In this document: piece by piece, positions 1 through 64,000 of the stretch | Layout of the letters: each line of letters starts with the position of its first letter | Numbering within the stretch: the stretch's first letter is position 1 | Source of the DNA: Malacoraja senta | Taxonomy: Eukaryota | Direction of reading: 5' to 3' | Length of the DNA: 64,000 nucleotides | NCBI GenBank assembly: GCA_038087875.1 | Contig: CM075992.1 | Location: forward strand, 12,402,001 to 12,466,000 | Translations under genes and position numbers: made by a program | Notes under the pieces: model-generated | Database searches by the model: none | Seen by the model: only the letters and a program-made list of their open reading frames with translations | Told to the model about the DNA's origin: nothing

Positions 1-565
1 TTAAACCTCCTTTCGTGTTGCAAAGCTGGCCAACGATCTGGATGAGTGATGATTGATGCCTCTGGTAAACCTCAAATTCTTTCCTTTGCCATTTTAAATG
101 TTTCAATGTAAGGGTTGTTTTGTCTTATCAAGTTTTGAAGTATTGCAACAATTTCCCTGTGAATACCAGTATTTCGCACTATACCCATTCGCAATTCAAT
201 GAGTGGGGGTCCATAAAATAGATCTGCAAGAATTGACTTTGCTGGTGTAGGTCAGGCATCAATGAACCAAGGTAATGATGAATCTGGCATTGAATGATCA
301 TTGAAGGATTCCATCCAGGTGGCACCACTTCCTTGGCAGCGAATGACATCAGTTGAAAGGGACAGTTGTATTGTGTAATATTCTTTCTGAACTCGTTTGC
401 TTGTTGCATGTCTAATGTATACAATCTCATGAGTTCATCAGGCAGTGCCCACAGAGGAGCAATGTTCACCTGACCCGTAATGCAGCAAAAGGTGGTTTCG
501 CCAGAGAAATGGTACGCTCGACACTGAGGGCAAACCTTGGTCATTGCATCAACATCAGCAGGGAA
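1..565 (-). mobile_element. Helitron RepHel N-terminal coding remnant (disrupted)
   Basis: Minus-strand translation CPQCRAYHFSGE..CC..GQV...FRKNITQYN..F.LMSF...QCQIHHYLGSL.P....QFLQIYF and, nearer base 1, NPYIETFK...HERRFN. These match motifs of Helitron Rep N-terminal regions; stops are present. Confidence 0.8.
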
Positions 566-3500
566 GATGTGGGAGGGGGGAGAGTGGTGTGTGTGGGCAT
601 GTGGGGGTGTGTGTGGGATGGAGGGGGATGTTCCTGGGCAGAGGGTGTGTGGGGGGAGGGGGTGTGTGTGGATGGGGGGGTGTGGGAGAGGGAAGTGTGT
701 GTGGGGGGTGTGTGGGCGGGGGGTTGTGGAGGGGGAGGGGCGTGTGTGGGCTAGGGGGTTGTGAGGGGTAGGGGTGTGGGAGGGGAGGTAGGGTTGTGTG
801 TGGGAGGGAAGGGTGTGTTTGGGAGGGAAGGGTGTGTGTGTGGGCGGGGAAGTGTGTGGGTGAGAGTTGGGGGGTTGTGTGGGAGAGGGAGGGGTGTGTG
901 TGGGAGGGGGGAGAGGTGTGTGTGGTAGCAGGGGAGGGTGAGTGTGGGAGGTAGGTGTGTGGGCATGGGGTTGTTGGATGGGGGAAGGGGGTGTATGGGC
1001 AAGGGATGGTGTGGGGGAGGGGGGTGTATGGGCAGGGGAGAATGCGGGGGGATGGGGGGTGTGGGCAGGGGGGTCTGTGGGGGGAGGGTGGTCTGTGGGG
1101 GGAGGGGCTGTGTGATGTGTGGGCAGGGGGGATGTGGGGGCAGAGTGGGTGTGTGGGGGGTGGTGGGTGTACGGGGGGAGGGTGATGTGTCGGGGGAGGG
1201 GTGTGTGTGGGAGGGTGTGTGTGGGCGAGGGGGAGATTGGCTTCACTCAGAGCCTCCTGGCCCCAACTCCGTCCGCACTCCGGCTCCAATCCTCAGCCTC
1301 ACGCAGCGGCTCTGGGCCCCAGATCTGGCCTCCTCACTCTACGGCTCCCAACCCCGGCTCCAGATTCACTCACGGCTCCTGGCCCTGGCCGCACTCAGCG
1401 GCTCCCGGCTCCTGCATCAATCACCAGCCTCGGCCACACACAGTGGCTCTACCAACTCTCCACACTCTGCTCACTCCGCTCCTTCAGCTTTATTCTCCTC
1501 GCCACCAGTGATTGACAGCGGGTGCTAGAAGGGGCGTTGCCGTCCTGGCGACTGACAGGCGAGGAGACCAATCTGCTGACAGAAGATGAGACCAATCACC
1601 GCATGCGCGGTTATTACGATTTTTAAACCTTAATAACTTATACCATCGATTGGAACAAAACTAGTAGCACTTTCACCACAGGAGAATGGTGAGTAAGGTT
1701 AGCAAAATATTGTAGCACTATCGTGTTCCAGTTTTGCGCAAATGCAAAAACAACACAAAGCGGTAGAGCACGAGATCAGAGTTTTAGTTATGTACTAGAC
1801 TATTGGGTCCCAGTCACACAGGGGGTGTGGGAGAGGGGGGTATGGGAGAGGGGATGTGTGGGGGAGGGATGTGTGTGGGAGTGGTTGTGGGTGACGGGGG
1901 TGGGGGAGGTGGGATGTGGGGGAGGGGGGTGGGTGGCAGAGTGGGGAGGGGGGTATGGGGAGGGGGAGGGGAGGGGTGTGTGTGGGGGAGGTGGGGTGTG
2001 GAGGTGGGAGAGGGTTGTGGGAGAGGGGGGAAGGCTGTGTGTGGTGAGGGGGGCTGTGGGGAAGGGGGTGGCTGAGGGGGAAGGGGGTGTGGGGAAGGGG
2101 GTGTGGGGAAGGTGGGGTGGGGAAGGGGGGGGTTGTGTGGGGGGGTTGTGTGGGGAAGTGGGGCTGTGGGGTGGGGGGTGGGTGAGGGCGAAGGGGTTGT
2201 GTGGGGGGAGGGGCCGTGTGATGTGTGGGCAGGGGGGATGTGGGGGCGGAGTGGGTGTGTGGGGGGTGGTGGGTGTACGGGGGGAGGGTTGATGTGTCGG
2301 GGGAGGGGTGTGTGTGGGAGGGTGTGTGTGGGCGAGGGGGAGATTGGCTTCACTCAGAGCCTCCTGGCCCCAACTCCGTCCGCACTCCGGCTCCAATCCT
2401 CAGCCTCACGCAGCGGCTCTGGGCCCCAGATCTGGCCTCCTCACTCTACGGCTCCCAACCCCGGCTCCAGATTCACTCACGGCTCCTGGCCCTGGCCGCA
2501 CTCAGCGGCTCCCGGCTCCTGCATCAATCACCGGCCTCGGCCTCACTCAGTGGCTCTACCAACTCTCCACACTCTGCTCACTCCGCTCCTTCAGCTTTAT
2601 TCTCCTCGCCACCAGTGATTGACAGCGGGTGCTAGAAGGGGCGTTGCCGTCCTGGCGACTGACAGGCGAGGAGACCAATCTGCTGACAGAAGATGAGACC
2701 AATCACCGCATGCGCGGTTATTACGATTTTTAAACCTTAATAACTTATACCATCGATTGGAACAAAACTAGTAGCACTTTCACCACAGGAGAATGGTGAG
2801 TAAGGTTAGCAAAATATTGTAGCACTATCGTGTTCCAGTTTTGCGCAAATGCAAAAACAACACAAAGCGGAAGAGCACGAGATCAGAGTTTTAGTTATGT
2901 ACTAGACTATTGGGTCCCAGTCACACAGGGGGTGTGGGAGAGGGGGGTATGGGAGAGGGGATGTGTGGGGGAGGGATGTGTGTGGGAGTGGTTGTGGGTG
3001 ACGGGGGTGGGGAGGTGGGATGTGGGGGAGGGGGGTGGGTGGCAGAGTGGGGAGGGGGGTATGGGGAGGGGGAGGGGTGGGGGAGGGGTGTGTGTGGGGG
3101 AGGTGGGGTGTGAGGTGGGAGAGGGTTGTGGGAGAGGGGGGAAGGCTGTGTGTGGTGAGGGGGGGCTGTGGGGAAGGGGGGTGGCTGAGGGGGAAGGGGG
3201 TGTGGGGAAGGGGGTGTGGGGAAGGTGGGGTGGGGAAGGGGGGGTTGTGTGGGGGGGTTGTGTGGGGAAGTGGGGCTGTGGGGTGGGGGTGGGTGAGGGC
3301 GAAGGGAGGTGTGGGGAAAGGGGGGGTGTGGGGAAATGGGAGTATGGGGTAATGGGGCAGTATAGTGAAAGGGGGGGTGTGGTGAAAGGGGGGGTGTGGG
3401 GAAATGGGGGTATGGGGTAATGGGGCAGTATAGTGAAAGGGGGGGTGTGGTGAAAGGGAGGTGGGGTAAGGGGGTGGGGGAAGTGGGGGTGGTTGGGGGA

Positions 3501-3995
3501 GGGGGAAAGGGGGTGTGATGAGGGGGGGGTGGTCACAGCAGATGCAGCTCGTACTCACACAGCAGATCCCGAGCTTTCGGCCTCACGCAGCAGATCCCGG
3601 ACCCACTCCGGCTTCACTCAGAGGCTTCCAGTTCAACTCATCAGTTTCCGGCTGGTGGTGCTGGTCGCCACAGTAGCAGCCCGCACGCTGCACTCTGCTC
3701 ACTCTGCGTGGGCTGCTCAACACACTCCACCCCTTCAGCTTTTTATTCTCCTCGCAGCGTTATTCACAGCGGGTTCCAGAAGTGGCGTTTTTTATGATCT
3801 TTAAACCTTCATAACTTTTGTACTATTTGACCAATCGGAACAAAACTTATTTCACTTGTAGCAGAGGAGAATGGTGAGTAAGATGGCAAAATCATAGTGC
3901 TATGGGGATCGTTTTTGCGCAAATTTAAATACAACGCAGACCGGAAGTGTCAAGATGAGAGTTTTAATAATAGTATAGAAGATAGAAGATAGATA
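566..3995 (-). mobile_element. Head-to-tail non-autonomous Helitron-like units (1107-bp period) with G/T-rich low-complexity interiors
   Basis: Blocks recur at offset 1107 (CTAG at 1795-1798 and 2902-2905). On the minus strand each CTAG is followed by TACATAACTAAAACTCT, resembling the 5' end TCTATCTTCTATACTATTATTAAAACTCT near 3960-3995. Confidence 0.6.
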
Positions 3996-4284
3996 GATGG
4001 ATATATAGACAGACAGGCAGACAGACAGACAGGTAGACAGGCAGACAGCCACCCGAGCTACTTCCCTCTCCGCCACAATGCGGTGGCTCCACGCCCGGAG
4101 CGTCGCGGCAGCGGTGAGTGAGTGAATTTCTGGCATGATACCCGATCCCTGACCCCATCCATCTCAATGCTCCTGCCCTGGCCAGACCCCCCCACACGTT
4201 GTGAAAGGAACTCTCCCCACCCCCCCCCCCCCCCAGCAGCGCTGTCCTTTTACAGCCGCTTCCCATCACCTGCCAGCAATGAGG

Positions 4285-4358
4285 GATAGACTTGGCTATC
4301 CCTCAATACAGCAACATCGTTCTTGATGTTGCTGTATTGAGGGATAGCCAAGTCTATC
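4285..4358. repeat. Perfect 34-bp inverted repeat with 6-nt loop
   Basis: GATAGACTTGGCTATCCCTCAATACAGCAACATC-gttctt-GATGTTGCTGTATTGAGGGATAGCCAAGTCTATC. Confidence 0.95.
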
Positions 4359-4879
4359 TTTCTTGGCTAACAATCTAACCTTCGGCCTCGAAGACGCAGG
4401 TACATTTTTGTGCCTTATTTTTGGGTAAAAAATAGCATCTTCATTGCCGGGAAATACGGTATTTAAAAACATATTTACTTACCACATTATTTGTACACAA
4501 ACCCCTTTATTCTCTCTTTGTTTCTTATGATACACTTAAGATAATGGCAATCCATGTTTGAACACCCGCCAAGAAACACGCGCTGGGCATGCGCAGTACG
4601 CAGTCCACGGTGCAAAGGCAGAATTTCTGCTGCCTTCACCTCCCCTTGTCATTGACGGCTTGAAGCAGCGTCGACGGTGCGTGAGCTGCACATACATTCA
4701 CTTGTTACAAGTACTGCGGATGAAAGGCACGGAGAATTATGCCTACATAACAGATCGATCTCTTAGGTAGGGAAAATTCTCCCGTGCCTTAACTATTTAT
4801 ATTTAATAATGACAATTTTATAATTTTAGTCGGGGTCGGCAGTGCCTACCTTGCCTACCCTGACGGCACGAGCCTGCAC

Positions 4880-5760
4880 CACCTCTATCTTCCCTGCCCC
4901 CAGCACCAACTCCTCAGCCACACATTCATCTGACCTATCTTCCTGTACCTACCCTCACTAGCAGGTGGCACCGGCAGCAATCTAGACATTGCTAACCTGG
5001 AGGTCCTGCATTAACCTTTAGCCTAATTCCCTATCTTCAGTCCACAGGACCTCATCCCTTTTCCTGCCTCTGTCATTTGTGTTGACGTACACAACGACTT
5101 CTGGCTGCTCCCCCTCCCCCTTGAGAATGTTCTGCAGCGGCTGGGAGACATCCTGGACCCTGGCACCAGGGAGGCAGCACACCATCCTGGAGTCTCATTT
5201 GCTGCCCCAGAATCTCCTGTCTGTTTCCCTAACTAATGATTCTCCAATCACTATCACTCTGCCTGAGTGTGCCCTTCCCCACTGTGCCTCAGAGCTGGGT
5301 TTGATGCCACAGACCTGATTGCTGCTGCCCTCCCCTGGCCACTCATCCCCCCAACGGTATCCAAAGGGACAACCTGCTGTCGAGGGGAATGGCCACAGGA
5401 GATTCCTGCACTTTCTCACTACTCCCTTTCCTGGTGATCACCCGTCTACTTTCTGCCCCTACCCGAGGCGTGACCACCTCACTGTGACTCCTATCTGTGA
5501 CATCATCAGTGTCCCGGATGATGTTGAGGTCATCCAGCTCCTGCTCCAGTTCCCTAACGCTGTCTGTAAGGAGCTGCAGCTGGACACACCTCCCACAGGC
5601 ATAGTCCTCAGCAACACTGAAGGATTCCCTGACTTCCCACATCCTGCATGAGGAGCACTAACTGCCCTACCTGCCATCATTACTGCACTAAACCACGGAG
5701 AGTGTATATTAGAAAAATAATCACAAACCAGACCTTATCCCGCTGTCACCCTGTACGCCG
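4880..5760 (-). mobile_element. CR1 LINE ORF1 fragment (zinc finger, coiled coil, SGNH esterase); copies at ~27030-27900, 35570-36830, 45710-46050
   Basis: MWEVRE...DYACGRCVQLQLLTDSVRELEQELDDL; RVIVIGESLVRETDRRF; MVCCLPGARLQDVS. Confidence 0.8.
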
Positions 5761-6074
5761 AAGCCTCTCAAGCCAAAGCCTCGCACTTACCCTCCACAAG
5801 GCACATGTACGTAAACACGGCCGCTCCATACAGGCCCCTCCACATGTATCTACCTTCCCTTTATACACCCACTAAGGAGCAATCACTCGGGATGCGATGT
5901 GTTTTCAGCTTCTCCAACTGAAACTCACCTCATCTCATTAACTGTGGGGCCTCTGTAATCAGCTGGCCTTTTTAAAATTCCCTCTCTTCTACAGCTAGTC
6001 AGTGTTCCCTGGGGACTGAGATACAACGTGATATCTCCCATTGACCCCTCAGTGTCCCTCACTGTCCACAGTGA

Positions 6075-7120
6075 ATTTAGTTTAATTTATTGTCACATGT
6101 ACCAAGGTGCAGTGAAAAGCATTGTGTTGTGTGCTATCCAGTTAGCGGAAAGCTTGTACATGATTTCAATCAAGCCGTCTACAGTGTACAAACACAGGAT
6201 AAAGGGAATAATGTTTACTGCATCATAATGTCCAGCAAAGTCCAATTATACATCGTACGAGGGTCTCCATGGAGATAGATGGGAGGTCATTACCACTCTC
6301 TAATTGGTAATAGGATGATTCAGTTGTCTGATAACAGCTGGGAAGAAACTGTCTCTGAATCTGGAGGTATGCGTTTTCACACTTCTATACATCTTGCCTG
6401 AAGGGAGAGGGGTGAAAAGGTAGTGTCCGGGAGTGAGACTGGGCCCTTGATTATGCTGGTGGCCTTGCCAAGCAGCATGAAGTGTAGATGGAATCAATGG
6501 AAGGGAGGTTGGTTTGCATGATGGTCTGGGTGCCTCCACAATTCTCTGCAATGTCTTGCAGACTTGGATGGAGCTGTTCCCAAACTAAGCTGTGATGGAT
6601 CTGGATGAGATGCTTTCTGTGGTGCTTCGGTTGAAGTTGGCAAGACTTGGGGACATGTCGAACTTCCTTACTTCTGATGAAGTAGACATTTGTGTGCTTT
6701 CCTGTCCTTTGCATTGATATGGGTGGTCCAGGACAAGTTGCTGGTGATATTTACTCCTAGGAATTTGAACCTTTCAACCATCTCTACTTCGGTTCCCTCA
6801 ATGTATGTGAACCACTTTGCTTCATAAATTTATTGCTTCTTAGTGCAGAATACGGGTATTCGGCCAATCAGGTCTACTCCGTCACTCAATCATGGTTGAT
6901 CTAACTTTCCCTCTCAACCCCATTCTCCTGCATTCTCCCCATAGGTTATGAGGTTCTCAATCTCCTTCCTGTAGTCCGTCTCATTATTAATTGATATCTG
7001 GCCCACAATGGTGGTGCCGTCTCCGAATTTGAAAATTGAGATGGATTTGTATTTGCCTCAACCGTTGTGGGTGTACAAGGAGTAAAGAAGGGGACCAGAG
7101 GTCGTCCATATGTAGACAGC
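6075..7120 (-). mobile_element. Rex1/Babar-like LINE 3' fragments (second copy ~37085-38120)
   Basis: LPSGKMYRSVKTHTSRFRDSFFPAVIRQLN C-terminal motif followed by a short-repeat tail. Confidence 0.65.
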
Positions 7121-7727
7121 TGCAGTCCACAATCAGTGTTCCCTGCAGACTGAGATACACCGTGATATCTCCCACTGACCCCCAGTGTCCCTCACTGTCC
7201 ACAGTCAGTGTCCCTGGGGACTGAGATACACCGTGATATCTCCCAGTGACAATCGAGAATGGGAACACATTTACCCTGAAGTCTCACCATTTCCCATTTA
7301 AAGGATTCCCACATGTTGCGTGTTGTTTTATCCATGTAACTGCTTCCAATCTACTTTGGCCGGGTCCTGCCTTACGTTATGGAAAGGGGCCTTCCTTTAG
7401 CTTACAATGTGGATATCCAAGCAACCTCGAGATGGGACTGATGAGATCGATCCCCTGGACACTGGCATGAAGCTGATGGGCGGAGTGGTCGTCCTTGTGG
7501 CAATCAGTTCATGGTGGGAGATCGATGAAGCTGGGTTTAGAGACGTGGGATTGGTTCCAGCGTTTATCCCGGAGATGGTGTCATTGGTCAGGGAATGAAC
7601 GGGAGATTACTGGTGCTCGGGGTTGGTGAGGGTGGAGATGCAGATGAGGGAGGTGGGGAACATGAGGCTGGGGACATGAGCTGAACTTGACATTAACACC
7701 GAACATCATTCTGTCCCTCAGTCACAG

Positions 7728-7869
7728 ACTCCGCACTCGGTGACCCGTGTGTGACCCCCACCGTCCTGGATCAGCCCTGGAGGAGCACGGATTGTTCCCA
7801 CACTGAGTGCAGCGATGAGACATGGATGGGTGATGGAGATCTTGCAGTGGGATGGTACAGATTTAACAG
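7728..7869 (+). CDS. UMOD/GP2/OIT3-like D8C domain, module 1 exon A
   Basis: cacag|AC...AACAG|gtaacg, 142 nt, phase 1-2: DSALGDPCVTPTVLDQPWRSTDCSHTECSDETWMGDGDLAVGWYRFN. DPC..LD.PWRS and GWYRF are D8C hallmarks. An alternative in-frame acceptor lies 6 nt upstream. Confidence 0.9.
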
Positions 7870-8190
7870 GTAACGTGAGGCGATCATTGCTGAGAAATTG
7901 GACACAGATGGAGAATGTAAACAGGAGAATGAGGGGCGTGTGAAGGGGAGATGTAGGGAGATGGGGATCATCAGTTGCTGCAATGGGACGGGGCATCAAT
8001 ACTGAGAATGGGGAGATCCCACATTGTGGAGAGAGAGACCGGGGAATAAGGAAGCGGATAGAAAACAACATTGGATTCCGGGGAATGTTGAACGGGACGG
8101 GGTGCGGTCAGAATGGCCCTGATTCCGGGTCTTTCTCTGGGTGAACAAACTCCCTCAGTTCAAGGGCTGACTCTCTGATTGTTGTTTCAG

Positions 8191-8267
8191 TTCCGGTGGA
8201 TGGAAGATTCCGGAGACTGTCGTTCCAGTGAATCACTGCTCCGGGGAGAGACCAGGCTGGTTAAACG
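8191..8267 (+). CDS. D8C module 1 exon B
   Basis: tttcag|T...AACG|gtaggg, 77 nt, phase 2-1: SSGGWKIPETVVPVNHCSGERPGWLNG, matching GG..PE.....C....P.WLNG. Confidence 0.9.
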
Positions 8268-9489
8268 GTAGGGTCAGAGTTTACAACAGATGGTCTCAGT
8301 TATTGTCGGGGAGGGTCAGACTGACGACCCAGATCTCTCCAGAGGGCCCCTCGCACGGACATGGAACCCAAACTCCCTGAGAGGTTCCCCCACAGTCACT
8401 CAGACCGCGCTCCGGCCCTGGATCCTCACGGAATGCGGTGGGGAAGCTCCAGCTTCCTGGAGTTTCCCGGCAGTGGGGCTACGGATCCCATCCGCTCGTG
8501 GTCTTTTTTTTTAAATTTCAAAATAGACCTTATTCATGTAATAAATATATACAATACATGAACCGTGGAAAAAGATCATCCGACATTCTCGGAGGCTATA
8601 CATACATTCAATACAGTTTCCCCAAATCACAATTTTACCCCACACCCTTGCCAATCATGCGGCCCACTGGCGTGGAATCCCTTCCCTTATTTTGTGGGGC
8701 ATCTCCACCGCACCCTGCCCCAATTGTCCAGCAGCCAAAGGACCCAAGACTGTGGCCCTCCCCCACCGAGCCTTGGCGTTGGCTGCACCAAGCTTCAGTG
8801 CGTCCCTCAGCACGTCCTCCTGCAGTCTGCAGCGGGCCAGTCGGCAATATTCCCCGACGGACATCTCGCTCCGCTGGGTGTTCAACAACGCTCGGGCAGA
8901 CCAAAAAGCAACTTTCACCGAGTTGATGACCTTCCAGCATCATTCGATGTCAGTCTCTGAATGTGTCCCTGGGAACAGTCCGTAAATCACAGAGTCCTCT
9001 GTGACGGAGCTGTTCAGAATAAACCGTGACAGGGACCCTTGCAGACCTCTCCAGACTCCCTTTGCGAATCCACACTCTACAAAGAGGGGGGCAACCATCT
9101 CCTCTCCATAGCAGCCGTCCCGAGGGCAGCGTGCGCTGGCAGTGAGGTTCCGACGGTGCAGGAAGGATCTGACTGGGAGGGCTCCCCTCACCGCCAGCCA
9201 AGCCAGGTCTTGGTGCTTGTTGGTGAGTTCTGGCGATGAGGCATTTTGCCAGACAAGCTGGGCAGTCTGCTCTGGGAACCACGCCACCGGATCCATCGAG
9301 TCCTTTCCGTGCAGTGCCTGCAGGACATTCCGTGCTGACCACTGCCCAATGGACATGTGGTCAAAAGTGTTGGTCCGGAAGAACCTTTCCACAAACGACA
9401 GATGGTGCGGCAATGTCCAGCTGACTGGCACATTGCGTGGCATCTGCGCCAGGCCCATCCTAAGCAACACCAGGGACAGGTAGAACCTC

Positions 9490-9604
9490 TTTCGGACCGA
9501 AACGTTGCCTATTTCCTTCGCTCCATAGATGCTGCTGGACCCACTGAGTTTCTCCAGCATTTTTGTGTACCATTGATTTTCCAGCATCTGCAGTTCCTTC
9601 TTAA
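9490..9604 (+). mobile_element. Short Penelope-like terminal fragment inserted in Tx1 copy 1
   Basis: Flanked by a 14-bp duplication ACAGGTAGAACCTC (9476-9489 and 9605-9618); absent from Tx1 copies 2 and 3; similar sequence at ~62270-62500 and 63555-63650. Confidence 0.65.
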
Positions 9605-10532
9605 ACAGGTAGAACCTCAGCAGGTAGTGACACTTGGTGCCCACGTGCCTTGGCTCTACGTTCTGCCTGATGCAGCCCCACACAAATGTGGGTATCAGTG
9701 TGAGGGTGACATTGGGCACGCTTTTACCCCCTTTGTCTGCTGACTTGTACATTGTGGCCCGTTGCACCCGGTCCATCCTCGACCCCCAGATAAACTGGAA
9801 GACAGCCCGGGTGTTTCTGTGGCGTTGGAAGGAGGGACAGGCCACACTTGCGCCAAGTACAGCAGCCCCGCGAGAACCTCACACCTGATGACCAAATTTT
9901 CCCCTTTATGGAGAGGGAGCGTTGCTTCCACATCTACAGCTACTTCCCCACCTTGGCTATCCGCTCTCGCCAATTCTTGTCTCACGCCTCAGCCTCCCCG
10001 AACCAGATCCCCAGCACCTTCAAGAAGTCAGGCTTGATGGTGAAGGGGACAGAAGATTGGTTGGGCCCGTTGCCAAAGAGCATGGCCTCGCTCTTCCTGT
10101 GGTTCCCCCCTGGCTCCCGTGGCCGACTCAAACTGGTCGCAGATGCTGATCAATCTGCGGACCGACCCTGGATCCGAGCAGAAGGTGGCGACATCATCCA
10201 TGTACAGGGAGGTTTTGACCTGAGTGCCCCCACTGCCTGGCAATGTCACTCCTCTTATGCTCGCGTCCTTCCTGATGGACTCAGCAATAGGTTCAATACG
10301 ACAGATGAACAAGACAGGGGAGAGAGGACAACCCTGCCTGACTCCAGACCTGATGACGAAGCTGTCTGATTCCCACCCATTGATTTGGACCACACTACCG
10401 ATATCTCTCTACAGGTGGAGAGCATTTGGATCCAATTTCTGATTCCCTCCCCAAAGCCCATTTTGGAGAGCACGTCCCTCATGTACGTGTGCGATATCCT
10501 GTCGTTGGCCTTCTCCTGGTCCAAGCTGACTA

Positions 10533-11490
10533 ACATAGAAACATAGAAACATACAAACTATGTTCAGGAGGAGGCCATTCGGCCCTTCAAGCCAGCACCG
10601 CCATTCATTGTGATCATGGCAGATCGTCCCCAATCAATAACCCGTGCCTGCCTTCTCCCCATATCCCTTGATTCCACTAGCCCCGAGAGCTCTATCTAAC
10701 TCTCTCTAAAATCCATCCAGTGATTTGGCCTCCACAGCCCTCAGTGGCAGGGAATTCCAGAAATTCACAACTATCTGTTTTGATTCTCACCTCAGTCTTA
10801 AATGACCTCCCCTTTATTCTAAGACTGTGGCCCCTGATTCTGGACTCGCCCCACATTGGGAACATTTTTCCTGCATCTAGCTTGTCCAGTCCTTTTATAA
10901 TTTTACATGTTTCTATAAGAACCCCGCTCATCCTTCTAAACTCCAGTGAATACAAGCCTAGTCTTTTCAATCTTTCCTCATATGACAGTCCCGCCATCCC
11001 AGGGATCAATCTTGTGAACCTAAGCTGCACTGCCTCAATCACAAGGATGTCCTACCTGCACGCCAACTTTCAGTGACTGGTGTACAAGGACACCCAGGTT
11101 TCGCTGTACCTCCCACTTACCTAACGTAACCCCATTGAGAAAATAATCTGCCCCCTTGTTTTTGCCGCCAAAGTTGATAACCTCACATTTATCTATATTA
11201 TACTGCATCTGCCACGCATCTGCCCACTCACTCAACCTGTCCAGGTCACCCTGCAACCTCCTAATATCCTCTTCTTAGTTCACAATGCCACCCAGCTTTG
11301 TGTCATCCTCAAACTTGCTAGTGTTGCTCCTAATTCCCTCTTCCAAACCATTAATATATATGGTAAACAGTTGCGGCCCCAACACCGAGCCTTGCGGCAC
11401 TCCACTCGCCCCTGACTGCCATTCTGAAAAGGACCCGATCACTCCTCCTCTTTTCTTCCAGTCGGCCAACCAATTTTCTATCTACGTCAA
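10533..11490 (-). mobile_element. CR1 3' fragment inserted in Tx1 copy 1
   Basis: SGVPQGSVLGP, KFEDDTKL, LGLYSLEFRR; (ATAGAAAC)n tail; same insertion point in copy 2, absent in copy 3. Confidence 0.85.
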
Positions 11491-13440
11491 CACCAGGCTA
11501 GGCAGGCATCCACCCATCTGTCCTGCACATAGGCAATGGTATCTCTCAGCAGCGGCAGGCTATCTGAGATTTTCTTGCCAGGTACAGCACAGGTTTGGTC
11601 CGGGTGGATCAGCCGTCCCAGAGCAGACTTGACCCGGTTGGCGATGGCCTTAGACAGGATCTTATAATCTACATTCAACAATGTGATGGGTCTCCATTTC
11701 CTTATATCCTTCATCTCCCCCTTCTGCTTGTAGATTAGGGTGATGCTGCCCTTCCTCATCGAGTCTGACATGCTGCCTGCTAGAAGCATGTCGTTGTACA
11801 CTTCCAGCAGGTCCGGGACCACCCAGTCCCACAGAGCCGTATACAACTCGGACGGTAATCCATTGCTTCCGGGAGTTTTGCTCGAGTCAATGGAACGAAT
11901 GGAGCCAGTCAGCTCCTCTAGGGTCAGTGGTTGGTCCAGACTCTCCCGCTTGCTGTCCTCAAAGACCTCCGTGATAGAGGACAGGAAGTTCTGGGAGGCA
12001 GTGCTGTCTGTGGCCTCTCTGTCATGCAAATCTGTATAAAAGGATTTACAGATCCTCAGTATATCCATCTGCAAGGATGTTACCGAGCCGTCCTCCTCCC
12101 TAAGGCTGTTCATCACAGAGCTCCCCCTATGAACCTTATGGAAGAAGAAACGTGAGCACGTCTCATCCTGCTCCACATGGCGGACCCTGGATCGGAAGAT
12201 GATCTTGGAGGATTCAGAGGTAAAGAGCCGAGCTTGCCGGTCCCTCACCTCTCTAAGTTCCTCCCTCACATCCACCCCTCTCGACTGCAGAAGGAGCAGT
12301 TGCTGCAAATCTGTCTAGAGTTGGCACAATTCCCTCTGATTCTGTCTTGCTCTCTGAACCCCTTTAACTATGAATAACCTCGATGTTCTCCTTGGTTGCT
12401 TCCCACCAGAGTGTCGGGGAGTCAAAAAGGGGCCTCACCGTTCTCCAACATGCGTAGTCCCTCTTTAGCTCCTGAATGTTCTCTGGGGTAAACAGCTTCA
12501 CATTTAACTTCCACGTCCCTCTGCCTGCCTTCCGGTCCTCCTATAGGTGACAGGAAGCCTGAAGGAGGCAGTGGTCAGAGAAGAACTCCAGCGTGACTGA
12601 ACCTTCTGATCTCGACCAGGTGAACCGCGACTGGGACCCACCTTCAGGGTTGCTGAAGGCGTCTTGCAGCTTTGCATCTTTTACCGTCTCCATCAGGAGC
12701 TTGGACATGCTGTCCAGTCTGTTATCGGCACTGCCAGATCGTCCAGCCGCATCAATGATGCAGTTGAAGTCACCGGCCAGAACGAGCTGCCGGGACAAGG
12801 CCAGCAGCGGTGGGAGCGGCTGGAGAACGGTCAGCCACTCGCTCCGCTTGGGTGAGGCGTACACATTAATCAGCCGGAGTGGAGAGCCACTGTACATTAC
12901 ATCCACCACGCTGTCCTGCTCCAGGTCAGAGCCGGAGCAGTTTCAGTGGAGGAGCAGCTTCCAGGGAGCTGGGCCCGTCTCAGGACACCCACAGTTCAGC
13001 AACGAGGTGGAGAAATTAAATACACACAACATTTAGCACAAATGTGCTTATGATTTGTGAAAGTAGTGTTTGTGATGTGTCGTGGCTAAAATTATTGCAA
13101 TCTTGTGACATTTCCGATGAGGCTGAACTATATATTATATAATTAGTCGTCATACATCACAGAAATGGGAGCAGCCCATGTCCGCCATGATGTCCCATCT
13201 GCACTACTAATTCGGCCCGTGACCCTCTAAACCTTTCATGTCCGCTCATCACCAGCTGTCAGCACCCATCGGGGGGGGGGGGGGCGGGAGCTTGTGTTTC
13301 CAGTCCAGACCTCGGCACCCTAGGGTGTCAGCACCAGGAGCAGGGGCTGGTGTGGGGAGTGTGGGTGGGGAGGGTGAAGCAGCAGCTCACCGCCGACTGA
13401 GGCAGGTCAGACCCAACCGTGGCTTGTGATCACTGCCTAA

Positions 13441-14013
13441 TGGCTCTGTCCCACGGGCAGGCGGTTACTGGCGGTGATGCGCGGCGTCCCAGGAAGCAGG
13501 GACCGCGCGGCTACCGTGAGAGCGCCGCGCGTATGCTGCGGGAGCGCCGCATGGATCTGTCCCATGAGCATGCGGTAAGTTCAATCTTACCGGAAGCTGT
13601 TGCCGCACGTATGCCGGGTGGTGACCGCACGGCCTGTCCCACGGGCCGACTGGAATGGATGTCGCGCGGCGTCAGGTGAAGACGTCATCGCGCAACGCAA
13701 CGCGCTACGCTGTGATGTCAATTCGGCTCGCGGTGCTCGCGACGCACTGGCGGTGCTGTGGCGGTGCTGTGGCGGTGCTGTGGCGGTGCTCGTGCCGCAC
13801 TGGCGGCGGCTGTGCGGAAGGCCAACATTTTTGAACGGTGTCGACTTTTTGTGAGCACCGTGTGGTGTTGGGACCAACTACATACGGTCCCGGCGGTGTG
13901 CGTGGGACCGACCCCGCGGGCCATGCGCGGTCTCTGGCGGTTCACGAGCGGTCCCAACTTCCTGCTACACCGCCAGTAACTGCCAGTAACCGCATACCCA
14001 TGAGACAGGCCTT
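13441..14013. mobile_element. PIF/Harbinger-like MITE
   Basis: Absent from the other three units (empty site CACTGCCTTACACTGG); imperfect termini GGCTCTGTCCCACGGG / CCCATGAGACAGGCC; TAA/TTA target; CpG-rich. Confidence 0.65.
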
Positions 14014-14093
14014 TTACACTGGCTCCACATTCACATTCCCCACCGCACTGTGGCACCGGGTACATTTTACAATGTTTATAATTCTCATTCCAG

Positions 14094-14258
14094 GTCGCCA
14101 TCCCAGCGTGAGGGACGGGGAGGTGACCAGGACAGTCTGTTTCACCAAGGGTGAAAATCTCTGTGAGAAACATCAGGAGATCAGGGTGAAAAACTGCACC
14201 GGTTACTTTGTGTATCAGCTGTGGCCGTTACGCCACAATCACGCTGTGTATTGTACAG
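14094..14258 (+). CDS. D8C module 1 exon C
   Basis: ttccag|GT...ACAG|gtaggt, 165 nt, phase 1-1: GRHPSVRDGEVTRTVCFTKGENLCEKHQEIRVKNCTGYFVYQLWPLRHNHAVYCT. Confidence 0.92.
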
Positions 14259-14897
14259 GTAGGTCCCCGTTCCCCAGTCACACGGGCTGTTGGGGTTGTG
14301 GAGATATTCTGTGACTTCCACAAATTCATAACTCTCTGGGTGAAAACGTTTTTTCTCACTTCAGTCTTAAATGGCCTCCCCATTATTCTAAGACTGTGGC
14401 CCCTGGTTCTGGATTCGCCCAACATTGGGAACATTTTTCCTGCATCTAGCTTGTCCAGTCCTTTTATAATTTTATTTGTTTCTATAAGATCCCCCTCATC
14501 CTTCTAAACTCAAGTTTCCCTTTAGTCTTGCAGCTGTCTACAATCTCCCAGTACATTTGTTCTTCTAATTCCCACTGTCTATTTGAGGGCCTATCGTACA
14601 CTCCCAACAAGGTGATCATCCCCTTTTCAGTTTTCAGCTCCACTGGATGAACCATCAGTAATGTCATCTTTAACGATATATAGGAGTAGAGATGTTCTTC
14701 TGCAGTTGTATAGGGTTCTGGTAAGACCACATCTGGAGTATTGTGTGCAGTTTTGGTCTCCTAATTTGAGGAAGGACATCCTTTTGATTGAGGCTATGCA
14801 GTGTAGGTTCACGAGATCAATCCCTGGGATGGTGGGACTGTCATGTGAGGAAAGATTGAAAAGACTTGGCTTGTATTGACCGGAGTTTAGAAGGATG

Positions 14898-15375
14898 TGA
14901 AAAAGTTCACTTAGAAAGATAGACAAAGTACAAATTCTTAAGACCATACAAAGCTTTAATTTAACGTCTGACGGGTGTGGACCTAGAGACACAGAGGCAA
15001 CAGTTTCACGTCTGAATCTCCAGCAGCACACACACAGAAATACCAGAAAACGCGAATTTATATACGTACAAATATAAAACCAATTGCATGATGTAATGTA
15101 CAAAAACCATCATCCACCTCCAAATATGGAGTTGTTTTTCACTCTTTGCCAAAAGCCAGTCACCCCAATGGCATCCTCTGGGCCCCGTCTTATCTGATTA
15201 ACCTCTTCAACTTACATTAAAAAAACCTTGTAAGAGAGCTGTGAACTATTCAACTTAAAAGAAAAAAAAAACTGGCATGATAGGAGTTGTCCAAATCCCA
15301 TCATGCATTACAATTGGCCTTTTACAACAGGAAAGCTTAAATATGACAACAATCAATTAATAACTAACTCTTTCA
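14898..15375 (-). repeat. ERV 3' LTR with adjacent polypurine tract
   Basis: TGAAAAAG...CTTTCA, near-identical to 26122-26578; followed by TTCCTTCCTTTTT (AAAAAGGAAGGAA on the minus strand). Confidence 0.92.
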
Positions 15376-15412
15376 TTCCTTCCTTTTTATCAGAAACTGA
15401 TAACAATTACAG

Positions 15413-16575
15413 TCATTGGTTAGTACATAATAGAGGCTTCAGACATTTCAGTACATAGATTAATATAATGATCAGCAGTACAATAGATCCATAATGTATT
15501 ATCAATCCCCATATTCCTCCAAACATACTAAATGGCCACCATTCTACACCTTTATTAAAGTTATGCATTTCTTCCCCTACCTCTGTAATCTTCTTTATTT
15601 CTGCAGTAATATGTGCTGCTAAATCTGTAATGTTAGAAGATTCATCAGGGATGTAAGTGCAGCATTCACACCCTATAATACCACAAGTACCCCCTATTAT
15701 CCTATAGGGATATACGACAAAGTGCATCCATTTCAGCCATAATGGATGAAAGGGCCTTTTACTTGTAGGTAAAGATGTCCACCATTTAATTAAACAATTT
15801 CTCCAATCTAGGGGACATATTAATCAATTCCCGTGATAGACAGGCTGTCCCATAGAGTGGGAAAGCAATCATCCAGAAATGCTCTGACTCTGATATACTT
15901 CACTTAGCCCTCATCGGGAATATACAATTCAGTTTAGATGTTACACAGTTCTCACGTGAGGGACAACAAAGGCCAAATAACAACATCCCCTTCAGTTGTA
16001 GGTTGACCTAATCAACCTTTCCCAGTTCTTCTCATCCCCAGGTACATACCAGGTAACCATAGATATGCCCAAAATCCACATACAAAATACGTCCCATTTA
16101 TTGGAGTCAGCGGCCATTAGCACTAACCTTGGTGCAGGTGCTGTTCCTCAAGTATACTCCGTTGCTTCTTCTGTCACAATAACCGGTGGTATTAACTGGG
16201 CTCTGGGGCAATTCACTAATTTAAGCCATTGTATTTCCCAAACCTGGTCTAATTTACCATCCATCCTGTCTTAAAAGAGGCCACATACCATTCTTTAAAT
16301 ATGGGTCCTTGACTTTGCCATTCTGAAGGCACCCATTAGTTGCTTTGTTATTGCGAAAACAGTAAACAGTAAAGGCCAGAATCTCAGTAAGGTTAAGTGG
16401 TATTGTTACGAGGGGTATTCCTTCTCCACCATTATATGGGATGTGCGTACACAACCAGCATACATTTATTATTACGAAGGGCAAATTCAAAACTCATAAA
16501 CAAAAACAGATTATTTCCCCAAGTCCAGTCCATATGGGCCAACCCCAGAATATAAAAGAGGGTCAATAGCCCCAT
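15413..16575 (-). pseudogene. env: ERV env remnant (gamma-type SU/TM)
   Basis: SU CWLC (CxxC) at ~16460; TM GGTCGIIGCECCTYIPD (CX6CC) followed by hydrophobic IVLLIIILIYVL; frameshifts and stops. Confidence 0.85.
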
Positions 16576-17159
16576 TGTCCTTTCTTGGTTCTCCGAACTG
16601 TTTAAAGTCAATCAGATGAATCCAACGCGGTGATCTTCAATCTTCACAGCAGTTTATGTTGTTGATACCACTTGGTACAGTTCTGTTCAACACAGTTTTA
16701 ATTCCTTCCGTCCCAATGCCGCATCAGTATGTAGTCTGACAGTATGAACTCGTCCCTGTTTTCAACTGGTAGTGGTCTCTGCGCTTCTTGTACCTTAGAA
16801 TGCAGACCTGGCAAGGCATGGGTTAATTGCTGTGTATAATAATTAGTTAATCACTGAGGGCCTGTAGGTGAAACTTCCACACTTGAGTCGCACCACCAGT
16901 GGGTACGTAGCCTGTGGTCACCCTCAGTTCATAGCATCCTTCCCACAGCTCGCAGTCACCCAGCCCTGCGTCACCTGCAAATCTGCCAATGCTACCATCA
17001 CCATCACATTGCATTACATCGGCATACTCGGTTTCTCTCAGATCTGATGGCTATCAATGTCCCAAGATAGGTGAACAATAGCGACATGTCCATCGCAATC
17101 TATCCTAGAAAGGGATTTCTTAAAAGAAATAAGTTAACTATTTATCTTTTAGGCACCAT

Positions 17160-17400
17160 ACTGACAATCTTACAGTGGTTAAAGTGAACCCACGCATGTC
17201 TCCCCTTCACCTTTTCTGCGGTAAGGGTTGTTAGAAGGACCTGGTAATGCCTTTCCCACCGAATGTCCAGTCTCTTCCTCATCCAATTCCTGATTATTAC
17301 ACGTACCAGGTTCAATTTTAGACATAGGAGTTCTATTGTACATCCTTCAATGTCCTGGTTAACGATAAAATATAATTAGTCATTTCCATTGTCATGTGAT
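17160..17400 (-). pseudogene. ERV pol integrase C-terminal remnant
   Basis: MTNYILSLTRTL...YQVLLTTLTAEKVKGRHAWVHFNHCK (GPY/F-type tail). Confidence 0.75.
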
Positions 17401-17853
17401 GAAAGTGAACAGCCTTTGGAGTATTCTGGTTCCATGTTGCCACGAGTGGATGGTCATATAAAATCTCTGCTGAATTCCTTTTATTGTCATTCAAACAATT
17501 CAAACAAACAAAAGTTTGAACAGATTTTCGTTCCCTGCAGTCATAACAGCAAAAACAAAACACACAGTTCCACACAACATCCAGCACAGTGAATCTCCAT
17601 ACAACTCCTTACTGTGATGGAAGGCAAAAGTCCCATCTCTCTATCCCTTCTTATCTGTTTCACTGGAGAAAGCCTGTCCCAAGAGAAATACAAGCAACAT
17701 GATCTTGTGAAGTATCTCAGCAAGCAATGTAATATGAATTAGCTCTTTCATGCCTTGCGATTCATTTTGGCCAAAAATTTCACACAAAACAATAGTAAGA
17801 TTAAACGAGAACTTACCAGTTTGAAGTTTGATCTTTATTTTATGAGGAGTAAC

Positions 17854-18760
17854 ATAGATACATAGATACATAGAAATTAGGTGCAGGAGTAGGCCATTCG
17901 GCCCTTCGAGCCTGCACCGCCATTCAATACGATCATGGCTGATCATCCAACTCAGTATCCCGTACCTGCCTTCTCTCCATACCCCCTGATCCCTTTAGCC
18001 ACAAGGGCCACATCTAATTCCCTCTTAAATATAGCCAATGAACTGGCCTCAACTACCCTCTGTGGCAGAGAGTTCCAGAGATTCACCACTCTCTGTGTGA
18101 AAAAGTTTTTCCTCATCTCGGTCTTAAAGGATTTCCCCCTTATCCTTAAGCTGTGACCCCTTGTCCTGGACTTCCCCAACATCGGGAACAATCTTCCTGC
18201 ATCTAGCCTGTCCATCCCCATAAGAATCTTGTACGTTTCTATAAGATCCCCTCTCAATCTCCTAAATTCTAGCGAGTATAAGCCAAGTCTATCCAGTCTT
18301 TCTTCATATGAAAGTCCTGACATCCCAGGAATCAGTCTGGTGAACCTTCTCTGCACTCCCTCTATGGCTATAATGTCCTTCCTCAGATTTGGAGACCAAA
18401 ACTGTACGCAATACTCCAGGTGTGGTCTCACCAAGACCCTGTACAACTGCAGTAGAACCTCGCTGCTCCTATACTCAAATCCTCTTGCTATGAAGGCCAA
18501 CATACCATTCGCTTTCTTCACTGCCTGCTGCACCTGCATGCCTACTTTCAATGACTGGTGTACCATGACACCCAGGTCTCGCTGCATCTCCCCATTTCCT
18601 AATCGGCCACCATTTAGATAATAGTCTGCCTTCCCGTTTTTGCTACCAAAGTGGATAACCTCACATTTATCCACATTATACTGCATCTGCCAAACATTTG
18701 CCCACTCACCCAGCCTATCCAAGTCACCTTGCAGTCTCCTAGCATCCTCCTCACAGCTAA
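17854..18760 (-). mobile_element. Young CR1 3' fragment inserted in the DIRS terminal repeat
   Basis: Open 256-aa frame 17952-18722; (ATAGATAC)n tail; splits GAGGAGTAAC|GTTGAGG with TAAC on both sides. Confidence 0.9.
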
Positions 18761-18923
18761 CGTTGAGGAATTACGTTAAGACCCCGTCCAGCCGCACACA
18801 CGTCAATCTTTCAAAGCAGCGGAGTGACAATCACAGACGATAATTACTGAAGTATGATAGTAAGATGCATAAAGACTTAGAACTACCAGCTTGATCCTTT
18901 TATGAGGGTGGGAGCGGAGGGCA

Positions 18924-19035
18924 CGTAATCCCTGAACGTTACTCCTCATAAAAATAAAGATCAAACTTCAAACTGGTAAGTTCTCGTTTAATCTTACTAT
19001 TTTACTTCGGAGTCACGTGAGTGACTACGTGAAGA
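18924..19035. repeat. DIRS internal complementary region (ICR)
   Basis: Reverse complement of the left terminus (17791-17853) joined through ATT to the reverse complement of the right terminus (~23669-23705). Confidence 0.9.
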
Positions 19036-19202
19036 TTTCAAAGCTCTGTGATTTCACACCGTGGATTCAAATCCAGGTGTTCACTGCATCGATTGACTCT
19101 ATTTGAGTAAGCACAATCAACAATGCATAACCACGACATTTGAATGTAATCAGTTAATGGTTTTATTTAATTTAATAAAAGTAACAAAATTAGGCCCATT
19201 TA

Positions 19203-20193
19203 TTATAATGGGGGATTTAATACTGTATCCAGCACGGCATCACCAAACCCTCTGAGATCTTTAATCTCCTTATGGTAATACTTGTGAAACATCTGTTCAC
19301 TTGCCCATCCTGCGGCCGCGAGAATAAGGTCTATTGTCTGAATCCCTGGCCGCTGATGTTGATGCCGCCCTGGTGGAATGAGATTTAAATTTATCAGTAT
19401 CAATACCTGAATATCTCAACACCTGTTTCAACCATCGTGAGATTGTTTGTGTTGACACTTTCTTATGAGGCTTCTTATGACTAATAAAACATACCAATTC
19501 GGTGCCTCTTAAAACCTTTGTTGTTTCTATGTAACATTTCACATATGTTACTACACACAGTCGTGGATCAGTAGGATATGCTAAAAATTCCAACTTGCAT
19601 CCTGTGAACCTAGGTCTACTTTGCTTCAGGAAATCATAGACATAGAATGTCATGGCATTTGGCCCTACTTTCATTCTATCAATTCTGAGTTTCTGTAATG
19701 TTTGAACTCTCTGAGCTGAAACTAATGCCATGAGCACAACCAATTTCATGGTGATTTTGGATAATGACAGAGTTTCAACTGGATTCCAATTCCTTAGCAA
19801 CATCAGTACATCTTTTACATTCCAAATTTCTTTATACCTAGGTCTGGGAGGATTAGAGTTGAAAATTCCTTTCATAAACCTACAGACCCAAGGATGTGCT
19901 CCTATTGGAGTTTGTTCTGATTCACTGCTTAAATATGCAGAGAGTGCACTTCGTGCAGTATTAATTGCACTATAATTTAATTTTAATTCATAGTATAGAG
20001 TAGAAAGGAACTCTATTACATCTGAAATTTCTGCTGGGTTATATGCAATATGTTTCCCTGAACAAAATTCCTCCCATTTCTTTATATAGGAGATGTACTG
20101 CTTCTGGGTACTATTCCTCCAGGCTGTTGTTATAACATCCACCGTACGGTCTGATAATCCTTTTCCAAGATATGGCCTTCTTAGAATCTGCAA
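19203..20193 (-). pseudogene. DIRS tyrosine recombinase, one frameshift near 19345
   Basis: SAQRVQTL, KSHSTRAASTS (HxxR), then in another frame ILAAAGWASEQMFHKYY carrying the putative catalytic Tyr. Confidence 0.88.
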
Positions 20194-21990
20194 ATCAACA
20201 AACCAATATGATCATGTAAAGGATGTGGTTCATCAGTCACAGGGTGTATAAGCAGTTTAATCTGCTTTGGAATAACCATAAGGGTTTTTTTAATTATTTT
20301 TAACACCAGTGGGTACCATAGCTGTTTAGGCCAATCTGGTACTACCAAAATCCCTGAGGCTGAATCTTGTTTAATTTTCTGTATGCATCTGTGGGTTAAA
20401 CAAAATGGTGGAAACGCATACAGAAACATACCACCCCAATGTAGCGAGAAAGCATCCACCACTACTGCTCCAGGATCAGGTTCCCATGACACATACTTAG
20501 GCAAACTGGTGGTTCAATCTTGATGCAAACAGATCAATTTCTGGCATTCCAAATTGTGTGATAATTTGTGTGAATATCATTAAATTTACGTGATCTTTTG
20601 TCTGTAATTGTATTAAATTTACCTGGTAAATATATTGCTGACAGCCAAATTTTCCTGGCAATACCCCAGGTCCAAATTTCATTCGCTAATTTATCACATG
20701 ATTCTGATTTTATACCACCCATGTGATTTATGTATGCTACAGCTGTAGTATTGTCAACCTGCACCTGAACATTCACATTTCCCATATCAGTGCAATAAGC
20801 TCTAAGGCCGTAAAATGCGCCTAATAGCTCTAGGTAATTGATTCCTAGATTTTCCAGCAAAGGTGCTTCATTCACATTCCACCTACCTCCACAGCTGGAC
20901 ATCATGTTAGTAGCGCCACAACCCAGCGCACTTACATCAGTCTGTAGAGTGACGGAAGGTGTTTCTACCAGGACTTTTCTGGAAGCATTAGAAACATTGT
21001 TAATCCACCATTCTATTTCTGTAATGGATTAAATTGTTAATTTCATGGGCCTGTCAAAATGCCCTCTATTCATTTTTAACGCTTGTACCTTAGCTCTCTG
21101 TAAACATTGATAATGCAATGGTCCAAACGTGACCGCTGGAAACCCTGCAATTAATTTGCCTAGCAAGCTTGCCACTTCTCTAATTGAAGGTGTGTCCTCG
21201 TTAATGAGTTTTATGCAACCTTCAATTAACTGCAGCTTTTATCTTTTGGCAAAGTGATTACCATGTGTTCGGAGTTAATTGTGAACCCTAGGTAATCAAT
21301 CTTTTTGCTTGGTAACAATTTAGATTTTTGTAGGTGAATAATTAAACCTAATTTCTCAAAAATTTATTTGACTCTGGATACTGACAATTTTGCAGCAGCC
21401 AAAGTGTCCCCTACAGTGAGGATATCCTCTAAATAAGCCATTAATACATGGCCCTCAGCTCTTAACAGAGCTAAAATTGGTTTGAGCAATTAAGTGAATA
21501 ATCTTGGTGCTGAAATCAGACCATTGGGCAATGCTTTAAATTGCCATAACTGACTCATCCATCTAAATTTCAAATATCTTTGATCATTACCATGCATTGC
21601 CACGGAATAATATGCATCTTGCAGATCTATGCTTGCCATGTAGCAATTTTCTGTGATTAGCGAATTGCATTAGTAAATGTTTCCATTTTGAAATGTTTGT
21701 ATTGTACATAAAGGTTAAGATTTGTCAGATCCAATATGATTCTACATCCACCATCCTTTTTTGTTCTTGGAAAAATATTTGATACAAACTGATGGTGTTG
21801 TTCTACTGACTTCTCTATTACCCCCTTTTTGGTTAAAGTTTCTAATTCTCCTTTGATCAACTTATTCTCTTCTTTTGAGAAAATTCGTGACCAGTTTGAA
21901 TTTTCTTGCCTTGGAGGATCCAAATGTGGATAGAAACACAATTTTGAATCCTACAATGCTATTTAGAATAAATGAATCATTTATTATTAA
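20181..21990 (-). pseudogene. DIRS RT - RNase H - DNA N6-adenine methyltransferase-like ORF (disrupted)
   Basis: KKDGGCRIILDL..LN...HFKME; IDLQDAY; MAYLEDIL (YLDD altered); INYLELLG, VDNTTAVAYINHMGG; IDLFASRLN...DAF...YAFPPF. Confidence 0.88.
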
Positions 21991-22299
21991 CTGTCATTCT
22001 TTTAGGAAGAATCGTAACCTTCCCCCTACTTGTGAATGTGAAACATTTATTGTATTCCTTACCAGACCAGGACCCCCTACCTCGGGGTTTGCCACCGGCA
22101 ATTGTCCGCTTCTGGTAGGCACATTGTAACCTCCACGTATCCCCGGTGCAGCACGCCAACGTGTATACGAGAATGATCGGCTTGTTCCTTCTCCAGCACC
22201 AGTATTCCGCCTGTAGGGATACTGCCTTCGCACCGCTCTGCTCATCATCGGTGGTTTCATCATCATGCCAAGGTTCTTGACTCTTCATTCAAGTCCTTT

Positions 22300-23468
22300 T
22301 AGCTTCTTTGCTAGAATTTCTCCAAACAGCAGCTTAGGCATTTGTATGTTGGTTGGTTTGCAGAGCCCTGCATACTTAGGATGAATATTTGGTCTTATTG
22401 CATTTTTACGAATATAATTTATTTCAAAATTGTGCACCACACATCAGTGCTAGAGCATCTTGTTGTGAATCTGATACATAATCATCATCCAAACCTCTGG
22501 CAAATGCCGTGATGCCTGACCCCAGCAATTTCAATACACGTTGCAATTTCAATTCTTGTGAGCGTAAACCAATGCTCAAATAACCCCAAATCAAGTTATT
22601 TACTGCTGGAACTGTCAGCAATTCACAATTTGCTGGGGCCTCGTACTGTTTCATAGTCTCATCCATAGTTACTTCCTGGAGCTGATGGGAGAGTAGATAG
22701 TTTATAGTCATTGCTATTTCCTCCCTCAAAGGTTTCCCCTTTATTCTAGGAACAGCAAACTTTTGTGCTAGTCCAGGAACTTTCAGCTCTGATAATGGGC
22801 TCTCATCCTCATAGAATTCATCTTCTGAATCTAGATGTTCCTATTCAGGTTGGGTAAATTCTGGCTCCCCTGTTTCAGGTAAGTTTATGCCAGATTCCCC
22901 CTGCACGGGCTCTTTTATAGGCCCACGGATAGGCAGCCCTGTTTCAGGTGCTGCTGGCTCTGGCTCAACTCTAGGCCAACGCTTCATAATTTTCCCTTTA
23001 GGAACTTTCGGTGCTGGCACATAAGTATGTTTGTACTGTCTTTTTTGAGACATTTCTGGTACTGGCTCTTCAGTAGGCCAGCACATATACTGCCTTTTTT
23101 CAGGCATATCTGGCACTGGCTCTCCTGTAGGCCAACCACTGTAATACCTTTGCACAGTCATTTCTGATGGCTCTCCTGTAGGCCACACTTGTGCCTGTCC
23201 CAACCAAGGCACACCCTGTGCTGTATCCTCCTTTGGCCAACACCGACCTGATTCCTCCTGTGGGGGTTCTTTCCGAGTCTACAGGTCGGGCCGACTTTTG
23301 TCCAGCCTTGCGCCCCGCAGCCGGCGGTTTAACGGCACATTCGACCGTAATGGGAGTTGATGGCTTCGATGCCACTGCCTCCTCTTCCTGACGCCCGCTA
23401 CCCTTAGCATCGGGGGTTTTACCTGCGGTGCGTCCCTGGCCTCTCCTTCCCCTACGCCCTTTCTCCAT
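22300..23468 (-). pseudogene. DIRS gag-like ORF1 remnant
   Basis: YEAPANCELLTVPAVNNLIW...QELKLQRV, resembling DIRS ORF1; upstream proline-rich repeats; position upstream of RT. Confidence 0.6.
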
Positions 23469-25399
23469 TCTGAGTTTGTGTGGACCTCTGCCAACACGTC
23501 TGAGCGGGAAGAAAAGTGCCCTGTAAGTAAAAACGAAACCATTTACCTTGTCCGACTTTTACTTTAAATGTGCTTTACTCACCGCTGGAGGAGCTCCTGC
23601 TCCTCCACACACGGTCATGAACGCTATGCGTCTGATCGATAATGACGCGTGTGCGGCTGGACGGAGCTTCTTCACGTAGTCACTCACGTGACTCCGAAGT
23701 AAAATTAAATTCACACAACACAAATTTGCACATCAAAATAAAGTCCACAATAGGCCTACACAAAACTCAGTATTTAGAACCACAGAAGTTAACAATGCAA
23801 AAAAAGTATTTGATTTAAATACTCCAAATCTGAAGAATGTGAGTGTGCCCCTTTAATTGAAAGCACTGAACCGCATCGGAATTCTCAGTGGAATCCTTAT
23901 CAGTGGAAAAAAAACGCTGCTTCGAGGTGATCAATGTTAAAGCCCCCAGACATTGCCATGTGTTAAAGGGACATACACAACTATTGTTTCAAACATAAAG
24001 CTCTTTAAACATTTATAACAAATAACACATTTGCACATTTTTCTCTTAAGTCATGATCCAAAAACACACTCCACATAACTACAAAGTGTAACACAGGTAT
24101 CAAAGACTTCAAACCTGATTCGTTTTTTATCGTAGCAACAAGAATTTAAAAAAACCTATTTACACCAAGGAGCCCCATGCATTTCAGTCTCTTAAAGGAA
24201 CCCATACACATACACAAAAGAATGTACAAAAGCCATTTACAAAAGCAGTTCATACTATATTTACTTCAAAGACGTCTCTTTGTAATTTACTTTCCCTTTT
24301 TCTGACAAAACCTTTTTTTCTTCTCACCAAAAACTTGTTTTACAAAAATTTACAAGAAATATTTTACAAGCCACTGTTTTTTATTAGCTCAGGCATTGCT
24401 CTGGGAGGACTGAGGTTACAATTGTGGTTATAACATCTTTAAATTGTGAAAGCCTTCTTGTCGAAACAAGAAAATTAAGTTGGAAATAAAACCCGTTACA
24501 GCATTTTTCCTTCTACCATAAATCTTCACAATGATAGGCAGCAGGGTAGGATGGTCCAATTCCCTGTCAGTCAGGATCCTGGACGCTGTGATTGGACATG
24601 ATCCAGATCGTGATTAGTCAGATTTCCCATCACTCAAAGTCTGGCCACACCCACTGAAGTGTCGACCAATCAGACTCCCCTTTTTCAAAGTCTGGCCCCA
24701 CCCAATAAGGTCTCAAATTCCACAGACAAAGACCCACATTCTCATTCGAGGCTTAGCAATGCAAGGTTGCATGCCATTCTGTTGCTCTGTGCCAAAAGCT
24801 ATTCAAATCTTGAAGGCAGGTTTGTTTTAACTCTCAATGTTGAATTTAAGACTGTTTCTCTTCTTCTCCTGCCTCAGTCCTTACTCCCTTCCTCTTCTTC
24901 GTCTGCCTTAGTCAGGAAATGCTTAATTCTGTCCGAATTTCCCCGCCAATTTCCCCTATTTTGCTTTGTCAGGAAAAGGGATCCCTCCACCTTTTCTCAT
25001 TTCCTAACCATGTGGTCAGCTTGTAACTTAATATTCTAAATTTCTTATTATACTTAGGATTCAAATAACACATATGTTGAATGGGGGTTCCTCCTTCAAT
25101 GTTATCCAGAGTAGTCAAGTCAAGTCAAGTCACATTTATTTATATAGCACATTTAAAAAACAACTCTCGTTGGCCAAAGTGCTTTACATTTGTTATATGA
25201 ATAGCACAAACAAAACAAACTACATACAAATATACATGTAGCCCTCACTCAGAGGACGTCGGGAAAGGCTTGGGAGTATAGATAAGTCTTTAGTCTTTAC
25301 TTAAAAGAGTCGATGGAGTATACCCCAATGATAGATAGAGAAAAAGAGAGAGAGAGAAAGAGAAAGCAGACTTCTCAATTCTTTAAATAAAGCAACGCC

Positions 25400-25700
25400 C
25401 CAAGTATTTCAACCAGGCAGACCCGCTAATCGAGACCCCAGTTTCTCAACTTGGCAGACTCCTTATCCCTTAAAAAAACGTCCCATGTGTCTTAACTAGG
25501 CTGACCCACTAATCGAGACCCCCAGTTTCTCAACTTGGCAGACTTCTTAACCTTTAAAAAACACTCCAAGTATTTCAACCAGGCAGACCCGCTAATCGAG
25601 ACCCCAGTTTCTCAACTTCGCAATGCTCCAAGTATTTCAACCAGGCAGACCCGCTAATCAAGACCCGTTCTCAACTCGGCAGACTTCTTAACTCCTTAAA
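25400..25700. repeat. Tandem repeat (about four copies) in the ERV leader
   Basis: CCAAGTATTTCAACCAGGCAGACCCGCTAATCGAGACCCCAGTTTCTCAACT recurs. Confidence 0.8.
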
Positions 25701-26103
25701 AAAAAATCCAGGCGCACACCTCGTCCCCTGTACCTCAAACCCAACAAACTACGGATGTCTCAACAAGGCCAACGAGCCCTTTATAGAGAGATAGAAAGAA
25801 AAATATAGAGAGAGAGACAGAGAAAGAGATAGCTCAATTCCTTCTTAAAATACATCCACAATACCTTCTTAAAACATACATACACAAAATACATACGTAA
25901 AAATACATACACAATTCACAATTGGTCTTACCTTTGTCTATCTCTAAGAACCTCAGCTGGGAACAGACCAACTTCTGATAAAGAAACAGAGGGGTTTCCA
26001 GGAGTGTCTAGGAGTCGGTTACATTGGACCGATAGAGCTCATATTCCTCCCTTTCCAATCCTGGTAACCTCTGCTCAGTCATCCAGTGGTAGTTCCAGTG
26101 AGA

Positions 26104-26120
26104 CCTGCGCGACTACGCCA
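26104..26120 (-). promoter_or_regulatory. ERV primer binding site, tRNA-Ser
   Basis: Plus strand CCTGCGCGACTACGCCA next to the LTR resembles the tRNA-Ser 3' end CCTGCCGACTACGCCA with one extra base. Confidence 0.8.
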
Positions 26121-26121
26121 A

Positions 26122-26578
26122 TGAAAAGTTTACTTAGAAAGATAGACAAAGTACAAATTCTTAAGACCATACAAAGCTTTAATTTAACGTTTGACGGGTG
26201 TGGACCTAGAGACACAGAGGCAACAGTTTCACGTCTGAATCTCCAGCAGCACACACATAGAAATACCAGAAAAACGTGAGTTTATACGTACACCAATTGC
26301 ATGATGTAATGTACAAAAACCATCATCCACATGGAGTTGTTTTTCACTCTTTGCCAAAAGCCAGTCACCCCAATGGCATCCTCTGGGCCCCTTCTTATCT
26401 GATTAACCTCTTCAACTTACATTAAAAAAACCTTGTAAGAGAGCTGTGAACTATTCAACTTAAAAGAAAAAAACCTGGCATGATAGGAGTTGTCCAAATC
26501 CCATCATGCATTACAATTGGCCTTTTACAACAGGAAAGCTTAAATATGACAACAATCAATTAATAACTAACTCTTTCA
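26122..26578 (-). repeat. ERV 5' LTR
   Basis: TGAAAAG...CTTTCA followed by TSD GATG. Confidence 0.92.
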
Positions 26579-28666
26579 GATGAGGGGGGATCTTATAGAA
26601 ACGTATAAAAGGAGTGCACAAGCTGGATGCAGGAAAAATGTTCCCAATGTTGGGCGAGTCCAGAACCAGGGGCCACAGTCTTAGAATAAAGCGGTTGCCA
26701 TTTAAGACTGAGGCGAAAAAAAACTTTTTTCACCCAGACAGTTGTGAATTTGTGTAATTTCCTGCCACAGAGGGCAGCGGAGGTCAAATCACTCGATGGA
26801 TATAAGAGAGATTTAGATAGAGCTTTAGGGGATAGTGCAATCAAGGGATATGGGGAGAAGGCAGGCACGGGTTATTGATTGGGGCCGATCAGCCATGATT
26901 GCAATGAATGGCGGTGCTGCTTCGAAGGGCCGAATGGCCTCCTCCTGCACCTATTTTCTATGTTTCTATGATTGCGGGGACCTTCTCCTTAATCAGTAAA
27001 GCAACTTGCCCCGCCTCTTTTACCACCACCTCTATCTTCCCTGCACCCAGCACCAACTCCTCAGCCACGCATTCATCTGATCTATCTTCTTGTTCCTACC
27101 CTCACTAACATGTGGCACCGGCGGCAATCTAGACATTACTACCCTGGAGGTCCTGCATTAACCTTTTGCCTAATTCCCTATCTTCAGTCCACAGGACCTC
27201 ATCCCTTTTCCTGCCTCTGTCATTTGTGCTGACGTACACAACGACTTCTGGCTGCTCCCCCTCCCCCTTGAGAATGTTCTGCAGCGGCTGGGAGACATCC
27301 TGGAGCCTGGCACCAGGGAGACAGCACACCATCCTGGAGTCTCATTTGCTGCCCCAGAATCTCCTGTCTGTTTCCCTAACTAATGATTCTCCAATCACTA
27401 TCACTCTGCCTGAGTGTGCCCTTCCCCACTGTGCCTCAGAGCCGGGTTTGATGCCACAGACCTGATTGCTGCTGCCCTCCCTGGCCACTCATCCCCCCAA
27501 CAGTATCCAAAGGGACAAACCTGCTGTCGAGGGAATGACCACAGGAGATTCCTGCACTTTCTCACTACTCCCTTTCCTGGTGATCACCCGTCTACTTTCT
27601 GCCCCTACCCGAGGCGTGACCACCTCACTGTGACTCCTATCTGTGACATCCTCAGTGTCCCGGATGATGTTGAGGTCATCCAGCTCCTGCTCCAGTTCCC
27701 TAACGCTGTCTGTAAGGAGCTGCAGCTGGACACACCTCCCACAGGCATAGTCCTCAGCAACACTGAAGGATTCCCTGACTTCCCACATCCTGCAGGAGGA
27801 GCACTAACTGCCCTATCTGCCATCATTACTGTACTAAACCACGGAGAGTGTATATTAGAAAAATAACCACAAACCAGACCTTATCCCGCTGTCACCCTGT
27901 ACGCCGAAGCCTCTCAAGCCAAAGCCTCCACTTACCCTCCACACGGCACATGTACGTAAACACGGCCGCTCCATACAGGCCCCTCCACATGTATCTACCT
28001 TCCCTTTATACACTCACTAAGGAGCAATCATTCGGGATGCTATGTATTTTCAGCTTCTCCAACTGAAACTCACCTCATCTCATTAACTGTGGGGCCTCTG
28101 TAATCAGCTGGCCTTTTTAAAAAGTCCCTCTCTTCTACAGCTAGTCAGTGTTCCCTGGGGACTGAGATACAACGTGATATCTCCCAGTGACAATCGAGAA
28201 TGGAAACACATTTACCCTGAAGTCTCACCATTTCCCGTTTAAAGGATTCCCACATGTTGCGTGTTGTTTTATCCATGTAACTGCTTCCAATCTACTTTGG
28301 CCGGGTCCTGCCTTACATTATGGAAAGGGGCCTTCCTTTAGCTTACAATGTGGATATCCAAGCAACCTCGAGATGGGACTGATGAGATCGATCCCCTGGA
28401 CACTGGCATGAAGCTGATGGGCCGAGTGGTCGTCCTTGTGGCAATCAGTTCATGGCGGGATCTCGATGAAGCTGGGTTTAGAGACGTGGATTGATGCCAG
28501 CGTTTATCCAGGAGATGGTGTCATTGGTCAGGGAGTGAACGGAGATTATTGGTGCTCGGGGTTGGTGAGGGTGGAGATGCAGATGAGGGAGGTGGGGAAC
28601 ATCAGGCTGGGGACATGAGGTGAACTTGACATCAACACCGAACATCATTCTGTCCCTCAGTCACAG

Positions 28667-28807
28667 ACTCCGCACTCGGTGACCCGTGTGTGACCCCCAC
28701 CGTCCTGGATCAGCCCTGGAGGAGCACGTATTGTTCCCACACTGAGTCAGCGGTGGGACAACGATGGGTGATAGAAATCTTGCAGTGGGATGGTACAGAT
28801 TTAACAG
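28667..28807 (+). pseudogene. D8C module 2 exon A, 1-nt deletion
   Basis: 141 nt; GAG T-C AGC versus GAG TGC AGC in module 1; splice sites intact. Confidence 0.8.
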
Positions 28808-29128
28808 GTAACGTGAGGCGATCATTGCTGAGAAATTGGACACGGATGGAGAATGTAAACAGGAGAATGAGGGGCGTGTGAAGGGGAGATGTAGGGAGAT
28901 GGGAATCATCAGTTGCTGCAATGGGACGGGGCATCAATACTGAGAATGGGGAGATCCCACATTGTGGAGAGAGAGACCCGGGAAGACGGAAGCGGAGGGA
29001 AAACAACATTGGATTCCGGGGAATGTTGAATGGGGACGGGGTGCGGTCAGAATGGCCCTGATTCCGGTCTTTCTCTGGGTGAACAAACTCCCTCAGTTCA
29101 GGGGCTGACTCTCTGATTGTTGTTTCAG

Positions 29129-29205
29129 TTCCGGTAGATGGAAGATTCCGGAGACTGTCGTTCTGAGGGATCACTGCTCCGGGGAGAGACCAGGCTGGTT
29201 AAACG
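29129..29205 (+). CDS. D8C module 2 exon B
   Basis: 77 nt, ag/gt intact: SGRWKIPETVVLRDHCSGERPGWLN. Confidence 0.85.
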
Positions 29206-29440
29206 GTAGGGTCAGAGTTTACAACACATGGTCTCAGTTATTGTCGGGGAGGGTCAGACTGACGACCCAGATCTCTCCAGAGGGCCCCTCGCACGGACAT
29301 GGAACCCAAACTCCCTGAGACGTTCCCCCACAGTCACTCAGACCGCGCTCCGGCCCTGGATCCTCACGGAGTGCGGTGGGGAAGCTCCAGCTTCCTGGAG
29401 TTTCCCGGCAGTGGGGCTACGGATCCCATCCGCCCGCTGT

Positions 29441-32400
29441 CATTTATTAAAATCATTTCCAACTTTAGTTAATAAATATATACAATACATGAACCGCAGA
29501 AAGAAATCATCCGACATTCTCGGAGGCTATACGTACATAAAATACAGTTACACCAAATCACAATTTTACCCCACACACTTGCCACTCATGTGGCCCACTT
29601 GTGTGGAATCTCTTCCATTATTTTGAGGGGCGTCTCCACCGCACCCTGCCCCCAGGTCCAGCAGCGGAAGGACCCGAGACTGTGGTCCTCCCCCACCGAT
29701 CCATGGCATTGGCACCGAGCTTCAGTGCATCCTTCAGCACGTACTCCTGCAGTCTGCAGCGGGCCAGTCGGCAACATTCCCCGACGGACACCTCGCTCCG
29801 CTGGGAGGTCACAATGCTCGGGCAGACCAAAGAGTGTCTTTCACCGAGTTGATGACCTTCCAGCATCATTCGATGTCAGTCTCTGAATGTGTCCCTGGGA
29901 ACAGTCCATAAATCACAGTATCCTCTGTGACGGAGCTGTTCGGAATATACCTTGACAGGACCCTTGCAGACTTCCCACCCGAGTTGCGGGGTTGAAGAGC
30001 ACCTGGAGCGGGGCTTTGCATCACCGCCCCGTACGGCTTGGAATGGCCGCGGGAGTTTGCGAATGCAAAGAGGTGGGGAACCGTCTCCTCTCCATAGCAG
30101 CCGTCCCGAGGGCAGCGTGCGCTGGTAGTGAAGTTTCAACGGTGCAGGCAGGATCTGACTGGGAGGGCTCCCTCACCGCCAGCCAAGCCAGGTCTTGGTG
30201 CTTGTTGGTGAGTTCTGGCGATGAGGCATTTTGCCAGAGAAGCTGGGCAGTCTGCTCTGGGAACCACGCCACAGGATCCATGGAGTCATCTCCCTGCAGT
30301 GCCTGCAGGACGTTCCATGTTGTCCACTGCCCAATGGACATGTGGTCAAAGGTGTTGGTCCAGAAGAACCTTTCCACGTGTGACAGATGGTGCGGCAATG
30401 TCCAGCTGACTGACACATTGCGTGGCATCTGCGCCAGGCCCATCCTTCGCAACACCGGGGACAGGTAGAACCTCAGCAGGTAGTGACACTTGGTGCCCAC
30501 GTGCCTTGGCTCTATGCTATGCCTGATGCAGCAACACACAATGGTGGCCATCAGGGTGAGGGCGAAGTTGGGCACGCTTTTACCCCCGTTGTCTTCTGAC
30601 TTGTGCATTGTTGCCCATCGCACCCGGTCTATCCTTGGCCCCCAGATGAACTGGAAGATGGCCCGGGTGATCCCTGTGACGTAGGAAGGAGGGAGGGACA
30701 GGCCACACTTGTGCCAAGTACAGCAGTGCAAATGGTACCTCACACATGATGCCAGTTGCCAAAGAGCATGGCCTCGCTCTTCCTGTGGTTCCCCCTGGCT
30801 CCTGTGGCTGACTCAAACTGGTCGCAGATGCTGATCAATCTGCGGACCGACCCTGGGTCCGAGCAGAAGGTGGCGACATCGTCCATGTACAGGGAGGTTT
30901 TGACCTGAGTGCCCCCACTGCCTGGCAATGTCACTCCTCTTATGCTCGCGTCCTTCCTGATGGACTCAGCAATAGGTTCAATACAACAGATGAACAAGAC
31001 AGGGGAGGGAGGGCAACCCTGCCTGACTCCGGACCTGACGGGGAAGCTGTCTGATTCCCACCCATTGATTTGGACTGCACTACAGATATCGGTGGAGAGC
31101 AGTTGGATCCAATTTCTGATTCCCTCCCCAAAGCCCGTTTCGGAGAGCACGTCCCTCATGTATCTGTGCGATATCCTGTCATTGGCCTACTCCTGGTCCA
31201 AGCTGAATAACATAGAAACATAGAAACATAGAAAATAGGTTCAGGAGGAGGTCATTTGGCCCTTCAAGCCAGCACCGCCATTCATTGTGATCATGGCTGA
31301 TCGTCCCCAATCAATAACCCGTGCCTCCCCATCTCCCTTGATTCCACTAGCCCCTAGAGCTCTATCTAACTCAAATCCATCCAGTGATTTCGCCTCCACA
31401 TTCCTCTGTGGCAGGGAATTCCACAAATTCATAACTATCTGGTTGTTTCTCACCTCAGTCTTAAATGACCTCCCCTTTATTCTAAGACTGTGGCCCCTGG
31501 TTCTGGACTCGCCCAACATTGGGAATATTTTTCCTGCATCTAACTTGTCCAGTCCTTTTATAATTTTATATGTTTCTATAAGAATCCCCTTCATCCTTCT
31601 AAACTCCAGTGAATACCAGCCTAGTCTTTTCAATCTTTACTCATATGACAGTCCCGCCATCCCAGGGATCAATCTCGTGAACATACGCTGCACTGCCTCA
31701 ATGACAAGGATGTCCTTCCTCATATTAGGAGACCAAAACTGGATACAATATTCCAGATGTGGTCTCACCAGAGCCGTATACAACTGCAGAAGAACCTCTT
31801 TACTCCTATACGGAAATCCTCTTGTTATGAAGGCCAACATTCCATTAGCTTTCTTCACTGCCTCCTGTACCTGCACGGCAACTTTCAGTGACCTGTGTAC
31901 AAGGACACCCAGGTCTCGCTGTACCTCGCCCTTACCTAACCGAACCCCATTGAGATAATAATCTTCCCCCTTGTTTTTGGCGCCAAAGTGGATAACCTCA
32001 CATTTATCTATATTATACTGCAACTGCCACGCATCTGCCCACTCACAGAACCTGTCCAGGTCACCCTGCAACCTCCTAACATCTTCTTCACAGTTCACAC
32101 TGCCACCCAGCTTTGTGTCATCCGCAAACTTGCTAGTGTTGCTCCTATTTCCCTCTTCCAAATCATTAATATATATGGTAAACAGTTGCGGCCCCAACAC
32201 CGAGCCTTGTGGCACTCCACTCGCCACTGCCTGCCATTCTGAAAAGGACCCGTCCACTCCTCATCTTTGCTTCCAGTCGGCCAACCAATTTTCTATCCAC
32301 GTCAACACCAGGGTAGGCAGGAATCCACCCGTCTGTCCTGCACATAGGCAATGGTATCTCTCAGCACTGCCAGGCTGTCTGAGATTTCCCTGCCAGGTAC

Positions 32401-33720
32401 AGCACAGGTGGATCAGCCGTCCCAGAGCAGACTTGACCCGGTTGGCGATGGCCTTAGGCAGGATCTTACAATCAACATTCAACAATGTGATGGGTCTCCA
32501 ATCCCTTATATCCTTCATCTTCCCCTTCTGCTTGTAGATTAGGGTGATGCTGCCCTTCCTCATGGAGTCTGACATGCTGCCTGCTAGAAGCATGTCGTTG
32601 TATACTTCCAGCAGGTCCGGGCCCACCAGTCCCACAGAGCCGGATACAACTCGGCCGGTAAGCCATTGCTTCCGGGAGTTTTACTCGAGTCAATGGAACG
32701 AATGGGCCCAGTCAGCTCCTCTGGGGTCAGTGGTTGGTCCAGACTCTCCCGCTTGCTGTCCTCAAAGACCTCCGTGATAGAGCACAGGAAGTTCTGGGAG
32801 GCGGTGCTGTCAATATATATTACAATATTTATTACATGTCATTTGAACCTCAGTGAGGCTCACACGAAACTCAGTTTCCACAGCCATACAAACATAGACA
32901 ATTCCTACAAGACATACATACAAGCTGTCTGTGTCCTTTCTGTCATGCAAATCCGTATAAAAGGATTTGCAGATCCTCAGCATGTCCGTCTGCAAGGATG
33001 TTACCGAGCCGTCCTCCTCCCTAAGGCTGTTCATCACAGAGCTCCCCCTGTGAACCTTATGGAAGAAGAAGCATGAGCACGTCTCATCCTGCACCACGTG
33101 ACGGACCCATCGGAAGATGAGCTTGGAGGATTCAGAGGTAAAGAATCGAGCTTGCCGGACCTTCACCTCTCTAAGTTCCTCCCTCACATCCACCCCTCTC
33201 GACTGCAGAAGGAGCAGTTGCTGCAAATCTGTCTGGAGGGGCTGCACCGTTCTCCAACATGCCTAGTCCCTCTTTCGCTTCTCAATGTTCTCTGGGGTCA
33301 ACAGCTTAACATTTCACTTCCACGTCCCTCTGTCTGACATCCGGTCATCCTGTAAGTGACAGAAAGCCTGAAGGAGGCAGTGGTCAGAGAAGAACACCAG
33401 CGTGACTGAACCGTCCGATCTCGACCAGGTGAACCGCGACTGGGACCCGCCTGCAGGGTTGCTGAAGGCGTCGTGCAGCTTTGCATCTTTTACCGTCTCC
33501 ATCAGGAACTTGGACATGTTGTCCTGTCTATTGTCGGCACTGCCGGATCGTCCAGCCGTATCAACGATGCAGTTGAAGTCACCGGCCAGAACGAGCTGCC
33601 GGGACTTGGCCAGCAGCGGTGGGATCTACTGGAGAACGGCCAGGCGCTCGCTCCGCATGGGTGAGGCGTACACATTAATCAGCCAGAGTGGAGAGCCATG
33701 GTACATTACAATCACCACGT
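29441..33720 (-). mobile_element. Tx1/L1 LINE copy 2 with nested CR1 (~31207-32310)
   Basis: Paralogous to 8504-12910, with the same 5' truncation point and the same CR1 insertion. Confidence 0.88.
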
Positions 33721-34333
33721 TGTCCTGCTCCAGATCAGAGCCGGAGCAGTTTCAGTGGAGGAGCAGCTCCCAGGGAGCTGGGCCCGTCTCGGGACACCCA
33801 CAGTTCAGCAACGAGGTGGAGAAATTAAATACACACAACATTTAGCACAAATGCGCTTATGATGTGTGATGAAGTGTTTGTGATGTGTTGTGGTTAAAAT
33901 TATTCCAATCTAGTGACATTTCCGATGAGGCTGAACTATATATTATATAATTAGTCATGTCATATGTCACAGAAATGGGACTTCGGCCCATGCCGACCGT
34001 GATGTCCCATCTGCGCTACTAATGTCCATCTAAACCTTTCACGTTCGCTCATCACCAGCTGTCTGCACCCATTGGGGGTGGGGGGTGGGGGCTTGTGTTT
34101 CCAGTCCAGACCCCGGCACCCAAGGGTGTCAGCACCAGGTGCCGGGCTCAGGGAGCAGGGGCTGCTGTGGGGAGTGTGGGTGGGGAGGGTGAGGGCAGCA
34201 GCTCACCGCTGACTGAGGCAGGTCAAACCCGACCGTGGCTTGTGATCACTGCCTTACACTGGCTCCACATTCACATTCCCCACCGCACTGTGGCACCGGG
34301 TACATTTTACAATGTTTATAATCCTCATTCCAG

Positions 34334-34498
34334 GTCCCCATCCCAGCGTGGGAGACGGGGAGGTGACCAGGACAGTCTGTTTCACCAAGGGCAGATACAT
34401 CTGCTACTGGAACCGGGAGATCAGGGTGAAGAACTGCACCGGTTACTTTGTGTATCAGCTGTGGCCGTCACCCCACAAGGAGGCTGTGTATTGTACAG
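34334..34498 (+). CDS. D8C module 2 exon C
   Basis: 165 nt: GPHPSVGDGEVTRTVCFTKGRYICYWNREIRVKNCTGYFVYQLWPSPHKEAVYCT. Confidence 0.88.
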
Positions 34499-35915
34499 GT
34501 AGGTCCCCGTTCCCCAGTCACACGGGCAGTTGGTGTTGTGGAGATATTCTGTGACGTCCCGCGTCACCAACACACTGAGTGTTCAGGTTAACTGCCCCCC
34601 CCCCTCCCCCTGCCCCTAGACCTGTCCCTTCCCCTCCCACCCTGGTCCCAGCTTCGTCCCCTCCTATCTTTGCCTCAGCACGGCTCCTCCACCCCCTCCC
34701 CCCCTCACTCTGCAAGACCCTCACTCATGGACCTATCTCCCCTCCCCCCCTCGCTCCAGCATCGGAACTTCCCTTCTCTCTCCCATGCTCCGTTGGGACT
34801 TTCCCATCAACTTGCCGGGTTCACAGTGATTCTCCTGTGTGATGGGGAAGTACGAGTGAAGGGAGTCGGTGTCACTGTTAGGACTGAGCTGAGACAATAT
34901 GGGCTGTGGAAGGAATTTCAGGTTTCACAGTCCCTGGAGCACATTGAGGACACGTCCAGTAGAACAGATGAGGGAACCAGTGGCTGGGCTGTGGGGGGTT
35001 TTCAGAAAGCATTTAGTACGTTCCTGCACAAGAGGCTGGTCAACAAGGTCAGAGCACATGGAATTGTTCACACACTGACATGGATTGAGAATTGGCTTTT
35101 GGACAGAGAGCAACAGGTGGGAATAAGCAGATCATTCTCAGGTTGGCAGCAGTGACGTGTGGGTACAAGAGGGCTCAGTGCTTGGGCCCCGGTGAGTCAC
35201 AGTCTGTATCAATAACTTGGCTGGGACGATCATCTGTGGACTGAGATACACCGTGATATCTCCCATTGACCAGCAGTATCCCTCACTGTCCACAGTCAGT
35301 TCCCTGGGAACTGAGATAAACTGTGATATCTCCCACCGACTACATAGTGTCCCTTTAGTCTTGCAGCTGTCTACAATCTCCCAGTACATTTGTACTTCTA
35401 ATTCCCGCTGTCTATTTGAGGGCCTATCATACACTGCCAACAAGGTGATCATCCCCTTTTTAGTTCTCAGCTCCACTGGATGAACCGTCAGTAATGTCAT
35501 CTCCAACGATTGCGGGGACCTTCTCCTTAATCAGTAAAACAACTGCCCCGCCTCTTTTACCCCCACCTTATCTTCCCTGCCCTCAGCACCAACTCCTCAG
35601 CCACGCATTCATCTGATCTATCTTCCTGTTCCTACCCTCACTAGCATGTGGCACCGGCGGCAATCTAGACATTACTACCCTGGAGGTCCTGCATTAACCT
35701 TTTGCCTAATTCCCTATCTTCAGTCCACAGGACCTCATCCCTTTTCCTGCCTCTGTCATTTGTGTTGACGTTCACAACGACTTCTGGCTGCTCCCCCTCC
35801 CCCTTGAGAATGTTCTGCAGCGGCTGGGAGACATCCTGGAGCCTGGCACCAGGGAGGCAGCACACCATCCTGGAGTCTCATTTGCTGCCCCAGAATCTCC
35901 TGTCCGTTTCCCTAA

Positions 35916-36308
35916 AGGGTCTGTCCCATCAGCACGCGACTGCATGCAGCGAGCACGACCAAACGTGGTGGCTTGAGGCGTACGGCCTCGTGGGGCCGGT
36001 CCTACTTCCAACCGCAGAGCCGTATGGAGCTGGTCCCGGCTTCATACTCACCAATCAGCTGGGCAGGAGGGGAGCCGACTTCGTACGCCCGTCGAGGCGG
36101 TGCGTACGGCCTCAATGCGGCAGCGGGCCGGCAGGCCGTCTGTCAGTGTCAGCTTTACGGAGCCATGCACGGTGTCGGGACCAGCTCCGCACAACTCCAG
36201 ACGGCTCCGGCGATCGAAGTGGGACCGGTCCCGCGAGGCCATACGGCTAGCGCGACCACGTTAGGTCCCGCTAGCCGCATGCAGTCACATGCTCGTGGGA
36301 CAAGCCCT
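35916..36308. mobile_element. PIF/Harbinger-like MITE
   Basis: TAA TSD on both sides; imperfect ~32-bp TIRs AGGGTCTGTCCCATCAGCACGCGACTGCATGC / GCATGCAGTCACATGCTCGTGGGACAAGCCCT; empty site in the other units. Confidence 0.85.
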
Positions 36309-38139
36309 TAACTAACGATTCTCCAATCACTATCACTCTGCCTGACTGTGCCCTTCCCCACTGTGCCTCAGAGCCGGGTTTGTTGCCACAGACCTGACTG
36401 CTGCTGCCCTCCCCTGGCCACTCATCCCCCCCAACAGTATCCAAAGGGACAAACCTGTTGTCGAGGGGAATGGCCACAGGAGATTCCTGCACTTTCTCAC
36501 TACTCCCTTTCCTGGTGATCACCCGTCTACTTTCTGCCCCTACTCGAGGTGTGACCACCTCACTGTGACTCCTATCTGTGACATCCTCAGTGTCCTGGAT
36601 GAGGTCATCCAGCTACTGCTCCAGTTCCCTAACGCTATCTGCAGGGAGCTGCAGCTGGACACACGTCCCACAGCCATAGTCCTCAGCAACGCTGGATTCC
36701 CTGACTTCCCACATCCTGCAGGAGGAGCACTAACTGCCCTATCTGCCATCATTACTGCACTAGAACACCGAGAGCGTATATTAGAAAAATAACCACAAAC
36801 CAGACCTTATCCCGCTGTCACCCTGTACGCCGAAGCCTCATAAGCCAAAGCCTCGCACTTACCCTCCACATGGCATTTGTACGTAAACACGGCCGCTCCA
36901 TACAGGCCCCTCCACTTGTATCTACCTTCCCTTTATACACCCACTAAGGAGCAATCACTCAGGATGTAATCAGCTGGCCTATTTAAAAGTCCCTCTCTTC
37001 TACAGCTAGTCAGTGTTCCCTGGGGACTGAGATACAACGTGATATCTCCCATTGACCCCTCGGTCCCTCACTGTCCACAGTGAATTTAGTTTAGTTTATT
37101 GTCACATGTACCAAGGTGCAGTGAAAAGCATTGTGTTGTGTGCTATCCAGTTAGCGGAAAGCTTATACATGATTTCAATCAAGCCGTCCACAGTGTACAA
37201 ACACAGGATAAAGGGAATAATGTTTACTGCATCATAATGTCCAGCAAAGTCCAATTCTACATCGTACGAGGGTCTCCAATGAGATAGCTGGGAGGTCATT
37301 ACCACTCTCTAATTGGTGATAGGATGATTCAGTTGCCTGATAATAGCTGGGAAGAAACTGTCCCTGAATCTGGAGGTGTGCGTTTTCACGCTTCTATACA
37401 TCTTGCCTGAAGGGAGAGGGGAGAAAAGGTAGTGTCCGGGAGTGAGACTGGGTCCTTGATTATGCTGGTGACCTTGCCAAGTAGTATGAAGTGTAGATGG
37501 AATCAATGGAAGGGAGGTTGGTTTGCATGATGGTCTGGGTGCCTCCACAATTCTCTGCAATGTCTTGCAGACTTGGATGGAGCTGTTCCCAAACTAAGCT
37601 GTGATGGATCTGGATGAGATGCTTTCTGTGGTGCTTCTGTTGAAGTTGGCAAGACTTGGGGACTTGTCAAACTTCCTTACTTCTGAGGAAGTAGAGACAT
37701 TTGTGTGCTTTCCTGTCCATTGCATTGATATGGGTGGTCCAGGACAAGTTGCTGGTGATATTTACTCCTAGGAATTTGAACCTTTCAACCATCCCTACTT
37801 CAGTTCCCTCAATGTATGTGAACCACTTTGCTTCCTAAGTTTAATGGTTCTAAGTGCAGAATACGGCTCTTCGGCCAATCAGGTCTACTCCGCCACTCAA
37901 TCATGGTTGATCTAACTTTCCCTCTCAACCCCATTCTCCTGCATTCTCCCCACACGTTATGAGGTTCTCAATCTCCTTCCTGTACTCCGTCTCATTATTA
38001 ATTTATATCTGGCCCACAATGGTGGTGCCGTCTCCGAATTTGCAAATTGAGATGTATTTGTATTTGCCTGAACAGTCGTGTGTGTACAAGGAGTAAAGAA
38101 GGGAACCAGAGGTTGTCCATATGTAGACAGCTGCAGTCC

Positions 38140-38330
38140 ACAATCAGTGTTCCCTGCAGACTGAGATACACCGTGATATCTCCCACTGACCCCCAGTGTC
38201 CCTCACTGTCCACAGTCAGTGTTCCCTGCAGACTGAGATACACCGTGATATCTCCCACTGACCCCCAGTGTCCCTCACTGTCCACAGTCAGTGTCCCTGG
38301 GGACTGAGATACACCGTGATATCTCCCAGT
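38140..38330. repeat. 72-bp minisatellite (partial copies also at ~6000, 7130-7245, 35240, 45370, 46420, 57250)
   Basis: ACTGAGATACACCGTGATATCTCCCA at 38160, 38232 and 38304. Confidence 0.85.
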
Positions 38331-38810
38331 GACAATCGAGAATGGAAACACATTTACCCTGAAGTCTCACCATTTCCCATTTAAAGGATTCCCACATGTT
38401 GCGTGTTGTTTTATCCATGTAACTGCTTCCAATCTACTTTGGCTGGGTCCTGCCTTACGTTATGGAAAGGGGCCTTCCTTTAGCTTACAATGTGGATATC
38501 CAAGCAACCTCGAGATGGGACTGATGAGATCGATCCCCTGGACACTGGCATGAAGCTGATGGGCCAAGTGGTCGTCCTTGTGGCAATCAGTTCATGGTGG
38601 GAGATCGATGAAGCTGGGTTTAGAGACGTGGGATTGGTTCCAGCGTTTATCCGGGAGATGGTGTCATTGGTCAGGGAGTGAACGGGAGATTATTGGTGCT
38701 CGGGGTTGGTGAGGGTGGAGATGCAGATGAGGGAGGTGGGGAACATGAGGCTGGGGACATGAGCTGAACTTGACATTAACACCGAACATCATTCTGTCCC
38801 TCAGTCACAG

Positions 38811-38952
38811 ACTCCGCACTCGGTGACCCGTGTGTGACCCCCACCGTCCTGGATCAGCCCTGGAGGAGCACGGATTGTTCCCACACTGTGTGCAGCGGTG
38901 GGACAACGATGGGTGATGGAAATCTTGCAGTGGGATGGTACAGATTTAACAG
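38811..38952 (+). CDS. D8C module 3 exon A
   Basis: 142 nt open: DSALGDPCVTPTVLDQPWRSTDCSHTVCSGGTTMGDGNLAVGWYRFN. Confidence 0.9.
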
Positions 38953-39274
38953 GTAACGTGAGGCGATCATTGCTGAGAAATTGGACACTGATGGAGAATG
39001 TAAACGGGAGAATGCGGGGCGTGTGAAGGGGAGATGTAGGGAGATGGGAATCATCAGTTGCTGCAATGGGACGGGGCATCAATACTGAGAATGGGGAGAT
39101 CCCACATTGTGGAGAGAGAGACCGGGGAAGACGGAAGCGGAGGGAAAACAACATTGGATTCCGGGGAATGTTGAACGGGGACGGGGTGCGGTCAGAATGG
39201 CCCTGATTCCGGGTCTTTCTCTGGGTGAACAAACTCCCTCAGTTCAGGGGCTGACTCTCTGATTGTTGTTTCAG

Positions 39275-39351
39275 TTTCGGTAGATGGAAGATTCCGGAGA
39301 CTTTCGTTCCAGGGTATCACTGCTCCGGGAAGAGACCAGGCTGGTTAGCCG
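39275..39351 (+). CDS. D8C module 3 exon B
   Basis: 77 nt: FGRWKIPETFVPGYHCSGKRPGWLA. Confidence 0.88.
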
Positions 39352-39587
39352 GTAGGGTCAGAGTTTACAACACATGGTCTCAGTTATTGTTGGGGAGGGT
39401 CAGACTGACGACCCAGATCTCTCCAGAGGGCCCCTCGCACGGACATGGAACCCAAACTCCCTGAGACGTTCCCCCACAGTCACTCAGACCGCGCTCCGGC
39501 CCTGGATCCTCACGGAGTGCGGTGGGGAAGCTCCAGCTTCCTGGAGTTTCCCGGCAGTGGGGCTACGGATCCCATCCGCCCGCTGTC

Positions 39588-42500
39588 TTTTTTTAAATTT
39601 CAAAATAGACTTTATTCAGGTAATAAATTTAAACAATACATAAACCGTGGAAAAAAATCATCCGACATTCTCGGAGGATATACATACAGACAACACAGTT
39701 TCCCCAAATCACAATTTTACCCCACACCATTGCCACTGGCGTGGAATCCCTTCCATTATTTTGAGGGGCATCACCACCACACCCTGCGCCCCATGTCCAG
39801 CAGCAGAAGGACCTTAGACTGTGGCCCTCCCCCACCGATCCTTGGCGCTGGCTGCACCGAGCTTCAGTGCGTCCCTCAGCACGTAGTCCTGCAGTCTGCA
39901 GCGGGCCAGTCGGCAACATTTCCTGACGGACATCTCGCTCCACTGGGTAGTCAACAATGCTCGGGCAGACCAAAGAGCGTCTTTCGCCGAGTTAATGACC
40001 TTCCAGCATCATTCGATGTCAGTCTCTGAATGTGTCCCTGGGAACAGTCCGTAAATCACAGTATCCTCTGTGATGGAGCTGTTCGGAATAAACCTTGACA
40101 GGGACCCTTGCAGACCTCGACAGACTCTATTTGCGAATCCACACTCCGCGAAGAGGTGGGGAACCATCTCCTCTCCATAGCAGCCGTCCCGAGGGCAGCG
40201 TGCGCTGGTAGTGAGGTTCTGACGGTGCAGGAAGGATCTGACTGGGAGGGCTCCCCTCACCGCCTGCCAAGCCAGGTCTTGGTGCTTGTTGGTGAGTTCT
40301 GGCGATGAGGCATTTTGCCAGACAAGCTGGGCAGTCTGCTCTGGGAACCATGCCACAGGATCCATGGAGTCATTTCCCTGCAGTGTCTGCAGTTCGTTCC
40401 ATGCTGACCACTGCCCAATGGACATGTGGTCAAAGGTGTTGGTCCGGAAGAACCTTTCTACGAACGACAGATGGGTGGCAATGTTCAGCTGACTGGCATA
40501 TTGCGTGGCATCTGCGCCAGGCCCATCCTTCGCAACACCAGGGACAGGTAGAACCTCAGCAGTTAGTGACACTTGGTGCCCACGTGCCTTGGCCATCAGG
40601 GTGAGGGCAACATTGGGCACACTTTTACCCACTTTGTCATCTGCCTTGTGCATTGTGGCCCATCGCACCCGGTGTATCCTTGACCCCCAGATGAACAGGA
40701 AGACAGCCCGGGTGATCCCCGTGGCGTAGGAGGGAGGGACAGGCCACACTTGCGCCAACTACAGCAGACCCGACAGCACCTCACATCTGATGACTAAATT
40801 TTCCACCGTAATGGAGAGGGAGCGTTGCTTCCACATCTCCAGTTTCTTCCCCACTATCCGCTTGGCTATCGGCTCCAGCCAATTCATGTCACACGCCTCC
40901 CCCCACCCCCCACCCCCCCAAACCAGATCCCCAGCACCTTCAAGAAGTCAGGCTTGATGGTGAAGGGGACGGAAGATTGGTCGGGCCCGTTGCCAAAGAG
41001 CATGGCCTCGCTTTTCCTGTGGTTCCCCCTGGCGCCCGTGACCGACTCAAACTGGTCGCAGACGCCGATCAATCTGCGGACCGACCCTGGATCCGAGCAG
41101 AAGGTGGCGACATCATCCATGTACAGGGAGGTTTTGACCTGAGTGCCCCCACTGCCTGGCAATGTCACTCCTCTTATGCTCACGTCCTTCCTGATGGACT
41201 CAGCAATAGGTTCAATGCAACAGATGAGCAAGACAGGGGAGAGAGGGCAACCCTGCCTGACTCCAGACCTGACGACAAAGCTGTCTGATTCCCACCCATT
41301 GATTTGGACCACACTACAGATATCGGTGGAGAGCAGTTGGATCCAATTTCTGATTCCCTCCCCAAAGCCAATTTTGGAGAGCACGTCCCTCATGTACATG
41401 TGCGATATCCTGTCGTTGGCCTACTCCTGGTCCAAGCTGACTAGGCAGGCATCCCCCCATCTGTCCTGCACATAGGCAATGGTATCACTCAGCAGCGCCA
41501 GATTTTCCTGCCAGGTACAGCACAGGTACGCACAGGTTGGTCCGGGTGGATCACCTGTCCCAGAGCAGACTTGACCCGGTTGGCGATGGCCTTAGACAGG
41601 ATCTTATAATCAACATTCAACAATGTGATGGGTCTCCAATTCCTTATATCCTTCATCTCCCCCTTCTGCTTGTAGATTAGGGTGATGCTGCCCTTCCTCA
41701 TGGAGTCTGACATGCTGCCGGCTAGAAGCATGTCGTTGTACACTTCCAGCAGGTCCGGGACAACCAGTCCCACAGAGCCGTATACAACTTGGCCGGTAAG
41801 CCATCGCTTCCGGGAGTTTTGCTCGAGTTAAAGGAATGGATGGAGCCAGTCAGCTCCTCTAGGGTCAGTGGTTGGTCCAGACTCTCCCACTTGCTGTGCT
41901 CCAAGACCTCCGTGATAGAGGACAGGAAGTTCTGGGAGGAGATGTTGTCTGTGGCCTTTCTGTCGCACAAATCCGTATAAAAGGATTTGCAGATCCTCAG
42001 CAAAGGTTGAAAGATTCTTTATTAGTCACAAACACCATATGTGTAGTGAAATGCGTATCGCCAATGCAGCACATAAAAAAAGAATACAGACATAACAACA
42101 ATAAAGAAATGTAAACATAAAAAACATCCCCCCACAAAGGTTCCCATTATGAGGGAAGGCACAATGTCCAGTCCCCATCCCATGTCCACCCATAGTCGGG
42201 CCTATTTTGGCCTCTGCAGTCGCCTTTACGGAGGCCCGATGTTCCAGGCCCTTCAGGATGATGGTATTCCGGTGTCGGGTGAATCCTCACAGTGGCATGG
42301 GAAAACCTGAACGGCCGCTACCTTACCGGAGACCGCGGCTTCCGAAGCCGACAGGCCGCGCTGGATGGAGCTCCATGACTGGCGTTCAGCGCCACCGCCC
42401 GCAGCTGGCCGCTCCACAGACCACAGCTCCGCAATGTTTTTATCGGCGGTCTCAGCTCACCAGAGTTTCAGCGCGGTGACCCGGGCAAGGCATCACCCGC

Positions 42501-43270
42501 TCCGCAAAGCCGAGTATCTGGCCGGTCCCGACAGGACACGCTGCTCCAGGCCCGCTGGTAGGCCGCGAGGACGGGTTGAAATTGCTGCTCGGAGAAAGGC
42601 CGCCTCTCCGACCAGGTAGGGACCCTGAAAAGCAGTTCCCCCCTTCCCCCCCCCCCCACATAAAAAAGACCAAAGCTCCAGAAACAAAACACTATAACTG
42701 ACTAAAAATAAATAAAGAGGTGAAAAAAAACGGACGGCTGTAGGCTGGGCAGCCATACCATGCAGGACGGCGCCCCCTATCTGTCTGCAAGGATGTTACC
42801 AAGCCGTCCTCCTCCCTAAGGCTGTTCATCACAGAGCTCCCCCTGTGAACCTTATGGAAGAAGAAGCATGAGCACGTCTCATCTTGCTCCACGTGGCGGA
42901 ACCTGGATTGGAGGATGATCTTGGACAATTCAGAGGTAAAGAGCCGAGCTTGACGGCCCTTCAACCCTTCAAGTTGCTCTCTCACATCCACCCCTCTCGA
43001 CTGCAGAAGGAGCAGTTGCTGCAAATCTGTCTGGAGTTGACACAATTCCCTCTGACTCTGTCTTGCTCTCTTTAAATATGAAGAACCTCTTGATGTTCTC
43101 CTTGGTTGCTTTCCACAAGAGTGTCGGGGAGTCAAACAGGGGCTTCACCGTTCTCCAACATGCGTAGTCCCTCTTTAGCTGCTCAATGTTCTCTGGGGTC
43201 AACAGCTTCACATTTCACTTCCACGTCCCTCTGCCTGCCTTCCGATCCTCCTAAAGGTGACAGGAAGCCT
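39588..43270 (-). mobile_element. Tx1/L1 LINE copy 3 (no CR1 insert; unclassified ~780-bp insert at ~42001-42780; 5' end deleted)
   Basis: Paralogous to copies 1 and 2; continuous CAAGCTGACTAGGCAGG across the CR1 site. Confidence 0.85.
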
Positions 43271-43387
43271 GAATACACACAACATTTAGCACAAATGTAC
43301 TTATAATGTGTGAATGAAGTGTTTGTGATGTGTCGTGGTTAAAATTATTGCAATCTAGTGACATTTCCGATGAGGCTAAACTATAGC

Positions 43388-44056
43388 ACTGACCCTAGAG
43401 GAGCTGACTGGCTCCATCCATTGTTTGACTCGAGTAAAACTCCAGGAAGCAATGGCTTACCGGCCAAGTTGTATTCGGCTCTGTGGGACTGGGTGGGCCC
43501 AGACCTGCTGGAAGTGTACAACGACATGTTTCTAGCCGGCAGCATGTCAGACGATGAGGAAGGGCAGCATCACCCTAATCTACAAGCAGAAGCAGGAGAT
43601 GAAGGATATAAGGAATTGGAGACCCTTCACATTGTTGAATGTTGATTATAAGATCCTGTCTAAGGCCATCGTCAACCGGGTCAAGTCTGCTCTGGGACCA
43701 AACCTGTGCTGTACCTGGCAGCAAAATCTCAGACAACCTGGCACTGCTGAGAGATACCATTGCCTACGTGCAGGACAGGTGGGTTGATGCCTGCCTAGTC
43801 AGCTTGGACCAGGAGAAGGCCTTCAACAGGATATTGCACACGTACATGAGGGACGTGCTCTCCAAAATGGGCTTTGGGGAGGGAATCAGAAATTGGATCC
43901 AACTGCTCTCCACCGATATCTGTAGTGTGGTCCAAATCAACGGGAGGGAATCAGACAGCTTCATCATCAGGTCTGGAGTCAGGCAGGGTTGCCCTCTCTC
44001 CCCTGTCTTGTTCATCTGTTGTAATGAACCTATTGCCAAGTCCATCAGGAAGGACC
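43388..44056 (+). mobile_element. Oppositely oriented Tx1 RT fragment
   Basis: WRPFTLLNVDYKIL, SLDQEKAFNR and SGVRQGCPLSP on the plus strand. Confidence 0.8.
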
Positions 44057-44368
44057 CAACTGCGCTACTCTAACCATGTCCCTCTAAACATCTCATCACC
44101 AGCACCCATCCGGGGGGGGGGGGGGGCTTGTGTTTCCAGTCCAGACCCCGGCACCCTAGGGTGTCAGCACCAGGAGCCGGTCTCAGGGATCAGGGGCTGC
44201 TGTGGGGAGTGTGGGTGGGGAGGGTGAGGGCAGCAGCTCACCGCTGACTGAGGCAGGTCAGACCCAACCGTGGCTTGTGATCACTGCCTTACACTGGCTC
44301 CACATTCACATTCCCCACCGCACTGTGGCACCGGGTACATTTTACAATGTTTATAATCCTCATTCCAG

Positions 44369-44533
44369 GTCCCCATCCCAGCGTGAGGGACGGGGAGGTG
44401 ACCAGGACAGTCTGTTTCACCAAGGATGCAAAGCTCTGTGAGAATCATCAGGAGATCAGGGTGAAGAACTGCACCGTTTACTTTGTGTATCAGCTGTGGC
44501 CGTTACCCTACAGCGACGCTGTGTATTGTACAG
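44369..44533 (+). CDS. D8C module 3 exon C
   Basis: 165 nt: GPHPSVRDGEVTRTVCFTKDAKLCENHQEIRVKNCTVYFVYQLWPLPYSDAVYCT. Confidence 0.9.
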
Positions 44534-47016
44534 GTAGGTCCCCGTTCCCCAGTCACACGGGCTGTTGGTGTTGTGGAGATATTCTGTGATGCCCCGATTC
44601 ACCAACACACACAGTGGGCAGTGTTCAGGTTAACTGCCCCCCCTCCCCCCCCCGCCCCTAAACCTGTCCCCTCCCACCCTGGTCCCAGCTTCGTCCCCTC
44701 CAATCTTTACCTCAGCCCGGCTCCTCCACCCCCTCCCCCCACCCACCTCTCTCCTGGCTCAGACCCCTGCACTTCCACCCTCACCCTGGCTTAGTCCCCA
44801 CTCCCTGACCGCACAACCCCCTCCACGCCCCCCCCTCACTCTGCAAGACCCTCACTCATGGATCTATCTCCCCTCCCCCCCTCGCTCCAGCATCGGAACT
44901 TCCCTTCTCTCTCCCATGCTCCGTTGGGACTTTCCCATCAACTTGCCGGGTTCACAGTGATTCTCCTGTGTGATGGGGAAGTGCGAGTGAAGGGAGTCGG
45001 TGTCACTGTTAGGACTGAGCAGAGACAATATGGGCTGTGGAAGGAATTTCACGTTTCACAGTCCCTGGAGCACATTGAGGACACGTCCAGTAGAACAGAT
45101 GAGGGAACCAGTGGCTGGGCTGTGGGGGGTTTTCAGAAAACATTTAGTACGTTCCTGCACAAGAGGCTGGTCAACAAGGTCAGAGCACATGGAATTGTTC
45201 ACACACTGACATGGATTGAGAATTGGCTTTTGGACAGAGAGCAACAGGTGAGAATAAGCAGATCATTCTCAGGTTGGCAGCAGTGACGTGTGGGTACAAG
45301 AGGGCTCAGTGCTTGGGCCCCGGTGAGTCACAGTCTGTATCAATAACTTGGCTGGGACGATCATCTGTGGACTGAGATACTCCGTGATATCTCCCATTGA
45401 CCAGCAGTATCCCTCACTGTCCACAGTCAGTTCCCTGGGAACTGAGATAAACTGTGATATCTCCCACCGACCACATGGTGTCCCTTTAGTCTTGCAGCTG
45501 TCTACAATCTCCCAGTACATTTGTTCTTCTAATTCCCGCTCTCTATTTGAGGGCCTATCATACACTGCCAACAAGGTGATCATCCCCTTTTTAGTTCTCA
45601 GCTCCACTGGATGAACTGTCAGTAATGTCATCTCCAACGATTGCGGGGACCTTCTCCTTAATCAGTAAAACAACTGCCCCGCCTCTTTTACCCCCACCTT
45701 ATCTTCCCTGCCCCCAGCACCAACTCCTCAGCCACACATTCATCTGGCCTATCTTCCTGTTCCTACCCTCACTAGCATGTGGCACCGGCGGCAATCTAGA
45801 CATTACTACCCTGGAGGTCCTGCATTAACCTTTTGCCTAATTCCCTATCCAGTCCACAGGACCTCATCCCTTTTCCTGCCTCTGTCCTACACAACGACTT
45901 CTGACTGCTCCCCCTCCCCCTTGAGAATGTTCTGCAGCGGCTGGGAGACATCCTGGACCCTGGCACCAGGGAGGCAGCACACCATCCTGGAGTCTCATCT
46001 GCTGCCCCAGAATCTCCTGTCTGTTTCCCTAACTAACGATTCTCCAATCATTTGGGGACATGCCAAACTTCCTTACTTCTAAGGGAGTAGAGACGTTTGT
46101 GTGCATTGATATGGGTGGTCCGCGACAAATTACTGGTTATATTTACTCCTAGGAATTAAAACCTTTCAACCATCTGCTCTACTCCGCCACTCAATCATTG
46201 TTGATCTAACTTTCCCCCTCAACCGCATTCTCCCCATAGGTTATGAGGTTCTTAATCTCCTTCCTGTACTCCATCTCGTTATTGATATCTGACCCACAAT
46301 GGTGGTGCCGTCTCCGAATTTGCAAATTGAGATGGATTTGTATTTGCCTCAACAGTTGTGGGTGTACAAGGGGTAAAGAAGGGAACCAGATCGTCCATAT
46401 TTAGACAGCTGCAGTCCACAATCAGTGTTCCCTGCAGACTGAGATACACCGTGATATCTCCCACTGACACCCAGTGTCCCTCACTGTCCACAGTCAGTTT
46501 CCCTGGGGACTGAGATACACCGTAATATCTTCCAGTGACAATCGAGAATGGGAACACATTTACCCTGAAGTCTCACCATTTCCCGTTTAAAGGATTCCCA
46601 CATGTTGCGTGTTGTTTTATCCATGTAACTGCTTCCAATCTACTTTGGCCGGGTCATGCCTTACGTTATGGAAAGGGGCCTTCCTTTAGCTTACAATGTG
46701 GATATCCAATCAACCTCGAGATGGGACTGATGAGATCGATCCCCTGGACACTGGCATGAAGCTGATGGGCCGAGTGATCGTCCTTGTGGCAATAAGTTCA
46801 TGGTGGGAGAGCGATGAAGCTGGGTTTAGAGACGTGGGATTGGTGTCAGCGTTTATCCGGGAGATGGTGTGATTGGTCAGGGAGTGAACGGGAGATTATT
46901 GGTGCTCGGGGTTGGTGAGGGTGGAGATGCAGATGAGGGAGGTGGGGAACATGAGGCTGGGGACATGAGCTGAACTTGACATTAACACCGAACATCATTC
47001 TGTCCCTCAGTCACAG

Positions 47017-47158
47017 ACTCCGCACTCGGTGACCCGTGTGTGACCCCCACCGTCCTGGATCAGCCCTGGAGGAGCACGGATTGTTCCCACACTGAGTGCA
47101 GCGATGGGACAACGATGGGTGATGGAAATCTTGCAGTGGGATGGTACAGATTTAACAG
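47017..47158 (+). CDS. D8C module 4 exon A
   Basis: 142 nt open: DSALGDPCVTPTVLDQPWRSTDCSHTECSDGTTMGDGNLAVGWYRFN. Confidence 0.9.
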
Positions 47159-47276
47159 GTAACGTGAGGCGATCATTGCTGATAAATTGGACACAGGGAG
47201 AATGTGAACGGGATAATGAGGGGCGTGTGAAGGGGAGATGTAGGGAGATGGGGATCATCAGTTGCTGCAATGGGAC

Positions 47277-50200
47277 AATAGACAATAGACAATAGGTGCA
47301 GGAGTAGGCCATTTGGCCCTACGAGCCAGCACCGCTCGAATGGCTGATCATCCACAATCAATACCCCGTTCCTGCCTTTTCCCTATATCCCTTGACTCCT
47401 CTATCTAAGAGCTCTGTCTAGTTCTCTCTTGAAAGGATCCAGAGAACCAGCCTCCACCGCCCCTGGGCAGAGAATTCCACCGACTCACACCTCTCTGTGT
47501 GAAAATGTTTTTCCTCATCTCCGTTCTGAATGGCTTACCCCTTATTCTTAAACTGCGGCCCCTGGTTCTGGACTGCTTCAACATCGGGAACATGTTCCCT
47601 GCTCCAGCGTATCCAGACCCTTAATAATCTTATATGTTTCAATAAGATACCCTCTCATCCTTTTAAATTCCAGAGTATAAAAGCCCAGCCGCTCCATTCC
47701 ATCACCATATGAAAGTCCCGCAATCCCGGGAATTAACCTGGTGAACCTACGCTGCACTCCCTCAATAGCAAGAATGTCCTTCCTCAAATTAGGAGACCAA
47801 AACTGCACACAATATTCCAGGTGTGGTCTTACTAGAGCCCTGTACAACGACAGAAGAACCTCTTTGCTCCTACACTCAATTCCTCTTGTTATGAAGACCA
47901 ACATGCCATTTGCTTTCTTCACTGCCTGCTGTACCTGCATGCTTACTTTCATTGACTGATGAACAAGGACCCCCAGATCCTGTTGTACTTCCCTTTTCCC
48001 GACTTGACTCCATTTAAATAATAATCTGCCTTCCTGTTTTTGCCACCAAAGTGGATAACCTCACACTTATTCACATGAAACTGCTCTGCCATGCATCTGC
48101 CCACTTACCCAACCTGTCCAAGTCACTCTGCATCCTCATAGCATCCTCCTCACAGTTCACACTGCCACCAAGCTTTGTGACATATGCAAATTTGCTAATG
48201 TTACTTTTAATCCCTTCGTCCAAATCATTGATATATATTGTAAATAGCTGCGGTCCCAGCACCGAGCCTTGCGGCACCCCACTAGTCACTGCCTGCCATT
48301 CTGAAAGGGACCCGTTAATCCCTACACTTTGTTTCCTGTCTGCCAACCAATTTTCTATCCATGTCAGCACCCAATACAAATAACCAATCCCCAATACCAA
48401 TTTTGCCCACTAACCTCCTATGTGGCACCTTATCAAATGCTTTCTGAAAGTCCAGGTAAACTACATCCACTGGCTCTCAATTGTCCATTTTCCTGGTTAC
48501 ATCCCCAAAATATTCCAGAAGATTAGTTAAGCATGATTTCCACTTCGTAAATCCATGCTGAATCGGACTGATCCTGCTACTGGTATCCAAATGTGCTGCT
48601 ATTTCATCTTTTATAATTGACTCCAGCATCTTCCCCACCACCGATGTCAGACTAACTGGTCTATAATTCCCTGTTTTCTCTCTCCCGCCTTTCTTAAAGA
48701 GAGGGATAATATTAGCTACCCACCAATCCACAGGAACTGATCCTGAATCTATAGAACATTGGAAAATTATCACCAATGCATCCACGATTTCTAAAGCCAC
48801 TTCCTTAAGTACCCTGGGATGCAGACTATCAGGCCCCTGGGGATTTATCAGCCTTCAGTCCCATCAGTCTATCCAACACCATTTCCTGCCTAATGTGGAT
48901 TTCCTTCAGTTCCTCCTGCACCCAGATCCTCTGGCCACCAATACATCAGGAAGATTGTTTGCGTCCTCCTTAGTGAAGACGGAATCAAAGTACCTGTTCA
49001 ACTCATCTGCCATTTTCTTGTTCCTCATAATAAAGTCACCTTTTTCAGTCTTCAAGGGTCCAGCTTTGAACTTAACTAATTGTTTCCTCGTCACATATCT
49101 ATAGAAGCTTTTACTATCCTTTATATTCTTGGCGAGCTTACCTTCTTATCTCATTATCTCCCCGTATGGCCTTTTAATTATCTTCTGTTGCTCTTTAAAC
49201 GTTGCCCTATCCTCTGGCTTCCTGCTCATTTTTGCTAGGTTATACTTCTTCTCCATTCTTTTTATACTGTCCTTGACTTCCCTGGTCAGCCACGGTCGTC
49301 CCTTACTCCCCTTGGAATCTTTCTTCCTCTTTGAAATGAACTGATCCTGCACCTTCTATATTATTCCCTGAATATACCTGCCATTGTTGCTCCACTGTCA
49401 TCCCTGCAAGGGTATCTTTCTAGTCAACTTTGGCCAGCTCCTCCCTCATGGCTCCATAGTCCCCTTTGTTCAACTGTAATACTGACACCTCCGATTTACC
49501 CTTCTCCCTCTCAAATTGTAGATTAAAACTTATCATATTATGGTCACTACCTCCTAGTGGCTCCTTTACATCAAGTTCCTTTATCAAATCCGGTTCATTA
49601 TACAACACTAAATCCAGAATTGCCTTCTCCCTGGTTGGCTCCAGTACAAGCTACTCTAAGAATCCATCAGAGAGGCACTCCACAGACTCCCTTTCTTGGG
49701 GTCCAGTACCAACCTGATTTTCCCAGTCTACCTGCATGTTGAAATCCCTGTAGCATTACCTTCACGACATGCCAATTTTAACTCATGATTCAACTTGCAC
49801 CCTATATCCAGGCTACCGTTTGGGGGCCTGTAGGTAACTCCCGTTAAGGTCTTTTTACCCTTATGATTCCTCAGTTCTATCCATACTGAATTGACATCTC
49901 CTGATTCTATGTCACCCCTCGAAAGGGACTGAATTTCATTCCTCAACAACAAAGCCACCCCACCCCCTCTGCCCAACTGTCTGTCTTTAAGATAGGACGT
50001 ATACCCTTGAATATTCAGTTCCCAGCGCTGGCCCTCTTGCAGCCATGTCTCTGTAAATCCCACAACATCATACTTGCCAATTTCTAACTGAGCCTTAAGC
50101 TTGTCCACTTAATTTCTTATAAGTTGCACATTCATATACAACACTTTAACTTTGGTATTCACCTCCCCTCTCACCGCTCACAAGTGGCCCTGACCTTACT

Positions 50201-52687
50201 CTATTATCCCTTCTCAAACTTTACTTCCCATTAATTCGGGAGTCTTTTGTAACTTTTCCTGTACTCACTTTCCCTTTAACTCCATCTTTATACTCCCAAT
50301 TTGTCAATCGCTCCACTCCACTATTTAGTTTAAACCCACCCGAGTAGCACTAGCAAACCTGCCTGCCAGAACGTTGGTCCCCCTCCAGTTAAGGTGTAAC
50401 CCGTCCCTTTTGTACAGGTCACCCTTACAGGTCAATTATTAAAGAGGTAATAATGGGGCAATTGGATAGCAGTAAAAGGATTAGTCCAAGTCAACATGGA
50501 TTTATGAAAGGGAGATCATGCTTGACTAATCTTCTGGAAGTTTTTGAGGATGTGACAAGTAAAATGGATGAAAGGGTGCCAGTGGATGTAGTGTATCTAG
50601 ACTTTCAGAAAGCACATGGTATTGGGGGTAGGGTGTTGACATGGATAGAAAATTGGTTGGCAGACCGGAAGCAAAGAGTAGGAGTGAACGGGTCCTTTTC
50701 AGAATGGCAGGCAGTGGCGAGTGGAGTGCCGCAAGGCTCGGTGATGGGGCCGTAACTGTTTACCATATATATTAATGATTTGGAAGAGGGAATTAGGAGC
50801 GACACTAGCAAGTTTGCGGATGACACACAGCTGGGTGGCAGTGTGAACTGTGAAGAGGATGTTAGGAGGTTGCAAGGTGACCTGGACAGGTTGAGTGTGT
50901 GGGCAGATGCGTGGCAGATGCAGTATAATTTAGATAAATGTGAGGTTATCCACTTTGGCGGCAAAAACAAGGGGGCAGATTATTATCTCAATGGGGTTAG
51001 GTTAGGTAAGGGGGAGGTGCAGTGAGACCTGGGCATCCTTGTACACCGGTCACTGAAAGTTGGCTTACAGGTACAGCAGGCAGTGAAGAAAGCTAATGGA
51101 ATGTTGGCCTTCATAACAAGAGGATTTCAGTATAGGAGTAAAGAGGTTCTTCTGCTGTTGTATAGGGCTCTGGTGAGACCACATCTGGAGTATTGTGTAC
51201 AGTTTTTGTCTCCTAATTTGAGGAAGGACATCCTTGTGATTGAGGCAGTGCAGCGTAGGCTCACGAGATTGATCCCTGGGATGGCGGGACTGTCATATGA
51301 GGAAAGATTGAAATGACTAGGCTTGTATTCACTGGAGTTTAGAAGGATGAGGTGATATCTTATAGAAACATATAAAATTATAAAAGGACTGGACAAGCTA
51401 GATGTACCCAATGTTGGGCGAGTCCAGAACCAGGGGCCACCGTCTTAAAATAAAGGGGAGGTCATTTAAGACTGAGAAAAAAAAAATTCTTCCAGAGAGT
51501 TGTGAATTTATGGAATTCCCTGCCACAGAGGGCAGTGGAGGCCAAGTCACTGGATGGGTTTAAGAGAGAGTTAGATAGAGCTCTAGGGTCTAGTGGAGTC
51601 AAGGGATATGGGGAGAAGGCAGGCACGGGTTATTGATAGGGAACGATAAGCCATGATCACAATGAATGGCGGTGCTGGCTCGAAGGGCCGAATGGCCTCC
51701 TCCTGCGCCTTTTTCTATGTTTTCTATGTTTTCTACCCCAGAAGAGACCCCAGTGGTCTATAATGCTAAATCCTTGCTCCCTGCACCAGCCCCTCAGCCA
51801 CACATTCAAATCCCCGATCTCCCTGTTCCTATCCTCACTAGCACAAGGTACTGGATGCAACCCGGAGATAACCACCCTAGAAGTCCTGCGTTTCAGTCTT
51901 CTTCCTAACTTTGTAAACTTGCGTTACAGAACCTCCTTCCACTTCTTCCCAATGTCGTTTGTGCCTACATGCACAACTACTGCCGGATGTTCACCTTCTC
52001 TATCGAGGATCTTCTGAATTCGGTTTGTGACATCTAGCACCCTGGCACCAGGCAGGCAACAGACCAGCCTCACGTCTCAGCTGCTGCGACAGAATCTCCA
52101 GTCCGTACCTCGGACAATGGAGTCACCCACCATTATGGCTTTGCCCGACGTCAGTCAAGTCTCAGTCAAGTCTGTCGCTCGGACTGGAAGCGTTATCCCC
52201 CCCGACAGCTCCCAAGAGGGTGTACATGCTTTCATTAGGCACAGCCGCCTGGGTGTCCTGCACTCCACGGTTACTCCCCTTTCTCACAGTCACACACCTT
52301 CGCTCTTCCTGTATCCTTGGTGAGACAACCACACTATAGGTCCTGTCCAGGAAACTCTCGTTTTCCCGGATGGCCCTGAGGTCATCAAGTTGCTTCGCCA
52401 GTGTCCCAACACGGTCCTTCAGGAGCTGAACCTGGACACACTTGCCACTGTTGTAGCAGAAAGAGGCACCATCAGTGTCCCTGCCCTCCCTCTTACTCAC
52501 CGACTTCCAGCCAATCCTAGATCTCGCTACTCCTGCTCTCCCACCTTCCCGGTAAAGCTTGGATCGGGCTTTTGCCGTGCTTTTAAATCTACTTTCCCTC
52601 TTACTCACCGAAGTCCAGCCAATCCTAGCTCTGGCTGCTCCTGGCTTCTCCTGCTCTCCCATCTTCACAGTAACCACGTACAGGACG
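47277..52687 (-). mobile_element. Near full-length decayed CR1 LINE in intron A-B of module 4
   Basis: ORF1 (GKCVQVQLLKDRV, esterase) and ORF2 EN (GFTETWL, LGGSDH) and RT (YRPVSLTS, SGVPQGSVLGP); (AATAGAC)n tail; empty site in modules 1-3. Confidence 0.88.
50430..51732 (+). mobile_element. Nested opposite-strand CR1 3' fragment
   Basis: QHGFMKGRSCLTNLL, YLDFQKA, KFADDT; (TTTTCTATG)n tail. Confidence 0.85.
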
Positions 52688-52882
52688 TCAATACTGAGAA
52701 TGGGGAGATCCCACATTGTGGAGAGAGAGACCGGGGAAGATGGGAGCGGAGGGAAAACAACATTGGATTCCGGGGAATGTTGAACGGGACGGGGTGCGGT
52801 CAGAATGGCGCTGATTCCGGGTCTTTCTCTGGGTGAACAAACTCCCTCAGTTCAGGGGCTGACTCTCTGATTGTTGTTTCAG

Positions 52883-52959
52883 TTCCGGTGGATGGAAGAT
52901 TCCGGAGACTGGCGTTCTGAGGGATCACTGCTCCGGGGAGAGACCAGGCTGGTTAAACG
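52883..52959 (+). CDS. D8C module 4 exon B
   Basis: 77 nt: SGGWKIPETGVLRDHCSGERPGWLN. Confidence 0.9.
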
Positions 52960-53803
52960 GTAGGGTCAGAGTTTACAACACATGGTCTCAGTTATTGTCC
53001 GGGAGGGTCAGACTGACGACCCAGATCTCTCCAGAGGGCCCCTCGCACGGACATGGAACCCAAACTACCTGAGATGTTCCCCCACAGTCACTCAGACTGC
53101 GCTCCGGCCCTGGATCCTCACGGAGTGCGGTGGGGAAGCTCCAGCTTCCTGGAGTTTCCCGGCAGTGGGGCTACGGATCCCATCCGCCCGCTGTCCCTGC
53201 TCCAGATCAGAGCCGGAGCAGTTTCAGTGGAGGAGCAGCTCCCAGGGAGCTGGGCCCGTCTCAGGACACCCACAGTTCAGCAACGAGGCGGAGAAATTAA
53301 ATACACACAACATTTAGCACCAATGTGCTTATGACGTGTGATTGAAGTGTTCGTGATGTGTTGTGGTTAAAAGTATTGCAATCTAGTGACATTTCCGATG
53401 AGGCTGAACTAAAAAATACATACTGTAATTACTAATAAGTCATATGGCACAGAAATGGGCCTTCGGCCCATGCCGACCATGATGTCTCATCTGAGCTACT
53501 AATTCGGCCTGTGTCTGTCTAAACTATACCTGTTCGCTCATCACCAGCTGTCAGCACCCATCGGAGGGGGGGGGGCTATTGTTTCCAGTCCAGACCCCGG
53601 CACCCTAGGGTGTCAGCACCAGGAGCAGGGGCTGCTGTGGGGAGTGTGGGTGGGGAGGGTGAGGGCAGCAGCTCACCGCTGACTGAGGCAGGTCAGACCC
53701 GACCGTGGCTTGTGATCACTGCCTTACACTGGCTCCACATTCACATTCCCCACCGCACTGTGGCACCGGGTACATTTTACAATGTTTATAATCCTCATTC
53801 CAG

Positions 53804-53968
53804 GTCCCCATCCCAGCGTGGGAGACGGGGAGGTGACCAGGACAGTCTGTTTCACCAAGCATGATAACTTCTGTGAGAAACATCAGGAGATCAGGGTGAA
53901 GAACTGCACCGGTTACTTTGTGTATCAGCTGTGGCCGTCACCCCACAAGGAGACTGTGTATTGTACAG
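53804..53968 (+). CDS. D8C module 4 exon C
   Basis: 165 nt: GPHPSVGDGEVTRTVCFTKHDNFCEKHQEIRVKNCTGYFVYQLWPSPHKETVYCT. Confidence 0.92.
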
Positions 53969-54324
53969 GTAGGTCCCCGTTCCCCAGTCACACGGGTTCT
54001 CATCCCCCGGTCTGACCTGTGATCCCACTTGGTCCAATTGCCCCGGTGGCTTCTAGCCTCCCCCCTCACCTCTGGACCTATGCTTCCCTCCCCTTTATGG
54101 AAACATCACTCTCCCCTCTCCAACCTGGACTCTTCATTCTCTCTGGCACCATCCACAACCCTACTCTCCCACCGACGATGTCCCCTCCCATTTGTACAGT
54201 CCCCTCTCCTCGGTCTGTCCCACTCCCCACTTGCCCCAACACTGTCCCCTACCCCCCACCCCCCCACCCTGCACAGACACTCTCCCCTCCCTCCCCCAAT
54301 CCTGCTCAATAACGTTCATCTATC

Positions 54325-55603
54325 ATATCTATCTATCTTCTTATACTATTAAAACTCTGTGTGTGGGTGTGTGTGTTTATTTATTTGTGGGTGTCACATT
54401 TGGCCTTTGATTCCTTGCTCCGCCAAAACCACACGCGAAACTCCATTTCGCTAGACATTACACTTTTACATACCCTAACACACTCCTTATTAGATTTAGA
54501 CATTTTTATGTACACAGTTTTTTTAATAACATCCATCCCCCCATCCCCCCACTCACTCATTTTGTCTCTCCTGCTGGCCAGCCACCATAACGGCTGCTGC
54601 CGCCCGGCTCTGCTCCAAAAACATCGCCAGTTTTATTTTTTCCCTGCCGGTTTTTGCTGCTGCCGCCTGCCTCTCCTCCACACCCCCCCCCCCCCCGGGC
54701 CGGCTATCTCACGCTGGCTCAAGCCAAACATCGGCTCTTCCCCCTCTGCTTTTCGCCGTCCTCTGTCCGAGGATGCCGAAAAGCAGCGGCGGAACAACCC
54801 ATCTTTGCCTTCAGTCAGCGTGACAGAGCCGGCGCTTCAACGGCCTGTCGGCCAGCAGTCCCATTGAAGCGTCTCGACCAAAGATACTAGAGTCTCGACG
54901 GCCGTACGCAGCGTCTCGACGTCGTACGCAGCGTCTTGACGGCGGTACGCCGTCAACACGCTGCGTACGACGTCGAGACGCTGCGTACGGCCGTCCAGAA
55001 GCACATTCGGGGTCCAGACCCCAACGGGTCTGCTCTTGGTCTAGTATCTATTAAAACTGTGTGTGTGGGGGTGGGTGTGTGGGTGTGTCATATTGCATGT
55101 GAAACGAATCTCCTCGAAAACCAGACGCCGAAGTTTCCACAGTCAGAAAGCCGCTTCTCCCCCCCACTCCTCTTCTCACCTCCTCCCCTCTCCTTCCTCC
55201 CTCTCTCCCCTCTCCTCTCTACCCAAAGATCCTATACCGCTATAGGATCTTTGCTCTCTACCCGTCACAGGGGACGATCATCTGTTTCCCCCCCACCTCC
55301 CCCGGCCCTGCCGGACCGGCTCTGTCATGCTGGCGGAAGCCCTGATCGGCTGGTCCCCCCGCTGCTTTTCACCGTCCTCAGATCGCTCCGTACCTCGCTC
55401 GGGCAGCCGCCAGCCCCTCTCCTCTCTCACCCTCTCTCTCTCTCCCCCACTCTCTCTCCCTCTCTCTCTCTCTCTCTCCCCTTTCTCTCTCTCTCCCTCT
55501 TTCTCTCTTTCTCTCCCTCCCCCCTCTCTCTCCCACTCTCTTCCCCTTCTCCTCTCTCTCCTTCCCCCCTCTCTCTCTCACTCTCTCCCGCACTCTCTTC
55601 CCC

Positions 55604-55634
<31 letters not shown>

Positions 55635-56404
55635 CTCTCTCCTCTCTCTCTTCCCTCTCTCTCTCCCCCTCTCTCTCTTTCTCCCTCCCCCCCTCACCCC
55701 CTCTCTTCCACTTCTCCTCTCTCTCCCTCCCCCCTCTCTCTCTCACTCTCTCCCCGCTCTCTCTCTCCCCCTCTCTTTCTCCCTTCCCTCTCTCCCCCCT
55801 CCGTCTATCTCTCCCCCTCCCACTCTCTCCCCCCTTCCTCTCCCCCAACCCCCTGCCCTCCCCACCCTCCCTCCCTTAAACCCTTCCCCCTCCACACCCT
55901 CCCCTCCACCCCTCCCCCTAAACCTTCCCTCCACCTCCATCCCCTCCCCTTACCCCCTTCCCTCCACCTCCCCTCCCCCCCACCTCTCCGCCTCCTTCCC
56001 ACCCCTCTCCCCTTCCCCCCTCTCACCCCCTTCCCCCCCTCTCCTCCCCTCTCTCTCCTTCCATCTCTTGCTCCCCTCCTCTCCTACCCTCACGCACCCT
56101 CCCTCTCCTCCCTCCCCTCCCCCCCCCCTCTCCCTGTCTCTTGCCCTTCTGTCTCTGTCTCTCCCCATTCCCACTCTGCCCTAACTCTCTACCCCCCTCC
56201 CTCTCTAGACGCGCCTGCGAGTTGGGGGCTATGCGTCAGTGGATAGGGCGGTGGTGGGGTAAAAGGAGCAAATTAATAATATTAATATAATATGGGGGGT
56301 AGTAGAGTGTGTGTGGGGGTGGTTAGTGTGTGTGATGCCGCATGCCCCCCCACCCCGCAAAACGCGTTGGTGGAACAGACCCAACGGGTCTGCACTTGGT
56401 CTCA
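54325..56404 (+). mobile_element. Two head-to-tail non-autonomous Helitron-like units
   Basis: 5' TCT...TATTAAAACT starts at ~54330 and ~55047; 3' hairpin AGACCC-(C)AAC-GGGTCT 9 nt before CTAG (55041-55044), repeated at ~56377-56404 with a degenerate end. Confidence 0.7.
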
Positions 56405-57989
56405 TAACATATAAAGATGATGTCAACAAACATAATTACTTATGCGTCTAAGAAACTCTATGAGGAAGGATGGCAATGGATTAAACACACTGTGAATTAC
56501 ACTGTCTAAACACCATGAGGAACCCTTTCTGAGCTGGACTTCCTTGTTTATGACAAAGCTACTGTACCAGAACTTCCAGCTGGTGGCATTAATGCATGTA
56601 AACAAAATACAGTCCAGTACATTCCCCTTTCTTCCAGCTTTTCCCATCCTGCAATTGGTCTGAGGAAGGCTCCCGACCTGAAACGTCACCTATCTATGTT
56701 CCCCAGAACTACTGCCTGACCCACTGAGTTACTCCAGCACTTTGTGTCCTTCACATTAAACCAGTCGGGTTCAGTGGAAATGGATGATTCCGTTGTGTGA
56801 TGTGTAAGAGTGTTAAAGGAATACGGTCCGAGACTCTTGAAAGGCTGGCACCACCATTGTACCGAGCGTGCTGGATCAGTGGGGTATTACTGGAGTAACA
56901 GACATGTGGTGAAATAATCTGGGGATTGAGCAGAGACACTGTTGTCCCTGGAGCACATTGAGGACACGTCCAGTAGAACAGATGAGGGAACCAGTGGCTG
57001 GGCTGTGGGGGATTTTCAGAAGGCATTTAGTACGTTCCTGCACAAGAGGCTGGTCAACAAGGTCAGAGCACATGGAATTGTTCACACACTGACATGGATT
57101 GAGAATTGGCTTTTGGACAGAGAGCAACAGGTGGGAATAAGCAGATCATTCTCAGGTTGGCAGCAGTGACGTGTAGGTACAAGAGGGCTCAGTGCTTGGG
57201 CCCCGGTGAGTCACAGTCTGTATCAATAACTTGGCTGGGACGATCATCTGTGGACTGAGATACACCCTGATATCTCACACTGACCCGCTGTGTCCCTCAC
57301 TGCGGCCCCTGGGATCGAGCCTGGGACCCCCTCCCTGGGACCAAGATATCCCCTATAACCCCCTCCCCCCCTCAAGGACACAACTGGCCCACAACCCCTC
57401 CCCAATGACCGATTCTTCACCTCTCCTCCCCCGGGACCAAGACCACCCCTCAAACCCCAACCTAAGCCATTCCCTATCCCCTCCCCCAGGGTTCTCCCCT
57501 TGCCGAGACCGAGCAAGCCGGTGAAGGGGAAGCAGGGAGAGGGTGGAGTGGGACAGTGGGGGTGGGAGAGGTGCGTGGGTGAGAGAGAGAGAAAGGGTGG
57601 GTGAGGTAGAGGCAGGGGTCGAGGAGGAGGTGAGAGGGCAGGGAGGGGCGGGTGGAGGGAAGGAGGGCAGAGAGACGGACGGAGAGTATTGAATGACGAC
57701 GGGAATGATGGGGGTGAGGAGCAGAGGGAGTGGGGAGCAGAGCGGAGTGACGCAGGGACGGGTCCCAATGTGTGAGGTGTGTGGGGTGGAGGAGCTGGGA
57801 GGCAGTAACGGTCACTCCACTGTGGAGTGGGATGTACTGGGGGTGTCAGGATACACGGTGCAGGAGAGGGCTGGACCGTTGGTGTCACCAGAGACTGGTG
57901 TCGGCCGTGCACTTCCCTCTGCTCCCATCCCGCAGGGCTGCTGGATTATTTCCACACTACACCCACTGTCTGTCCACACTTTATTACAG

Positions 57990-58101
57990 ATCCAGCCTCC
58001 GTACCAACTGAGGAAGCCCAGGACACAGTCGAAACCCCAGGAAACAACAGCTGAACCCCGGGAGGATTTGTCCATCGTCCCAGAACCAAATACAAGCTCA
58101 G
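57990..58101 (+). CDS. Mucin-like stalk exon S1 (one extra A gives a premature TGA as assembled)
   Basis: tacag|AT...TCAG|gtattg, 112 nt; removing one A gives DPASVPTEEAQDTVEPQETTAEPREDLSIVPEPNTSS. Confidence 0.6.
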
Positions 58102-59117
58102 GTATTGATGGGAGATGATTTTTCTGACCCCAAACATCAGTGTTGGCGGGGAAAGGGCAGGGGAGGGTGACTTGAGAATATTGGCATCGAGGAGATGGAG
58201 GAGCGAGGCTGGAGTGTGGGGTGAGGAAATCTGAAGAGAGAGAGGGGAGGAGGGGGTCTGGGGTGAATGGGTGGAGGGTATGTGGAGTGGGGGACGAGGT
58301 GTCGAGTGGGGGGAGGGGGTGTGGAGTGGGGGGAGCGGTGTGCAGTGGGGTAGTGGGGGAGATGATGTGGAGTGGGGGGAGGGGGTGTGGAGTGGGGGGA
58401 GGGGGTGTGGAGTGGGGGGAGGTGTGGGACGATCATCTGTGACAGATATGCGCTCTGATATCTCCCACTGGCCCCCAGTGTCCCTCACTCTCCCCTCTGG
58501 GACCGAGCCGTCCCTACACCCCCCCCCACAAGCGACCCTAGCTGACCTATGCACCCCTAACCCATGACCAAGTCTTCTCATCCCCTCCTCCAGAAACCAA
58601 GAGCTCCATTGAACCCCAACCTAAGCTGTCCTTTCACGCCCCCCCCCCCCCTCCCCGGTACCGAGCCGTCCCCTCACCCCACCGGCACAGAACCAGACAC
58701 AAGTTCAGGTATCAATGGTGGAATCATTTTTTTTAAACCCAAACCACCGTGCAGGAGGGTGAAAGGTCAGGGTACGGTGACTGGAGGAATATTGGCGAGG
58801 AGAGAGGCTGGGGTGGAGGGGATTTGGGGAGAAGATATGGGAGGGGATTTGGGGAGAGGCGCGGGGCACAGGGAGGGGGGGAGGGAGCGGGGAGGGGGGT
58901 GGGTGTGTGTGGGGTGGAGGAGCTGGGAGGCAGTAACGGTCACTCCACTGTGGAGTGGGATGTACTGGGGGTGTCAGGATACACGGTGCAGGAGAGGGCT
59001 GGACCGTTGGTGTCACCAGAGACTGGTGTCGGCCGTGCACTTCCCTCTGCTCCCATCCCGCAGAGCTGCTGGATTATTTCCACACTACACCCACTGTCTG
59101 TCCACACTTTACTACAG

Positions 59118-59692
59118 ATCCAGCCTCCGTACCAACTGAGGAAGCCCAGGACACAGCCGAACCCCAGGAAACATCCGAACCCCAGGAAACAGCCGAACCC
59201 CAGAAACAGCCGAACCCCAGGAAACAGTCAAACCCCAGGAAACAGCCGAACCCCAGGAAACAGCCGAACCCAGGAAACAGCCGAACCCCAGGAAACAGCC
59301 GAACCCCCAGGAAACAGCCGAACCCCAGGAAACAGCCGAACCCCAGGAAACAGCCGAACCCCAGGAAACATCCGAACCCCAGGAAACAGCCGAACCCCAG
59401 GAAACAGCCGAACCCCAGGAAACAGCCGAACCCCCGGAAACAGCCGAACCCCAGGAAACATCCGAACCCCAGAAACTCCCGAACCCCAGGAAACAGCCGA
59501 ACCCCAGGAAACTCCCGAACCCCAGGAAACAGCCGAACCCCAGGAAACTCCCGAACCCAGGAAACAGCCGAACCCCAGGAAACTCCCGAACCCCAGGAAA
59601 CAGCCGAACCCGAGGAAACTCCCGAACCCCAGGAAACAACAGCTGAACCTCGGAGGATGTGTCCACTGTCCCAGAACCAGATGCAAGCTCAG
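59118..59692 (+). CDS. Mucin-like stalk exon S2 with 18-bp coding minisatellite (AEPQET)n; several 1-nt indels as assembled
   Basis: Paralog of S1 with the same splice sites; about 27 copies of GCCGAACCCCAGGAAACA (59155-59650). Confidence 0.65.
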
Positions 59693-60364
59693 GTATTGAT
59701 GGGTTTTATCTGACCTCAGGTATTGATTTTTCTGACCCCAAACGTCGGTGCTGGTGGGGAAAGGGCAGCGGAGGGTGACGTGAGGAATATTGGCATCGAG
59801 GAGATGGAGGAGGGAGGCTGGGGTGTTGGGTGAGGAAATCTGAAGAGAGAGGGGGTAGGAGGGGGTCTGGACTGGGGGAGTGTGGGGGGAGGGTGTATGG
59901 GTTGGGGGAGGGGTGTCGTAATGGACGGGACGGGGTGTGGAGTTGGGGCGGAGGGGATGTGATAAACTGGGGGGAGGGGGAGAGGGGGGGAGAGGTGTGA
60001 TGTAGGGGAGAGGGATCAGAAGGGAGGTTTGTGGGAGGAGGCTTGGAATTGGGGGATGGAGGGAGGCTGGGAAAAGGCGAGGCAGATGTTTGGAGTGAGG
60101 AGGCTGATGTGGGGGAGGGGGTGGTCTGGAGTGAGGGGAGGTGGGGGAGGGGGGAGTGGGAGTTCTGGAAGGTTGGTGCTGTGGAGGGGGGGATGGGGGA
60201 GTTGGTCTGGTATTGGGGTGGAGGTGGCCGGAGGGAGTCTGGGGAGATGGGCCAGGAATCCATTGGTGGGAGCGGACCCCAGGGGAGGGTGGATGTGGGA
60301 CAGTGTGGAGAGGGGAGGAGGGCAAGTGGAAATGTGAGTATAGTGGAAGAGAAGGGCAGGTCTA

Positions 60365-60650
60365 GCATGGGAACAGGCCCTTCGTCCTTCAACACTGATT
60401 CCGCGCTGACCAGCGATCCCCGTACACTTGCACTATCCTGTACACTGGGGACAATTACAATTTATACCAAAGCTAATTAACCTACAAACCTGTACGTCTT
60501 TGGAGTGTGAGAGGTGACTAGAGCACCCGGGGAAAACCCATGCCGTCACATGGAGAACGTGCAAACTCCGCACAGACAGCAGCTGTAGTCAGGATCTAAC
60601 TCGGGTCTCTGGTGCAGTGAGGCAGCAACTCTTCCGCTGCCCCTTGTGCT
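60365..60650 (-). mobile_element. HE1/V-SINE
   Basis: Reverse-complement similarity to 61205-61525, including the V-domain core. Confidence 0.75.
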
Positions 60651-61074
60651 GCCCTAAGAGAGAATGGGTGACTGGAGATTGCGGGAGGAGGGGAAAGTCA
60701 GTGGAGAGCTTGTGGAGAATGTATTTTGGTGACTGACTGACCCTCGGGGGCGGGGGCTGAATGGTGAAGCAAGTGAGCGTGTGCGCGGATTGGGCAAGGG
60801 GTGTGAGTGAGTCGGGAAAAGGAAGGATTTAGTCAGGATCATGGGATAGAACTCTGTAGGAGAGTTGAGGAGGAACAAGGAAGGTGGCGTGGAGCGTGTT
60901 GGAGGAGTGTGTAATGTTCCAGGTGAGATGTGGGACCTGTGAGATTTGGTGTGTGTTGCTGTCAGCATGGACTGGTGACTCTTGGTCTCTGCAGCCGACT
61001 TCCCTCCTGATCAGCTGTTCAATGTGTTTTTACTCTTTTACCCTCCCTGTCCCTCCTCCTCTTTCTTCTTCCAG

Positions 61075-61170
61075 ATCCACCGTTGGACACAACTCTGGAA
61101 CCCCAGGGAGCAGGGACTGGAGACTCTGGTCCGGGTTTAACTCGTGACCCAGCAGGGTCTGCAAGCTCAG
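61075..61170 (+). CDS. Stalk exon S3
   Basis: Long polypyrimidine tract, ccag|AT...TCAG|gtatca, 96 nt, phase 1-1, open: DPPLDTTLEPQGAGTGDSGPGLTRDPAGSASS. Confidence 0.75.
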
Positions 61171-61204
61171 GTATCAGTGGTGGGGAGCATGGAACATAGA
61201 CAAA

Positions 61205-61525
61205 GGCAGCATGGTGGCGCAGCGGTAGAGTTGCTGGCTTACAGCGCCAGAGACCCCGGTTTGATCCTGACTATGAGTGCTGTCTGTACGGAGTTTGTAC
61301 GTTCTCCCCGTGACCTGCGTGGGTTTTCTCTGGGTGCTTCGGTTTCCTCCCACACTCCAAAGACGTACAGGTTTGTCGGTTAATTGGCTTGGTATGATTG
61401 TAAATTGTCCCTGGTGTGTAGTATAGTGTGTAGTTTAGTGTTAGTGTGCGGGGATCACTGGTCAGTGCAGACTGGGTGGGCCGAAGGGCCTTGTTTCCAT
61501 GTTGTATCTCCAAACTAATCTAAAC
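61205..61525 (+). mobile_element. HE1/V-SINE (tRNA-derived)
   Basis: A box TGGCGCAGCGG, B box GGTTTGATCC, V-core GTTTGTACGTTCTCCCCGTG...GGTTTCCTCCCACACTCCAAAGAC. Confidence 0.85.
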
Positions 61526-61899
61526 AGGACATTACAGGAACAGGCCCATCGCCCCACAAAGTCCGTGCCGAACATGATGCCAATTTAAACCTCTGCCTGC
61601 ACGTGATCCATATCCCTACATTTCCTGCATACAAACATTCCTAACCAAACAACGTAATATCCACTATCGTATCAGCCTCCACCACCATTTCTGGCAGCAC
61701 ATTCCAGGCCCCCACCACTCTGTGTAAAAGACTTGTCCCCACATCTGTTCAACTTTGCACCTTGCATCTTAAAGCTGTGCCTTCTAATCTTTGACATTTC
61801 CACCCTGGGGGAAATGTTCTAAATGGCTACCCCATCATTGCTGCATAATTTTATATACTTCTGTCTGATCCATACTTAGCCTCGACAACCCAGAGAAAA

Positions 61900-62510
61900 C
61901 ACTTCCTGAACACCTCCGCAGTCCGCCAAGGCCAATGAGATCTCCCCGGTTGCTAAACACATTAACTCCTCCTCCCATTCCTATACTGACCTTTCTGTCC
62001 TGGGCCTCCTCCACTGTCAGAGTGAAGCCCAACACAAAATTGGAGAAACAGCACCTCATATTTCGATAGGGCAGCTTACAACCCAGTGGTTTGATAATAG
62101 ATTTCTCTAACTTCTAATAACCCTTGCTTTTCCTCTCTCCGTCCCACCCCACCCTCGTTCTCTGACTCGTGTCACTGTCCTCCCTGATTAATTTTACTGA
62201 TATTATGCCTTGTCATCATCTCCCACCCCCCCCTCCCCCAGCTACAATGAACCATTCAACATTTACTAGACCATTTCTTCTCTCCAGAGATGCTGCCGGT
62301 CCCGCTGAGTTACTCCAGCACTTTGTGTCTAACTGCTTGTCATAGTCTGCTTTGATCTGTTGTTTTCACACCTTAGCCTTCCATATCTCCAGTCTCCCTC
62401 TTCCCTAACTCTCAGATTGAAGAAGGGTCTCGACCCAAATCGTCACCCATTCCTTCTCTCCAGAGATGCTGCCGGTCTCACTGAGTTACTCCTGCTGTTT
62501 ATGTCCGTCT
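61900..62510 (+). mobile_element. Penelope-like element 3' fragment (GIY-YIG C-terminus and terminal repeats)
   Basis: Degenerate EHLR...PVAKH.NS..HS.TDLSVLGLLHC...EKQHLIFR.GSLQPSG. Confidence 0.7.
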
Positions 62511-63287
62511 CCAGAGAAAACAATCCCGGGTAGTCCAATGTCTCCTTAAAGCTAATGCCCTCTAATCCATGCAGCATTCTGGTAAAATGTTGCAGTTACG
62601 TAGGACTTTGGTTGGGCTGCATGTAGAGTATTGTTATAGCCGTTCAGGTTGCCCCATTGCAGGAGTGATGTGGAGGCTTTGACAAGGAGCAGAAGGAGTT
62701 TACAAGAATGCTGCCTGGATTAGAGGGCATTAGCTTTAAGGAGGCATTGGACTACCCTGGATAGTTTTCTCTGGAGATGGACATAAAAAAGCTGGAGTAA
62801 CTCAGTGAGAACAGACCCACAGATGTTACCTGACCCGCTAGGTTACTCCAGCACTATATATCTTTGGTATCAACAAGCATCTGCAGTCTTTGTTCCTACA
62901 TTTTTCAGAGCAGATAGTTGAGGCAGGTCTAATAACATTTACAAGCCATTTTGACATGTACATGGACAGGAAAGGTTTCGAGGAATTTGGGCCAATTTGT
63001 GGGCAAATGGAACTAGCTGAGATGTGGCGGCATGGATGAGTTGGGCTGAAGGGCCTGTTTCCGTGCTCTATAATCTGTGACTGTGGCCAGTCCCTGAAAT
63101 TCACCCCGACTCGGTCTGAGGGGAGTGACGTGGAGTGACAGACATTTCAGAAGGAGAGTGGGTGAAAGGAGACTGGATGATGCTGCTCTCTCCACAGAGC
63201 CAGTCCTCCAATTCCCAAACTCCACTGACTGTCTGATGACCTGTTGTAGTGTTGCCACACTCCCGTGTCTCTGTTCCTTTATTCCAG

Positions 63288-63383
63288 ATCCCCAGATGTC
63301 CACAGTGGAACAGACCCAGGGATCGTTGACTGGAGAATCCATCCAGGATTCGGCTTCTGTCCCAGTGGGAGATACATCCTCAG
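63288..63383 (+). CDS. Stalk exon S4
   Basis: ttccag|AT...TCAG|gtacca, 96 nt, phase 1-1, open: DPQMSTVEQTQGSLTGESIQDSASVPVGDTSS. Confidence 0.75.
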
Positions 63384-63703
63384 GTACCAAACCCTCTCAC
63401 ACATTTCCACTTGTCCTCATTAACCCTGTCATGGGTCATAGAGTGTTACAGTGTGGAAACAACTCGCCCACTGGCCAACATATTCCAGCCACACTAGCCC
63501 CACCTGCCAGCATTTGGTCCATATCCATCCAAACCTGTCCTATCCATGTACCTAGGTACACAAAAATGCTGGAGAAACTCAGCGGGTGCAACAGCATCTA
63601 TGGAGCGAAGGAAATAGGCAACGTTTCGGGCCGAAACCCTTCTTCAGACTGATAGGGGGTGGGGGGGGTGGGGGCGGGGAGAAGAAAGGAAAAAGGAGGA
63701 GGA

Positions 63704-63903
63704 NNNNNNNNNNNNNNNNNNNNNNNNNNNNNNNNNNNNNNNNNNNNNNNNNNNNNNNNNNNNNNNNNNNNNNNNNNNNNNNNNNNNNNNNNNNNNNNNN
63801 NNNNNNNNNNNNNNNNNNNNNNNNNNNNNNNNNNNNNNNNNNNNNNNNNNNNNNNNNNNNNNNNNNNNNNNNNNNNNNNNNNNNNNNNNNNNNNNNNNNN
63901 NNN
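63704..63903. other. Assembly gap (200 N)
   Basis: Run of N. Confidence 1.
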
Positions 63904-64000
63904 AGTAATGTCTAGATTGTCGCCGGTGCCACGTGTTAGTGAGGGTAGGAACAGGAAGATAGATCAGATGAATGCGTGGCTGAGGAGTTGTTGCAGGGGG

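Follow-up and report, generated by a model that had tools for sequence, protein, structure and literature searches.

Results

The window, a 64,000-nucleotide stretch of the Malacoraja senta genome, carries twelve D10C-module exons on its forward strand, all with AG/GT splice sites in the window exon check, and 3′ of them four stalk exons, each of which begins with D-P and finishes with S-S (Table 1). Each module is encoded by a triplet comprising exon 1 (148 nt, phase 1-2), exon 2 (77 nt, phase 2-1) and exon 3 (165 nt, phase 1-1), which amounts to 390 nt or 130 codons, and successive modules are separated by a linker of 7 residues. A preliminary description of this DNA had proposed twelve small exons with canonical splice sites and these phases, forming a multi-domain head on a Ser/Thr/Pro/Glu-rich stalk, and this outline holds. 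Its four domains of about 128 amino acids correspond to these modules of 130 codons, but exon 1 of module 2 is frameshifted as assembled; modules 1, 3 and 4 give open frames after splicing. The coordinates that it gave cover only the middle of the gene.

Table 1. Exons of the D10C array and stalk in the window (window positions).
Feature	Position	Strand	Description
Module 1 exon 1	7722..7869	+	148 nt, phase 1-2; C1, new Cys pair, GWYRF motif
Module 1 exon 2	8191..8267	+	77 nt, phase 2-1; C4, variable loop 1
Module 1 exon 3	14094..14258	+	165 nt, phase 1-1; C5, C7, C8, C10, variable loops 2 and 3
Module 2 exon 1	28661..28807	+	147 nt, 1 base shorter than paralogs; frameshifted as assembled
Module 2 exon 2	29129..29205	+	77 nt, intact
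Module 2 exon 3	34334..34498	+	165 nt, intact
Module 3 exon 1	38805..38952	+	148 nt
Module 3 exon 2	39275..39351	+	77 nt
Module 3 exon 3	44369..44533	+	165 nt
Module 4 exon 1	47011..47158	+	148 nt
Module 4 exon 2	52883..52959	+	77 nt
Module 4 exon 3	53804..53968	+	165 nt
Stalk exon type S1	57990..58101	+	112 nt, 3n+1; frameshifted as assembled
Stalk exon type S1 with expanded 18-bp coding VNTR	59118..59692	+	575 nt, 3n+2; frameshifted as assembled
Stalk exon S3	61075..61170	+	96 nt, phase 1-1, intact; protein 97% identical to Amblyraja stalk exon
Stalk exon S4	63288..63383	+	96 nt, phase 1-1, intact; protein 91% identical to Amblyraja stalk exon

Against a D10C profile made from 54 non-elasmobranch D10C domains, the four spliced modules scored 122-130 bits (E 1e-33 to 3e-36, with an X at the module-2 break). 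Exon 3 alone, run for two of its four window copies, matched the Pfam family PF23283 (D8C_UMOD) with E-values of 1.7e-4 for module 1 and 2.4e-4 for module 4; these scores of about 22 bits fall below the 27-bit cut-off, which the skate relative P0007 exceeded with 42 bits. The AlphaFold2 model of another skate relative, P0009, which stands in for the window peptide in the fold comparison, has a block of pLDDT 97-98 over residues 31-150 and matched GP2 (7p6s) with E 4.5e-15 and an rmsd of 1.8 Å; UMOD entries were matched too. On these profile and fold matches, we assign the window modules to the D8C/D10C domains as variant members, in agreement with the proposed D8C identity.

The window modules keep six of the ten canonical cysteines, namely those of the C1-C8, C4-C10 and C5-C7 bonds; C2, C3, C6 and C9 are absent, so that the C2-C9 and C3-C6 pairs are lost, and two new cysteines appear. 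C3 and C6 are missing from all 112 elasmobranch domains and present in 85-89% of the 54 non-elasmobranch ones. Of the shark domains, 32 of 37 have both C2 and a C9-loop cysteine, whereas C2 occurs in none of 75 batoid domains. Elasmobranch domains carry the new pair in 96 of 110 cases, and all 8 remaining cysteines are invariant among intact genomic exons. As for glycan sites, a sequon equivalent to UMOD N275 was found in 0/112 elasmobranch domains and 0/4 window modules, and the equivalent of GP2 N65 in 44/112 and 0/4, respectively. Other window sequons lie just before C8 in all four modules and at the exon 1/2 junction in three; the former adjoins the C1-C8 bond and therefore probably lies near the N65 region. 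The β-hairpin cysteine before C1 is absent from the window modules and occurs in 1% of elasmobranch domains versus 93% of 14 ZP-type domains.

Thirteen of the sixteen window exons are in frame as assembled. The base lost from exon 1 of module 2 lies outside any homopolymer run and leads to stops within exon 2. The shorter frameshifted stalk exon contains a stop, and in the longer one five units of the 18-bp VNTR are one base short or long, through single-base events in short runs. Genome-wide, one-base indels were found in 5 of the 57 D10C exons examined, in-frame stops in none, and AG/GT was kept in all 57. A comparison of six near-identical pairs of introns or segments yielded 48 one-base indels, 35 of them within homopolymers, and such a concentration is the pattern of long-read consensus error. 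The module-2 exon 1 stretch has one exact copy in the assembly, with no second copy against which to check its indel, and the 23 sequencing runs listed as matching window positions 28600-29260 reached a best word share of 0.25, with no RNA run among them. The three frameshifts represent either assembly error or decay, and the intact four-domain product of the preliminary description is not what the assembly encodes. Because the triplet is of phase 1-1, leaving out a broken module would preserve the reading frame.

The window exons appear to be the middle part of a larger gene. A phase-1 signal-peptide exon lies 35 kb upstream of the window (C16:12,367,227-275), and four more modules, for a locus total of up to eight, and a terminal coding exon follow downstream. 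The terminal exon, located with a custom profile 86 kb downstream (about C16:12,552,486-560), is short, acidic and has a stop at its end; a paralog on C5 has a homologous last exon, the homology extending into the 3′ flank. The C-terminal sequences of two relatives, used as genome queries, gave no match on C16. These exons are predicted to be joined into one transcript, although five gaps in the assembly interrupt the span, three of the downstream modules are inverted, and neither profile nor blastn located the penultimate exon in the 304 kb examined around the window. The locus also contains inverted blocks, along with a satellite of 25 kb. A leader-like hydrophobic stretch at window positions 3740-3800 was rejected, as it has no in-frame Met and belongs to a repeated element.

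The search of the flanks for signal-peptide, ZP, GPI or transmembrane exons, which had been suggested earlier, thus yielded only the first. None of at least 12 genomic PF00100 (ZP) matches falls inside the gene span readable outside the gaps, the nearest on C16 being at 4.73 Mb, and neither ZP nor EGF is listed for any elasmobranch protein match to window-type domains. No transmembrane or GPI part was found, and the terminal exon is of another type. Beyond residue 35, a hydrophobic window was seen in five of 59 relatives, close to the N-terminus in three of them and further on in two. The C-terminal domain of a relative was modelled as one helix (pLDDT 80-86); compared with structures by VIA-align, its best Z was 3.2, with no row at Z ≥ 5 among 48,161 chains, so that a SEA fold received only Z of 3.2 or less. 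In the Atlas its best score was 0.75, to an unnamed cluster, and a homolog search with this domain returned only two ray proteins. For self-association of the C-terminal domain, a model of two copies of P0120 residues 254-302 scored 0.17 and 0.10, the mark being 0.32.

The M. senta genome contains 41 exon-3 matches and 18 leader-exon matches, and the leader-(D10C)n-stalk architecture is found in 59 proteins of skates, rays and sharks. This architecture is therefore not lineage-specific, as had been supposed, and multi-D10C arrays have been published for the omcins (PMC11415648). The skate and ray RefSeq models comprise a leader, 1-5 D10C domains, a stalk and a short C-terminal domain, with D8C the only Pfam domain in those scanned; the window gene shares the leader exon, the three-exon modules with the new Cys pair and without C3/C6, and the D-P...S-S stalk exons. 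Its leader, module, stalk exon and C-terminal types recur in Amblyraja XP_032879434-439, Leucoraja XP_055514970 and Rhinoraja XP_078286253, with 68-81% identity to window exon 3 for eight of nine matches, and in a quick tree the modules of the window are nested among those of Amblyraja and Leucoraja. The RefSeq relatives are automated predictions, and the window locus differs from them by its up to eight modules and its stalk VNTR. For one Amblyraja gene, the annotation includes isoforms with 3 and with 2 modules. Skate, ray and shark models are named uncharacterized, mucin-5AC-like, uromodulin-like, GP2-like or OIT3-like, and we found no published study of the family in the literature searched, which excludes most subscription journals and supplements. 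The elasmobranch D10C family is a multigene family annotated only as uncharacterized/GP2-like.

Flanking introns of the window modules are 95-99.5% identical near exons 1-2, which supports the proposed origin of the modules by recent tandem duplication of the exon triplet. Loop 2, which corresponds to the C5-C7 hairpin, is 71-89% identical between them. Comparison of models M1a and M2a gave 2dL values of 42.4 for exon 3 (19 sequences), 20.1 for exon 2 (14) and 14.0 for exon 1 (15); 10-33% of codons received an omega of about 5-8. In 32 null simulations, 24 with extreme recombination and all of exon 3, the highest LRT was 17.5, and the exon-1 value lies within the range of these recombination nulls. 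With variable positions taken from 94 non-skate domains, pN/pS was 2.84 versus 0.60 for the scaffold among window modules, and 1.36 versus 0.79 among genomic copies. The scaffold values of 0.6-0.8 and an overall pairwise dN/dS of 1.16 indicate that purifying selection is modest. Among the four window copies of exon 3, for which synonymous counts are small, dN/dS was 1.06 and dN relative to the local intron 1.55. By these codon comparisons, amino-acid changes are in excess in three loop regions, accumulating faster than neutral DNA. The disulfide connectivity of GP2 would place the variable loops on one shared face.

Discussion

How does this gene compare with D10C proteins of known function? 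The UMOD/GP2 decoy module (PDB 7p6r, 7p6s and 7q3n; PMC8930769) shares the fold (rmsd 1.2-2.1 Å) and about 40% identity with a skate relative. However, UMOD and GP2 have one domain, with C2-C9 and C3-C6, whereas the skate gene is an array that lacks both bonds, the β-hairpin and the N275 and N65 sequons, and carries the new exon-1 Cys pair; no EGF, ZP or GPI part was found in it. Closer in organization are the omcins of zebrafish and other teleosts (omc1-15; Omc5 is zgc153932), with several D10C domains per protein in variable number and clustered paralogs subject to rapid gain and loss (PMC11415648). Omc5 combines EGF IV and a ZP module with a GPI anchor that is predicted (PMC11415648). None of these was found for the skate gene, which has an exon-repeat acidic stalk and a small C-terminal domain. 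In the quick tree, built from 94 of 170 domains picked by taxon and length ≥ 110 and only 128 columns wide, elasmobranch and teleost multi-D10C domains group apart (SH-aLRT 93 for 65 of 66 rows). Omcins have been called teleost-specific, in a paper without a mention of shark, skate, elasmobranch, cartilaginous or chondrichth- (PMC11415648). Finally, teleost D8C-C1q and coral and mollusc multi-D8C proteins also join D8C to non-ZP parts, in arrays of up to 17 matched stretches, but they are about 35-44% identical, and most of them keep C3/C6 and lack the new Cys pair.

Our preferred reading, to which we give about even credence, is that the four modules and the stalk are part of a secreted protein that binds microbial or parasite surfaces via its fast-changing loops; the recognition role of the preliminary description is retained in this form, as a likely function predicted from sequence. 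The C5-C7 hairpin of UMOD is a protein-binding epitope, for Bence Jones proteins, and is kept rigid by C5-C7 and C3-C6 (PMC8930769). Loss of two disulfides (C3-C6 family-wide and C2-C9 in batoids) may have made the loops less rigid at the end of the domain where disulfides are concentrated, and the loosened loops could have become a binding surface. The window, leader and terminal exons would be spliced into one transcript, and a long acidic stalk, extended and O-glycosylated, that carries several heads of differing sequence would provide avidity as well as breadth within mucus or some other secretion. A functional precedent comes from zebrafish, where bacteria induce the multi-D10C gene omc5 and its mutants die sooner in their presence (PMC11415648).

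The window copy might instead be a decaying birth-and-death member or be partly misassembled, giving no four-domain protein and leaving the function of the family a separate matter. We regard this as rather unlikely, although the three frameshifted exons, the indels in D10C exons across the genome, the module-2 loss outside a homopolymer and the gaps, inverted blocks and satellite all speak for it, since D10C exons throughout the genome are free of in-frame stops and keep their splice sites, VNTR indels are single-base events in short runs, most one-base indels sit in homopolymers, a broken module could drop out without a shift of frame, and an Amblyraja gene has annotated isoforms of 3 and 2 modules. 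Reproductive proteins typically show fast-evolving loops and duplicate often, and the ZP module, the usual partner of D10C, is an egg-coat module. A reproductive-tract protein (egg jelly, oviducal gland or seminal fluid), with loops diversifying by gamete recognition or sexual conflict, would fit both facts; positive selection is equally typical of such proteins, which counts against a defence reading. We nevertheless consider it quite unlikely, because divergence among modules and paralogs of one genome would suit broad ligand coverage better than species matching, and the D10C proteins with tested function (UMOD, GP2 and omc5) are epithelial and antibacterial (PMC8930769, PMC11415648).

The FimH-type glycan decoy that had been proposed, in which domain N-glycans and stalk O-glycans are offered passively to bacterial lectins as by UMOD and GP2, is less likely again. 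The shared fold, the other sequons of the window modules and the N65-position sequon of 44 elasmobranch domains fit it, but the window modules lack both known decoy glycan sites (N275 in all elasmobranch domains as well) and the hairpin that shields the high-mannose glycan in the decoy module (PMC8930769), no ZP module for filaments was found, and a passive decoy leaves selection on protein loops unexplained. To a bulk structural or gel-forming secretion without recognition, such as skin mucus, canal jelly or cartilage or egg-case matrix under relaxed constraint, we assign the lowest probability. The stalk is indeed long, acidic, exon-repeat and variable in length, scaffold constraint is modest, and VWDE and LZP/OIT3 contain D10C as well, neither being described as a microbial decoy (PMC8930769); yet relaxed constraint predicts omega near 1, against the 5 seen at clustered sites.

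Multi-D10C antibacterial proteins, the omcins, were already known, and models of the present family were in RefSeq. D10C has been regarded as a scaffold on which a glycan is displayed to FimH; in the skate gene it appears rewired, detached from the ZP filament and multiplied, with loops under diversifying selection, which would make it a binder through its protein surface. The multigene family is unstudied and belongs to the most ancient surviving lineage of jawed vertebrates that has adaptive immunity, and this raises the question of whether the D10C domains of omcins, corals and LZP/VWDE bind via the same loops. A broader proposal, which we put forward as unlikely, if less so than a reproductive role, is that a diversified recognition system not based on immunoglobulins exists in sharks and rays, with dozens of germline D10C modules, three positively selected loops that the loss of two disulfides has freed, secreted arrays of several modules and splicing variation. 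As exons 1 and 2 together and exon 3 alone are each of phase 1-1, splicing could leave out a module or combine exons of different modules into a chimeric domain. Amblyraja isoforms in RefSeq differ in their module use.

Exon anatomy and domain identity

A motif search combined with self-comparison located the module exons on the plus strand as three small exons in four copies, bounded by AG/GT throughout, with phases 1-2, 2-1 and 1-1 and 130 codons per module. Each module encodes one D10C (D8C, PF23283) domain. The exons proposed in the preliminary description are real, with the splice sites and phases it gave, but three breaks had been overlooked, in exon 1 of module 2 and in two stalk exons. 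Spliced frames are open for modules 1, 3 and 4; exon 1 of module 2 lacks one base and its spliced frame runs into stops in exon 2. The S3 stalk exon carries an acidic D-S-G motif, which we take to be of the kind serving glycosaminoglycan attachment.

Module and stalk exons in the window
Feature	Position	Strand	Remark
Module 1, exons 1, 2, 3	7722-7869, 8191-8267, 14094-14258	+	
Module 2, exons 1, 2, 3	28661-28807, 29129-29205, 34334-34498	+	
Module 3, exons 1, 2, 3	38805-38952, 39275-39351, 44369-44533	+	
Module 4, exons 1, 2, 3	47011-47158, 52883-52959, 53804-53968	+	
Stalk exon (S1 type)	57990-58101	+	112 nt, out of frame
Stalk exon with 18-bp VNTR (S1 type)	59118-59692	+	575 nt, out of frame
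Stalk exon (S3)	61075-61170	+	intact, 96 nt
Stalk exon	63288-63383	+	intact, 96 nt

The D8C identity was borne out by the profile check, in which the spliced modules reached 122-130 bits against a custom profile of 54 non-elasmobranch domains only. Exon 3 by itself gives a weak PF23283 match; its alignments to UMOD and GP2 chains span its full length (E 0.008-0.08). The fold evidence is an AlphaFold2 model (alignment of 55) of the single domain of a skate relative, P0009, rather than of the window's own spliced peptide; it is confident across the domain and its significant PDB matches are exclusively GP2 or UMOD (7p6s, E 4.5e-15, rmsd 1.8 A).

The gene beyond the window

The preliminary description suggested searching the flanks for signal-peptide, ZP, GPI or TM exons. 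A single leader exon was recovered in the 304 kb around the window, at G000:C16:12,367,227; it shares the strand of the modules, lies 34.8 kb upstream and has 16 hydrophobic-core codons and a phase (1) that fits the exon 1 acceptor. A genome profile search, which gives a lower bound, returned no ZP match within the gene span. Past the gap at 63704, four further near-identical modules, each followed by one stalk exon, occupy window +63,904 to +105,100; three of them, enclosed by two 200-N gaps, run on the minus strand, probably because of a mis-oriented contig or possibly through haplotype duplication, and in the fourth, exon 3 carries a one-base indel. Beyond them lie additional stalk exons and, farther on, a 65-bp satellite (window +114,994 to +146,550, longest block ~376 copies) that would sit within the gene's last introns. 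The last element, near window +150.5 kb, is a short terminal coding exon that includes a stop; both it and its 3′ flank are homologous to the final exon of a paralog located on contig C5. No penultimate exon was found in these 304 kb, and it may lie in an assembly gap. Exon phases and relatives suggest that all exons form one secreted transcript, whose predicted product has a leader and up to eight D10C-variant domains, with an acidic stalk rich in Ser/Thr/Pro/Glu linking these to a small C-terminal domain.

Relatives and age

The same genome holds at least 41 exon-3 and at least 18 leader-exon matches, spread over many contigs. A second family locus about 1 Mb away (G000:C16:11,310,500-11,349,900) has two facing leader exons, separated by a single D10C module plus a gap. 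The compact C5 paralog (G000:C5:47,601,400-47,614,200) comprises a leader, one module whose exon 1 is frameshifted as assembled, a gap and both C-terminal exons, with no stalk exon seen in this gapped locus. Protein searches returned 59 shark, skate and ray models sharing the leader-array-stalk design. Their annotation labels them uncharacterized, mucin-5AC-like, uromodulin-like, GP2-like or OIT3-like and lists neither ZP nor EGF. Family C-termini are a read-through tail or either of two short domains conserved among P0001-P0065, one of ~45 residues (strand-helix-strand) and one of ~65 residues containing cysteines; neither has a Pfam match.

When 94 domains were placed in a quick tree built on few columns, 65 of the 66 elasmobranch rows fell into one group (SH-aLRT 93). 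The window modules nest there with Amblyraja and Leucoraja domains, which makes a skate the likely source of this DNA. Since sharks and batoids share that group, the family is older than their split; the modules of this locus are young, their introns being 95-99.5% identical. The D10C domain and its arrays are already known, and multi-domain arrays occur outside elasmobranchs too. Literature searches turned up no account of this family in elasmobranchs; it is set apart by a leader-array-stalk architecture that lacks ZP, by its changed cysteine pattern and by the loops under selection.

Rewired cysteines and selection on loops

D10C has ten cysteines. Whereas C3 and C6 form a bonded pair in GP2, both are missing from all 112 elasmobranch domains. 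Of 37 shark domains, 32 have C2 together with a C9-loop cysteine; among 75 batoid domains C2 occurs in none and a C9-loop cysteine in 16. Two new exon-1 cysteines occur jointly in 96/110 domains and are probably bonded to each other. That cysteines were lost and gained in pairs argues for a folded, selected domain.

Selection was assessed on 57 module exons (18, 18, 21), a sample from the genome stretches fetched rather than every copy. All have AG/GT, none has an in-frame stop and five carry a one-base indel. The most variable parts are the surroundings of C4 in exon 2, the C5-C7 hairpin and the loop ahead of C10. A custom site-model test gave 2dL of 42.4 for exon 3, 20.1 for exon 2 and 14.0 for exon 1; the highest value in 32 exon-3 null simulations, 24 of them with per-segment tip reshuffling imitating gene conversion, was 17.5. 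Variable positions, as defined on 94 non-skate domains, had a pN/pS of 2.84 versus 0.60 for the scaffold in the window modules, and of 1.36 versus 0.79 genome-wide. Against selection stand the modest scaffold constraint, a dN/dS of 1.16 overall and of 1.06 for exon 3 of the four window copies, the small synonymous counts and the exon 1 value, which is inside the recombination null range. The lost-disulfide positions are flanked by selected loops. PMC8930769 describes the C5-C7 hairpin of UMOD as an epitope for protein binding that C5-C7 and C3-C6 keep stiff. We infer that, at the end of the domain rich in disulfides, the loops make up a variable surface for binding.

Integrity and function of the array

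That this copy is decayed or misassembled, a matter separate from function, seems rather unlikely. One-base indels between near-identical local segments fall mostly in homopolymers (35/48), as do those of the VNTR, and have no accompanying stops, which points to long-read error. Against this, the module 2 indel is outside any run, and an assembly search found no second copy of that exon for comparison. The other S1-type exons recovered are all in frame (8/8). Because each triplet is phase-symmetric, a broken module could be skipped in splicing. Amblyraja RefSeq isoforms of 762 and 632 residues are one module apart and differ in second-module exon 1+2 sequence, while others lack single 32-residue stalk exons or, in three other species, exon 3 only; these are automated models, which near-identical exons can mislead.

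The observed anatomy and selection suggest to us, with about even confidence, a multivalent binder of microbes or parasites as the most likely product. It would be secreted at an epithelial surface, its variable loops would contact the microbial or parasite ligands and several domains per molecule would provide avidity. A functional precedent is zebrafish omc5, for which PMC11415648 describes five D10C domains with EGF, ZP and GPI, antibody staining of the omcin family in gut and kidney, induction by E. coli and more susceptible mutants. A reproductive protein is improbable, and a passive glycan decoy slightly more so. The FimH decoy of the preliminary description falls on its defining features, for PMC8930769 defines the decoy module by a disulfide-bonded beta-hairpin that packs against D10C and displays a high-mannose glycan, at N275 in UMOD or N65 in GP2. 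Neither equivalent site carries a sequon in any of the window modules (0/4); among the 112 elasmobranch domains the N275 site occurs in none, the N65 site in 44 and the hairpin cysteine in 1%. Other sequons, ahead of C8 in 4/4 window modules, leave room for some glycan role. A structural secretion is the least probable of these readings.

Repeats in and near the gene

Broken non-LTR retrotransposon pieces (Pfam RVT_1, zf-RVT) lie in an exon 2-3 intron (window 8,650-12,320, minus strand), with copies near 30,000-33,200 and 40,000-44,100, also in exon 2-3 introns and duplicated together with the modules. Fragments in the module 1-2 intron (19,200-22,000, minus strand), with reverse transcriptase, RNase H and recombinase-like parts, are presumably DIRS-type; three pieces gave no Pfam match. 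A tandem duplication at 695-3,330 has a period of ~1.1 kb and copies that are 90% identical, and it contains simple repeats rich in G.

Follow-up and report, generated by a model that had tools for sequence, protein, structure and literature searches.

Mosaic divergence among four tandem D10C-like modules of a skate gene suggests exon-centred gene conversion

Results

A 64,000-nucleotide stretch of the Malacoraja senta genome (contig CM075992.1; hereafter the window) contains four tandem three-exon modules (M1 to M4; exons A, B and C) followed by mucin-like stalk exons, and the derived markers carried by these modules define mutually incompatible groups. We consider it probable that gene conversion in the germline, centred upon the exons and accompanied by diversifying selection on an exposed surface, has produced this mosaic.

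Judged from the sequence, the modules and stalk exons appear to form a single gene of a skate/ray family, best explained as at least four tandem D10C-fold domains atop an acidic Pro/Thr/Glu stalk. The predicted splicing uses canonical sites, with every module starting and ending in phase 1 and joining in frame to its neighbours and to the DPASVPT stalk exons, and the phases of exons A, B and C are all mutually compatible between modules. The initial annotation had begun the feature at 8191, which is indeed an exon (exon B of M1), but the modules open upstream with exon A, at 7728.

M1 exon A, 7728..7869, plus strand; 142 nt, with an in-frame alternative acceptor 6 nt upstream
M1 exon B, 8191..8267, plus strand; 77 nt
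M1 exon C, 14094..14258, plus strand; 165 nt, Pfam D8C_UMOD positions 34-87
M2 exon A, 28667..28807, plus strand; 141 nt, shortened by a frameshifting 1-nt loss at 28747/28748 that is probably an assembly error
M2 exon B, 29129..29205, plus strand; codons 59-61 (LRD, 29163-29171) as in M4, the rest of the stretch as in M3
M2 exon C, 34334..34498, plus strand
M2 loop GRYICYWNR, 34390..34416, plus strand; 27 nt, nearest match in Leucoraja paralogues
M3 exon A, 38811..38952, plus strand
M3 exon B, 39275..39351, plus strand; residues 63-73 identical to Amblyraja domain P0007
M3 exon C, 44369..44533, plus strand
M4 exon A, 47017..47158, plus strand; an insertion private to M4, about 5.4 kb long (47277-52680), lies downstream
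M4 exon B, 52883..52959, plus strand
M4 exon C, 53804..53968, plus strand; last domain, 3' flank of terminal type as in Amblyraja models
Stalk exon DPASVPT..., 57990..58101, plus strand; 112 nt, out of frame in the assembly
Stalk exon with 18-bp EPQETA repeats, 59118..59692, plus strand; several 1-nt indels in short homopolymers
Stalk exon, 61075..61170, plus strand; 97% identity to Amblyraja P0004 328-359
Stalk exon, 63288..63383, plus strand; 91% identity to Amblyraja P0004 360-391

An arrangement of one gene per module was ruled out, as no stalk or leader exon was matched between modules. A signal-peptide exon was not found within the window (best BLOSUM score 24), and the gene extends beyond the window end; full-length skate homologues carry the stalk and give no ZP hit. 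Contigs from two sequencing runs presumed to be RNA continue through introns, which is the behaviour of DNA.

Each module matches, by sequence, the D10C domain of GP2 and uromodulin (Pfam D8C). Exon C alone falls under the PF23283 cut-off (E=1e-4 to 2e-4) because it is a partial domain; the homologues P0003 and P0004 lie above the D8C cut-off, with Pfam finding D8C alone and neither ZP nor EGF. Sequence hits in the PDB were confined to GP2 and UMOD, and the close homologue P0012 matches their D10C domain at E=3e-25. The AlphaFold2 model of P0012, which is a homologue and not a domain of the window, has a mean pLDDT of 57.7, retrieves only GP2/UMOD chains at E<=1e-3, and aligns by Foldseek to the GP2/uromodulin D10C at E=1e-8; on the strength of this model, the module domain would adopt the D10C fold. 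Rather than ten cysteines in five disulfides, the modules have eight cysteines, comprising six canonical ones (C1, C4, C5, C7, C8 and C10) and a new pair, C22/C27, whereas the pairs C2-C9 and C3-C6 have each lost both members. The only sequons are at N46 and N106, and none was found at the positions of the high-mannose sequon GP2 N65/UMOD N275, which are occupied by T9 and Q114.

The grouping of the modules as (((1,2),3),4), previously drawn from transposable element (TE) markers, is borne out by empty insertion sites. Intron B-C of M1, M2 and M3 carries a LINE that has a 7-bp target duplication, whereas M4 retains the unoccupied target in single copy. In M1 and M2 this LINE is itself interrupted, at one and the same junction, by a second LINE fragment, and M3 is empty at that point.

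Shared LINE of M1, 8500..12908, minus strand; 5'-truncated, with RVT_1 and zf-RVT, target duplication 12909-12915, left end approximate
Nested LINE fragment of M1, 10533..11497, minus strand; common to M1 and M2 only
Shared LINE of M2, 29442..33717, minus strand; nested fragment 31210-32313, right end approximate
Shared LINE of M3, 39588..43272, minus strand; lacks the nested fragment and has lost its right junction by deletion
Empty LINE target site of M4, 53189..53195, plus strand; 7-mer in single copy

Independent LINE insertions at the same target were ruled out, given that the truncation point is common to M1 and M2 and that M1, M2 and M3 have 5 of 31 polarised changes in common. With an inverted LINE copy as outgroup, the order among M1-M3 was left unresolved (4, 3 and 3 sites).

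All motifs that had been listed as conflicting with this order sit where they were placed, and the conflict is real, but its size was overstated, since the list double-counts: nine motifs shrink to five characters, three of them multi-base for 1+3|2+4 and two single-base for 1+4|2+3. SGGW (M1 and M4) and GRW (M2 and M3) reflect the same single base (M1 8198), SVGDG (M2 and M4) and SVRDG (M1 and M3) one codon, WPSPHKE (M2 and M4) and WPL (M1 and M3) a single patch, and SGGTT (M2 and M3) one base (7815); VLRDH, shared by M2 and M4, contains L59-R60, within codons 59-61. CEKHQ, offered as evidence for 1+4, is uninformative, because M3 has CENHQ, which differs by a single base, and it is M2 that stands apart. 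Derived markers nonetheless contradict one another: the LINE marks (1,2,3) and the nested insert (1,2), in keeping with the TE order, but T32 marks (2,3,4), the E.HQ loop (1,3,4), L59-R60 and K121-E122 (2,4), R50 (2,3), R79 and L95 (1,3), and a 14-bp deletion (1,4), with P10 common to all four.

The 2131 four-way columns hold 20 two-versus-two sites, of which 11 support 13|24, seven 14|23, and two the TE split 12|34; before counting, 8, 7 and 5 columns at ends and 186 ambiguous columns were removed, and among the columns taken from the beginning of the first block were four 12|34 sites that an alignment end offset had produced. The discordance, attributed earlier to the exon loops, is present there but also extends into exon-proximal introns, where the 1611 non-CpG sites include four for 14|23, one for 13|24 and none for 12|34. 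Parallel change would be expected to yield 0.12-0.69 such sites; for the four 14|23 sites, set against an expectation of 0.16-0.69, P=2e-5 to 0.005.

No single tree fits: the AU test rejects the TE topology over all aligned sites (P=0.022) and in each of two halves (0.041, 0.020), but the SH test over all aligned sites does not (0.069), nor does the AU test for introns alone (0.066). The clustering of informative sites was not significant in a runs test (P=0.17; P=0.41 without CpG), and Sawyer-type runs, with best uncorrected values of P=0.026 and 0.029 among 6 pairs, were not significant after correction. An amino-acid compatibility test that included the window modules gave P=0.0002-0.012 at three of four window sizes, and was not significant when confined to 17 other skate domains (P=0.2-0.74).

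Divergence is highest mid-intron and low to either side. The TEs shared by M1-M3 differ by 5-6% and the exon-proximal introns by 0.8-1.9%, so that divergence is 3-8 times higher in the TEs. Non-CpG differences in TE versus exon-proximal intron number 109/2014 versus 19/1022 for M1-M2, 107/2148 versus 13/1044 for M1-M3, and 95/1584 versus 8/1024 for M2-M3 (P=1e-5 to 3e-13), and the nested insert of M1 and M2 has 50/884. TE copies may evolve faster, or may undergo conversion by other family copies, and 21 of the 31 polarised LINE changes are private to M2. Which two modules are closest depends on the block (upstream d12=8 and d23=21; from the A-B intron to pre-C d12=8 and d23=0; P=0.0003), a reversal that region-specific rates are unable to produce. 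Trees that differ by region, together with homogenisation after duplication, are features by which interlocus gene conversion is recognised, and both are present here; a published model of conversion expects a gradient in which synonymous divergence is lower than intron divergence (bioRxiv 10.1101/2025.10.29.685298, section 12).

Across the modules, 0 of 45 four-fold sites vary. Variable residues number 32, and 24 of these fall in four patches, each of which includes the position of one GP2 cysteine out of the four that are missing here; at 17 of the 32, at least two of the states are also found in other skates. Values of pN/pS range from 1.1 to 3.6, with P<0.05 uncorrected in two of six pairs (three of six with kappa 3), and diversifying selection on an exposed surface is the best reading of these data. 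The four patches adjoin on the fold and probably form a binding surface, and they sit on the loop region with which uromodulin binds light chains. The loop of M2 differs from that of M4 at 17/27 nt, against 1/183 nt across the remainder of codons 58-127, such that identity to M4 borders the loop on either side. Its nearest match lies among little-skate (Leucoraja) paralogues, and at least this one loop would appear to derive, or to have been retained, from a lineage outside the four modules.

M2 has four private single-G losses inside 600 bp, among them the 1-nt loss in exon A, and private 1-nt indels are absent from the same blocks of M1, M3 and M4 (P=0.005). The frameshift thus resembles an assembly error, and probably is one, which makes the earlier idea of a disabled module acting as donor doubtful.

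Discussion

That conversion and diversifying selection act together in tandem arrays is textbook knowledge, and a known route of variation in mucosal defence proteins, so the mechanism would not surprise a specialist; the interest lies in the case itself. In chicken immunoglobulin genes, diversification is somatic and draws by conversion upon pseudogene donors. The skate case has the merit that nested TE insertions date the duplications independently of the exons, so that homogenisation can be measured within a single haplotype.

It is reasonable to postulate that tandem duplication built the modules and left the TE order, and that germline interlocus conversion among them, and probably with other family members as well, would later have repeatedly copied short, exon-centred tracts. 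These tracts would end in the TE-filled mid-intron because indels there break homology. Such conversion would keep framework and exon flanks nearly identical and shift loop variants between modules, while diversifying selection would build up variation in the four patches. Short-tract exchange, as originally suggested, stands as the best explanation where no single tree fits, but it would also take in exon-proximal introns and act mainly to homogenise the framework.

We infer conversion rather than crossover, although repeated unequal crossing-over with breakpoints inside modules could also create chimeric modules and render short-tract conversion unneeded. One broad switch at 8210, a split point picked after data inspection, would suit crossing-over (14|23 is favoured to its left, AU 0.94, and 13|24 to its right, AU 0.98), as would the variation from 1 to 5 domains among relatives and the alternating 1,3/2,4 pattern expected from duplication of a two-module unit. 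It is nevertheless unlikely to replace conversion altogether, in view of the double switches seen by inspection within about 120 nt at two patches (codons 59-61 and 92-100, the latter being the M2 loop), the third tree followed by the TE block that separates exons B and C, and the mid-intron peak of divergence flanked by low values; both processes probably contribute.

A single tree with parallel mutation, in which loop selection and CpG decay make the shared variants and the flanks are merely slower than the TEs, is already disfavoured, and we regard it as very improbable. The non-significant order and run tests, the single-base nature of the 14|23 exon characters, and the CpG context of 6 of the 20 informative sites would favour it, but M2 and M4 share identical codons as multi-base strings, including the silent third position of codon 79, and both the excess of non-CpG 14|23 intron sites and the reversal of the closest pair speak against it. 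Quite improbable as well is an assembly or polishing artefact, whereby mixed reads of different modules or haplotypes gave false homogeneity and mosaics. The consensus is imperfect, as M2 and the stalk exons carry single-base indels, and the best-matching sequencing run shares only 0.37 of the window words; against this, private TE insertions in each module anchor long reads, proteins of Amblyraja and Leucoraja show many of the variant states as well, and contigs from other skates lie 2-4% from the M2 flanks, with the LINE site empty.

The skate modules resemble the D10C decoy domain of GP2/uromodulin (PMC8930769; PDB 7p6r) in sequence, fold and six canonical cysteines, but differ in lacking C2-C9, C3-C6 and a sequon at the FimH glycan positions, in having C22/C27, and in forming tandem copies on a stalk, without ZP or EGF in full-length homologues. 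Teleost omcins, for which an antibacterial role was demonstrated in zebrafish, likewise have several D10C domains per protein, in variable number, and a clustered lineage-specific expansion; unlike the skate family, they are GPI-anchored and contain EGF and ZP modules, and the terms 'conversion', 'positive selection', 'shark' and 'cartilaginous' are all absent from that paper (PMC11415648). Interlocus gene conversion in tandem arrays, as in protocadherin variable exons (cited in PMC1885805) and Arabidopsis halleri HMA4 (10.1101/2025.10.29.685298), likewise goes with mosaic divergence, silent sites that resemble each other more than long introns do, and conversion among close tandem copies; the skate units, by contrast, are domains within a single protein, and in their loops non-synonymous change outstrips silent change. 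The SRCR array of DMBT1, a mucosal bacteria-binding protein, also consists of tandem, copy-variable, cysteine-rich domains, but the fold is unrelated and the compared passages concern copy number, not loop exchange (PMC4946147).

No paper on a tandem-D10C stalk family in cartilaginous fish was found among literature main texts, and for the RefSeq skate/ray models, which are automatic annotations, no account of evolution or function was found. These 'uromodulin-like', 'GP2-like' and 'mucin-5AC-like' models (for example XP_032879434.1 and XP_055514970.1) belong to the same family, with exon C identity of 57-85%, the same domain-plus-stalk layout and loop variants in common. The case draws attention to a GP2/uromodulin-like family of cartilaginous fish that is unstudied and diversifies fast, and whose role would be that of a mucosal microbe-binding decoy or receptor; the variable patches offer a concrete candidate surface for microbial ligands, and the use of the D10C fold here is suggested to be protein-based rather than glycan-based. 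A bolder and rather unlikely reading is that of an undescribed, diversified innate receptor or decoy family of skates and rays, in which loss of two disulfides from the D10C scaffold frees four adjacent loops to serve as interchangeable cassettes, supplied by a family-wide pool that predates the species, and germline conversion, possibly with hybrid A/B/C splicing, generates a binding repertoire. Two Amblyraja isoform models have exon C in common and differ in exons A and B.

Architecture of the locus

Self-comparison of the window resolves four tandem modules (M1 to M4) of ~10 kb each, with exons A, B and C of 142, 77 and 165 nt bounded by canonical splice sites; exon C is matched by the Pfam family D8C_UMOD and, in the PDB, by GP2/uromodulin. 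Every unit starts and finishes in phase 1, and as such exon C can splice in frame to exon A of the next unit. Thirteen homologues were found among 14 candidates, all 13 being skate or ray proteins, with one to five D8C-type domains that are followed in several by an acidic stalk. The window also holds such exons:

57990-63383: four stalk exons, 3' of module 4

Two of the four are 97% and 91% identical to the Amblyraja protein model P0004. Given the in-frame phases, the domain-plus-stalk layout of the homologues and the stalk exons after module 4, the units are most likely domains of one predicted gene, whose leader would lie upstream of the window.

One stalk exon is duplicated (57990-59692), with one copy grown to ~27 units of 18 bp, and both copies are out of frame as assembled, mostly via 1-nt homopolymer indels. 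Two in-frame splice acceptors, separated by 6 nt, stand in tandem at every exon A (7722-7727 and equivalents), and to them correspond the two residues distinguishing the Leucoraja isoforms P0003 and P0019. In Amblyraja, the second domains of P0004 (X2) and P0015 (X1) have a common exon C and unlike A and B parts, a pattern reflecting either hybrid splicing between modules or homogenisation of exon C in two modules. The Amblyraja models P0006 and P0007 contain translated intron matching the window flanks, and P0007 joins an M1/M3-type coding haplotype to an M4-type terminal 3' flank.

Duplication order from transposon markers

A LINE (RVT_1, zf-RVT; presumably CR1-like) with a 7-bp target duplication occupies intron B-C of M1, M2 and M3, and M4 has an empty site at its target. 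The truncation point is common to M1 and M2, both of which carry a second LINE fragment nested at one junction where M3 is empty; both empty sites are spanned by contigs from other organisms. Among the matches listed (38 of 511), all three copies share 5 of 31 polarised LINE substitutions. The target duplication, nested insert and empty sites bear out, for the intron B-C block, the order (((1,2),3),4) proposed in the initial annotation.

An inverted internal piece of the same LINE family (43387-44055, M3 intron) shows 88-92% identity to each of the three copies and is without the nested insert. Between the nested fragments of M1 (10533-11497) and M2 (31210-32313), transversions make up 41 of 61 differences, which is not so in the surrounding LINE.

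Conflict with the duplication order

The initial annotation held that shared loop motifs contradict this order. All of the motifs are present, but complementary ones are the same characters counted twice, and CEKHQ, offered as evidence for 1+4, is uninformative. Three multi-base patches (codons 59-61, 79 and 118-122 of the 127-residue spliced domain) set 2+4 against 1+3, and two single bases (codons 29 and 50) set 1+4 against 2+3. Two-versus-two sites number 20 in 2131 four-way columns, after leaving out 186 ambiguous columns and short alignment ends (including four artefactual sites of the 1+2 class).

Two-versus-two sites by grouping (all columns; non-CpG intron sites among 1611, for which parallel change predicts 0.12-0.69 per class)
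1+3 versus 2+4: 11; 1
1+4 versus 2+3: 7; 4
1+2 versus 3+4: 2; 0

The transposon topology is rejected overall by the AU test (P=0.022; SH P=0.069), which prefers 1+4 versus 2+3 left of 8210 (M1 coordinate) and 1+3 versus 2+4 to its right, a split chosen after data inspection. The claimed conflict is upheld in part; site order along the modules shows no significant clustering (P=0.17), Sawyer-type runs reach only an uncorrected best P=0.026 among 6 pairs, and the introns alone do not reject the transposon tree (AU 0.066). In a test of compatibility across 21 skate domains, three of four window sizes give a significant result (P=0.0002-0.012), and significance is lost when M1 to M4 are removed.

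As a shared transposon starts diverging only after duplication, its divergence relative to the flanks gauges later exchange and is stronger evidence for it than the motifs. Non-CpG divergence is 5.0-6.0% across three pairs for the shared element and 5.7% for the insert that only M1 and M2 carry, whereas in exon-proximal introns the three pairs show 1.9, 1.3 and 0.8% (P=1e-5 to 3e-13 against the transposon); none of 45 four-fold sites varies. The M2 LINE has excess private change, and transposon divergence may therefore overstate age. The closest pair changes along the module (interaction P=0.0003), being M1-M2 upstream, M1-M3 before exon A, and M2-M3 from intron A-B onwards (0/556 non-CpG differences). 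Over the stretch that begins with codon 58, a single loop accounts for 17 differences between M2 and M4 in its 27 nt, and the remaining 183 nt for 1; M2's divergent loop is two residues away from Leucoraja domains, and its counterparts in M1, M3 and M4 come closest to one another and to P0007. Derived states, polarised against 17 other skate domains, fall into mutually exclusive groups: P10 (all four), T32 (2,3,4), R50 (2,3), L59-R60 and K121-E122 (2,4), and L95 (1,3). A 14-bp deletion is common to modules 1 and 4.

Replacement change and domain structure

Variation affects 32 of 127 residues, and four patches, delimited after inspection, hold 24 of these; just 2 codons show silent variation only. 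pN/pS is 1.1-3.6, reaching nominal significance in 2 of the 6 pairs. Cysteines were assigned from an alignment of the skate/ray homologue P0012 with GP2 and the disulfide map in PMC8930769, on which basis three disulfides (C1-C8, C4-C10 and C5-C7) are retained and two (C2-C9 and C3-C6) lost. The lost-cysteine positions (34, 57, 95 and 121) fall one per patch, which makes the patches pairwise neighbours. The same paper locates the light-chain epitope of uromodulin in a region that takes in C5-C7 and C3-C6, whose counterpart in the skate modules is their most variable loop; the FimH glycan sequons of GP2/uromodulin are absent from these modules. The predicted structure of P0012 matches GP2/UMOD only. 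It is reasonable to postulate that the four patches may form one binding face with a microbial ligand, a suggestion to which the zebrafish omcin result (PMC11415648) lends weight.

Probable mechanism of exchange

The conversion or shuffling originally proposed is supported in part, in that trees are discordant, homogeneity is centred on exons and replacement change is clustered; its disabled donor is not. We consider it fairly probable that germline interlocus conversion, with tracts between modules limited by transposon indels, would act alongside selection on the loops, and unequal crossover probably acted too. The process itself is already known: protocadherin exons are a cited precedent for interlocus conversion (PMC1885805), and the HMA4 model (10.1101/2025.10.29.685298) predicts the gradient observed here. 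DMBT1 is a functional analogue (PMC4946147). Our search, which most subscription papers and supplements lay outside, found no paper on cartilaginous-fish members of the skate/ray D10C family.

The putative donor was M2, whose exon A has one base missing. At three intron sites close by, M2 also lacks a single G that M1, M3 and M4 each have, and, among the matches listed, contigs of other organisms carry an extra G compared with M2 at sites of this kind. Private 1-nt indels are absent from the same blocks of the other three modules (P=0.005). Several homopolymer indels occur in the stalk repeat exon, and, with the missing base taken into account, none of the modules contains an in-frame stop. 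The frameshift is thus likely an assembly error, which leaves without support a disabled donor of the kind for which we take chicken Ig as the comparison system.

Other elements in the window

241-545, translated on the minus strand: by resemblance, what we assume to be a helitron-like fragment
695-3330, upstream of module 1: tandem duplication of ~1.1 kb, containing long low-complexity tracts rich in G
14901-26578, M1-M2 intron: 11.7-kb insert, presumably a DIRS-like retrotransposon, with ~98% identical 476-bp direct repeats on both sides
19297-20211, minus strand, within this insert: tyrosine recombinase ORF, with an RT/RNase H-like ORF nearby
17791/18951, within the same insert: perfect 51-bp inverted repeat around a LINE fragment
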